From positions 6,138,001 through 6,202,000 of the forward strand of contig CM120649.1 of assembly GCA_051362555.1 (NCBI GenBank): a DNA stretch of 64,000 bases, read 5' to 3'. The DNA is from Lingula anatina. Lineage: Eukaryota; Animalia; Brachiopoda. The notes under the pieces were generated by a model. The model saw nothing but the letters and a program-made list of their open reading frames with translations. It made no database searches and was not told where the DNA came from. The translations under genes were made by a program, and so were the position numbers. Below are positions 1 through 64,000 of this stretch, in pieces. Numbering within the stretch: position 1 is the stretch's first letter; every line of letters starts with the position of its first letter.

Positions 1-1813
1 TTACCATACAATTAATGGTATCATACGTACCTTATATCTTCAGTGTGTGCAATAACGAGAGACGCAAAAACGGCAAAATGTAAGCAAGGAGGCGTGTGTT
101 TGTTTATGGAGGAGAGGGGGAAGTTAGTGGTATTTGTTTGTGTAGTTGGCGAAAATAAAAAAGTCTAGAATAGTGTACGTACACGTTTACGTAGTTGAAC
201 ATGGAAAATTTTCAATTGATAATAAAAAAGATCAGGCTAGAAACGAAATTTGTTTAGACATTTAAAGTGTCATTCTGGTGGCACAGCGTCATGGCTATGA
301 ATCTGATATGGAGTTTAGTCCGAAACATTTGTGAATTTAGAATTAAAAGCTAAAACGTTAATCTGCCCTAATTTGTCAGATAACAAAAAATACCGGTGAT
401 CCAACTATGAGTAATGTATTTAAAGTACGGCCGTATATGCAATGGGCCATTTCGGATTATAATTGCATACCTTGCTGCAAAACAGCCTATCGTTTCTTCC
501 ACCGCGAGTCCCTTTAATAAATTATTATATTACTATTTACCCTTTTTATTTGACACTGTCTCTGTTTCTATCCCTTTTTCCTTTCTCTTGTAAGAAGGAG
601 GGTAAATAATTAAGCACTCAAAATATGCATCACCAATCTTCAGAATAGAATAAATCAAATAACAGCTTTCACAAATTTAACTGCAGTTAGCTGCATAGTG
701 TCACTATATACATAGGGCCTTATCCGCTGCACGCGCGAAGCTGTTGAACAAAAGGATAGTTCTCTATGGAAGACCTTTTGTTTACATAAGTACTCTAAGG
801 GGGCGTGCCTAACCAGGCGACAAGGGGATTAGGCTAGTCACTATATTCCGTCAAAATCGTTTAGCGACTCTATCATTATCACACTCCCTCTATTGTAATT
901 TCTGACGTTATAATTGTATCTAATCTTCTTATGGTAGATGGAAAAAATGCACACATATATAATCTTTTGACTGTATATATGCAGCAAAGTCGGGTTATAA
1001 CGCTAGCATATTCCATCAAATGAGCGCAAATACACATGTCAATGTACTGGTAACTTATGAGTGACTATACAAGGATGCCTTGACTGTGCCGGTAGATCTG
1101 TCTTAACCTTATAATACTGAATATCTTATGACATGGAAGTCGATTACGTATACTACATAACCTTGATCATAACGGGTCGGGTTGCGCGAGTGTCATTTGC
1201 GGCTCACATGTACTAGTGGATTGGTTGTTGTCATGCAAATAGACTGGTCTGTGATACATGTTCAAACTTTGGTGCCCTTTGAGTTGTTAAGGTTAGCCCG
1301 GTCTTAATATTTACCCACTTACGTCACGTTAACCCTAACCTGTTTGAATCTAATTTTGGACGGGCTCCCTGTACACAAAGGTAGCTAAAGGGCTCGGGAG
1401 CAGACGATGAGATGCACTATTCATGCACAACAGCGATTCTGTGGACAAAATCGAATATTTATGACTGGTACTTTCACTATTTTAAGTGACGTGAAGTTGT
1501 GATGTGAGCACTAATGTCAGGGTGTCTACACAAAGGGTTCTTCTAGTGATATTGTTGGAACAGTTAAGTCGTTGACTGCGCCAGGAAATAATGGATGCAT
1601 CCCAACTCAATGTTTCACGCAGTGTTGCATGCTATTTAGTGCCACTGGGCACTTATTGCCGGGCAGTCGGGTCAAAAAGCTGCCCATGACGTCACATCTA
1701 TTCCATGATGCCAACACAAGTATAAATGCAACATAATATGGTATAATCGTTTATCTTTCTTTTAGGTCTCCAGCATAAGAGAACGTGCTCAGCGCTTCTT
1801 ATTTTCGGAAAAC

Positions 1814-3121
1814 ATGGAACTCATCGTCTGGTTTGCCTTTAGTGTGAGTCGGTTCTTTGTCCACTCCCTACAGAACTTATGGTGGAGATACAATGGCATT
1901 ACCAACACTCTGAAACTAACCCGGGCCGGAGAGTTGTACGAACAATCCGCACATATTTTAGATATTCACTGGAGATACAAATGGGACGTCATTCCGCCAA
2001 CGGAGAAATGCAGATTCATTGCTACCCACAATCGCTTCGAACATCCACGGTGTATTCTAGCAGACGTCGTTTCTCTGATTTACCTTGATGAAAACGAGGC
2101 TCTTTTTGTCGAGACCCCACCCAACGTTGATATTTACAATTCGGATACCAATCCCTTTGTATATATGGCACAATATAAATATGCTATCCGTTTAATAGTA
2201 TTGCCAATGGCATCGTTTCACAAAATTGCAGACGAAATCGGTGATCCAAAAAGTGACGTTCTTCTGCTTTCAAATACAGGCCGATGCGGTTCTACGGCAG
2301 TCACACAAATTCTTGAGTCAGTGCCTGGTGTCTTAGCAATGAGCGAACCAGATGGTTTCACTTGTCTTCAAAATATGATAAAAACGGTACATCACGAGAA
2401 AGTCGACAGATACGTACAGAGCGTGACACGAGTCACGTGTAAACCCTTATTGAGAAACCCACGTCTTGTTTGTATTAAAACCAGATCTATGTGTTTTTTA
2501 CATGCCGATAAAGTGGCAAACATCGCACCCAGCATCAAACATTTATTTCTGTACAGGGACGGGAAGGCGACCATCCAGTCCTTTTACCATGCCTTCGGAA
2601 ATGCACCAACTTTCACATTTTGGCATAGCATTCTTACAAGTCGCCTTGCTCATTGCATAGTTCCAAAGCAGAGTCGGCATTTGTGGAACTGGTTCATTGA
2701 CATCGAAACCTACCCAGAGATGAATGACAAGGAATTGATGCTTCGGTCATCAGTCGTTGGAATCCTTGTGGGACACTGGTCGTGCTTGTGCGGAGCGTAC
2801 AAGCGTTTCAAAGCCTCAGGTATGGCGGTAAAGGCCTTTAAGTACGAGGACATACTCGAGAATCCCCGCCACGCATGCGAGAGTTTATTGACGTACTGCG
2901 GACTGCCCATGGAATATGCTGAGACCGCCTGTAAGGCCCTAAGCAAAGATGCACAAAGGGGCATGTATAAAACAAGGACTGCTGCTGACGAACAGGGGGA
3001 TAAATACCATATTAAATGGACGCCCCAGCTCCAGGCTGAGGCTGATTTTTTCTGCGATTATGTTGGCGTCACACGAATCGGCGAACCCACGGCTTTGCCG
3101 GATACTATTTCCTCTCTCTGA
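1814..3121 (+). CDS. Sulfotransferase-like protein ST1 (435 aa, single coding exon)
   Basis: Long ORF with P-loop-like 5'-PAPS-binding motif LLLSNTGRCGST, downstream SEP motif, 3'-phosphate-binding-like FLYRDG and KYED; hydrophobic N-terminus; splice acceptor tttctttttag-like tract ending at 1765 just upstream; clearly homologous to three further copies in the window. Confidence 0.8.
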   Translation: MELIVWFAFSVSRFFVHSLQNLWWRYNGITNTLKLTRAGELYEQSAHILDIHWRYKWDVIPPTEKCRFIATHNRFEHPRCILADVVSLIYLDENEALFVETPPNVDIYNSDTNPFVYMAQYKYAIRLIVLPMASFHKIADEIGDPKSDVLLLSNTGRCGSTAVTQILESVPGVLAMSEPDGFTCLQNMIKTVHHEKVDRYVQSVTRVTCKPLLRNPRLVCIKTRSMCFLHADKVANIAPSIKHLFLYRDGKATIQSFYHAFGNAPTFTFWHSILTSRLAHCIVPKQSRHLWNWFIDIETYPEMNDKELMLRSSVVGILVGHWSCLCGAYKRFKASGMAVKAFKYEDILENPRHACESLLTYCGLPMEYAETACKALSKDAQRGMYKTRTAADEQGDKYHIKWTPQLQAEADFFCDYVGVTRIGEPTALPDTISSL

Positions 3122-3618
3122 ACGTGGTTGTACAATTAGACAGAAGCAGTGTCAGATTCAGCCTCATGAGATTGCACGAGGAAGGCTACGTCTTAAGATC
3201 TACAGCAGTTTCAAACATACCTTAAAAGAAACGTTTACGGATTGGTGAATCCTAACCTTTTATTTCCCAAAAGGGAATGTAGGTACAAACCCAGCATTGT
3301 ATGCATCGTCTCTTCAGCATGTATAAATCAGGTTAAAATGCGAACGCAACATGACTATATATCTCTACTATTGGCAGATTTTTAACACAAAGAAATTTGT
3401 AAATTAGGATCACCACGTACAGTATAGATACTTGTCATATATGTTGGATAAATGCAAAAGAAATCAACAGATTTAAGGATATTGCAGTGATATTGGGGAT
3501 ATATTTTGGAAAATAATGTTTTTAACTAATGCTGAAAATTCCATGACTTTTCTTAGTTTTGGCTACCAAAAATGTTGGCAGGTAAAAGCTTCGAATTGCC
3601 AGATAATTGCAAATAATT

Positions 3619-5214
3619 TTATTCATTAATTTTCATCATCTTTGAGACACGCTTACAGGCACTCAGTGGTGATTCGGTGCCAAATAAAGGCATCCTGGTA
3701 ACTCTGTAGTATTTCATCAAACGGTGGACGGCGGCATAATGTTCCTTCTGTGCCTGCATGCAGCGTGGGTCCCACGTCCATTCCACCGTTTCAAAATTGA
3801 ATAGATTTCTGTGAAGGGCATTCCTGTTAAAATACTTGCACTGTTTTGGACAAATATGGAAACCTCCCGAGAAACATAAACCCTCCATCATAGCTTGAGA
3901 AGCGTAGGCATGCTTGTCGTACGGGGTAAAGACTAACTCAGAAGACCTAGGAGTGTGGTACTTCCAGTGGATCGAGATTCTGGTCACAGGCTGATGTTCC
4001 TTCTCCGAAAAATTCTCACGATAATATTCTATGGGCACTCGTCCAGGGCTCGTACCTTTCCATTTATCGTTTGGATACATCTGGATGCGGAATTCGTAGT
4101 CATCTCTGTGGAAAGTATATATGTATTGACACATCATATTGAACTGCGCCACACCCAGGTATGATTTCGAAATACTTGCAAATATTTCGCTAAACGACAT
4201 GTTGTGTTTATTTTCAAGAAAATGTCTCAATTCAATAATATGGCTTACTTTAATAATCACGGGGAAGTAAGCCATACATCGAAGTACTTCCGGCTCACCA
4301 AAAAGAAATTGTGTCTTTTCGGCTGCAGCGGGCCAGTAATCATCATTAAATTGTCCAACAATTGCAAATACAATAGGTTTCCCGCCAATGAAAAGATCTT
4401 CAGGGGTAACCATAGTTACGAACAATGTGTCGGTGTCAACAAAACCAACATACTCTGACTGAGTATAGTTCTCAGGATAGAACATCGACCACTGCTGGCG
4501 GTTGTGGCCTATGGAATTATATGCATGTGGGTTAGGATCTTCATAATGTACTTCCAGATTAGGACTTGTGAGCCTTAATTCACTGCCAAGCTTGTGATCC
4601 AGAACAGATTCGTTGTCCAGAACGATGACCACCTTGGTGTCATTCGGCCAGAATAGACGCATGCTTTGCATTAAGATATTGTCATATAAGTCCCTCGTTT
4701 TGTGGAACATTCTTACGAATATGACAAAACTCCGTAGATTCTCCCAAGGATTGTCTGTTAATAGAGTAACATTTGAGGCTGTTAGATTAAGGTTGTAATG
4801 GGTGTATATCTCAAAAGTAACTAAATACATAAATTGCGGCTAAATACATAAAAAAATGAAATGGAATGTGTATGAATAAAGTTTACTATAGCCAACACAC
4901 CATCATACATGTACAAACATTGTTTATTAAGTCATTCTGATCATTTTGATCAAATTTATAAATACCTAAAACCCAATGCCTTTTTTTTTTACATTTTACG
5001 AGTACCTAATTAAATTACCTGATAGACAGTGACCATGACCATCCTGCTGCTTTGTCTCGGCAACACCAGGGTCCCGTGAGCCTTGAAATGTCTCCGACCT
5101 ATATGGGCCCACAGTTCTGCCCCTTTGCAGAATATTCAAGTAACTTATGAAACACATGAGGATTAATAAAGCGGTGAATAAAAACGTAAACAACGTACGC
5201 CGTGGCCAATTCAT
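3619..5214 (-). CDS. Type II membrane glycosyltransferase-like protein GT1 (DxD; exons 5214-5019 and 4754-3619, about 443 aa)
   Basis: Exon 1 gives a short basic tail MNWPRRT, a TM helix and a stem, ending at AG|GTAAT (phase 1). Acceptor ctattaacAG|AC is phase-compatible and positionally conserved in GT2. Catalytic region has GHNRQQ..F and VGFVDTD (DxD) plus N-glycosylation sequons. The GT-A/DUF6492-like assignment is inference. Confidence 0.72.
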
Positions 5215-6575
5215 CACAGTTGTGTAGTTACCTCCTTACATACGTGATAGTCCGAATGGGTCAGGCTGATGATACACGTAGCTGCAATTTTTTGCAGTTC
5301 ACTCATCTACTTTGGGCTATTAAGACATTAAGTTTATTCATGTCAGCTGGTGAACAAGGGTCGGATCTATAATAAAGACATAGTTTCCTATCGTGTTGCC
5401 AAGCATTATGCGAAGTTAAACTATTTTTTATGCTCTGACCCTAGATAGTTGGACTCACAGGTTCACACAGGGGTGACTTCAGATAAATAAAAGGAAGAAA
5501 TGCGCAGTCGTCATAAGCGAAAACAATCCAATCCGTATATATAGTTCAAGAAGTGAGATGTAAGTGGCATATCATATTCTTCTTGTCGACCATGAAAGTA
5601 ACAAATTACGTCAACGCGATTACCTATACTGTAACTAGCATGAAATTCTCATTTGTATGCATGGCCTCAACATGTGCAATTTAAGCCTACAACTGCTAAG
5701 GGCGCCGAACGATGCACTGCAATTGTTGTACATTCTCCGTGATGCTTAACTTTACGTACTTATTGATACACTGTCGGTGAACCCCCCCCCCCCCCGTGCA
5801 TTTTGAAGACTCATATGGTCATGACAAGAAGGTATCTTAAAATTCGACTAAAATAATTTTTCTATCATAAGTATTATTGCTATACCTATACTTAAGCCAC
5901 TAAACGGGGCAAGATAGGAAACCAAAACGAATATGAGCAAGAGGTTAATTCTTCAAGATGGTCAGCAGAGAGGGGTCATGTGAGGTGTTCAAAATGTGAG
6001 TTAGTAAATTTAATAATAAGTTGTTTAAAATTTTAACTACATAATTATTGTTTATAATTGCGTCCTTTACACACATTTATTATCTCTTGATTATTATACT
6101 CTAAATATGTGTGTGTCCCTCCCACCTCATTTTTGATCGGTTCTATACCGTGTTAATTGTTGTCGAATGTCCTGTCCATACAATCTGTACTCTATCTTAG
6201 TTACAACTTATTTCGAAGATATTTGGATGAGAGAGAAAAACGTGCACATCTAGTGAATAGCTACACGAATACTGGGACACGCATGCCCGTGACCAATGCA
6301 AGTCAGTGGAGTTACCACGGAACCGAAGAAGCTTCGGTTGTATCCCAGTGCCAATATTCTCCTTAACCACCGAGAATGGCACTTCGAACATTTATGTCCC
6401 AGCTATCACAGTTGAGAGTTCAGGTGTCGCATTTTATCACTGTTGAAGTATGTGATGTATATTAACCCTCATGAACTTTTGTCTGGTAAGATACATGTTC
6501 ACGCCCTGTAAGGGGTTACACTGTACCGTATGGTTTCACGATTTTATAAAAGAATGGCCGTACAAAGGACGTTAA

Positions 6576-6912
6576 AGGGATAATAACTCTTCGTATGAAA
6601 TTTATATTTCACAATAAAAACATTGTGAACAACTCATAGAAATATAATATATTCTGTTGTACCACAAAAACGACAGTTATAGCTATTATTCTGATATTTG
6701 AGCTTGTCTTTAGACCACGTGACCTCCACTGATGGCTATACTATGTTATAATCTCTTAAGAGATTATAACAGAAAAACAAACTTTTTAGAAAAAAACCAA
6801 GGACCAACTTTGAATGTAAAAATGTATTCATTAACCTTTGGTAAGTATGGGAAAATTGTTGTTTACTCCAGGAAAATTCATTTTTTGGCCAAAATAAAGA
6901 GTTATTATCCCT
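6576..6912. mobile_element. MITE with TTAA target duplication (Kolobok/T2-like)
   Basis: Perfect 16-bp TIR AGGGATAATAACTCTT...AAGAGTTATTATCCCT flanked by TTAA at 6572-6575 and 6913-6916; its right half recurs at about 29300-29468. Confidence 0.8.
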
Positions 6913-7226
6913 TTAAGCTTACTGTATTGCCTGACACTGAAAATGCTTCTGTCAGACTGTGTGAATGCCTTCAAATGATGTCGAAACTTATTTCCAAAGG
7001 TAAAGGTAAAAATGGGTCCCTTGATCTTTCGGATAATCTCGTTCAAAATGTATCACAAATCAGTCAGTCAACAGTGTCTGCAACTGACCTTTCTAAAACA
7101 TTTTCTTTCGTAATCCTTAAACGTTTTCTGAATACATCCCCATATCATGGCAGATTGTGAAATCATCATGAAAACTGGACAAAACTTTGGAAATACATAT
7201 ATTGCAAAGCCTCCTATTTCTAAACA

Positions 7227-7282
<56 letters not shown>

Positions 7283-7292
7283 TATTATTATT
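7227..7292. repeat. (AAT)n microsatellite
   Basis: Direct trinucleotide run. Confidence 0.95.
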
Positions 7293-9028
7293 TTATGTGG
7301 GTTAGGAGTTTTTCAGATATTTGATACATGATAATGGCGGTCATCCGAGATAACCTACACGTAACTGTAGTAATATCATACGAGAAGAAAAAACGTGCGA
7401 GAACTCGCGTGCGGTTATTTCAACTTTTCAGCGATAAGGTTTGAATCATAAGTGCTGGAAATATCGTCTTAGAAAGCAAAACAAAGTTAAGTGACGGCCA
7501 AATGTGGTTAATACAATGTATGTACATTTGTCCAATAGTCTGTAAATTAAGGGAAAACAAGTATCCGCGGACACATTCTATTTTAGTACCACACTTGCAA
7601 GTTCTGATACCACCGCCATTCAAATCAGGCGAAAATTGGACTGCGTTTATGTTCTCGCAACAGAATGAACCCGATTGGCAAACAGTTCAATTTGTTTGCG
7701 ATGAAGCGTAAACAGAACATCTTTGCATGCACGTGTTTTTTAATGTTGATATTTGAACTGGCATGTGTTTCGTTCCCGTGGGTTTTTCCTTCTATGGCTT
7801 ATAATGCCATTCTTATGATCGTTCTTGTCGATTGCTTTTAATTCGGTATCATGCACATTCTGTATTGAGTATGAATTCCAAAAAGTATGTGTTTTGTTTA
7901 CGCAGATGTTATTAAATTTGAGCCTTAAAGTGAGAGATACATTATTTATGAGTTCAATTCTTAACCGTCAACTTATTTTGCCAAGGATATCGATTCAGTA
8001 CATCAGTGTTTGCCTTGTTTTAACCTTGTTTTATTGGGCTGTATTGTACAACATAATTTTTTTCCAGGAAATATTACTTTTCTTTCACAAAATTGTGTTT
8101 TACAACAGCATCCGGCCATTGCGTGTTCTGCTTTAACTTTGAAATTTGAATATTTAAGATAAATATCGCTATGTCTTATTCTTGCTCGTTAAAAGCACAC
8201 AGTATGCGTTAGAACTTAATATATTGTACTTTTCTCACTGAGGCTTTCTGCAAAATTCTCGTTATCGCCAAATACGCATGAACCCTAATAAAAACCATTC
8301 AAATAAGAGCAATCTCTTATCCAGTTTTTAAGTGGCGAATTTGTAATTTAACCGCCACGACTGAAATTCAGCAGGCTATATAGCTGTCAGATAAAGGAGT
8401 TACTCAAAAATAAAGTACATGATCTGAAAAGTGGCTATGTAGATTTTGATTGTTTGAACGTATTTGGAGTTGGTAATACCTCAGGAAAAATGAGAGGAAA
8501 AACGATTTTACCAGGAAAATCCATACCCATTGTATAGGGTATATCAGCAAGACTTTTATCTAATGAGGATCGATGCAATGCTTGGTTTCACTTCTGATTG
8601 GAGTCAAATACAAATCAATTCTGCTTAAGATTTTATTTTTATTTTATACATTATGTTCAAAATATGCCCATTATTTTCACATTCTGATATTCATTTGTTT
8701 TCCAAGCGTTCGTTTATCCCAGAATAATGCAAACACGAGTGGAAGTAATTCAAATTAACCAGCATAAAGCTCATTTTTAAATTGTTAAAACAGTTGATAA
8801 TTAAGGTACAGTACATTTAGCATAAGAACAAGATACTGTTGGCGAAAGTACGCGCATTAGTTCAATAAACAGTCTTAGGGAATGGAAGTGAATACATAAC
8901 ACCTGGGTTTCACGTATAGCATTATGATCATCAACACACTTACTAGCAGAATGAAAAATGTACATTTAATAAAGCATTTTGATCTCACCCAAAAAGTGAT
9001 TCCGCCTTGTTCAAAAGACTCTCTCAGT

Positions 9029-9296
9029 CTACACTGCACCAAAGCAGTTATCTTCATAATAGTCATAACCAGCACCTGCCTGCAAGTCGCCGGATTGGGC
9101 AGTACTGCGCAGTAGTTCGCAGGTACATTGGCCATTTCCGGTACAGAGAACGTTTATAGCCGCACACTCCCAGTGCTGCATACAGGAGATGCTGCATTCT
9201 GTAAGACTGCGGACATTCAGCGTAGATATGGGTGAGAGGGATGCTCGAGCACCTGCTCCTACCAGCTGGAACGTGGTTGTGCTTGCAAAACCTGAA

Positions 9297-9335
<39 letters not shown>

Positions 9336-9372
9336 CTTCATTGTGTACATCATTGTAGTTTATGGAGGACGA

Positions 9373-9409
<37 letters not shown>

Positions 9410-11500
9410 TTAAACGATGCCCTTTGTTTTTTTCTCCAGTTTATACTTTTTGAAACTGTATGGAAGCATTTTGTCGGCTTTTGTGGCCTAATTCTTTACC
9501 ACTGTCAAAAAGGTTATGTTTTTGGTTCCTAAAGTTAGAAAGTTTGTTTCTCAATTGGTTTGTCCGAAAGCAGCATTAAGCAAATTGTTATGGATTGGTT
9601 TTGGTGAAATTTTAAAAACTACATGGACCCAAGTGCAAATGATGTACGAACAAAATCTGGAAGCACAATTTTTAACTTGGGATCCGCCTGTATTGAGAAA
9701 GATTTATAAGCTATCATATACCGTGAACCTCCACTTCACATAACTGCAAGGGCAGGTCGTCACTGCCAACTTTAATGATCAAGACATATCGTCCTCTTAG
9801 TGGAGACCCACAGGACAGAGACGTGTTCCCAACAGGTGCCACCCCCGGGTAACTGGCGCAGAGTCTGTACTGGGTGAATGATGAAGTACCCACAAAAGAG
9901 TATCCAACTCTCACTTCGAAATTAACCAGACGCTCACCTGAAAATGACACGTGGCACGATCCCCAACTTAATTGGCAAATGCTGTGATAGTACTTAGATG
10001 CCATGCAGCGGCATATTAGACAAATAATAAACCGGTTATGCAAATTGCATGTAGTACATAAATGGAAGGATAAATGAAAACATCTCTATATTTGAGAACG
10101 TTGTTACATGTAAATTACCTCCTATATCTTTCTGAACTATTCACTTTTCTCAGTTTATTTTTGCTTCACGCTCTTAGTTAATTTTACATTGTTACATGCA
10201 TGTACATTAACGAAGCATGGATACCACAATAATCAAAGAAAAAATTTACTAGTATTTATGAAACTTCATGCATCAATAGAAGAACGGAAGAGAATATCCT
10301 AATGTTTTATTAATTTAAAGTGAACCCCCCCCCCCCACACACACCCAAATAAATAAATAAATAAGAGGAGAAGAACGCTTACTACAGCATTCGCCTCTGT
10401 TTGTTAGTACGACACCAGCCAGTATTGCCGTGGATTCTAAATCCACCAGCCACCAATTCCCCTGGCCATCCTCTGTATGGGAACAGCTGCCTTGTTGCCA
10501 GTTGTCGTCATAGTTACCGTCCACAGCGAGACTGGCGTTGTAGGACCCTTCGTACATGTAGGTGGAGCTTTGGTGTGCGGGTTTACCTTTCGCCACATCC
10601 CGCGCGCAGCCCCTGCATAGAGGCGCACCTGTCAGGAGTATTAATAATAATAACTATGATAAGAGTACAAATGATTAAGTAATAATCAACCATAACTAAA
10701 TTGATTAATTATCGTCAAAATCTTATCATTTTTTCCTTATCCTATTTTTTTATTTACATTTAAATCAATTAGTTAATTAATCAATTGTTGGATCATCAGC
10801 AAAATCTAATCATTTCTTCTTTTGTCCATTTCTTCCCTATCCTGAACATTTTAAGATATTGACCCATTTGTCACCTAGCTATCCTGAAAATTTTATAGTT
10901 AATTATATATTTATTTAATTTATACATCGTCATCAAATCATAATTATTCTTCCTTGGCTCATTTGTGATCTATCAGGTAAATTTCAGGAACATTTATACA
11001 GTTAATTGATTAATTGACTGATTTGTTGATTTATTCATTAATTAAAACTTGATAATATCTTCTTCGGGACATTAGTGACATAACTGAACATTTTATCAAA
11101 ACCCATTGCGCTTTGCGTAATGCTCTCCACAGACAAATGATAACGCAAACGTAACATTTCGGTAATTTTCAGCTACAAGTTGATTGTTGCAATTATAATA
11201 CCAAAATATTTGCTATTATTTTAAAAGAGATACAAAAGTAGAAAGGATATTTAAAAATGTACATTTTCAAAGGAATTATACAAACAGCTGAGCACAAAAG
11301 TCAATTACATGTATTAGGTGGACAGAATTACGTTCCTACCGTATATTGTACTTGCTAGAGACTTCCAACATATCAAATTTTGTGGAAATTCTTATTTTCT
11401 ATCATTTGCACCAAAGACACGTTAGGCACTCCTTATTGCCCGTTTTACCACACGCAGACTTACCAAGAAGTAGTCTTGAAGTAGTCTATGTGGCCGCCAT
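9029..11500 (-). pseudogene. F-type lectin + PAN/apple gene copy A, with premature stop in signal-peptide exon (exons 11500-11464, 10628-10383, 9937-9722, 9291-9029)
   Basis: All introns GT-AG, phase 1. Exons 2-3 encode VAKGKPAHQSS..LAVDGN..CSHT-x25-RGECCSERL..LCEVEV (F-type lectin); exon 4 encodes C-x3-C..C.A.N..CEL..YDYY (PAN/apple). Exon 1 reads ATG GCG GCC ACA TAG; exons 2-4 remain open. Confidence 0.75.
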
Positions 11501-11650
11501 ACTCTATTATTATCACGGCATCAACGTCTTTGTATGCGTATTTAAATTAAATGCCGACAGACAAATCAAACAGAATGGCCTGTAGTTGCTCAGGGTGGTA
11601 AATCGCACGGAGTGAGAGTGCTGGGTAGAAGTCTCGCTGATTTTTGAATA

Positions 11651-11656
11651 TTTATA
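11651..11656 (-). promoter_or_regulatory. TATA box of lectin copy A
   Basis: TATAAA about 150 bp upstream of the ATG, same position in copy B (20937-20942) and as TATAGA in copy C (26475-26480). Confidence 0.55.
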
Positions 11657-14600
11657 AGGAAACCTTTATATCCATCTTTCATATTTTCTCAAGTGATGTA
11701 CACGTATTATGATATAATGAAGCAGGCCCATTGTATCTTGCATATTGGAAACGAACTTTATCAAATACGTGATTAATCGATCATGATAAAAAGGCACATA
11801 CATTTTGATCATTCAACTGATCTTGTTTCTTCTCTGTCAAAAGACCGTTTACATTAAGCAAATAGCCAGTTTCTAGTTAATATACGACAAACAGAGTGTT
11901 TAAGACACCCGGTAAACCCCCTTTACACAAACAGATTAGTCTTGTGCCTGTTCAATTGTATGGCCAGTTTGCAAGGTCACTTTTTGGAGGTTCAAAGGAG
12001 GCAGCTCAGTTTATATAGGGACTGAAGGTGAATAGGATGTGCACGCGCCACCACCACGGTCACCATGTGGGCGGTGCAAAATTTCGAACATGTTCAAAAC
12101 ATTCGTATAAAGTTCGCGTTAAGGTGGATTACAGAAGGCGGGTAGTCATCAAACATTGGTGTGGTTGCTGAAAGGCTGAATAGATTGGATGCTCAATGTT
12201 CGGTCAGTTGTCTACACGTAATAGGTGCTATTGTTCTTTTCCGCCATTCAGGGCGATGCTACTGCCACTATTGTACCCACATTGTGTCTTCCTTTGCCGA
12301 CCACAATTGTCCATTGGACAATGAAGACGTTGATCGCTGTAACTCCTCAAAAATGATTTTCAAACTTGAAAAACCATGGAAACGTCCATTCCATTTTATC
12401 TACTCACTTGTTTTACTGCTGTCTTAGTTGTACGTCATTTCACCCAGCTGCACGGGCATTTTTACACATAGGCATTGCAAAGTACATTGGATTTCGTACG
12501 TACCCTATATCGTGCAAAAAAGCTCAACTAATCGCTTGCATTATTAACAATGTTTTACTATCGATAATGTTTGTAACCGGCCTTCCAGTTGGTCCATCAA
12601 TTATTATTTTAATTTATTCATCTATTTATTTATTTATTTTATTTTGCGTTCACTCTGAAGTGTGCTTGTACTCACATTTTGCTTTGCTGAATATTATTGG
12701 ATTTAGAGTCACAAACCAAACGTTTTTAAGTGTAGTAGAAAATACGATCGCTTCTACAGGTACGTTTAGTGCTACTCTCAAATGTCTGACTCACCTAGAA
12801 CTGTTATAGTAACGAGCAGCAGGCTTAGCAACACCATACTTTTAAGTAAAATTCTGTAGCAAGAGAATGGCTTTTAAAATGTCCTAGAACAAACAACACC
12901 TAAAGCGAGACTGGCGAAAAAAAGCAAAACCGTGGGCTGAGTGGATCATTTAGAAGAAACCTTACCCCAATTCCACGCTGAATGTAAACAGTGACACAAT
13001 ATCACGCCTTTTTTAATTGTGCCGTTTAAAATCGAAGGTACCCGTGCTTGTAAAAAACTCAGGTGTTTGCACATTCACTGTGTATTCTGTTGAAACGCAT
13101 TTATGCTACACGTAATCTGAGAAAACTTCCGTGACTAAATATTAACAACCGGTCGATAACAGCTGGTTGTAATGCTGTAATCGCATGCCAATAAAAAGGC
13201 GGGTTATATGCTGTTGTGAGGCCCACAAGACACATATTCAACTTTATTCCGAATGTGTGTGTGTGTGTGTGTGTGTGTGTGTCTGATGGACTTGTTTCAA
13301 AAAGTTTTATTAAATTCTCGACCATAAAACAAAATACAGCATGAAACCTAGATGAGATACATGGCAGCTCAGAACAGAGCCATGGGCGTCTAATTAAAAA
13401 TTAATGTCTTCTTGTACAAATATGAGTCACGTCTCTTTACGTAACAATGCTTTCTATTTCGATATGTTGCCTGCAGCCATAGAAAATGTATAAGTATACA
13501 TGTAGCATTGTTCTGCGCCATGTTTAACAAAAAAAGACGACAGAAAGACTGTAATCGGGCATAGCGAAGAATGTTGAAATACACGCTACAACAGAACGTT
13601 GTACAAATGTCAAAGGGTATACGCTTAAATTATTTTGGTTTTCTACAACATATTATAGCATGATCATTCATTTGCAGTGCCCGATCATGTTTCGTGCATT
13701 AATGACGAGACTTTGACTCATGACTACACAATAAATTAAAAAAAAAACATTTTTTAAAATAGATACATATGAATAAAAGCAAATTCGGTTACCTGTATGT
13801 AATTATGAGCGTTACCATTTTAAAGTGGCCTTGTTTCTTCAAATGCAATACCGACAAATGGGTACCTGGATATTCTGCAAAAGGGCAGAGGTGGGTTTAT
13901 CATATGAGTTTGCATCAATATTCTGCAGCAACAATGCTGCAAACTAAAAGTTTGTAGTAATGATTTTGCAGGGGTTTTGAAAGAAAAATATTATTGCTGC
14001 TAATTTGCAGCCATATTGCAGCAACTTACACGAATTGATTGCAGTTAGCAGCAATTTTTCAGGCCTGAAATGCTACTCAGGGAAGCTAATCTGTTTGTAA
14101 GCTGGGGTGACTTCATTCACGTTTCATTTACCTATTGTTTACAAAGGTGGGGCAACAATGGAAATCATCCTAATTACGCTAAAATGAGGCTGGCGACAAT
14201 AAACAGCATATGAGGTTAACTTTATTGCGATAAGACTTAAACTTTGTCTCAGAAATCAGTACAAAAAGTATCTCACAAATCATGGTGAATACATTAAGTT
14301 AATTGCTGTGCATAAGAAAGCAATTCTATTAAGAGAAAAACAACAACGAAAGTATTCCTTAATAAGCTACATGTATGTGACATTTTCATTTGTTGGCCCT
14401 ACTTCATATCAACCAATGTACATGTTGCGTCACTTTCCGAGCATCAAATAGGACTTGTGTCTGATTGCATTGGTGCAAATGACGTATTCTAGAACATTGT
14501 TTGTGTGCCAGATCCAGCTGATAGTAAACACTGCAAAACCACGCGTGTTTACTGTAAGGCAACTGAAGTATCGGTTTATGATATAGAAATGTTGCAGGAA

Positions 14601-16840
14601 ATGTGCTCATTTAATTTTTTTAGATATGATATGTTATTGATGGTAACTCTCACCACAATTATGCATCAGACCAAAAGAACTACAGGTAAGAGGAACATAC
14701 TAATATGTATGCGTAATGGGATTTAAAAAAACACACATTGTCCGGTACAGCAAATCATGGAGTTACCACGCAGCCAATGAATCTTTGGTTGCATCAGAGG
14801 TCTCGGATGGGTTAATTTAACTTCTCACTTTTTATAAGCATGGAACATCGCATATTTATGTCCCAGCTATCACAATCGACAGTCCAGGCGCCGTATTTCA
14901 TCCTGCACAACGCAAGTCCCCAACATGATCTAAACATCACTGTTGAAGTACATGATATAGGCCTACATGAGGCTTTGTTTTGTACGGCATCTGTGGTCCA
15001 GCGAGAGCGTGTTGACCCGTTGTAATTAGGTGTCATTAACAGCAGGATATATCAGCCAAAAGATCACCATTATTGGTTGCTGCGACATGATAATAGCTAA
15101 TAAACAACAACATGATACAAAAAAAAAGAAGACCGCCTCTCCTTCGGGAAGCTACCAGGAGGTAATGCGAATAAACCGAATTTTCCATCTTTTAAGAACA
15201 TTTTTTTTAACTGGAACCCTCTTCACATAGTTAACCAGATGCATCTTATTCAGAAGTGAAATTCAATTTATCCAACTTGTGCTTATAGTCATCGGTGGCG
15301 TCAAGACACTTGTATTTATGTACCTAGCCTTGAGTCCCGGAATATTGATGAAGCGGATTTTATAGGGCGTACTTAACAAAATACGACTGCAGTACATACA
15401 AAAAATTCAGACAACAAAACTGATATTCAAGAGGGTTTTAACAAGCCCTCCTCTGTCTCTTGTCAACAGTGTTCCCAACATGGCACGTTTTTCAGTCCAC
15501 AATACTTGTTAATGATATTAAATCCACACTGTTAGAATTTACATAAAAATAATTGATGAAAGTCGAACTCAATTCTTCGGAAAGAAATTCTTTTAAACAC
15601 TGACATCGTGCCTCAGGTTTGCTTATCATCACCGTATTTCTACATATTTACAGAGAGTTTACTTAAAAACTGAGAGACAAAACAAAACGCCCCTTCATCT
15701 CGGGCCTATTTAATCTAACGTGCCATTCTCATCATCGCTTTGGTCGATTGCTTTTCATTTGGTGTCCTGCTATTCTGTATTGAGTATGGACTCAACGACT
15801 GTGTTATGTTTATGAACCTTGAAGTGAGAGATACATTATTTATCAGTTCAATTCTTATCCTTCACCTTGGTTTTGTCGAGGGTATCGATTCAGTACATCA
15901 GCGTTTGTCTTGTTTTACCCTTTCCTTATTTAGCTGTAAGTTTCTTCAGTAAATATTATCTTTTCTTCCACTTTGTTCTGCTATTATTTGAAATTTGAAT
16001 ATCTTAGAAAGATATCACAATATCTTATCCTTCCTCGTTACAGGCAACAGGAAGCGTTAGGCCTTTAAGTTCTGTACCTTTTTTACACTGGAGGTTTCGG
16101 GTGGTAAATTTGTAATTTTAACTGCTATGAGTGAATCTCCAGGCTCTATAGATGTCAGAAAAACGAGTTCCTATAACTGAGGTATGATCTGAAAAGCGGA
16201 TTGTTATTGTGGATTTTTATTGCTTGGACGGATTTTGATGAGGAAAAACTCATTGATGATTTTACCAGGAAAATCAATGCTTATTGCACAGGGTATATCA
16301 GTAACGGTCAAGGCCAACAGACGTTCATGTAACATTTTCGATCCGAACCAGTAAAGGTAAAGGCTTTTTGAAAAGGATCGGTTATTGTGGTTGTTTTCAC
16401 TTTTGATTGTAGTCAAGGACAATTATTTCCCTTTAAGCTTTTCTTTTAATTTTATCCATATAGTTTAAGATATATCCATTGCTATCACATTCTGATATGT
16501 TTTCCAACTATTTATTTATCCCTTAACAATGCAAATACGAGTGAGAGTAATTAAAATTAACCAGATTAAAGCTACTCCAGCTGTTGCTGGTAAGGCACAG
16601 TTTATGACCCATTATAACAATAAATAATATTAAATCAATATCAATAGTGAATTACCTGACAAAAGTACGCATATTATGGATCAATAAACAGTTTTAGGGA
16701 AGGTTAGTGAATATACTCGTGTCTCACGTAAATTACCACGATCATCAACACACATGCCACCAAAATGTACCATTTGCATTTAATAAAACATTTTGCACAA
16801 AAAAAGTGATTCCGCCTTGTTAATTAGACTACATCTCGGT

Positions 16841-17217
16841 CTACACTGCACCCAAGCAGTTATCTTCATAATAGTCATAACCTGTGTCTGCCTGCAAGTC
16901 GCCAGATTGGGCAGTGCTAGGCAGTAGTTCACAGGTACATTGGTCATTTCCGATACAGAGAACGTTTATAGCTGCACACTTCCAGTGCTGCATACAGGAG
17001 ATGCTGCATTCAGTAAGACTGATGAAATTAAGCGTGGATATGGGAACAAGGGATGCACGGGCACCTGCTGCTACCAACTTGTACCTTGCTGTGCTTGAAA
17101 TACCTGGAATTATTATATATTATTATTATTATTTCTTACTTTGTAAAATACATAACCTTCATGATGTACTGTAGTTCATGTGATAACGACATAATAATAA
17201 TAATAATAATAATAATA

Positions 17218-17261
<44 letters not shown>

Positions 17262-20200
17262 AACTATGAATAGCCATCGCATATCCCAGCGCTTCAAAGG
17301 GTTATAAAGGGCACAGAAAATATCCGATGAAATATCATTTTTCGGGTAAAATGAAACGATATCCTTTGGTATTTCTCTAGGATATACCTTTTGATACTAC
17401 ATGTATATGAAAACATTTAGTCGGCTTTTGTGTCCTTATCTTTTACCACCGCCAGGAAGATTATGTTTTGATTCCTGTAGTTAATTTGTTTCGAAGTTTG
17501 TTCTTTTGTAACATTAGCAAAATATTATAGATTGGTTTTCAGAAACTGTCCAGAAGGTGGACCAAAGAACAAATGATGTACATGTAGGAACAAAATCTGG
17601 GGGCATAACTTAATTCTTTACTTGGAATCCGCCTGTTTTGGGAAAGATTTTAAGCATATATGTACCGTGAACCTCCACTTCACATAACTGCAAGGGCAGG
17701 TCGTCACTGCCAACTTTAATGATCAAAACATATCGTCCTCTCAGTGGTGTCCTACAGGACAGAGACGTGTTTCCCTTAGGTGCCACCCCCGGGTAACTGG
17801 CGCAGAGCTTGTACTGGGTGAATGATGAAGTACCGACAAAAGAGTATCCAACTCTCACCTCGAAATTAACCAGACGATCACCTGAAAATGACAAGTGACA
17901 CGATCCCCAACTTGGCATATGCTGTGATAGTACTTTGATGCCGTGCAGCGTTATATACAGACTTGATATTTAATATGGAATAATTTTATCCAAATCATTT
18001 TTCATCAGTTTTTTCCTATTTCGCTGACTGATTATTAAAAATAAGGATTAAAATAGTGTTTTAATGATTTTTAATTATCTCTTTGATATCATTGTGACAT
18101 CAGTTCATTAATGGAATTCGCCAGAGAAGCAAACAAAAACACATTGCCTATTCTATGTCATACGACAGCAATTAAAAGAGATATTTTGGATCTCCATATT
18201 TTCTAAATTATTTTCTGTAAAAGAGTAACATGTCTCACAAAGAACCCCATGTCAGTGTCTAGTCACGGTAACGGTCGCTGTAACGCTTGACCTCTTCTGT
18301 CTGCTACCTGCGCTCCCCTTGGGTTAGGTTTTAAGAGTTCAATCTGGAATAACATTCCAGGCATCGGTCAAAATCTGGTCAATTTGGTCCAGTTTTGTTG
18401 TACGACATTAGGCCATTGATTCGGCGAGTAAAGGCCTACCCACATATTGTCTATGTGGTTCAAATATGGCGATTTTGATTACCAAGGTAGCTGCTCATCC
18501 TCTTGGTTCTGTAAGTAACCTGCTATTAAAAGTGCTCTGTGTATATCGGCAATTACACTGTGCAACCTGAAATTGTTCCTAAGGTGTCCCCTTTCAAATG
18601 ATAGTCAAGTGGTTCCCAGACTATTCCTTTATTTGATCTGGTTCAGGTTTTCGTGGATGACCATCATTGGTGTTTTGGCACCAATGTGGTATCCACTCCA
18701 ATTACTGACGTTGTTAATGACCTTAGTCACTTTAGACGCGGCACACGCTTAGTCGTTGGCCTCTTCTAGATGTCTGTAAACTTTGTTTTGACTAGTTGAG
18801 CGGTACAGGTGACATCTGAAAGAAAGCCACGAGATTTCAGTGTTCAACTCAGAAACGGCCAAGGTCCCCAATTCATTAGACAAACATACAACGATGTATT
18901 GCTGTTTAAAGTGGGTTCCCCTGAGGTCGTCTGGTATTTCCCAACCAGCTAAAACCATATTGGTGTTCGCTAAGGGCCTTGAAAATGCGTTTTGGTTACA
19001 ATTCACCCCTCATTCTGAACGGACTGGGTGGTTTTTGTTTAATTGCAACAGCATATCCCGACAGACAGTGGGTCATGTATCCTGGTGGTAAGATTTCAAT
19101 ACATTGGGTGTGGCTTCTGTGTAGGTACATCAGTCTGGTCAGTGTAGACAGACAGAAGAGGTCAGTGAATGTATTACTCTATAAAACTGTGCGAGCCGTT
19201 TCGTCTGGCGCAATTATCTGTCTGGCAATGTCTGACTTTTTCGCGCCATTCTGCCACAGATTAACAAATTTGCAGAGTACTGCATAGCTCATTTTACACC
19301 TTGCAAAACCGACCACTTGCATGCAAAGTTTCAAATTCTTCAATGCAGTAGTTGCCGACATATTGATACTTTTTTGACAAAACCATGCCTTGCCAAAGCC
19401 AAGCTTTGACCTGACCAAAGGAGCACTACCCAATTAAATCACTGCATATTACATAATGCAGCAGCGCAACAAACCTGGCATTCAGTTAATTGGAAGCGAC
19501 ACACCTGACTACACACTTCTCCATTCACATGTCTTATATGAGATCGGAGTTTTTTGAAAAAAGAATCCATTTTTACCTAGGCATACCTTCGAAACTGAAA
19601 TATTCCATATTAAATGTCAAGTCTGTATTAGACAAATGATAAACCAGTTATGCAAATTGCATGTGGTACATGCATGCAAGGATAAATGATAACATCTCCA
19701 TATTTGAGAACGTTGTCACATGTAAAGCACTTCGCATACCTTTCAGGGCTTTTTACTTAATTCTCAATTTAAATAATTTTATATTTGTTTCACGGTCTTA
19801 GTTAATTTAACACTGTTACATGCATGTACATGAACGAAGCGTGGTTACCACCAGAATCAATGAATATACATGTATATTGCATTGAAAGTGAATATAAAGT
19901 AATGCTACTGTCACTAGTATTCACGAAACATCAAACATCCGATGTTGCAAAAATACGCATTTTATCAATTTATAATGAATCAAACGAAAAAAAAAGCAGG
20001 AGAAGGAAACTTACTGCAGCAGTCGCCTCTGTTTGTAACGGTAACACCTGCCACATTTGCCGTAGTTTCTAAATCCACAAGCCACCAATTCCCCTGGCCA
20101 TACTCTGTATGGGCGCAGCTGCCTTGACGCCAGATGTCGTCATAGTTACCGTCCACAGCGAGAATGGCATGTGAGCTCGAGGACACTGGGTAGGTGGAGC

Positions 20201-20781
20201 TTTGGTACGCAGGTTTACCTTTGGCCAAATCCTGGGAGCAACCTCTGCATAGTAGTGCACCTGTCGGAAGTAGTAATCATAACTAATAAAACAAATCACA
20301 TGGTAAAGTAATAAATAACCAAAACTTAAATAAACAATCATGATTAAAATCTAATCGTTTTTGGTCAATTTTTTTTACCTTTCCTGAAATTTCCATCAAA
20401 TTTGGTTCATAATAAATGAATTAATTAATTAATCAATAACACCAAGTCTATATCTGTTGCATTTGAAATACCAAAATAAATTCATATTATTCTAAGAAAG
20501 GTACAAAAGTAATGGGGGAATTTAAAATAATGCACATTTTCAAATAAATAATACAAAGGGCTGGGCCGGGCACACAAGTCAATTATCAGGTGGACACAAT
20601 TACGTTATTATGTTGTAGCTTAATTGCTGGAGAGTTTCAGTACATCAAATTAAGACGAAAATATTTTCTATCACTTGCACCAAAGACACATAAAGCACAC
20701 CTTACCACCAGCTTTACCACACGCAGACTTACCAAGAACTGTAACAGTAACTCCGGCTTGAAGCAGTCTCAGAACCGCCAT
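16841..20781 (-). CDS. Secreted F-type lectin (fucolectin) + PAN/apple protein, copy B (exons 20781-20733, 20260-20015, 17881-17666, 17103-16841)
   Basis: Signal peptide MAVLRLLQAGVTVTVLG, all phase-1 GT-AG introns, canonical fucose-binding motif H-x26-RGDCCSDR, Ca-binding LAVDGN, C-terminal PAN/apple cysteine pattern; open frame throughout. Confidence 0.88.
17958..19625 (-). mobile_element. Decayed Tc1/mariner (IS630-Tc1)-like DNA transposon in intron 2 of lectin B
   Basis: TIR CAGACTTGAYATTTAATATGGAATA at both ends, TA duplication, absent at the homologous site in copies A and C; minus-strand remnants of an HTH (NLWQNGAKKSDIARQI) and a YSPN motif. Confidence 0.85.
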
Positions 20782-22242
20782 ACTTTCTTGCTGTCACTAC
20801 AGCACCGTATTTGTATGCGTGTTTGAATTGAAATGCCGACAGACAAATAAATATAATGATTTGTAGTTGCTCTGGGCGGTGAATCAAATGAAATGGATTG
20901 TGAGAGCTGGGCAGAAGGATAGCTGTTATTTGATTATTTATAAGGGTGCCTTTTAATCCATCTTTCATAGTTTCCCAACTGATATATTATGGTATCTTGA
21001 AGCAGGTCTATTTTATGTTGCATGGAGTCGAACCTCATTAAATGTAATCTAATATCAAAAGCGTGATGAATCGGTCGCTTTCCATGTAGGCACACACGTT
21101 TTAATCAATGGACACACCTTGCTCCGTCTCTGTCAAATGACCGTTTACAATGAGTAAATTGTCAGTCTCTTGTTTATATGCGTCATACAGCGTCTGTAAG
21201 ACCCCCGCTGAACCCCCCTTTACACCAGGCCCCACTTTCATCAACATCAGATAGCATTATCCTATAGATAACACTATCCATTGGCTACTAGTTTATCCAA
21301 TGGATAGTTATCCTGAGGAAAGATGCCGTTTTTAATCATTGGAAAGAAATATCAGATACAAATATAAGTATATCTAGCGTTTAGAAAACATTACTTTACC
21401 TACAAGAAAACTGACTAGATGATTAATAATAAAAAAAAAAAAAACAGCTGAGTGGAAAATTTAGATACAACCTTACTTCAATTTCACACTCAGTGTAAAT
21501 AGTGAAACAATATCACGACTTTTTTTATATTGTGCCGTTTGGAATCGAAGGCACTGGTGCTTGTGAAAAATTCAGGCCTTGGCACATTCTCACTGTGTAT
21601 TCTGTTGAAACGCGTTTATACTGACGTTTGTTTTGTACGTAATCTGAGAAACCTATATACTTTCGTGACCATATGTGAATTAGTTGTCCATAACAGCCGG
21701 ATTACAATGCCGTAATTGCAAATAAAAAAGGAGATTATATGCTGTAGTGAGGCCCACAATATAAATATTAATCTTTATTCCGCGCAAGTGTGTGTGTGTA
21801 TGTGTGTGTGACTTGTGTCAGCTAGGTTTAATTTTTTTTTTTTAAATTCTCGATCATGAAACAGTATAAAACATGAAACTTTGATGTGATACATGTCAGC
21901 TCAAAACAGAACCATGGGCGACTAATTAAAAATTGAAGGCACCTTGTAGGAATATGAGTTACGCCTCTTTACGTAACAATGCTGTTTTTCTATTTATATC
22001 TGTTGCCTGCGTTTAACAAAAAGGACGACCGAAAGACTGAAATCGGTCACAGCGAAGAATTAATGCTTGAATACACGCTACAGCAGAGCGTTTAACAACT
22101 GTCGACGACTATTCTTGGTGTATTTTGGTTTTCTTCAACATGATCATTCATTTGCAGTGTCCGAGAAATAGACATACATTAATGACGAAACTTTGACTCA
22201 ATTAATAAACGCGCCGCCACGACTACACAATAAATAAAGAAT

Positions 22243-22245
<3 letters not shown>

Positions 22246-22308
<63 letters not shown>

Positions 22309-22398
22309 CGTGTGTGTGTGTATGTGTGTGTAAGTGTGTGTGTGTGTGATAAAAAGAAATAAAAACAGCAAAATAACTGCTGCTTTTATAGCTTTTTA

Positions 22399-22447
<49 letters not shown>

Positions 22448-22448
22448 C
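22246..22448. repeat. Compound (TA)n/(GT)n...(AC)n/(TA)n microsatellite forming an inverted repeat
   Basis: Arms gtgtgtgataaaaagaaataaaaacagca and tgctgcttttatagctttttatcacacac around a 7-nt loop at 22371-22377. Confidence 0.85.
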
Positions 22449-24040
22449 TCGTACAGGAAAAACACTTTTACTTTCAACATATACATAAAAGAGCAAATTT
22501 GGTTAGAAAGGTAGCAGGTGCAGCAAATCATTGAGTTACCACGCAGTCAATGAATCTCTGGTTGCATCAGAGATCTCGGATGAGTTAATTTAACTTCTAA
22601 CTATATAAGAACTATATATGGAACATCGCATAATTATGTTCCAGCTATCACAATCGACACTCCAACTGCCGTATTTTATCCTGCGCAACGCCAGCCGACA
22701 ACATGATCTAAACAAAACTGTTGAAGTTCATGATGTAGGCCTACATAAGGATTTGTTTTGTATCTATGGTCAAGCGAGGGTGTGTTGACCCGCTGTAATT
22801 AGGTGCCATTAACAGCAGGATATATCAGCCAAAAGATCACCATTATTGGTTGCGGCGACATGATAATAGCTAAAAAAAACTACTACAAAATACAAAAACG
22901 AAGACCGCCTCTTCTTGGGGATGCTACCATTTGATAATGCTCGGGCCGAATTTACCACCTTTTAAGAACATTTTTTTTATCTGGAACCCTCTTCAGATAG
23001 TTAACCAGATGCATCTTATTCAGAAGAGATATTCAATTTATCCAACTTATGCTTATAGTCAGGGGTGGCGTCTAGACACTTGTAGGCTACTTATGTACCT
23101 AGCCTTGAATCCCGGAGTATTGATAAAGTGGATTTTATAAGACGTATTCAACATAGTACAAAACACGACTCCAGTACATACAAAATCATACAACAAATCT
23201 GATATTCAAGAGGGTTTAAACAAGCCCTCCTCTGTCTCTTGTCAACAACGTTCCCAACATGGCACGTTTTTCAGTCTGCAATACTTGTTAATGATATTGA
23301 ATCCACACTGTTAGAATTTACATAAAAAAATCGATGAAAGTCGAACTCAATTCTTCGGAAAGAAATTCTTTTAAACACTGACATCGTGCCTCTGGTTTGC
23401 TTATTGTCACCGTGTTTCTACTTATTTACAGAGAGTTTACTTAAAAACTGAGAGACAAAACAAAACGCCCCTTCATCTCGGGCCTATTTAATCTAACGTG
23501 CCATTCTCATCATCGCTTTGGTCGATTGCTTTTCATTTGGTGTCCTGCTATTCTGTATTGAGTATGGACTCAACGACTGTGTTATGTTTATGAACCTTGA
23601 AGTGAGAGATACATTATTTATCAGTTCAATTCTTATCCTTCACCTTGGTTTTGTCGAGGGTATCGATTCAGTACATCAGCGTTTGTCTTGTTTTACCCTT
23701 TCCTTATTTAGCTGTAAGTTTCCTTAGTAAATATTATCTTTTCTTCAACATTGTTCTGCTATTATTTGAATTTTGTATATTTTAGAAAGATGTCACAATA
23801 TCTTATCCTCCCTCGTTACAGGCACACAGTAAGCGTTAGGCCTTTACATTTTTTTTCACTGGAGTTTTCTGCAAATTCTGGTTATCAACAAATATACGTG
23901 TACATGTACCATAAGTAAAACCGTTGAGATAAGCACGATCTGTTATCCAGTTTTCGGGTGGTAGATTTGTAATTTTTGTATTTGCATTTAATAAAACATT
24001 CTGAACACACCCAAAAAGTGATTCCGCCTTGTTAATTAGA

Positions 24041-24326
24041 CTACATCTCGGTGAACACTGCACCTGAACAGTTCTCTTCGTAATAGTCATAACCAGTACC
24101 TGCCTGCAAGTTGCCGGATTGGGCAGTACTGGGCAATAGTTCACAGGTACATTGATCATTTCCGATGCAGAGAACGTTTATAGCTACACACTCCCAGTTC
24201 TGCAAACAGGACATGCTGCATTCAGCACGACTGATGAAATTCAGCGTGGATATGGGCACAAGGGATGCACGGGCACCTGCTGCTACCAACTTGTACCTTG
24301 CTGTGCTTGAAATACCTGGAATTATC

Positions 24327-24370
<44 letters not shown>

Positions 24371-24431
24371 TCTTACTTTGTAAAATACATAACCTTTATG
24401 CTGTAATGTAGTTAATGTGAGGACTACATAC

Positions 24432-24465
<34 letters not shown>

Positions 24466-26318
24466 AACTAGATGGTGTCTATGAATAGCCATAGCATATC
24501 CCAGCACTTCAAAGGGTTATATAAAGGGCCCATTTTCGATGAAATATCATTTTTCGGGTAAAATGAAACGATGCCCTTTGGTATTTCTCTATGATATACC
24601 TTTTGATACTATATGAAAGCATTTGGTCGGCTTTGTGTCCTTATTTTTTACCACCGCCAAGAAGATTATGTTTTGATTCCTGTAGTTAGTTTGTTTCGAA
24701 GTTTGTTCTTTTGCAACATTAAGCAAAATGTTATAGATTGGTTTTCAGAAACTGTCCAGAGGGTAGACCAAAGAACAAATGATGTACATGTACGAACAAA
24801 ACCTGGGAGCATAACATAATTCTTAACTTGGGATCCGCCTGTTTAGGAAAAGGCTTTAAACACATATGTACCGTGAACCTCCACTTCACATAACTGCAAG
24901 GCCAGGTCGTCACTGCCAATTTTAATGATCAACACATATCTTCCTCTTAGTGCTGACCCACAGGACAGAGATGTGTTTCCCTTAGGTGCCACCCCCGGGT
25001 AACTGGCGCAGAGCTTGTACTGGGTGAATGATGAATTACCCACAAAAGAGTATCCAACTCTCACCTCGAAATTAACCAGACGATTATCTGAAAATGACAA
25101 GTGACACAATCCCCAACTTGGCATATACTGTGATAGTACAGCGTCATGCAGTGTCATATATTAGACAAATTATAAACCAGTTATGGAAATTACATGAATG
25201 AAAACATCTCTATATTTCAGAACGTTGTCACATGTAAAGCACCTCGCATACCTTTCAAGGCTTTTTACGCAATTCTCAATTTAAGTTATTTTATATTTGT
25301 TTCACGCTCTTATAGTTAATTTAACACTGTTACATGCATGTACATGAACGAAGCGTGGTTACCACCAGAATCAATGAATATACATGTATATTGCATTGAA
25401 AGTGAATGTAAAGTAATGCAAGTTACTAGTATTTATGAAACTTAAAACATCAGCTGTTGCAAAAATACGGAAGTGTTTTATAAATCAAAAGTGAATCAAA
25501 AAAAAAAAAAAGAGAAGAAAGAGAAAGAAAAAAGAGAATAAAACTTACTACAGCAGTCGCCTCTGTTTGTTATGGTAACACCTGCCACATTTGCCTTAGT
25601 TTCTAAATCCACAAGCCACCAATTCCCCTGACCATGCTCTGTATGGGTGCAGCTGCCTTGATGCCAGATGTCGTCATAGTTACCGTCCACAGCGAGAATG
25701 GCAACGGAGGACGCTCGGGTGGAGCTTTGGTACGCGGGTTTACCTTTGGCCAAATCCTGCGAGCAACCTCTGCATAGTGGCGCACCTGTCGGGAGTAATG
25801 ATAATAACTAATAAAACGAAACACATGGTAAAGTAATGATTAACCTTAACTTAATTAAACAATCATAATTAAAATCTAATCTCATCGTTTTTGGTCCATT
25901 TTTTACATTACCTGAAATACCTTTCCATTAAATTTTGTTATTAATAATAAATAAATAAATTAATTAATCAATAACACCAGGTCTATATCCGTTGCATTTT
26001 AAATAACAAAATTAATTAATACTACTCTAAAAGAGGTACAAAAGTAATGGGTGAATTAAAAACGATGCACATTTTCAAATAAATCATACAAACAGCTGGG
26101 CTAGGCAGACAAGTCAATTATCGGGTCAATTATTACGTTATTATATTAATTGTGGCTTAATTGCTGGAGGGTTTCAGTACATCAAATTAAGACTAAAATA
26201 TTTTCTATCATTTGCACCAAAGACACATAAAGCATAACTTATCACCCGCTTTACCACACGCAGACTTACCAAGAACTGTAACAGTAACTCCGGCTTGAGG
26301 CAGTCTGAGAACCGCCAT
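24041..26318 (-). CDS. Secreted F-type lectin + PAN/apple protein, copy C (exons 26318-26270, 25785-25549, 25087-24872, 24315-24041)
   Basis: Same exon structure and phases as B; motif H-x26-RGDCCNNR; exon 2 is 9 nt shorter; the stop used in A and B reads TTC here, adding FTEM. Confidence 0.88.
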
Positions 26319-26948
26319 ACTTTCTTGTTATCACGACAGCAGCGTCTTTGTATGTGTATTTGAATTGAAATGCCGACAGACAAACCAAATATAATGATTT
26401 ATAGTTGCTCTGGGTGGTGAATCAATTGAAATGCATTGAGAGAGCTGGGCAGAAGGGTCGCTATTATTTGAATATCTATAAGGGCGCCTTTTAATCCATC
26501 TTTCACAGTTTCCCAACTGATATATTATGGTAACTTAAAACAGGTCTATTTTATGTCGCATGGAATCGAACCTCATTAAATGTCAAATTGAAAATCTAAT
26601 TAAAAATCGATGGCTCCTTGTACAATTTTGAGTTACGTCTCTTTACGTAACAATGCCAGTTTTAGCTTTAGATTTGTTGTCTGCAGTCATAAGAATGTGT
26701 ATTAGTAGCATAGTTGCATGTAAAACAAAGAATGCGACCGAAAGACTGAAATCAGCCATAGCGAAGAATACTTGGATTCACGCCACAGAAGATAGTTTTT
26801 CAAATGGCTAAGTTTATGCTTTGTTTATAATGTTTTTCTACAACATAAAACATGATCATACATTCACAGTGTCCGAGAAGTAGTCAAACAGGCTCCATGT
26901 AAGAACAATAACACTTTGAATCATACAATGTGCCGCCATGACTACACA

Positions 26949-27012
26949 ATAAATAAATAAATAAATATATAAATAAATAAATAAATGAATAAATAAATAA
27001 ATAAATAAATAT
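26949..27012. repeat. (TAAA)n microsatellite
   Basis: Imperfect tetranucleotide run. Confidence 0.9.
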
Positions 27013-27708
27013 AAAACAATATGAAAAAGATCATTCGATTAGCAATGCATGTAACTATGAACAGTACCATCTTAGTTTATATGCCATAAACATAAACTAA
27101 ATTAACTTCTTTTAAGTAGCCAGGGTTCTCCAAATACAGACCAACAAATGTGTACCTGGATATTCAGCAAGAGGGCAACGATGGGTATACATTGGTCAGA
27201 GACATTTCATGTTCATACATTTGCATTGAAATAAACTGTGTTGTAGCAGACATACCAATGTTTATAATGATATCTTACTTATAGAGAGTACTATGGGAAG
27301 CCGATCTTTATTTCAAGCCAATTTTCAAAGCAGCTAAACTGTGTGCAGAAGAAGAAGGGTAAAAACACATTTTTTTCCTTACAACTTTTTATTCCTATGC
27401 ATTAATATTGTGATAACTACTTTACATAAATGAAACGATAAAGAAGCTACTTTACTTAATGGACCAATATACGCAATTACAATTTATATAATTCAATTAT
27501 TAAAAATGCTTGCTATGTGCATGAACACATTTATTCCTTTTGACCGTTACCGTGGGCAATATAAAATACCCAAATCCAAATAAAATACCCCCTAATATAC
27601 ATTAAAAACAATAAGAATACTTAAAGAAACCAAATTAATAACTTGAAGGTCCAGCATGTCGTTCCCTCTTAATAAATCTCGTAATGTGATAAAAAAAGAA
27701 ACACGTTG

Positions 27709-28123
27709 CTAATTGCATATCAGCAAATCAATTTTTTTTTTTATTTTCATTAACCCATGGATACGTTTACAAACACTCAGTGGTGACTCGGCGCCAAATA
27801 TTGGCAACCCGTTTGCTTTATAGTATTTCATCAAACGGCGGACGGCGGCATAATGATCCTTCTGTGCTTTCCTGCAGCGTGGGTCCCATGTCCATTCTAT
27901 ATTTGCAAAATTGAACAAATTTCTGTGAATGGCACTCCTGTCAAAATGCTCGCATTCTTTTGGACAAATATGGAAACCTCCCGAGAAACATAAACCCTCC
28001 ATCATAGCTTGAGGAGCGTAGGCATGCTTGTCGTACGGGGTAAATAGTAACTCAGAAGACCTGGGCCTGTGGTACTTCCAGTGAATTGAGAGTCTGGCCA
28101 TAGGCTGTTCCTTCTCCGAAAAA
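27709..28123 (-). pseudogene. 3' fragment of a third glycosyltransferase-like copy
   Basis: FSEKEQPMARLSIHWKYHRPRSSELLFTPYDKHAY... aligns to the GT1/GT2 C-terminus; similarity ends abruptly at about 28123 and no 5' part is present before GT2. Confidence 0.8.
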
Positions 28124-28371
28124 TAATGAAAAAATAATAATGCGTAGAAATATTAAGTAATGTTTTAACGAGCTTATTTACAGACAACATCTGGACAGGA
28201 AAACTGTTTTAAAATCCATTACCCTGTGGGTACTCCATTCATGCTTACATCCATTGCTTTCTAAGATGCGGCACCAATGGAAATCATTTGATAGGCTACA
28301 ACAAGGCTGCATGACGGCAATGCGCAACATCATCCTATACATACGTAACAAATAAACGACATCCAGCATGA

Positions 28372-29468
28372 GATAAGAATAACTCTTTTGGCGTTAGATT
28401 TGATTTATATACGTAGAAAGTAGTGTCAAAGGAACTCGCAAAAATGGTTAAGACCGTTTTCATGTAAAAGTAAGAAACCCTATTTGGAGAAAACAACAGT
28501 GGAAATATTTCTGAATTATTTATTTAACATTTTCACGTGTTGCTTCGCTTAATATTAATCAATGCACACGTGTCACATGACGTCACAAGCTTCAGATCAG
28601 ACACGTTTCTGTTTATGTTGATGCAAGTGACGTATGCAAGAAGAATATAGTTTGTTTGACAATTCTAGCTGCAGGAAAATAATGCAAAGCGATGCCTATT
28701 TGCGTTAAGGCAATTGAACTAGAGGGATACGAAACAGAAATACTGAGGAAAATGTGTGCGATTTTTCTGTTTTTTTAGATTGCGTTATCATATGTTAACT
28801 CTATACCCAATTAGGCTAACGGTCTAAAAGACTTAAAGCAATAATAACTCTTCCTTTGAGATTCAAAATTCCGCAAGAAATACATTGTTAACAACGCTTG
28901 GAAATATATTCTGTTGCATTTTCCCACTAAAACGACTGTTATTGTAGTAAAACTAAAATCTGTGCTTGTCACTTGGGCTTTCGATGCCTTTTCTGCGGTC
29001 GACAAGTGCATCCGTTGCTAATGACGTAATGGTGTCACGCAGATTCTCGCGTTCATTCGAGACCAAAATAACATGGCGGGAAACCCTCAGACGTAAGTTG
29101 CGAGTTTTTTTTACAGTGCGTCGGATAACGAAAAGCCCAGAATTGCACACATTGTAGATATAAATGCATTTTGAGCAAAAAAGACGAATATATCTTATGA
29201 ATCTTATAATATTGTTATATAGTGTTGTTGTCTGCTTTTCCCGCGGTTTTAAGTAGGTCACTAGAAACTATCCCTCGATACGAGAGGGCTCCGTCAGTTA
29301 AAATCTCTTAAGAGATTTTAACAAAAAACCGTACGTTTAGGAAAAAGAACCTGGATTAACTTTGAATGCAGGAATGGGGTCGTTGACCATTGGTAAGTAC
29401 GGGAAAATTGTCGTTTTTTCCAGGAAAATCGTATTTTTGGCCAAAACGAAGAGTCATTATGACTTTAA
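28372..29468. mobile_element. Longer, degenerate member of the TTAA-MITE family seen at 6576-6912
   Basis: Right end 29300-29468 aligns with 6750-6916 and ends aagagtcattatgactTTAA; the left end is only a remnant (ataagaataactctt). Confidence 0.55.
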
Positions 29469-29536
29469 GATCAACATAAATATATGTATGCGAAACAGGT
29501 TAAAAAACAAATTGCCAAGTGCAGTAAATCGGCATA

Positions 29537-31171
29537 TCAGTTTTTATTGATTTTCATTAACCCAAAGAGATTCTTACAAACACTCAGTGGTGATTTGGCG
29601 CCAAATATGGGCATTCTGTTTGCTTTGTAGAATTTCATCAAACGGCGGACGGCGACATAATGTTCCTCTTGTGCTTGCCTGCAACGTGGGTCCCACGTCC
29701 AATCTTCAATTTCAAAATTAAACAAATTTCTCTGAACGGCACTGCTGTTAAAATGCGTGCACTGGTCAGGACAAATATTGAAACCTGCCGAGAAGCAGAT
29801 GCCCTCCATCATAGCTTGAGTAGCGTATGCATCCTTGTCGTATGGGTTGAATAGTAGTTCAGAAGTCCTTGGTCTGTGCCACTTCCAGTGAATCGAGGTT
29901 CTGGCCACAGGCTGATGTTCTTTCTCCGAAAAATTCTCACGATAATATTCCATCGACACTCGTCCAGGGCTTTTACCCTTCCATGTATCGTTTGGATATA
30001 TCTGGATGCGGAATTCGTAGTCATCTCTGTGGAAAGTATATATGTATTGACACATCATATTGAACTGCGCCACACCCAGGTATGATTTTGAAATACTTGC
30101 AAATACTTCGCTAAACGACATGTTGTGTTTATTTTCTAGAAAATGTCTCAATTCAATAATATGGCTCACTTTAATAATCACGGGGAAGTAGGCCATACAT
30201 CGAAGTACTTCCGGTTCACCAAAAAGGAAACGCGTCTTTTCGGCCGCAGCGGACCAATATTTTTTATCAAATTTACCAACAATGGCGAAAACAATAGGTT
30301 TTCCACCAATGAAAAGATCTTCTGGCGTAACCATGGTTACAAACAATGTATCCGTGTCAACAAAACCAACATAGTCTGCCTTCGTATAGTTATCAGGATA
30401 GAACATCGACCACTGCTGGCGGTTGTGGCCTATGGAGTTATATGCATGTGGGTTGGGATCTTCATAATGTACTTCTTGATTAGGACTTGTGAGCCTTAAT
30501 TCACGGCCAAGCTTGTGATCCAGATCAGATTCTTTGTCCAGAACGATGACCACTTTGGTGTCATTCGGCCAGAATAGACGCATGCTTTGCATTAAGATAT
30601 TGTCATATAACTTCCTCGTTTTGTGGTACATTCGCACGAATATGACAAAACTTGGTAAAGTCTCCCAAGGGTTGCCTGTAAATACAGTAAAATTTGAGGC
30701 CAGTAGATTTAGGTTCCAATGGATCTATAGATCAATAATATGAATAAAACTAAGTACATAAAATTGCTTCATGAACGATACAGTGTACCAATCTTTAGTG
30801 TACTATGGTATGACAAGTATGAATGTCCATACATAACACAAATTTAAATGGATAAAACAGATTGATGAATGCCATTAAATAGAGAATACACATTTTAAAC
30901 AAAAAATGCCACCTTGGTTGTTAAACGCAACGCAAAACACTTTACGGGTACCTAAATTATCTATCTCTTTTGATGCATGGTAGCCCTGGCCGTCCGGTTG
31001 TTTCGTGACTGGAAGATGCTCTGTAACGTCCGGGATCCTCGAGCTCTGAAATGCCTCCGGCGAAATCCTAGTTCTACCCTTCTTCAGAATCATCGAGTAA
31101 ATTAGGAAATACGTGATGACTGATAACGCGGTACATAAAAGCGTTAACAGCGTTTGCTTCGTCCAATGCAT
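29537..31171 (-). CDS. Type II membrane glycosyltransferase-like protein GT2 (exons 31171-30952 and 30675-29537)
   Basis: MHWTKQT + TM + stem; donor AG|GTACC (phase 1); acceptor ttttactgtatttacAG|GC; VGFVDTD DxD motif; close paralog of GT1. Confidence 0.75.
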
Positions 31172-32813
31172 TGCAATTGAAAATTTTACTTCCAACGCGA
31201 TACCCAGTGTGGCTCAGGCTCGGTCTTAGATGATAGCAGTTGCGTTCTTGTGATAGCGTGGATTAGATTTCGTTGGCTAAGAAATAAATTCTTATTCATG
31301 TCCATTGGTGACCACAGACTGGACCTATTATAAGCATAATGTCGTGTCGCGCTGCAAATATAATGTAGTACTAAACTATTTTATGCTTTGGCATGCGAAC
31401 GTATTATGCAAACGATTTGCTTAATGATGTTACTGTCTGAATCTGTGTACCTGCTTACATTTTAGGAAATATTTTAGGACATACCAATTTGACAATTCAC
31501 TGGGTAATTAAGGTGAAAACAGCGTTTTTCTCACGTTTTTATTATCAATTTTTATCTCGCTTTTTTTTCTGATAGTGAACATCATTTATCATCATTAATT
31601 CGCGATAAAGGCACGAGCACCCATGTGTAAATAATGCTTTTAGAATTTATTCCTTTTTAACTCGTAATCGCCATTTTTCTACCAATGCTTAGCTGATCAA
31701 TGTTAAATGAGACTAGAGTTTCATAATTTTTTTAAAAGTATATATTTATTTTTCATTGATACTCATTTCCCGGTTTATTCACTAAAAACAATTTTTTGAA
31801 AGCGGGAGACAGGCAATTGCCTCTGAATTAGGGGGTTTGGCGGGATAGTAACTGTGCTTGGGCTGAATTTCATTATACTGCGAAGAATAGTATTTATATT
31901 CATAAATCAATTTAATTTATTTTAACACAAACTGCCACTGGTTATTATTCACGCATTAGTTTGAAGTTAATGATTTTTTTACATATTAACAATACACACC
32001 ATTCTTATAAAAATTAAATCAATTCTTTTTGGGTCTCCCTAAAAAAAGATTTTTTTACCTCTAAAATTGTGGTCTCTATTGCAGGACAGAAATTCATCAC
32101 GTTCGGTCGCACATGCAAACGCATTGACTCTCAAACTAGCAGAGCAATAGACTCGCGAATTTATTCGCAAGTAACAAATAGCCCTGCGGTAAGTACTGGC
32201 TTGGGTTTTGGGTCAGTGCGTAAATGGAACAAATCCCATGCACCGGCTCATTAATGTCATGAAACTGTGGGGCCGCTGTAAAAAAAGGTCAGATGTAGCC
32301 TCATCTACATGTAAGTGGGCCAAAGGGTTAAAAAATGGGACAAAGCTAACTACTGATAAATGGGGACGGTACCCCTGTGTCGGCGCGTGTATCACAGAGG
32401 ACTCTCTCGCACGAGACACTGATATTTTATTAAACTCTAGGAACCAGTGCCCCCTGTACATGACATGTACTGACACATATAGGCATAAAGAAAGCATACT
32501 ATCCCGGTAGTAGACCAATATGCAACCAAAGCAATGCGTAAGATACTTGCATAAGGCTTTATAGTCGAGATCTCTACTTACAGTTAAATACGTGATAAAG
32601 TGACCCACATAGGTTCGACTGATTTAGATCTAGTGCATATGCACATGTATAACCACAAGGTCACTCTCTCTATATATATATATATGTTTTCGATTATACA
32701 CGAATGGACTTTGCCTCCCATTTCTCATTTCCTATTTCTTGACTCGAAGACCTACGCACGCTTTAACACGGTCTTATCGTTAACGTAAACAAGCCACGAT
32801 ATGCAGGCAGTAG

Positions 32814-32899
32814 TATATTAAGCACACAAAAGATTGTGAAATAACAGAGCAGAGCTAAGCGGGGCCCTGATAATACACCTCAATTCAGCAGGTCACAAG
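32814..32899 (+). promoter_or_regulatory. Putative TATA box and non-coding first exon of ST2
   Basis: TATATTAAG followed by about 75 bp ending CAAG|GTAAG; the block is conserved upstream of ST3 (37257-37338) and ST4 (45484-45565) while surrounding DNA diverges; acceptor ttttttcAG lies just before the ATG. Confidence 0.6.
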
Positions 32900-33477
32900 G
32901 TAAGAAGTACTTATACCCGTACATGTAACTGTCACTAGGCCTACCGTACACCATGACAGATATTTATTTGTTAAACTATAGGCACATCCATCCAGGAGAG
33001 CAATACGATTTCTGTCCATTTAAACATTACTGCATGCATGCGTATGCGTCATATATACATGTATCTACCTGGTAGTGTTCTGAAGCATATATGTATCAGT
33101 TTACATTCTCCCAAAGGCCTATTACCATTGTAATAGCGATTTAATAGTCTATACACGTTGCCTCTAAGACAATTATTTGTCCGAATGGAGAATGCAGTAT
33201 CTGAGAAAGGTGTAGGAGCTAGGGTAGGGTGGGGTGGGGGTGGGGGTGCGAGGGATATAGGCCCTCCTCCCCCCCCCCCCCACCACCAACACCACCAGGG
33301 TCCCAGCTGGGGGGGGGTAGTGATCACAGTTGACTGGAAATAAATTTATTTCACAATTCAAAGTAAGTGAAACTTTATTCTCATCTCAATGAAAATACAG
33401 GATTTACGAGTTTATAAACACGAATTAACGAGTATAAGGCCCTATGATTTCATTTCACGAAGGACGATGAATAAAGG

Positions 33478-33656
33478 CCCGTGTCACAGGAATGGTAGTC
33501 CGCTAGAAACTGTAGTCCGTTCCCCATTACTATAGTACATGTACAGGTGAAATTCGTCTTATATACTAACTCCAACACTCCGACCAACCTTCACCTGTAC
33601 TAAACATATGTGACCCTGGACTTCCATTCCTGTGACTACCATTCCTGTTACACCGG
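33478..33656. mobile_element. Short MITE-like element
   Basis: 23-bp imperfect TIR CCSGTGTMACAGGAATGGTAGTC; TSD not resolved. Confidence 0.65.
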
Positions 33657-34160
33657 CATTAACGAGTCACGCAAGCTACGCGTTAATATGAGCTAGCGTT
33701 TCCCGCATCGTGGGAAATGAAGAGTGGCTTTCACGGCTAACAAAAATACGCCGCGGGGCCCTCCACTTTCAGTTGAGTTTCTAAGTAGGTCTCCCTCCAC
33801 ATATTAACATATTTCAGTTCTGTCCCCAACGTGCCTATATACTAGTAAACTATAGGTCTTATGCAGAATATGCTGACAATTGGAAGTTGATTTTCCGCAT
33901 ATATACTAATGCCATTGCACATTTACACAGAATGTCCCGCAATTAGTATTCATATTCATCCTTCTATATGTTAAGGCTAAATGTTACATGGGATATTGCT
34001 CTACATTTAATAATAGTTGACAGATAATATGCCTGAAGTTGAGCAATCACCGCCTTGATTATTAGTTAATTAATCAATTAACTAACTTGTAATAGTTTGA
34101 TAAATCACATTTTATTTTCACCAGGTGCCATGATCTGTTATTTAATTTTTTCAGAGGAAA

Positions 34161-35474
34161 ATGAAGCTTTTCATCTGGATTGTATTCTGCTTATGTCGAT
34201 TCATTTTCGGCATCGCCCAACAATTGTGGTGGAGAATCACCCGCACCGCTAACACACTTCGTCAAATACAAGATGGCCAGTTGTACGAAAAGTCAGCCCA
34301 TGTCAGGAATATAGTCTGGAAGTGTAAATGGGATGATTTGTCTCCGTCTGAGCCTTCCAAATTTATCACCACACACAGCCATTTTGACCACCCACGTCGT
34401 ATACTAGGAGACGATGTGATCTTGATGTTTTTAGATGAAAACGAAGCTTACTTTGCTCAGACGCCCTTATCGGTAAACATATTCAGTTCTGACCTGAGCC
34501 CTTTCTTATACACGGCGGTATTCAACCATGTGTATCGATTGATAGTCATGCCAATTTCATCATTTCACAGAATCGCAGATGAAATTGGTGATCCTAAAAC
34601 TAAAGTCCTTCTTCTGTCAAACACTGGGCGTTGTGGATCAACGGCAGTCACACAAGTCTTGGAATCAGTCCCAAGGGTTGTGTCCATGAGCGAGCCCGAC
34701 GGTTTCACAAATATTATTATGTTAAGGAAAAAATTATCGAATGAAGATTTGGAAAAGTTTATACAGAGCATGATCAGAATCACCTGTAAGCCGCTGAAAT
34801 CAAACCCGCAGTTAATCTGCATTAAGACAAAGTCCATGGATTTCAACCACGCAGACATAGACGCCCGTTTGTTTCCCGACATGAAACATCTGTTCCTCTA
34901 CCGAAATGGCAAAGAAACCATACAGTCGTTTTATCACGCCTTTGGGTTTTTGCCCATAGCCAGACTTTTCCATGGGATGCAGACTAGTCGCCTTGCCCAT
35001 CGGCTCTTTCCGAACCAAGCTAAATTCTTTTGGAGCATGCTTATGGTTCCTGATCTTCCTTGGCTTCAAGATCCAGAACTAATGATTAAGACTACCATGG
35101 TTGGCATGATGGCGTGTCATTGGGCAGTACAGTGTCATACTTATATCCGCTTTAAGGAAGCAGGTATGGATATCAAGGCCTTTAAGTATGAGGATATTCT
35201 TGAGAACCCACAACATGCCTGTGAGAAGTTGCTAGAATACTGTGGCTTACCCATGGAATACACTGAAGAGGCCTGTAACGCCCTGAAACACGATTCCCAA
35301 CGAGGCATGCTACGATCAAGGAAAGACACGAAAGATAAAGACAGCAAATACCTTATCAAGTGGAACAATCCTGATGTGTTAGCAGAGGTAAATTACTTTT
35401 GCGATCAGGTAGGAATTACACGTATAGGAGAACCTACTCTTTTGCCAGATACCATTTCTTCGCTGTCTTCTTAA
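34161..35474 (+). CDS. Sulfotransferase-like protein ST2 (437 aa, single coding exon)
   Basis: Intact ORF with LLLSNTGRCGST, SEPD, FLYRNG and KYED motifs; full-length paralog of ST1. Confidence 0.82.
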   Translation: MKLFIWIVFCLCRFIFGIAQQLWWRITRTANTLRQIQDGQLYEKSAHVRNIVWKCKWDDLSPSEPSKFITTHSHFDHPRRILGDDVILMFLDENEAYFAQTPLSVNIFSSDLSPFLYTAVFNHVYRLIVMPISSFHRIADEIGDPKTKVLLLSNTGRCGSTAVTQVLESVPRVVSMSEPDGFTNIIMLRKKLSNEDLEKFIQSMIRITCKPLKSNPQLICIKTKSMDFNHADIDARLFPDMKHLFLYRNGKETIQSFYHAFGFLPIARLFHGMQTSRLAHRLFPNQAKFFWSMLMVPDLPWLQDPELMIKTTMVGMMACHWAVQCHTYIRFKEAGMDIKAFKYEDILENPQHACEKLLEYCGLPMEYTEEACNALKHDSQRGMLRSRKDTKDKDSKYLIKWNNPDVLAEVNYFCDQVGITRIGEPTLLPDTISSLSS

Positions 35475-38400
35475 GAATCTTGCGATCGCACTTGTCCAAT
35501 CAACATCAGGAGGATTTTATTATTGTTTATTCGAGAAAATTATATACTTTTACACCGAGATGTGCACTTGGGACTGCAACAGACTTATATGATTCCTTAC
35601 ACTTCTTGTTATTATAAGGGACAAAGCCAATGGATTTCAGAGCATTCTAGCCCAAACTGACGAGCACCATTTTCTGCAAGTAAGCACCTTATAGATATGT
35701 TCCATCCGGATATAGCCCTACCTTTTATGTTAGCCTGCATTTTTTGATTATATGAGTCAGATAATGCAGGGGATAACAATTGCATTTGTAAGATTCTAGA
35801 ACCTTGAGGAATGATGTTTATGTGGGCACATCCCGAGGGGTTAAAATAATGGTTGTCTTATGTGTTGTGCAATTATCAGATTTACATGTATATAAGTACC
35901 GGTAAGAACTGTACCAGAATTGGAAATGGAATTGGGCTATGCGGTAGTCACTTTAATGACTGGTGATGGAGCAAAGACTTTTTATGTGATATATTATTGT
36001 ATTGTCTGCACACAGGTAGAGGCATATCGACTCCTTGCAAATATAAATAAAATGAGTTTTATGTTAGAAGATGAATTGGTTTTGGTTGTTGACAGTTGAC
36101 TATAAATAATTTATATACTTTTAAGCATTAGCTAATTAGAATATAACAACTGCCGTACACAGAAATCCAAGCAGTGGCTTAAATCACGGTCAAGTGAAAT
36201 TATGATCAGAGTCAACGAACTGGAGGTGTCAACATACATATAGTTCCTGGAAACTTTATATATTAATGGGTTTATCTAAAATGATACAAACTAAAGTGCA
36301 CTTACCTGTGTAACAGGAGAAAAATGTATACCCTACCGCTAAATCAATAACATAAAAATGTCCAAGGAAAACATACATAAAACAATTTTAATGCTAACTA
36401 TTTATGATGCCTACTAAACATAAGGATGCGCAATGTCCGCAGAGAATAAGAAAATCCTTTCTAAACTAATGCAATCTAATTCTGACTTAACACCTCTAGT
36501 CCAACAACATAGGGTCATGCCCGATAATAAAAAACGATAATTCAAATTAACGACGCCCATTCAGAAATAACCATTCACAAACGTAAAAATGTCACTGCAT
36601 GACTCCTTCTTAGTGGCGGTTGATTAACACCAGGGCCGCTCCCGGGTCCTTGGCGCTCTCCTCAGGATTCGTAGCTCACAGCGGGCAATGGCACCGTCAG
36701 AGTATTGTCCAAACAGCACGAAAAGCTCTTTATATTCGCACGTTCCTGCACACACTCGTTGGCAATACTCTTCCCTGACAATTTTGTTTAATGTTTAACT
36801 TCAAAACTAAATGATTAAAAAGCAAATACGATGTATATTAATAGAAGAAAACGCGCGTTCGAAAGACGATTTCATGTCATCGACGTTTAACCGCCGATTC
36901 AGGATCGCAGTGTGCTTTCCCAACTCTGTGAAACGAACTGTGCGTTTTCCTCATAATCATTGTATGTATGTGTTTAATATTATATTTCCAATTTACGAAC
37001 ATAAAGCAAAATACGATCCATATTCTCAACGGAAAAAAGGCCTCACAAGATCGGCGCTATGATGAGATTTTGATGCTCATGTCCCAGTGTTGTTACCTAT
37101 TAAATTGGACGTGCAGACACTAAAAGTTGCTCTTTATTTTTGATTATGTATGAACGAGCTTTTTCTATCACTAACTCACATACGCACGCTTTATCACGTA
37201 CGGTCTTACCATTAACGTTTAGTCTACGTTAACACGTTATGGTATGCAGGCATTGGTATATTAAGCACACAAAATGGTAAAATAAAAGAGCAAAGCTAAG
37301 CGGGAAAACGAATACACCTCAATCCAGCAGGTTGCAAGGTAAGTAGAACCAAGGACATTGAATATACGTTTTTGTATCTGTAACTAGACCAACATATACA
37401 GTACAAAATAACTGAGAGTTATTTGTTAAACTATAGGCAAGTCCAGTCGGAGAGGCGATAAGATTTCTGTCCACTTAAAACGTTACGTATATGTTTATGC
37501 TTCTTACTTAATGTCCCAAGGAACAGGGGAGAGTTGTCCATTCCGTGCCACTTAAGGAATAAATGCTTCTGCATCCATACTTATTAGATATACAGACTTG
37601 ACATTTAATATGGAATATTTTCTAATCATTTGTCGTCAGTTTTTTCCCATACTTATTAGATATACATGTATGATGACCCCCACGGGTATATACACAGTGT
37701 ACTGTATATCTATATCTTCATTCACACGCAGCCAAAAGTGAATTCGTCCAATTTACTTCTCATTAGAGCCCGTGAAAAAGTTAAACTAAAGTGTGAATCA
37801 ATTTGCTGCAAACAACTACTAATTTTGAAGTAAAGAAACTATGCAATTGGACGGGTGCCAGACCGATTTAGTCTTCCGAACTTCTGCTCCGTGGTCACCA
37901 TTGTTTGCTAAACTTCAAACTGCAAAAAAAGTGAAAAATGCTTACCTCGTGAAGACGGATTTTGCCGCTGGTATTATGTTTTGGTTTTCGTAATCACCGC
38001 AAGTTGGCGCTGGTGGGAAGCGAGGTGGTACGATAACAATACCTGGTACAGAATGGGTAATGTTCCCCTATGATGCTGTGCACATTTCCCAATAGGCCTA
38101 TAACCGTTGCATGAGCGAATATTATTAGTTTATATATGAACAACGCTACGTCGTATACACGGTAAGTTGTTTCTAAGACAATGATTTCCCTGAATGCAGA
38201 ATGCAGTATCTAGGGAAGGAGTATGAGCTAGGATGGGGTGAGAATGGTATGGAGGGGGCATTTAAAGGCTTTGCGCCATACCGTCAGAATGGCCTGAACG
38301 GAATATTTTCTTCAGAAAACATGCCCAACTAACGATATCTTTATCCAAATACATCTACACAAATTAAAAGCTCATTTTTTTTTTTGGCTTTTAAAAACGT

Positions 38401-41400
38401 CCTATTTGCTCGGCCTGGGAGTTAATGAGCTACGTGGCCACGTGGTCCGATAACGACAATCGTGCCACCGGAGAACAGAACGTGCTTAGCTGTCAAACTG
38501 AGCTCCATTGTCTACCTGTAAGATGACTTCTCTGGCTTCTGATAAAAGTTTGTACTCATTCAAATCTCTAAATCCCCGTGAAGCTGTGTAAAACCATTTC
38601 CCGTCTAGTCAATTCTTTAACACGCAATTAATTATGGTTATCCCAAGTTGTATAAAACACTGCATTTGAATGAGTTAAGGGTACTGTTGATTATTGCATA
38701 TGAGGCCCATGTTATTTGTGAAATTCAATTAATTTTATTAAACCGCTAACACTCCGTCTTGCATACTTTTATTAAACTGAGGTAAACAATGCCCGTTACC
38801 TTTACAAGTCTTATCTTAATCATCCATCTAACTGGAACTTCCTTTACCTCTTAGTTAGAGGGTTAAATGGCATTCAATTCTCCTGTAGCGAGTATCTATT
38901 TATCTCAGGTAAAAATCTACCTGTGCGTTAGTTTCAAAGAGCAGCTCCCACAGACTTGGGGGTACTAGATAAATTCTGAACACCAGGTTTATCGAGGAGC
39001 TAGAGAAACAAAGGAAAAATTTTTCCTGCACAGCTTCATAGGAATTTTAACATGGACTTGATCCAGCTTAGACCTCCAAACTAACAGGGTGACATGAGCA
39101 ATTTTCACAAACAAATAATAAAACTATATTTCAGTTAGCCTCCTTTTAGATAAATATACCGGTCTGGGTAAATTAGAATATTTATCAAATCGCGAGAATA
39201 TTTTTGACTTAAATGATGATTTTATTATTAATGGAAATTAAAGGTACATACGAACCGAGCATCGGTGGAGTGTGGATTCCCAGTAACACATGTAAACCAC
39301 TTCTACTAGATTCTTATATGGCTCTAATAAATTCGACATGCCAAGGGATAAACTGAATAGATCACTCGATCAGCCATAAAAGACCTTTAGACTGCTCCTT
39401 TCTTTCAATTTATGGTTGTAAATTTAACCTACTTCCGTGACCTACTTTCCTACCCCATTGACATACAGCTTAGAATGCCAGCAGAAAAATCTGTTCAAAC
39501 ATCATTTTCGGGTAAAATTAAACAATGCCTTTTGGTAATTCTCTTAGTTATACTACTTGAAACTATATGCTGGCATTTGGTTGGTTTTTGTGACACAAAA
39601 TTGACTTTGTATGCACCTTTAAGCTACTACATGTATATGAGGTACATTTGCTGTAATTACGCTGTCCTTCATGTTTTGCGTTAGTCTACATTTTGCTGTA
39701 CGTGCTTGTATTTTTTTTAATCTGTGCGTACAACTTTTGCAGGTCTGGTAACTCCCCTGTTATGTGATGAAAGTCTAAATTTGGCAATTAGTTCCTTAGC
39801 TGAATAGAATTGCAGTGTAAAAAATTCAACAAGATGTTGGCGCAATAGCCCTTTACTCTTTGTGGGTATTTCCCCCGTCAAAGTTTGTCTATTTATCTAA
39901 AAGTATCTTTCAATCTTTGCTCTTTTTCCTGTTTTTCCTCAACACGTTTTCTTCCAAGGAAGTAATGCCTGGGCAAACGCATGCTTAAAGATACCCTGAG
40001 AGCAATTTCTGTTATTAATGTTCGCGACCGTGTTTGATCACAATTGTTTAAATATTGATATTTAATGTCATTTACAAATTCCAATAAAATAACCCCATGA
40101 AATAAATGAGATATATTGAGAAATATTAAAGCCCACCAAGACGAGTTTGATACCTGTTATTATCTGGCTTGGGGATTGCAGCAGTGCATAATTAGCAGGT
40201 TTTATTGTTAACAAGCTCTTGGTCAACTACAATGTATTTAAAATGCATCAACAGTTAGTAAGCTTGCCAACTGAAGACAGGTAATCTAAAAGACTATTAG
40301 CTTTTGATGTGATCTAAAACACCTGAGGTGACCGAGATCGCGAGCATCGCAACTATTGTCACCGAAGTTAGTAAGTCACGGAAGACCGTCACAGACAAAG
40401 AAAGATTGTCAAGGAGTGCTGCAATTATGGTGAATCCCACGGCAACACACTGAGGCATGAAGAAAATTGCTCAACTCCGTTCAACACAACTTTCTTAAAC
40501 TATTGTCTGTATGCACCATGCAGCTCAGGTAAGTATCATAGACCTTTATCCTCCTTGTCGTCTCAGTACCCATGACCCAGATCTGTTGCTTCATTTATGC
40601 AAGGTGAGGTTTACTAAAACGCTTTTTTTCTACTAATAGATTGTTTTCATAAATTCTTAATCACGGGGATCGATTAAAACATACCTGTAGTGAATAGATT
40701 GAGTGCTGAATAGTCAAAATTCGAGAAATGGATTTTTGTGGGTCTATTCTCCTGACATACTCCGAACCACCAACACCACGAGCACTGACCTTCCACTGAC
40801 TATTGTATCCTCCGAATGGTTAGCCCCGTGCACCTCCACAAAAGCACCAACTATGATTTTGCCCCTACTCGCCTATACGCATAAAAGATTTACGTAATTG
40901 CACATTAACTAAGTATTGGTTCGGGGGCGCTGAAGAGCCCCCCCCCCAAAAAAAAAAATTTAAAAAAAAAAAAAAATTTAGAGGGCAATGGTGCCATTTG
41001 GTACGGGTTGGAGCTTGATTCAGCTTATCAAAATTTTCAAGAGGGAACCAAAAATCGAAGGGGGGGGGGTTCAGGCCCCCCGACCCCCCTCTAAATCCGT
41101 CACTGACAGTCAGTTGGAATTGGAAGCTCATCAAATAATTGTTCAATCTATTCGTCTTCAGCAAAAAACACCGGTGGATTTCCTAGGAGATTTTAAAGAT
41201 TTTGTACCAATTGTCAAGTCTCTCCTGTTAACATCTGCACCAACACGTCTTCTTTTATTTCCCATATATTCGTAAAGTCGTCACCAGTTTTTCTTGTATT
41301 AGACAACATCAGGGGATGCGTGTTAATCTGATTGCATTCAGCGAGAGAACCGGCGGAGGCGAGTAGATATACGTCGAACAATAGTTTCATTGGGAATGAG

Positions 41401-41678
41401 CCAGTAAACCCAATACAAATAGAAATAACACGAAAAATAGGAGTAGATGTATTATGTTAAAATGTTATAAATATAACAGATGATAATGTAAATAAACCAG
41501 TGGACATATGCAATTAGATAAATATCAACGAAATGCACGACATTTTTCTCCTTTTCGGTGTTTTTTCCTGTTTTTTTTAACTCGTTATTCTTAAAAGTGG
41601 TTGATATTTTGCAAAAGTATAAAGAATATTTTTTCATTTCCCCGGCTATCACTATCTAGTATGTATTTTTCAGAGAAA

Positions 41679-42991
41679 ATTAAGCTTTTCACTTGGATCA
41701 TGTTCTGCATATGTCGATTTATTTTCGGCAGAGTTCAACGTTTGTGGTGGAGAATCACCGGAACCGCTAAAACACTTCGTCAAATAAAAGATGGCCAGTT
41801 GTACGAAAAATCAGCCCATGTCAGGCATATCATCTGGAAGTGTAAATGGGATGAGTTATCTCCGACCGACCCTTCCAAATTTATCACCACACATAGTCAT
41901 TTTGACCACCCACGATGTATACGGGAGACGATGTGAACTTAACCTTCATAGATGAAAACGAAGCTTACTTTGCTCAGATGCCCTTGTCAGTAAACATATT
42001 AAGTTCTGATCTGAGTCCTTTCTTATTCGCTGCGATATTCAACAACGTGTATCGAGTGATAGTCATGCCAATTTCATCATTTCACAGAATCGCAGATGAA
42101 ATTGGTGATCCTAAAACTAAAGTGCTTCTGCTGTCAAACACTGGGCGTTGTGGATCAACGGCAGTCACACAAGTCTTGGAATCGGTCCCGAGGGTTGTGA
42201 CAATGAGCGAACCCGACAGTTTCACAAATATCATTATGCTAAGGGAAAAATTATCGAATGAAGATTTGGAAAGATTTATACAGAGCATGATAAGAATCAC
42301 GTGTTAGCCGCTGAAATCAAACCCACAGTTAATCTGCATTAAGACGAAGTCCATGGATTTCAACCACGCAGACATAGACGCCCGTCTGTTTCCCGACATG
42401 AAACATCTGTTCCTCTACCGAAATGGCAAAGAAACCATACAGTCGTTTTATCACGCCTTTGGGTTTTTGCCCAGAGTCAAACTTTTCCATGGGATGCAGA
42501 CTACTCGCCTTGCCCATCGACTTTTACCAAACTTAGCCAAATTCCTTTGGAGCATGCTTATGGTGCCTAATCTTCCTTGGCTTCAAGACCCAGAACTTAT
42601 GATTAAGACTTCCATGGTTGGCATGATGGCGGGTCATTGGTCAGTGCTTTGTCACAATTATATCCGCTTTAAGGAAGCAGGTATGGACATCAAGGCTTTT
42701 AAGTATGAGGATCTTCTTGAGAATCCACAGCATGTCTGTGAGAGGTTGCTGGAATACTGTGGCTTACCCCTGGAATACACTGAGGAGCTCTGCAATGCCC
42801 TGAAACATGATTCGCAACGAGGCATGCTTCGATCAAGGAAAGACATGAAAGAAAAAGACAGCAAGTACCTTATCTAGTGGAACAATCCTGATGTGTTAGC
42901 AGAGGTTAATTTCTTTTGTGATCAGGTAGGAATTACACGTATAGGAGAACCTACACTTTTGCCAGATACCATTTCTTCGCTGTCTTCTTAA
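41679..42991 (+). pseudogene. Sulfotransferase-like pseudogene ST3
   Basis: Start ATG>ATT (41679), 1-nt deletion near 41922, AAG>TAG at 42305-42307 and at 42875-42877, all relative to ST2/ST4. Confidence 0.9.
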
Positions 42992-43200
42992 GAATCCTGC
43001 GATCGCACTTGTCCGTTCAACATTAGGAGGATTTTATTATTTTTTATTCGAGAAAATTATATACTTTTACACTGAGATGTGCACTTGGGACTGCAACAGA
43101 CTTATATGATTCCTTACATTTCTTGTTATTATAAGGGACAAAGCCAATGGATTTCAGAGCATTCTAGCCCAAACTTACGAGCACCATTTTCTGCAAATAA

Positions 43201-43802
43201 TAATAATAATTTATTAAGCCAATAAAATACAAATGTATAAAATCGGGAATCTTTTGCCCTGTAGTAGCGCCATTGAAATATATATGTAAAAAAAAATGAA
43301 AATTAAAATTACATGTTAGAGTTAAAAATAGTTACTGCCGAAGGATAAAAGCTATTTAAAAATCGCTTACTACCCTTAAAAGCTAAGAGTCTCGAATTGC
43401 TAGGTAAAAATTTAAAAAGGGTATGGGCTGGATGGGAACTGTCTGTCATTATTGATAATGTTTTCTTTTTAGTCCTGTCTAGATATATAGTATGAACGGG
43501 AGTTAGATCTGTTCCAATTACAATCCCTGCAGTTTCGACGATCTTTTCCAACTTGTTCCTCTCCTCCACAGTTGCACGTCCATACCAAACAGTTACTGAA
43601 TAAGTTAAAATACTCTCTAAAACACACCTGTAAAAGTTTGTTAAAATAAACACATTTCTGGTAAAAGCTTTCAATTTCCTTAAGAAATACATTCGTTGAC
43701 GTGCCTTTTTCAATAGCTTCGTGATGTTATCGCCCCAGGTTAACCTATTATTCATATTATTCATATTATTTATCGACCCAGGTTAACCTATTATTCATAT
43801 TT
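43201..43802 (-). mobile_element. 5'-truncated non-LTR retrotransposon (Rex1/Babar-like RT C-terminus)
   Basis: KKARQRMYFLRKL..FYRCVLESILTY...WYG..DSSHPAH..LPS..NSFYP is the typical post-RT region; (TTA)n tail; AAATAA duplicated on both sides; empty site at about 35678. Confidence 0.9.
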
Positions 43803-46800
43803 AAATAAGCACCTTATAGATATGTTCCATCCGGATATAGCCCTACCTTTTATGTTAGCCTGCTTTATTTGATTATATGAGTCCGATAATGCAGGGGATA
43901 ACAATTGCATTTGTAAGATTCTAGAACCTTGAGGAATGATGTTTATGTGGGCACATCCCGAGGGGTTAAAATAATGGTTGTCTTATGTGTTGTGCAATTA
44001 TCAGATTTACATGTATATAAGTACCGGTAAGAACTGTACCAGAATTGCAAATGGAATTGGGCTATGCGGTACTCACTTTAATGACTGGTGATGGAGCAAA
44101 GACTTTTTATGTGATATAATATTGTATTGTCTGTACACAGGCAGAGGCATATCGACTCCTTGCAAATATAAATAAAATGAGTTTTATGTTAGAAGATGAA
44201 TTGGTTTTGGTTGTTGACAGTTGACTATAAATAATTTATATACTCTTAAGCATCAGCTAATTAGAATATAACAACTGCCGTACACAGAAATCCAAGCAGT
44301 GGCTTAAATCAAGGTCAAGTGAAATTATGATCAGAGTCAACGGACTGAAGGTCTCAACATACATATAGTTCCTGGAAACTTTATATATTAATGGGTTTAT
44401 CTAAAATGATACAAACTAAAGTGCACTTACCTGTGTAACAGGAGAAAAACGTATACCCTACCGCTAAATCAATAACATAAAAATGTCCAAGGAAAACATA
44501 CATAAAACAATTTTAATGCTATTTATGATGCCTACTAAACATAAGGATGCGCAATGTCCGCAGAGAATAAGAAAATCCTTTCTAAACTAATGCAATCTAA
44601 TTCTGACTTAACACCTCTAGTCCAACAACATAGGGTCATGCCCGATAATAAAAACAATGATTCAAATTAACGACGCCCATTCAGAAATAACCATTCACAA
44701 ACGTAAAAATGTCACTGACTCCTTCTTAGTGGCGGTTGATTAACACCAGGGCCGCTCCCGGGTCCTTGGCGCTCTCCTCAGGATTCGTAGCTCACAGCGG
44801 GCAATGGCACCGTCAGAGTATTGTCCAAACAGCACGAAAAGCTCTTTATATTCGCACGTTCTTGCACACACTCGTTGGCAATACTCTTCCCTGACAATTT
44901 TGTTTAATGTTTAACTTCAAAACTTAATGATTAAAAAGCAAATACGATGTATATTAATAGAAGAAAACGCGCGTTCGAAAGACGATTTCATGTCATCGAC
45001 GTTTAACCGCCGATTCAGGATCGCAGTGTGCTTTCCCAACTCTGTGAAACGAACTGTGCGTTTTCCTCATAATCATTGTATGTATGTGTTTAATATTATA
45101 TTTCCAATTTACGAACATAAAGCAAAATACGATCCATATTCTCAACGGAAAAAAAGGCCTCACAAGATCGGCGCTATGATGAGATTTTGATGCTCATGTC
45201 CCAGTGTTGTTACCTATTAAATTGGACGTGCAGACATGCGTATGAAGGCGTACAAAGTAGATCAATATACAACCAATGCAACACATAAGATGCTTGCATT
45301 TACTGGTCCTCCTGATGTAGACCTAGTGCACACACACTAGTATAACCTAAAAGTTGCTCTTTATTTTTGATTATGTATGAACGAGCTTTTTCTATCACTA
45401 ACTCACATACGCACGCTTTATCACGTACGGTCTTACCATTAACGTTTAGTCTACGTTAACACGTTATGGTATGCAGGCATTGGTATATTAAGCACACAAA
45501 ATGGTAAAATAAAAGAGCAAAGCTAAGCGGAAAAACGAATACACCTCAATCCAGCAGGTTGCAAGGTAAGTAGAACCAAGGACATTGAATATACGTTTTT
45601 GTATCTGTAACTAGACCAACATATACAGTACAAAATAACTGAGAGTTATTTGTTAAACTATAGGCAAGTCCAGTCGGAGAGGCGATAAGATTTCTGTCCA
45701 CTTAAAACGTTACGTATATGTTTATGCTTCTTACTTAATGTCCCAAGGAACAGGGGAGAGTTGTCCATTCCGTGCCACTTAAGGAATAAATGCTTCTGCA
45801 TCCATACTTATTAGATATACAGACTTGACATTTAATATGGAATATTTTCTAATCATTTGTCGTCAGTTTTTTCCCATACTTATTAGATATACATGTATGA
45901 TGACCCCCACGGGTATATACACAGTGTACTGTATATCTATATCTTCATTCACACGCAGCCAAAAGTGAATTCGTCCAATATACTTCTCATTAGAGCCCGT
46001 GAAAAAGTTAAACTAAAGTGTGAATCAATTTTCTGCAAACAACTACTAATTTTGAAGTAAAGAAACTATGAATTGGACGGGTGCCAGACCGATTTAGTCT
46101 TCCGAACTTCTGCTCCGTCGTCACCAGTATTTGCTAAACTTCAAACTGCAAAAAAAGTGAAAAATGCTTACCTCGTGAAGACGGATTTTGCCGCTGGTAT
46201 TATGTTTTGGTTTTCGTAATCACCGCAAGTTGGCGCTTTGGTTTTGAGTTATGACCAGTGCCAATCTAAGGCACTGGTGGGAAGCGAGGTGGTACGATAA
46301 CAATACCTGGTACAGAATGGGTAATGTTCCCCTATGATGCTGTGCACATTTCCCAATAGGCCTATAACCGTTGCATGAGCGAATATTATTAGTTTATATA
46401 TGAACAACGCTACGTCGTATACACGGTAAGTTGTTTCTAAGACAATGATTTCCCTGAATGCAGAATGCAGTATCTGAGGAAGGAGTATGAGCTAGGATGG
46501 GGTGAGAATGGTATGGAGGGGGCATTTAAAGGCTTTGCGCCATACCGTCAGAATGGCCTGAACGGAATATTTTCTTCAGAAAACATGCCCAACTAACGAT
46601 ATCTTTATCCAAATACATCTACACAAATTAAAAGCTCATTTTTTTTTTTGGCTTTTAAAAACGTCCTATTTGCTCGGCCTGGGAGTTAATGAGCTACGTG
46701 GCCACGTGGTCCGATAACGACAATCGTGCCACCGGAGAACAGAACGTGCTTAGCTGTCAAACTGAGCTCCATTGTCTACCTGTAAGATGACTTCTCTGGC

Positions 46801-48700
46801 TTCTGATAAAAGTTTGTACTCATTCAAATCTCTAAATCCCCGTGAAGCTATGTAAAACCATTTCCCGTCTAGTCAATTCTTTAACAAGCAATTAATTCTG
46901 GTTATCCCAAGTTGTATAAAACACTGCATTTGAATGAGTTAAGGGTACTGTTGATTATTGCATATGAGGCCCATGTTATTTGTGAAATTCAATTAATTTT
47001 ATTAAACCGCTAACACTCCGTCTTGCATACTTTTATTAAACTGAGGTAAACAATGCCCGTTACCTTTACAAGTCTTATCTTAATCATCCATCTAACTGGA
47101 ACTTCCTTTACCTCTTAATTAGAGGGTTAAATGGCATTCAATTCTCCTGTAGCGAGTATCTATCTGCCGATATTTATCTCAGGTAAAAATCTACCTGTGC
47201 GTTAGTTTCAAAGAGCAGCTCCCACAGATTTGGGGGTACTAGATAAATTCTGAACACCAGGTTTATCGAGGAGCTAGAGAAACAAAGGAATAATTTTTCC
47301 TGCACAGCTTCATAGGAATTTTAACATGGACTTGATCCAGCTTAGACCTCCAAACTAACAGGGTGACATGAGCAATTTTCACAAACAAATAATAAAACTA
47401 TATTTCAGTTAGCCTCCTTTTAGATAAATATACCGGTCTGGGTAAATTAGAATATTTATCAAATCGCGAGAATATTTTTGACTTAAATGATGATTTTATT
47501 ATTAATGGAAATTAAAGGTACATGCGAACCGAGCATCGGTGGAGTGTAGATTCCCAGTAACACATGTAAACCACTTCTACTAGATTCTTATATGGCTCTA
47601 ATAAATTCGACATGCCAAGGGATAAACTGAATAGATCACTCGATCAGCCATAAAAGACCTGTAGACTGCTCCTTTCTTTCAATTTATGGTTGTAAATTTA
47701 ACCTACAGCTAGGTCAATAAGACCGTTCACAGTAGGTCACGGTCAGTGCGACCGTGACTCCTGATAACCCCCGCGTGGATAATAACAGGGCAAATAGCGA
47801 CAGTTTAAGCTGTTAAGTTATCAATCGTAACCATCTCGGACTCCCCGCTGTCTACATCTTGTCCCGTCAAGCAGCCTGTGCAATCATACGCCCCGCTAGT
47901 TCCAAGCATTGTTCTGGTGTAGAACGGCACGTGCCCTTTGTTAAGACACGGAAGACTAAATGTTGGGTTTAACCATGGTTCAAGCACTGACGATATTTCT
48001 GTTTATTCACCGCATTCCGAACTTCGTAGACATTTTCAATAAAAGAATTTTGTAATTGAATGAAATATAATTAATTTACCGATGTTGCCCTTTCATCTTA
48101 TTTTGGCTTACTTAGGTGAAACGATAAGAGTCACGATAACATGCTCAAGCCAATTGAAAAAGTGAAGTATGAATATGGCAGAATTATGCGGTGATTGTCT
48201 TTTTCAATGAAGTGGAATGTGACCTACATGTATATATAATGAAACAAATTATTGCAGTCAATGAATAGTCGGTTTATTCACAATTAACACGGAACGTCCA
48301 TACAGTAAACTACAACAATTTTATAAAAAATAAATTTTAAAAATGGCAAATTAATAAAATGGCTATCACGAACAGTCATTTAATTGAAAAAGTGCATTCT
48401 CCTGATAATCATTAATCTACTGTCCGGATGCACGGCCTTCCCTTTTCAACACCTCGGGAATAACTTTGTTTATATGGTTTATGTACTTTATACATTCCTC
48501 AGTTGTGACCGTCTTCCAGAATTCCTGCATCCCATTTATAAGTTTATCTTTTGTTTTTGGCTTAGTGTATTTTCTTAAGCGGTGTTTCATCGTAGACCAG
48601 ATGTTTTCTATGGGATTTAAGTCTGGACTCTCGGGGGGAGTTTGAAACCAGTTTATTGCATTTTCCTTAAGAAATCCTTTAGTTTTCCTGCTTGTGTGCT

Positions 48701-48733
<33 letters not shown>

Positions 48734-49102
48734 TTGAGCCCTGGCACTCTCGAAAAAATTTACCCCCCCCCCCCCGCCCCTTATTTATTTAACCATTTCA
48801 CCTCTTCAGCCCTGATTGTTACATTTAACATAATAGGAAAGATGTGAATCAAATTTCTTGTTGCTGAACCCAGTGACATTAATATAAAGTCGTTTTAATA
48901 GTACATAAAATCGCACCAAGACCTCATTGGAGTACATATATATAATTACACCCTTTACAGCAACCGGACCCCTTAATTGATGTACACTGTACAATGCACG
49001 TATATACACTGCAATTGCCGCTTTCACCTCCTTTATTGTTCTGTATGAAAAGGAAGGAAGTTGTTTGAGTTTAGTTCAATAAAGGCAGTCCCTTAGTCCG
49101 AG

Positions 49103-52100
49103 CTAAGATCTAATAAACAGAAAGATTGGACACTCGACGATTCTTCAAAGGGTAATCCGATTAACTGTGGAAAGACGTTCGTACGGCGGAAGTAGTCAGT
49201 CGCGTTGTGATCTTGCGCAGGTAGAGCTCTGTTGCATGTGGGCGATTTCAAGGTAGGTAAATTACCTCTTTTAGTCTTGTAGTTTCTCTGAGAATGTATG
49301 TGCAGAAGGGAAAACTAACAGGGTTCACTTGTGTGTAAAATATGCAATATTTTGGAGCAGATATTATCGTGAAAATTTGCCTTCAATCCGTTGTTGCATT
49401 CAAATTAGCAATATGGCGACAAACAAGCGAGTTTGAATGCTTTGTTACCTAAGGTCTAACACGGGGAGTAAAACTTAATGTACGTTGGTTTTTATATTAC
49501 TGATGACTGAATAACACTGTCGTTTTATTGGTTGATAATTTAATTTATAGTAGCTTCGTTTTCTATGAAAATTTAAACAATACTTCGGGCAATAAAGCAA
49601 AATGGCGGTGCTGATCATAATCGCCGGGGTTAAAATGCACAGCCGAACACGAAAGTGGATCTATACAATGCGTTGGCAGTTTAACTGTGTCCATCTAAAA
49701 AAGTAGTGGAAGGTCGTAGGGTCAAACTTAGCTAAACTTAAGCTTTTTTCTTAGGAATATTTAACGGTAAAGATGACAATAAAACAAGATGGCGGCGACT
49801 TTTGTTATCGATGGGCTTCAAATGCACAGCCAAACACGAAATAAGATCTGTACTATGCATTGGCAGTTAAACTGTGTTCATCTAAAAAAGTAGTAGAAGG
49901 TCGTAGGGTCAAACTTAGCTAAACTTAAGCTTTTTTTCTTAGGAATATTTAACGGTAAAGATGACAATAAAACAAGATGGCGGCGACTTATGTTATCGAT
50001 GGGCTTCAAATGCACAGCCGAACACGAAATTAAATCTGTACTATGCATTGGCAGTTAACCTGTGTTCATCTAAAAAAGTAGTGGAAGGTCGTAGGGTCAA
50101 ACTTAGCTCAAATTTAGTTTTTTTTCTTAGAAATATTTATCGGTAAAGATGACAATAAAACAAGATGGCGGGGACTACAACTGGTGATATTTTTACCCAG
50201 GATTTATAAGTAATGAGAAGATTGCGTGAAAATGTGCCTCACATCCTTATTATTTTTTTGTTTTGTTTTGTTTTGTTTTCAGATGCCATTAAAGTGGGTC
50301 AAGGCCCGCAGGAGAAAAAATATAGAGCAAAATCTGGCAGCAAAATCAAAAGGTAAGCTTTCTGGTCTATAACTAGAACTTTTTAGTTTATGGAGTTGAA
50401 AGTAAAATGTCTTACATACTTGGGCACTATCAATCTGTCCCTTGTGTGTCATGCTCAGTAAGATATTTCCACTGTACCGACAACATTATTACAAGTATCG
50501 GATTTCCACTGTACCAACATTATTACCAGTATCGGATACAAAAAGGCAGGTGCAATCACCACAGTGGATTGAGTGGAATTATACCAATGACAAATAATAA
50601 GAGACTAGCACATGTCAGAACCTTTTTAACAGTAAAATATTATTTTATTATTTCGGGTGAATGTCATAATGCAAGTGTTGCAGATGATTTAGATGCACCA
50701 CTGTCAAGTTTGCAAAGTGATTGTAAACAATCAAAAAGACACAGATGTATTAAATAAGCAAAATGGTAAGCTGCCCGAAATTAAATATTAAATTTTTGCT
50801 CGATAGTTTTACAAGTGCACGAAAAGCTAGGTCAGTGTTGTCCGTACAGTGGACTTCAACATAACATGAGCAATTAACACGTCAGCATCTTTTTAACTGT
50901 GTGATAATATTTTTTTCAGATATATGTTGCAATGGAAGTGATTCTGATGACGACGTACCTCTGTCAAGTTAACTCGGTGCTACTCAAGAACCTGACAGGC
51001 ACATTGATATTTCAGCAAATGGACCACCTTGAAACTAGCCATATGTTGTTCTTCATGAAAAACAAATATATCACTATAAATTGTCTCCCTTCTGTAAACT
51101 CTGAAGTTTAGTTTACTGTCAAGTCTAGGTTGGAATTAGTCAGTAGTGCTCTTAACAATAGATAAATATTATCATCACGTGCATAATTTTTATTGAATGA
51201 GATATTAATGTTGAAACAAGTCAAAATAGGGGGAAAATGCTATAATTCTTTGTCATGTGAAACTAGTACTCCTAAATAAATTACCTATCTGTTGTGATTG
51301 TGTAACAGTCAGTGCTATCTAAAGGTGTTAACATTTTTATTTGCATTTCAATATCTGTGCCTTATTAAATCTATAATAAAATGCTTATGAACGGAATATG
51401 ACTTGTATTATGTTACTATATCAGCCAGAAATGAATGATCAGTTTTAAATGCTAATCTGATGAAATATTGATAATTTTTAGCAATCATCTTTTATTTAGT
51501 CATTTTTAGTGAGATGGCAAACAAAATTGTTACACATATTATTCTTCCAGTACATTCTGTGGAAGATGTTCAAAAGACATGTGTTTCAAAACAGATTTTG
51601 CAGAGTTTAAAAATATGTGCATGATTATGAAGTCGCAAGGAAACTATATTGCATGTGTTCTTTATAAATATGAAAAAACTAGTTTACTTTTATTTGCTTG
51701 TCAGTATAAAGATATGTCTTACCTTTCACTATCATTATGAAGTAGGTACCCAAATTAGTGTTTGTGAAAGTGAAATTAAAAACTACTTTTTCTTAAAGGA
51801 TTTTTTTCAGTCCTTTTTGTTTCACTGATTTGCTACGAATATTCTGGTGAATTTGAATTGATTATGCTCTAAAAGAATGACCGCTAATAGTGACAAAGTT
51901 TTACAAACATGCATAATAGATCAAGTCTCTGTTTTGGTGTAGCTTCACCATTCAGTTTCTCCCAGTGATTAGCATGACCTTATTGTCCAAAACGGCATCG
52001 AATATCACTATCTGTTACGTTGATGATCTCGTCACGTTTCCGGCTATATCTCCACGTTGAGTCAATTTCTATAAAATGGCAGCTGTTGTTACAGGTAGTG

Positions 52101-52433
52101 CGCTATTGGGTATTGCCTCCTCTGAATATAAAGTATTAAGACAACTACGAAATGTAAACAAACTGTACATCTTTAGAACTTTTTAATAAAAAAAACTCCA
52201 CGTGTGCCATTGCTTATCCAATATGGCGGATCTACTTGACGACGATGTGGCGTCCGCGAGAATGCACGAGAAATCACGCTATTCGCTAAACACGGGTTAG
52301 GTACAATGGGGATTAAAATTAAGCCCGGCTATCAAAACAACTTAAGGGGAACAATAGAGCAATGTTTACCCGTACGAACGTCTGGTCAAAGGGAAAATGC
52401 CGCTGTCCAATCTTTCTGTTTATTAGATCTTAG
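49103..52433. mobile_element. Nested non-autonomous DNA transposon with 30-bp perfect TIR and 7-bp TSD (P-element-like by inference)
   Basis: TIR CTAAGATCTAATAAACAGAAAGATTGGACA at both ends; GTCCGAG duplicated (49096-49102, 52434-52440); an unoccupied paralogous site ccttagtcccaggtgcac lies at about 53532. Confidence 0.88.
49590..50171. repeat. About 188-bp tandem repeat, 3 units
   Basis: AARATGGCGG anchors at about 49599, 49786, 49974 and 50162. Confidence 0.9.
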
Positions 52434-55400
52434 GTCCGAGGTGCACAGCTTTTAGCTTCTGTTGCAGATGATTTAACTTAAAATAAATTAATTGATATGC
52501 TGTTTTTCTTTATGGACTTTTAATTAGGCCACATTTGGAGTAAATATGAAATTATATTTGAAACATCTTAGTGAAATCTATCTTGACATCCTGACAGATG
52601 TGTTTAGATAAACGTTTATGTGCGAACGTTGTTTAGTACTGTATAGCAAATGCACATCTCCCGTCTGGACACAATGAAGAGATAACTTTGAGGGAAATTG
52701 TCAAGACTCTTTCTTCTATCATACCGGTATATTAATTATCGACGGAGACGCACTACCAGAAATTACCTCGTTTCGATGTTTAACGCACTAATGTAGATCA
52801 AATTAACCTTTTCAGGTCTATGCCTGACATCACTTACAAAACTCCAGCATAACATGGATTGCCAAGTGTGGTTGTTTTATGTCGGCGACACCATTTCAAC
52901 CTGTGTAAAGCGTGACTTACTGCATTTCTTCAGAAATGCGGGCTATAAGCAAGCAAAATGATATACAGTATTTGCCCTTGTAAATGCATTTGTATTTAAA
53001 TATTTAGAATAGTGATAAAGTTGTTTTAAGACTGCCTGTTTTTCAAAATGTCCTCAACATTCCTCATATAACGATGATAGTTGTCGAGAGAATTGTGCGC
53101 GATATGTTTCGAGAGGAGAATAAATACGTACGTAATTACATGTATACACAAGTACAGTTAATGTACGCTGCAGGAACAGGAAAATATTTCGGCGTCATTC
53201 TTCAAATATCAACTGTACAAGTGAGTCCCTCTCTTGATGCTTTTTAAGTTTCAATACAAGTAAATGACTGTCCCACAGACCAGTTGTACAAATGTTTTTC
53301 GATTTTTTCTTAAATATGAATGTTTACATGTGTGGTGTATCAAACTCCATCGCATTGAAGGATGAGACCAGCTTGTGACCACCATTGCAGATAAAATCGC
53401 AACTACATTGTAGGGCTTCTTATCTGATGCACGTTTGCACGTTGTAATTGTTCCTTTCGCCGCCCGTTATTGTTCCCTCGGAAAAGAAAGGAAGTTGTCT
53501 TTGTCTTCAATATGTTTAAGATTAGGCAGTCCCTTAGTCCCAGGTGCACAGCTTTTAGCCTCTGTTGCAGATGATTTTATTTAAACTAAATTAATTGATA
53601 TACTGATTTTTTCTTAATGCAATTATAAGTAAGCAACATTTAGAATAAATATGTAACAATTATTACACTTGATACATCGTAGTGAAATCTATCTTGTCGT
53701 CTTGACAAATGTGTGTATATTTGTTTGTGGACCTTTGACAGTGCTGGAGAGGGTACACATTTGCACCCATCTTAGTGCCATGAAGAGTTTACTTCCTAAT
53801 CTCTGTAGTGGCGATGCTCTTCGTAGTAAATTTTTTAATATCATTCAACTAGGAAAAAAGACATTTTCATAAATTAACCAAGGCTTATAAACACGTCCTG
53901 AAATAATGATAATGTACAGCGTATTTATTTATTTTTGTTATTTTTATTGACTTGTAGATTGAGTGTAATGTTGCCAAATACTATTATTTGCAGACAGATA
54001 TGGAGTGGTAGAGTGCGATGATGGTGGGGTCGTTAGTGTCGACACGTCAAAGTTAACGACGGTAGACGGGGGGAAAGTAATGGTTGGGGCCCAAATTGTA
54101 TTTTCTGCTAAACCCGCTTTATATATTCCCGTTTAACTGACGAAGTACAGTAAGTAGATGTTTTGATTTTTGAAGTAATAAGAAGCGGTGCAATATTTAC
54201 CGGACAGCAATTAGCGGCTATTAATACCATCACGCCTAAATGCATACGCTTCCTGAATAAGACGGTCGCCCCCTGCCAGGTTGAGAGATCGGGACACGCT
54301 CTCCTGCCTCGCGACTGGCTAAATATCCATTGTTAAACGATCCTCCTACTTCCATTGTTCAAAAAGTGGGCGGTAGGCTTGGTCACGGTGAAGAGTAACC
54401 GTGTCCGTAGACACGATCACGGTAGTGAGAACAGATTAAAAAGCCTAGCTGTACTTCCGTGACCTACTTTCCTACCCCATTGACATACAGCTTAGAATGC
54501 CAGCAGAAAAATCTGTTCAAACATCATTTTCGGGTAAAATTAAACAATGCCTTTTGGTAATTCTCTTAGTTATACTACTTGAAACTATATGCTGGCATTT
54601 GGTTGGTTTTTGTGACACAAAATTGACTTTGTATGCATCTTTAAGCTACTACCTGTATATGAGGTACATTTGCTGTAATTACGCTGTCCTTCATGTTTTG
54701 CGTTAGTCTACATTTTGCTGTACGTGCTTGTATTTTTTTTAATCTGTGCGTACAACTTTTGCAGGTCTGGTAACTCCCCTGTTATGTGATGAAAGTCTAA
54801 ATTTGGCAATTACATGTAGTTCCTTAGCTTATTTCAATAGAATTGCAGTGTAAAAAATTCAACAAGATGTTGGCACAATAGCCCTTTACTCTTTGTGGGT
54901 ATTTCCCCCGTCAAAGTTTATCTATTTATCTAAAAGTATCTTTCAATCTTTGCTCTTTTTCCTGTTTTTCCTCAACACGTTTACTTCCAAGGAAGTAATG
55001 CCTGGGCATACGCATGCTTAAAGATACCCTGAGAGCAATTTCTGTTATTAATGTTCGCGACCGTGTTTGATCACAATTGTTTAAATATTGATATTTAACG
55101 TCATTTACAAATTCCAATAAAATAACCCCATGAAGTAAATGAGATATATTGAGAAATATTAAAGCCCACCAAGACGAGTTTGATACCTGTTATTATCTGG
55201 CTTGGGGATTGCAGCAGTGCATAATTAGCAGGTTTTATTGTTAACAAGCTCTTGGTCAACTACAATGTATTTAAAATGCATCAACAGTTAGTAAGCTTGC
55301 CAACTGAAGACAGGTAATCTAAAAGACTATTAGCTTTTGATGTGATCTAAAACACCTGAGGTGACCGAGATCGCGAGCATCGCAACTATTGTCACCGAAG

Positions 55401-57294
55401 TTAGTAAGTCACGGAAGACCGTCACAGACAAAGAAAGATTGTCAAGGAGTGCTGCAATTATGGTGAATCCCACGGCAACACACTGAGGCATGAAGAAAAT
55501 TGTTCAACTCCGTTCAACACAACTTTCTTAAACTATTGTCTGTATGCACCATGCAGCTCAGGTAAGTATCATAGACCTTTATCCTCCTTGTCGTCTCAGT
55601 ACCCATGACCCAGATCTGTTGCTTCATTTATGCAAGGTGAGGTTTACTAAAACGCTTTTTTTCTACTAATAGATTGTTTTTATAAATTCTTAATGACGGG
55701 GATCGATTAAAACATACCTGTAGTGAATAGATTGAGTGCTGAATAGTCAAAATTCGAGAAATGGATTTTTGTGGGTCTATTCTCCTGACATACTCCGAAC
55801 CACCAACACCACGAGCACTGACCTTCCACTGACTATTGTATCCTCCGAATGGTTAGCCCCGTGCACCTCAACAAAAGCACCAACTATGATTTTGCCCCTA
55901 CTCGCCTATACGCATAAAAGATTTACGAAATTGCACATTAACAAAGTATTGGTTCGGGGGCGCTGAAGAGCCCCCCCCCCCCCCAAAAAAAAAAAAAAAA
56001 AAGAAGGTATTTTAGAGGGCAATGGTGCCATTTGGCACGGGTTGGAGCTTGATTCAGCTTATCAAAATTTTCAAGAGGGAACCAAAAATCGAAGGGGGGG
56101 GGGGGGGTTCAGGCCCCCCGACCCCCCTCTAAATCCGCCACTGACAGTCAGTTGGAATTGGAAGCTCATCAAATAATTGTTCAATCTATTCGTCTTCAGC
56201 AAAAACCACCGGTTGATTTCCTAGGAGATTTTAAAGATTTTGTACCAATTGTCAAGTCTCTCCTGTTAACATCTGCACCAACACGTCTTCTTTTATTTCC
56301 CATATATTCGTAAAGTCGTCACCAGTTTTTCTTGTATTAGACAACATCAGGGGATGCGTGTTAATCTGATTGCATTCAGCGAGAGAACCGGCGGAGGCGA
56401 GTAGATATACGTCGAACAATAGTTTCATTGGGAATGAGCCAGTAAACCCAATACAAATAGAAATAACACGAAAAATAGGAGTAGATGTATTATGTTATAA
56501 TGTTATAAATATAACAGATGATAATGTAAATAAACCAGTGGACATATGCAATTAGATAAATATCAACGAAATGCACGACATTTTTCTCCTTTTCGGTGTT
56601 TTTTTCCTGTTTTTTTTAACTCGTTATTCTTAAAAGTGGTTGATATTTTGCAAAGGTATAAAGAATATTTTTTCATTTCCCCGGCTATCACTATCTAGTA
56701 TGTATTTTTCAGAGAAAATGAAACTTTTCACTTGGATCATGTTCTGCATATGTCGATTTATTTTCGGCAGAGTTCAACGTTTGTGGTGGAGAATCACCGG
56801 AACCGCTAAAACACTTCGTCAAATAAAAGATGGCCAGTTGTACGAAAAATCAGCCCATGTCAGGCATATCATCTGGAAGTGTAAATGGGATGAGTTATCT
56901 CCGACCGACCCTTCCAAATTTATCACCACACATAGTCATTTTGACCACCCACGATGTATACTAGGAGACGATGTGAACTTAACCTTCATAGATGAAAACG
57001 AAGCTTACTTTGCTCAGATGCCCTTGTCAGTAAACATATTAAGTTCTGATCTGAGTCCTTTCTTATTCGCTGCGATATTCAACCACGTGTATCGAGTGAT
57101 AGTCATGCCAATTTCATCATTTCACAGAATCGCAGATGAAATTGGTGATCCTAAAACTAAAGTGCTTCTGCTGTCAAACACTGGGCGTTGTGGATCAACG
57201 GCAGTCACACAAGTCTTGGAATCGGTCCCGAGGGTTGTGACAATGAGCGAACCCGACAGTTTCACAAATATCATTATGCTAAGGGAAAAATTAT

Positions 57295-58069
57295 CACTGC
57301 ATGAAAAAACACCTTTTATCGCCTTTCATTTATCTACAAAATGTTATCGAAAGATGATCCCTCATCTTTGATCATCTTTTCCTGACGAAAAGGTCATCTT
57401 TCACCTTTCAATTGTAAAAGGTCATCTTTTTATCAACTTTTATCTCTCGGAAAGACCATCATTCACATTTTCATTAACTTTCAGTTTTCAAAAGTTCAAC
57501 TATCACCTTTTACAGTGCGAAAGGCCACCTTACATTCCGTTTTTGTTTACTGGAAAGGTCACATTTTGTTTATCTTTTATTTTCCGAAAGCTTAAAACTG
57601 ATTTTATAATATCGCGTGGTGATCTTTTGTATATATACTTTTTATTTTATGTACATGACTTAATTCCGCATTTTACAGTAAGCGCAGTATGGAAAAAGCG
57701 AATACTTTTGCAAATTGTTTGCATGATGAAATGTTTTGGACTTTGATTAAAGTATTCAACAGATAGATTAAATGTGGTGCTTTGCATTTTGGAGAAATAA
57801 TTACGCAATCTTAGATTGGCTGGAGTATATGTACAAATATATAGCATTCAGTGCAGTGAAAGAAATGTTCACCGCCTTCCACCTGAGGTAGACATATAAT
57901 TTTGACGCTTTGAACTACAAACAACTTTCAGAATCGAAAGTAACTTATATTTTTATTCCAATATTGTCAGGATTTAAATACAGCAAATCAAAAATTTTTA
58001 TGTCAGAAGTCACATCTCCATATTTGCCTAGATAATTTCTTTCACAGGAAATGATCTCCATCGCCATGA

Positions 58070-58113
<44 letters not shown>

Positions 58114-61100
58114 GGACAGAAGCTATCGTTGCTGTCTCAGTTATGTCAGGATTTTTGCATTGACTGTCAAAAAAGTGCTTGAGGTCACCTCTCCATAATT
58201 TGCCTGGCTAGAGGATCGTCTCTAAACAGAAAACCACCCCTCCTCAACAAAAAAGGCAATAGGATCTCTCGTCACTAACTGTTATTTTCAGTAATGTCAG
58301 GATTTTTGCATTGATTGCACCAAGTCAAAATAGTGTTTGAGGTCACCTCTCCATAATTTGCCTGGCTAGAGGATCGTCTCTAAACAGAAAACCACCCCTC
58401 CTTGACAAAAAAGGTTATAGGATCTCTCGTCACTTACTTTGTTATTTTCAGTGATGTCAGTATTTGCACTAATGGAAGCAGGTCAAAATAGTGTTTGAGG
58501 TCACCTCCCCATAATTTGCCTGGTTAGAGGATTGTCTCTAAACAGAAAACCACCTCTCCTTGACAAAAAAGGTTATAGGATCTCTCGTCACTAACTTTGT
58601 TATTTGCAGTTATGTCGGTATTTGCACTAATTGTAGCAAGTCAAAATAGTGTTTGAGGTCACCTCCCCATAATTTGCCTGGCTAGAGGATCATTTCTTAA
58701 CAGAAAACCACCTCTCCTTGACAAAAAAGGTTATAGGATCTCTCGTCACTAACTTTGTTATTTGCAGTTATGTCAGTATTTGCAGTGATTGTAGCAAGTA
58801 AAAATAATAATAATAATAATTACAATATATGCCAGAGGCCACCTCTCCATAGTTTGCCTGACAAGGGGATCGTTTCTAAGGAGAAAACCACTCTACAATT
58901 CTTATGATGTGTTTAAGGCTCCAGAGAGCAAGTTTTATCTCATGCATAGTCCCTAATAGTAAGGCCCTGGGCATGATGGAAATATTTCACTGAAGTTAGA
59001 TAAGTAGTAATCAGCTATGCAGTTTGAATTTGTTTATATTGGAAATGGTAATATTATTGACAGACTGTAACTGTTTGCATATCCCTAATTCATCTTGCTT
59101 ACACTGCTGTAGTTAATCTAAATATCAGAGGAAAATTATCAACCATACATAACTGTTTGCTTATTCTCCTTGCTCAGAGCGAGTCAGTCTCTCCTTTACT
59201 ATTTTAGCATGTTTAAGTCCATAAATCTGACAGAAAGGGGGTCTGAGGTAAACACAGTGAGGTTATACATGTAGGTTAACAATTTCTATTGTGGCTGCAG
59301 ACTGGGAATTCATGTAACAGGAACACAGAAACGCAGCCTTCTTTTAGATGTTCATCTCTTTTCTTGTGACGACAGGCACTCCTTTTTCATCCTTGGGACA
59401 CCCCATTCCTTTATAAAAGAAAAGACATACTGAATAATTGAAACATGGAAGTTTATGCTTGAATTTCAAGGATTTGAAGCCATATCATGATATAGTACCA
59501 AAACAATTCAATTGCTAAAGCTGAGCGTTACCATATCTGCACATCCACGATACTGGGTAACAACACTGTGACATAAGCATTGAAATTTCAAAGTGTTTTT
59601 GCTTTAAATTCATAAATTTTACGAAATGTAACATTAAACACATATAAAAATAATTCGGAAAGAGTTTACTTAACTCCAAAGAGATGGGAGAGCATGCTAC
59701 GATCCTGAACCGTAAGTTTCATTTAATAATCATGTGACCTGGTCATTATGTCATGGAAATCTCCACTCTTTATGCTTAAGTCCCTGGGCCGAATCTGAAT
59801 GGGGAAATGAGACTACACGCTAGCTGTGATTTGGTTGTCGTGCATCAAAGCCCCCCCCTTGTAATCCAACACATGGGAATATTTTGACACACTTTTAAAA
59901 TGATAACCCCTTGTTGTTACCCCGTATCGTGGACGTGCAGGTATATTTCCAAAGTTCACAGTGAGTATAACCGGTCAAACGTTAGAACAGACAAAAGCCA
60001 AGCCCAATGAAACTCAGTATAATTCGATCCTTTCTCAAGAGACGGCTAAATTACCCTGCAATATGCAGTGCTTCGAGAAAGAATCCCGCTTTAATCCCAG
60101 AAGCATGCTTTGGCTATAATTTGTGTTAAGATACACTGTGCGAACATTACTGAAATCACTATTTCACCTACCTTGTGAAACGATGACCGGCTGCCCCCTG
60201 TCTAGTGATCTATATTATTGCCTCTTTCTGTTTTAGTCTTGAATAAAACAAGAGGCAAAAGGTGCGTTCTTCTTGCCATTAATATAGCGTTAGGTCAATG
60301 CTAGAGAATCGGCGCGAAAGATATCCCATTACAGACTATCTGCGCGTGCGCACGGCCAGGCGGTTAAAAATGCGCGGGGACTGCTAGGCTGTGTAGGCCG
60401 GTCACAGAAGATTTTTTAAGCCTCCGTATTGATTATGGTCGACTTCTTTGCAAGATGGCGTTTGTTGCGGCGATAATATAACTGATGAGGATGAAGAGAA
60501 GGTGTAAATGCCTCAGGTAGGTCTAATATAACATTTGAATCAATCATATTTAAGGGAACATCCGTGTCAGGGACGACCAAGAGGGCTTTTATGCACGGAG
60601 AACAGACCGTGCCGAAATAAGATTATCACGATCGTAAAACAATAGTTAATCAAACTTTATGACCTTTTTATTAGAATACTGCAAAAAGTTTACGTCAAAG
60701 TACGGCCACGCGTACAAGTAAAGATTCTGTACATGTATTAAACTGGCCTGTATTAATCCCATTGAGTCGACCTACATTCCTTGACCTAAATTCCAGGCAG
60801 GGTTATATAATCAATGCACTGGTTCACTCGCAGGGTTCAAACAGGACTTTGACTGCTTGAATGTAGCATTGTACGTGTATTCAGTCTGTTTATGACATTT
60901 AAAGTACTTGAAATTGCTATTAGCCTTACCAAGGCCTTGTATTTCATTATTTTTGTCTTAAAAGTACTTGAATTTGAACAGTTAGAAATTTGTTGAATGA
61001 TTATTACGAATCTTGTTGTTTTTAACCTGAATGTAGACAGTAGCATGCTGGGGGAATGCCCTTTTTAACCTTTCAATTTTTTCTCATGTTTCGTCATTAG

Positions 61101-62680
61101 TGTATTAAAATACAAAGTTTGTGTAAAATGATGCACCTCTTTTCTATGTAAACTAAAAATGACAGTAAGGCCATTAAAAGAGTCATTGAAAAGGTCTTGA
61201 TTCAGAGCCTCAGAAATCCTTCAATTTGCTTTTATGTTGCTGTATGAATCCTGAGCAGTAATCATGTTTTCATCAATGAAAACTGTTTGTATGATATTAC
61301 ACTAAAAGAATTCACTGTCTTAAAAAATCTCTTTATTTCTTTTCCAGATGCTATTAAAAGACAGGCTTTCTACATGGCTGAATAGCATATAAAAGCAAAC
61401 AAAGTGGATGGACTAAAGCAAAATAATTAGAAGAGAAGAATGGGGTATGTAATACAGGAGCTTTTCTAAGTTCTGTACAAGGCCCAATCAAGTTGCCTAT
61501 CAGTGATAATGAATGCATATTTTCTTCATTACTTGTAGCTATTTCATTATTCATATTTCCCTAATTGAAAACTTTTTACATGATATTACATTAAAATAAT
61601 TCACTCTTTCTATTTCTTTACCAGGTGCCATTAAAAGAAACTACAGATCTGAAAAGTAGGAGGATGTTCTAAAACAAGCAAAAGGACTGGATGAGCTTAA
61701 ACAAAAAATATGGAAAAAAAGGAAGAGGTACTATCATAGGATGCTTTTTAAACCTTGTAATATCTGTTTTTAAGCCTTTTGATGGCTTTAAGTCCATAGT
61801 TTGAAAATTAAACATAATAAAAGTGGGCATTGTTTTTATCGTATTTGATTAGCATTAAAATGGACTGTTACCAAAAAACAATATTTATCATTACATACAT
61901 CCTATTTTCCAGGAGGCAAAAGGGAAAGATTTGGGCAGGCAAAGTGTTCACTTGACAGACGCTTCCAGAAAAACTACTCCCACGAGAACGAGAAGTTACG
62001 CATATATAGTAGGACTAGTGGATCTGGCTGAAAGTACATTTAGAGAACATTTCCTGGGCCTTTCTTGGATTATCAAAACAAAAAATCAAAGTTCCTTGGA
62101 TTATCAAAAAACTTTCAAAAGACAAGCGCAACCTGCACAAAAATGTTATAATGGAATAAATTATAAAAGTTTATACCATGTGTTGTTCTGTTTTATCAAT
62201 ATATTATTAAAGCGCCGCAATAAATATAACAGTAAAATACCTAACAAAAGAAGGAAAAATATAGTCTTTTCTTAAATAAAAAGGTTTGAAAAGGCTATCT
62301 TTTGTATCTGGAAAGTTGCACAAAAGGCATCCGAAAGTTGGACTTTTTGGCAGGAAAAGGTAGAGAAAAGTGGGTCATTAATATACCTTTTAGCATACAA
62401 AAAGCTGATGAATGATGAACTTGAGAATACCTTTTCTTCAAGCAAAAGATCGTCTTTTTGCAGCAAAAGGTGTATGAAAGTTCAACTTTTGTGTAGAGAA
62501 AAGGTGAAGAAAAGTGGGCCATTTGTAAACCTTTTTCACTTATACAAAAGTCATTCAAAAGATCGTCTTTTACACCTTTCCTAAAAAAACGAAAGGTCTT
62601 GGAAAGATGTGAGAAGATGAATAAAAGAAGGCCTTTTGATCACCTTTCACGATATATAAAAGCTGATTTTTCATGCAGTG
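57295..62680. mobile_element. CACTG-ended (CMC/EnSpm-like) non-autonomous DNA transposon, 5386 bp
   Basis: TIR CACTGCATGAAAAA (imperfectly extends to about 23 bp), 3-bp TSD TAT, subterminal AAAG..CTTT repeats at both ends, no transposase ORF. Confidence 0.9.
57965..58893. repeat. About 158-bp tandem repeat, about 6 units, inside the CACTG element
   Basis: Unit anchors TGTCRG at 57965, 58144, 58295, 58455, 58613, 58771; core gaggtcacctcYccataatttgcctgg. Confidence 0.9.
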
Positions 62681-64000
62681 TATCGAATGAAGATTTGGAA
62701 AGATTTATACAGAGCATGATAAGAATCACGTGTAAGCCGCTGAAATCAAACCCTCAGTTAATCTGCATTAAGACGAAGTCCATGGATTTCAACCACGCAG
62801 ACATAGACGCCCGTCTGTTTCCCGACATGAAACATCTGTTCCTCTACCGAAATGGCAAAGAAACCATACAGTCGTTTTATCACGCCTTTGGGTTTTTGCC
62901 CAGAGTCAAACTTTTCCATGGGATGCAGACTACTCGCCTTGCCCATCGACTTTTACCAAACTTAGCCAAATTCCTTTGGAGCATGCTTATGGTGCCTAAT
63001 CTTCCTTGGCTTCAAGACCCAGAACTTATGATTAAGACTTCCATGGTTGGCATGATGGCGGGTCATTGGTCAGTGCTTTGTCACAATTATATCCGCTTTA
63101 AGGAAGCAGGTATGGACATCAAGGCTTTTAAGTATGAGGATCTTCTTGAGAACCCACAGCATGCCTGTGAGAAGTTGCTAGAATACTGTGGCTTACCCAT
63201 GGAATACACTGAGGAGGCCTGTAACGCCCTGAAACACGATTCCCAACGAGGCATGCTACGATCAAGGAAAGACACGAAAGATAAAGACAGCAAGTACCTT
63301 ATCAAGTGGAACAATCCTGATGTGTTAGCAGAGGTTAATTTCTTTTGTGATCAGGTAGGAATTACACGTATAGGAAAACCTACACTTTTGCCAGATACCA
63401 TTTCTTCCCTGTCTTAAGAATTCTGGAATCGCACTTAATATTAGGAGGACATTATAATTTATCCTCAGAGAAAGAAATATACAATGAGACATAAATTCAT
63501 GGCAATATTATTCAAAGATGTTAGTATGTTTTTGTTGATAAAACGAGTGAGAGAATGCAAGGAAAATCAGAGAAATTTGAAAGAATCTTGAACCTTGAGG
63601 AATGATGTTTATGTGGCAGTCTCGCTATAGGGTTTTAATATGTTGAACGGGGCGATTTAACCTGTGACACGCAAATCAGTTGGAAGTGGTTTGAAGGTCA
63701 CAATAACATACTGTGTACATGTTATATCAAATAAACTCATTTTAACATGATTAATCGATTTGGATTGTTTCTTCTTATCATTCTTACTCTTTATATTCAT
63801 GTAATTGTTAAATGCACGTGTTAATAAACAGGTTGTTTTGTCGTTATCTTTGTGTGTTTGCCTTTGTTGGAAATTATAACTGAGTTTGCCTTTCCATGCA
63901 TTGTAGATTACCAGACTTTATATAGTTTCTCAAGTAAACCCGCATTCAAAAGTAGCTTTACTTAATGGGAACATTGCGTTTTGCGACAGATAATCACCAC

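What the first reader, a model, noticed from the sequence alone, without database searches (positions are those of the whole stretch)
1814..63417. Candidate glycan writer-modifier-reader gene cluster in an animal genome: sulfotransferases + Golgi-type glycosyltransferases + fucose-binding lectins
Seen: the only host genes recognised in 64 kb belong to three unrelated families (4 ST, 2 GT plus a fragment, 3 F-type lectin-PAN); the lectin array is bracketed by a GT+ST pair on each side, and all three families show birth-and-death turnover. Established: DxD type II proteins build glycans, PAPS-dependent sulfotransferases decorate them, F-type lectins bind fucose, F-lectin domains occur in oyster sperm bindin, and sulfated fucans act as species-specific egg signals in sea urchins. 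Inference: the locus may co-inherit enzymes making a sulfated/fucosylated glycan and the lectins reading it, as a self/non-self, gamete or symbiont recognition or mucus system. Physical clusters of non-homologous pathway genes are rare in animals.
Basis: partly seen in the sequence, partly recalled or inferred. Interest (0 to 1): 0.85.

Follow-up and report, generated by a model that had tools for sequence, protein, structure and literature searches.

The report
Nested glyco-gene arrays in brachiopod Lingula
A stretch of a lamp-shell (Lingula) genome holds three interleaved arrays of duplicated genes - predicted sulfotransferases, predicted sugar-transferring enzymes of an uncharacterised family, and predicted fucose-binding lectins - but they are likely a fast-turnover gene neighbourhood rather than one sugar-writing-and-reading system, although the two enzyme types may work together.

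Summary
The window is Lingula DNA. It carries ST1 and ST2 intact, ST3 and ST4 broken, two intact type II DxD GT-A genes plus a fragment, and three intact F-type lectin-PAN genes with the full fucose motif. The writer-modifier-reader reading is weak. The two GT+ST 'brackets' are not one duplicated module (opposite geometry; ST1/ST2 dS saturated, GT1/GT2 dS 0.40). Annotated Lingula GT and lectin paralogs sit on different scaffolds. In 7 RNA runs the families did not move together (one run: ST on, lectin and GT near zero). The ST is nearest to tyrosylprotein sulfotransferases and looks amphipathically anchored, without stem or sequons, so it may not share the GT's lumen. One result points the other way: relatives of this GT lie next to heparan-type sulfotransferases in 2 of 22 informative contigs from distant eukaryotes, never next to a lectin. 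The GT is an uncharacterised DUF6492-like family whose nearest solved fold is Stealth phosphotransferases, but it keeps DxD. Verdict: nested birth-and-death arrays 0.55, GT+ST bundle 0.28, full system 0.12.

The parts
1814..3121 (+). ST1, intact single-exon ORF, PAPS-dependent sulfotransferase fold, 435 aa
   Evidence: 97.5% to RefSeq XP_023933437
3619..5214 (-). GT1, type II DxD GT-A protein, exons 5214-5019 and 4754-3619, 443 aa
   Evidence: fold of GT2
9029..12837 (-). LecA, signal peptide + F-type lectin + PAN, exons 12837-12795, 10628-10383, 9937-9722, 9291-9029
   Evidence: 98.8% to XP_013421155
11464..11500 (-). decayed second copy of lectin exon 1 (early stop) inside LecA intron 1
16841..20781 (-). 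LecB, exons 20781-20733, 20260-20015, 17881-17666, 17103-16841; about 1.6-kb element with inverted ends in intron 2
24041..26318 (-). LecC, exons 26318-26270, 25785-25549, 25087-24872, 24315-24041
   Evidence: exon 2 is 100% to first half of XP_013421146
27733..28122 (-). GT fragment, C-terminal about 130 codons only
   Evidence: 74% aa to GT1 and GT2
29537..31171 (-). GT2, exons 31171-30952 and 30675-29537, 452 aa
34161..35474 (+). ST2, intact, 437 aa
   Evidence: 96.8% to XP_013421147
41679..42991 (+). ST3, pseudogene (start lost, frameshift, two stops)
56718..63417 (+). ST4, interrupted copy (56718-57294 and 62681-63417)
57295..62680 (.). 5.4-kb DNA element in ST4, short terminal inverted repeats and a 3-bp target duplication; CACTA/CMC-like (class name recalled)
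35678..63482 (.). recent tandem duplication of a spacer+ST unit (97-98% identity), or two haplotypes assembled in tandem

Best explanation
The window holds three nested tandem arrays (ST outside, GT inside, F-type lectin-PAN in the middle) that gain and lose copies, and the families likely act separately, staying linked by history rather than by a shared pathway. Shown: gene identities, intact and broken copies, different duplication ages, purifying selection. Predicted: the lectins are secreted fucose-binding proteins, likely recognising foreign or mucus glycans as other invertebrate F-type lectins do; the GTs are luminal Golgi enzymes adding a sugar to an unknown acceptor; the STs are catalytically intact PAPS enzymes, probably held on a membrane surface by an amphipathic helix and acting on a phenolic, peptide or lipid acceptor. 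Inferred history: an old ST pair flanked a GT-lectin segment, and repeated unequal crossing-over then multiplied each family.
For: Ages differ: ST1-ST2 56% aa with saturated dS, GT1-GT2 78% with dS 0.40, lectins dS 0.17-0.33, ST3-ST4 dS 0.02-0.06. All computable dN/dS are 0.17-0.47, with no diversifying signal in the lectin domain. The 3 annotated Lingula GT paralogs and the 4 off-locus lectin hits lie on 3 + 3 different scaffolds, none shared. RNA run X4: ST2-type depth 5-12 and ST1 1-6, while GT bins free of repeats are 0 and lectin bins at most 0.21; X6: lectin 4-10, GT at most 0.8. ST N-terminus has an uncharged run of 10 residues against 20-23 in GT and 0 sequons against 5-6, and is modelled with high pLDDT from residue 1, i.e. 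no floppy stem. Nearest ST structures are TPST1/2, Z 13.9, rmsd 3.7-3.8, 221-224 aligned. No glycosyltransferase among 50 neighbours of bacterial ST relatives. No ST or lectin fusion in 45 long GT homologs. Lingula has extensive family expansion, including 30 carbohydrate sulfotransferases (PMC4595640, passages).
Against: GT relatives sit directly beside heparan-type sulfotransferases in 2 of 22 loci with at least 1.5 kb flank, from two distant clades; rough binomial P 0.002-0.036, post hoc, with assumed frequencies. The nesting means the linkage has outlasted several duplication rounds, and GT and lectin duplications are of similar age (dS 0.3-0.4). Run X8 has all three families at low depth together. 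ST2's best 19-residue hydropathy is 2.11, as high as GT2's, so a true transmembrane anchor is not excluded. GT1/GT2 themselves were not found among annotated proteins, so unannotated GTs beside other lectin loci could be missed. RNA tissues are unknown, depths are low, and reads differ from the window's copies.
Confidence: 0.55

Rival explanations
1. GT and ST form a two-enzyme biosynthetic bundle: the GT extends a secreted glycan (mucus, shell or pedicle matrix, glycolipid) and the ST sulfates it; the lectin array is a bystander.
For: GT-family genes lie beside HS3ST/NDST-like sulfotransferases in L065 (animal clade) and L056 (protist clade, also beside DUF268), and beside a weak FUT8-like gene and a GT4-type fragment in L052. 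Animal bundles of non-homologous pathway genes exist (PMC12833800, passages). Carbohydrate sulfotransferases are expanded in Lingula.
Against: Those neighbours belong to another ST subfamily; the window's ST profile hit none of 42 GT loci. ST topology and sequon data lean away from the lumen. ST is expressed without GT in X4.
Confidence: 0.28
2. Full writer-modifier-reader locus: GT and ST make a haplotype-specific sulfated or fucose-bearing glycan and the lectins read it (self/non-self, gamete or symbiont recognition), with linkage kept by selection.
For: Only these three families were recognised in 64 kb. The fucose motif is complete in all three lectins. Haplotypes appear to differ: a RefSeq model has two LecC-like exon-2 copies and RefSeq has an intact ST3/4-type gene; ST alleles differ at 11 of 435 and 14 of 437 residues.
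Against: No fucosyltransferase recognised here (animal ones are GT-B; recalled). The F-type pocket binds the 3-OH and axial 4-OH of fucose (PMC5712786, passages), so sulfate there would be expected to block binding (inference). 0 lectins among 25 Pfam-identified neighbours of GT homologs. Lectin dN/dS below 0.5, unlike the positive selection reported for oyster bindin. Expression uncoupled.
Confidence: 0.12
3. On chemistry, compatible with any of the above: the 'GT' is a Stealth-like sugar-1-phosphate transferase that makes phosphodiester-linked glycans rather than plain glycosides.
For: Top four wide fold matches are Stealth enzymes: GNPTAB Z 15.1 (rmsd 5.7, 241 aligned), 14.3, 14.2 and CpsY 14.0, ahead of Kre2 12.9; Foldseek's top three rows are also GNPTAB.
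Against: 149 of 187 family members show DxD at the motif and none NDD, whereas 4 fetched bacterial Stealth proteins have NDD. No Stealth Pfam hit in 25 members, no PDB sequence hit. Profile comparison with a 4-sequence Stealth alignment was uninformative (probability 0.6%).
Confidence: 0.2

Closest known systems
F-type lectins (eel agglutinin AAA, striped bass FBP32, oyster bindin)
   Same: RefSeq LecA matches FBP32 at E 1e-42 and AAA at 1e-21; His-Arg-Arg triad, vicinal cysteines and Ca motif present
   Different: Single lectin domain fused to a C-terminal PAN domain; no diversifying selection seen; ligand untested
Tyrosylprotein sulfotransferases TPST1/2
   Same: Best fold (Z 13.9) and best sequence-profile match (E 4.5e-7); PAPS-binding motifs align
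   Different: 13-16% identity; extra N-terminal domain of about 140 residues; no stem or sequons; family also in bacteria without the anchor and in nematode- and chordate-rich clusters
Stealth phosphotransferases (GNPTAB, CpsY); DUF6492; STELLO-fused GTs
   Same: GT-A fold nearest to Stealth; weak DUF6492 hits in 11 of 25 members; 17 of 45 long homologs carry a STELLO N-terminal domain
   Different: DxD instead of NDD; stand-alone type II protein in an animal clade with a Lingula-specific expansion; donor and acceptor unknown
Animal biosynthetic gene clusters/bundles (sponge oro; coral terpene and mollusc clusters as cited in PMC12833800)
   Same: Non-homologous enzyme genes side by side in an animal genome
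   Different: Those are conserved across producer species and biochemically validated; neither is shown here, and a lectin 'reader' is not part of the passages read

Membership tests
F-type lectin | His...Arg-x-Asp/Glu-x4-Arg/Lys fucose motif | tested here: met
   H-x26-RG(D/E)CCxxR in LecA, B, C; spacing equals AAA His52/Arg79/Arg86 (the review's text writes X24)
F-type lectin | h2DGx calcium motif and vicinal Cys-Cys | tested here: met
   present in all three exon-2 translations
F-type lectin | binds L-fucose | not testable with these tools
   needs a glycan array
PAPS-dependent sulfotransferase | fold plus 5'-PSB and 3'-PB motifs | tested here: met
   Pfam above cut-off; invariant R157, E178, K222, R248, S256; fold; catalytic roles recalled from TPST
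Golgi carbohydrate sulfotransferase (CHST/HS3ST type) | type II anchor, stem, luminal domain, closest kinship to glycan STs | tested here: inconclusive
   amphipathic N-helix, no stem, 0 sequons; TPST Z 13.9 against NDST/3-OST 11.6-11.7; ST2 hydropathy 2.11 leaves a TM helix open
GT-A glycosyltransferase, type II | GT-A fold, DxD, N-terminal TM helix | tested here: met
DUF6492 (PF20102) | score above the Pfam cut-off | tested here: not met
   13.6 and 14.9 bits against 22.9; some homologs pass
Stealth phosphotransferase | NDD in conserved region 2 and Stealth Pfam regions | tested here: not met
   DTD in window GTs; NDD in 4 fetched Stealth proteins
Animal biosynthetic gene cluster/bundle | linkage conserved across related species | tested here: inconclusive
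   same families on one scaffold in another L. anatina assembly; no other brachiopod genome reachable; GT beside a different ST subfamily in 2 of 22 loci
Animal biosynthetic gene cluster/bundle | co-expression of members | tested here: inconclusive
   uncoupled in X4 and X6, jointly low in X8, tissues unknown
Animal biosynthetic gene cluster/bundle | enzymes act in one pathway | not testable with these tools
   needs assays

The most novel reading that the evidence does not exclude
The locus is a polymorphic glycan writer-modifier-reader supergene: an uncharacterised Stealth-fold GT and a TPST-like sulfotransferase build a haplotype-specific surface mark that the co-inherited F-type lectin-PAN proteins read, giving a brachiopod a glycan-based self/non-self or gamete-recognition system.
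Probability: 0.12. Interest if true: 0.85.

Novelty: new member of a known kind. Interest (0 to 1): 0.42.

Why it matters
If the arrays are only neighbours, the window is still a handle on two uncharacterised animal enzyme families: a DxD GT-A family of cnidarians, molluscs and brachiopods whose nearest solved fold is Stealth (the term DUF6492 is in 0 papers of the library searched), and a TPST-like sulfotransferase family. If GT and ST are coupled, it points to an unknown sulfated glycan pathway. If the lectins are coupled too, it would be a linked glycan signal-and-receptor locus in an animal; two searches found no paper holding the combined terms, which does not show that none exists.

Tried and rejected
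No genome is held for the window, so synteny was judged only from scaffold lengths and accessions of RefSeq proteins. No RNA holder was listed by the index; 7 of the 9 same-species raw-read runs were laid. No GT relative in viral contigs. DUF6492 did not ring in 5 bacterial genomes nor in the controls, so that search is uninformative. Profile comparison GT against Stealth (4 sequences) and against GT8 (2 sequences) was too shallow to decide. The window's ST profile missed the two neighbouring sulfotransferases, which Pfam then found. High depth at 6.3-7.0, 18.0-19.9, 28.7-29.9 and 33.1-33.7 kb comes from repeats, not from the genes. Rejected: one duplicated GT+ST module (ages and orientation differ); LecA as a pseudogene (its true exon 1 is at 12837); the lectins' C-terminal Tyr-acidic stretch as an ST substrate (it falls in the last strand of the PAN domain; recalled). 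The careful GT tree did not finish; quick and FastTree versions are cited. No complex prediction was run. Look-ups of earlier findings by place, sequence and a long word list returned nothing; a shorter word list returned 8 prokaryotic or phage notes that do not bear on this locus. Paper searches. Supplements were not read; those of PMC4595640 (expanded families, tissue expression) could bear on co-expression.
Full report
Source. The proteins of the window match named Lingula anatina RefSeq proteins at 96.8-98.8% (ST1, ST2, LecA), all on one 218,620-bp scaffold together with an ST3/4-type gene and a second lectin model. The window is therefore Lingula DNA, from another haplotype or assembly than RefSeq. 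No whole genome was available.

Anatomy. In order: ST1(+), GT1(-), LecA, LecB, LecC(-), GT fragment(-), GT2(-), ST2, ST3, ST4(+). Seven genes give open spliced models with GT-AG introns. ST3 is a pseudogene and ST4 is split by a 5.4-kb element with terminal inverted repeats and a 3-bp target duplication. The lectins lie in units of about 7.5 kb and ST3/ST4 in a 97-98% duplicated unit. That identity is close to the species' reported heterozygosity of 1.6% (PMC4595640, passages), so ST3/ST4 could be two haplotypes assembled in tandem. The other ORFs tested are transposon pieces or have no family.

Lectins. Signal peptide, one F-type domain and a PAN domain. All three keep the His-Arg-Arg triad, vicinal cysteines and calcium motif described in PMC5712786 (passages), and RefSeq LecA matches solved fucolectins. 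Fucose binding is thus predicted. The pocket uses the 3-OH and axial 4-OH, so sulfation at those positions would be expected to block binding (inference). Pairwise dN/dS is 0.35-0.47 overall and 0.37-0.47 in the lectin domain; oyster bindin, by contrast, is reported under positive selection.

Sulfotransferase. The model is confident (pLDDT 91). Best matches by fold and by profile are tyrosylprotein sulfotransferases (Z 13.9; E 4.5e-7), ahead of heparan and cytosolic enzymes at Z 11-12. PAPS-site residues are invariant across 22 aligned members. The substrate is open. The N-terminal helix is amphipathic, has an uncharged run of only 10 residues, packs without a disordered stem, and ST1/ST2 have no N-glycosylation sequon, against 5-6 in the GTs. 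Across 12 + 12 homologs, sequons per Asn are 0.079 against 0.219 (p 0.001; related sequences, not independent). This leans to a surface-anchored, cytosol-facing enzyme, but ST2's hydropathy peak of 2.11 leaves a transmembrane anchor possible. Bacterial relatives (23 loci) show no glycosyltransferase among 50 of 75 selected neighbours from 15 loci.

Glycosyltransferase. Type II protein with DTD and a GT-A fold (pLDDT 89). It has no Pfam family above cut-off, only weak DUF6492. The family is wide: 1,699 representatives at E 0.001, with mollusc- and cnidarian-rich clusters. The five Lingula proteins form one clade. 17 of 45 long homologs carry a STELLO domain and none an ST or lectin domain; STELLO proteins are Golgi GT-like proteins of plants (PMC4906169, passages). 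The top four wide fold matches are Stealth phosphotransferases (Z 14.0-15.1 against 12.9 for the next family), but the family keeps DxD (149 of 187) where Stealth has NDD. It is most likely a true glycosyltransferase from a lineage near Stealth. It is unlikely to be the fucosyltransferase, since animal ones are GT-B (recalled).

Is it a pathway cluster? Against: the two GT+ST brackets differ in geometry and age. Annotated GT paralogs (3 scaffolds) and off-locus lectin hits (3 scaffolds) share no scaffold; these searches are word-limited and did not find GT1/GT2 themselves. In RNA, 7 of 9 listed runs were laid: four on 16.7-35.6 kb at 93% and four on 1.6-11.7 kb at 85%, X4 on both. X4 has ST reads on the sense strand with GT at 0 and lectin at most 0.21; X6 has lectin 4-10 and ST1 up to 2.5 with GT at most 0.8; X8 has all three at about 1-4; X5 has none; X1, X3 and X7 have at most 0.6 on LecB/C, GT2 and ST2. 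Tissues are unknown and reads often fit other alleles or paralogs: lectin reads fit LecB at 5 of 7 listed sites, ST reads fit ST3/4 at 6 of 9, GT reads fit GT2 at 1 of 5.

For: of 42 GT-family loci from metagenome contigs, 22 have at least 1.5 kb of flank. Scans of 30 long and 148 of 234 shorter ORFs identified 25 neighbours. Two are heparan-type sulfotransferases directly beside the GT, one in the animal clade and one in a protist clade; two more are glycosyltransferase-type; none is a lectin. With assumed ST frequencies of 0.3-1% the chance is 0.002-0.036, post hoc and on a small sample, and the ST subfamily differs from Lingula's. Haplotypes also appear to differ in lectin exon content and in which ST copies are intact, which fits both fast turnover and a recognition locus.

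Comparison and verdict. Animal bundles of non-homologous biosynthetic genes are established and are defined by conservation across species and by biochemistry (PMC12833800, passages); neither is shown here. Expansion of glycan-modifying families is reported in Lingula and in Alvinella (passages). The other papers in the searches were seen as listings only. Best reading: nested birth-and-death arrays acting separately (0.55); GT+ST bundle with bystander lectins (0.28); full writer-modifier-reader system (0.12). Interest 0.42, carried by the two uncharacterised enzyme families and the recurring GT-ST neighbourhood.

Noticed in passing
L065:1789-5088 and L056:2-3487: GT-family gene directly beside an HS3ST/NDST-like sulfotransferase in two distant eukaryotes; L056 also has a DUF268 gene on the other side
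   Followed up: partly
L052:292-4775: GT-family gene flanked by a weak FUT8-like gene and a GT4-type fragment
   Followed up: no
L025, L026: tandem arrays of 3 and 2 GT-family ORFs in animal-clade contigs; tandem turnover is common in this family
   Followed up: no
P0014, P0089, P0100, P0105, P0133 and others; L033, L036, L037: the GT domain is fused behind a STELLO N-terminal domain in many homologs outside the animal clade, suggesting two-GT proteins
   Followed up: partly
window 57295-62680: 5.4-kb CACTA/CMC-like element with clean ends inserted in ST4; no transposase recognised by Pfam
   Followed up: partly
window 17955-19628: element with inverted ends in LecB intron 2, covered by RNA reads that probably come from copies elsewhere
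   Followed up: partly
window 6570-6920 and 28830-29470: high-copy repeats with very high RNA depth (over 1,500 per strand in X8 at 85% likeness)
   Followed up: no
window 43312-43782 and 48420-48788: retrotransposon-tail fragment (ALKBH8_N hit) and DDE_3 transposase fragment
   Followed up: no
window 49633-50176 and 58166-58806: tandem repeats of 188 bp (2.9 copies) and 158 bp (4.1 copies)
   Followed up: no
window 1813-1930: run X8 reads differ from ST1 at 11 listed sites in about 120 bp, far above the reported 1.6% heterozygosity: a divergent allele, a paralog or a cryptic species
   Followed up: no
P0057 (XP_013421146): RefSeq model fuses two LecC-like exon-2 copies with a LecB-like exon 3: a haplotype difference, gene conversion or an annotation artefact
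   Followed up: partly
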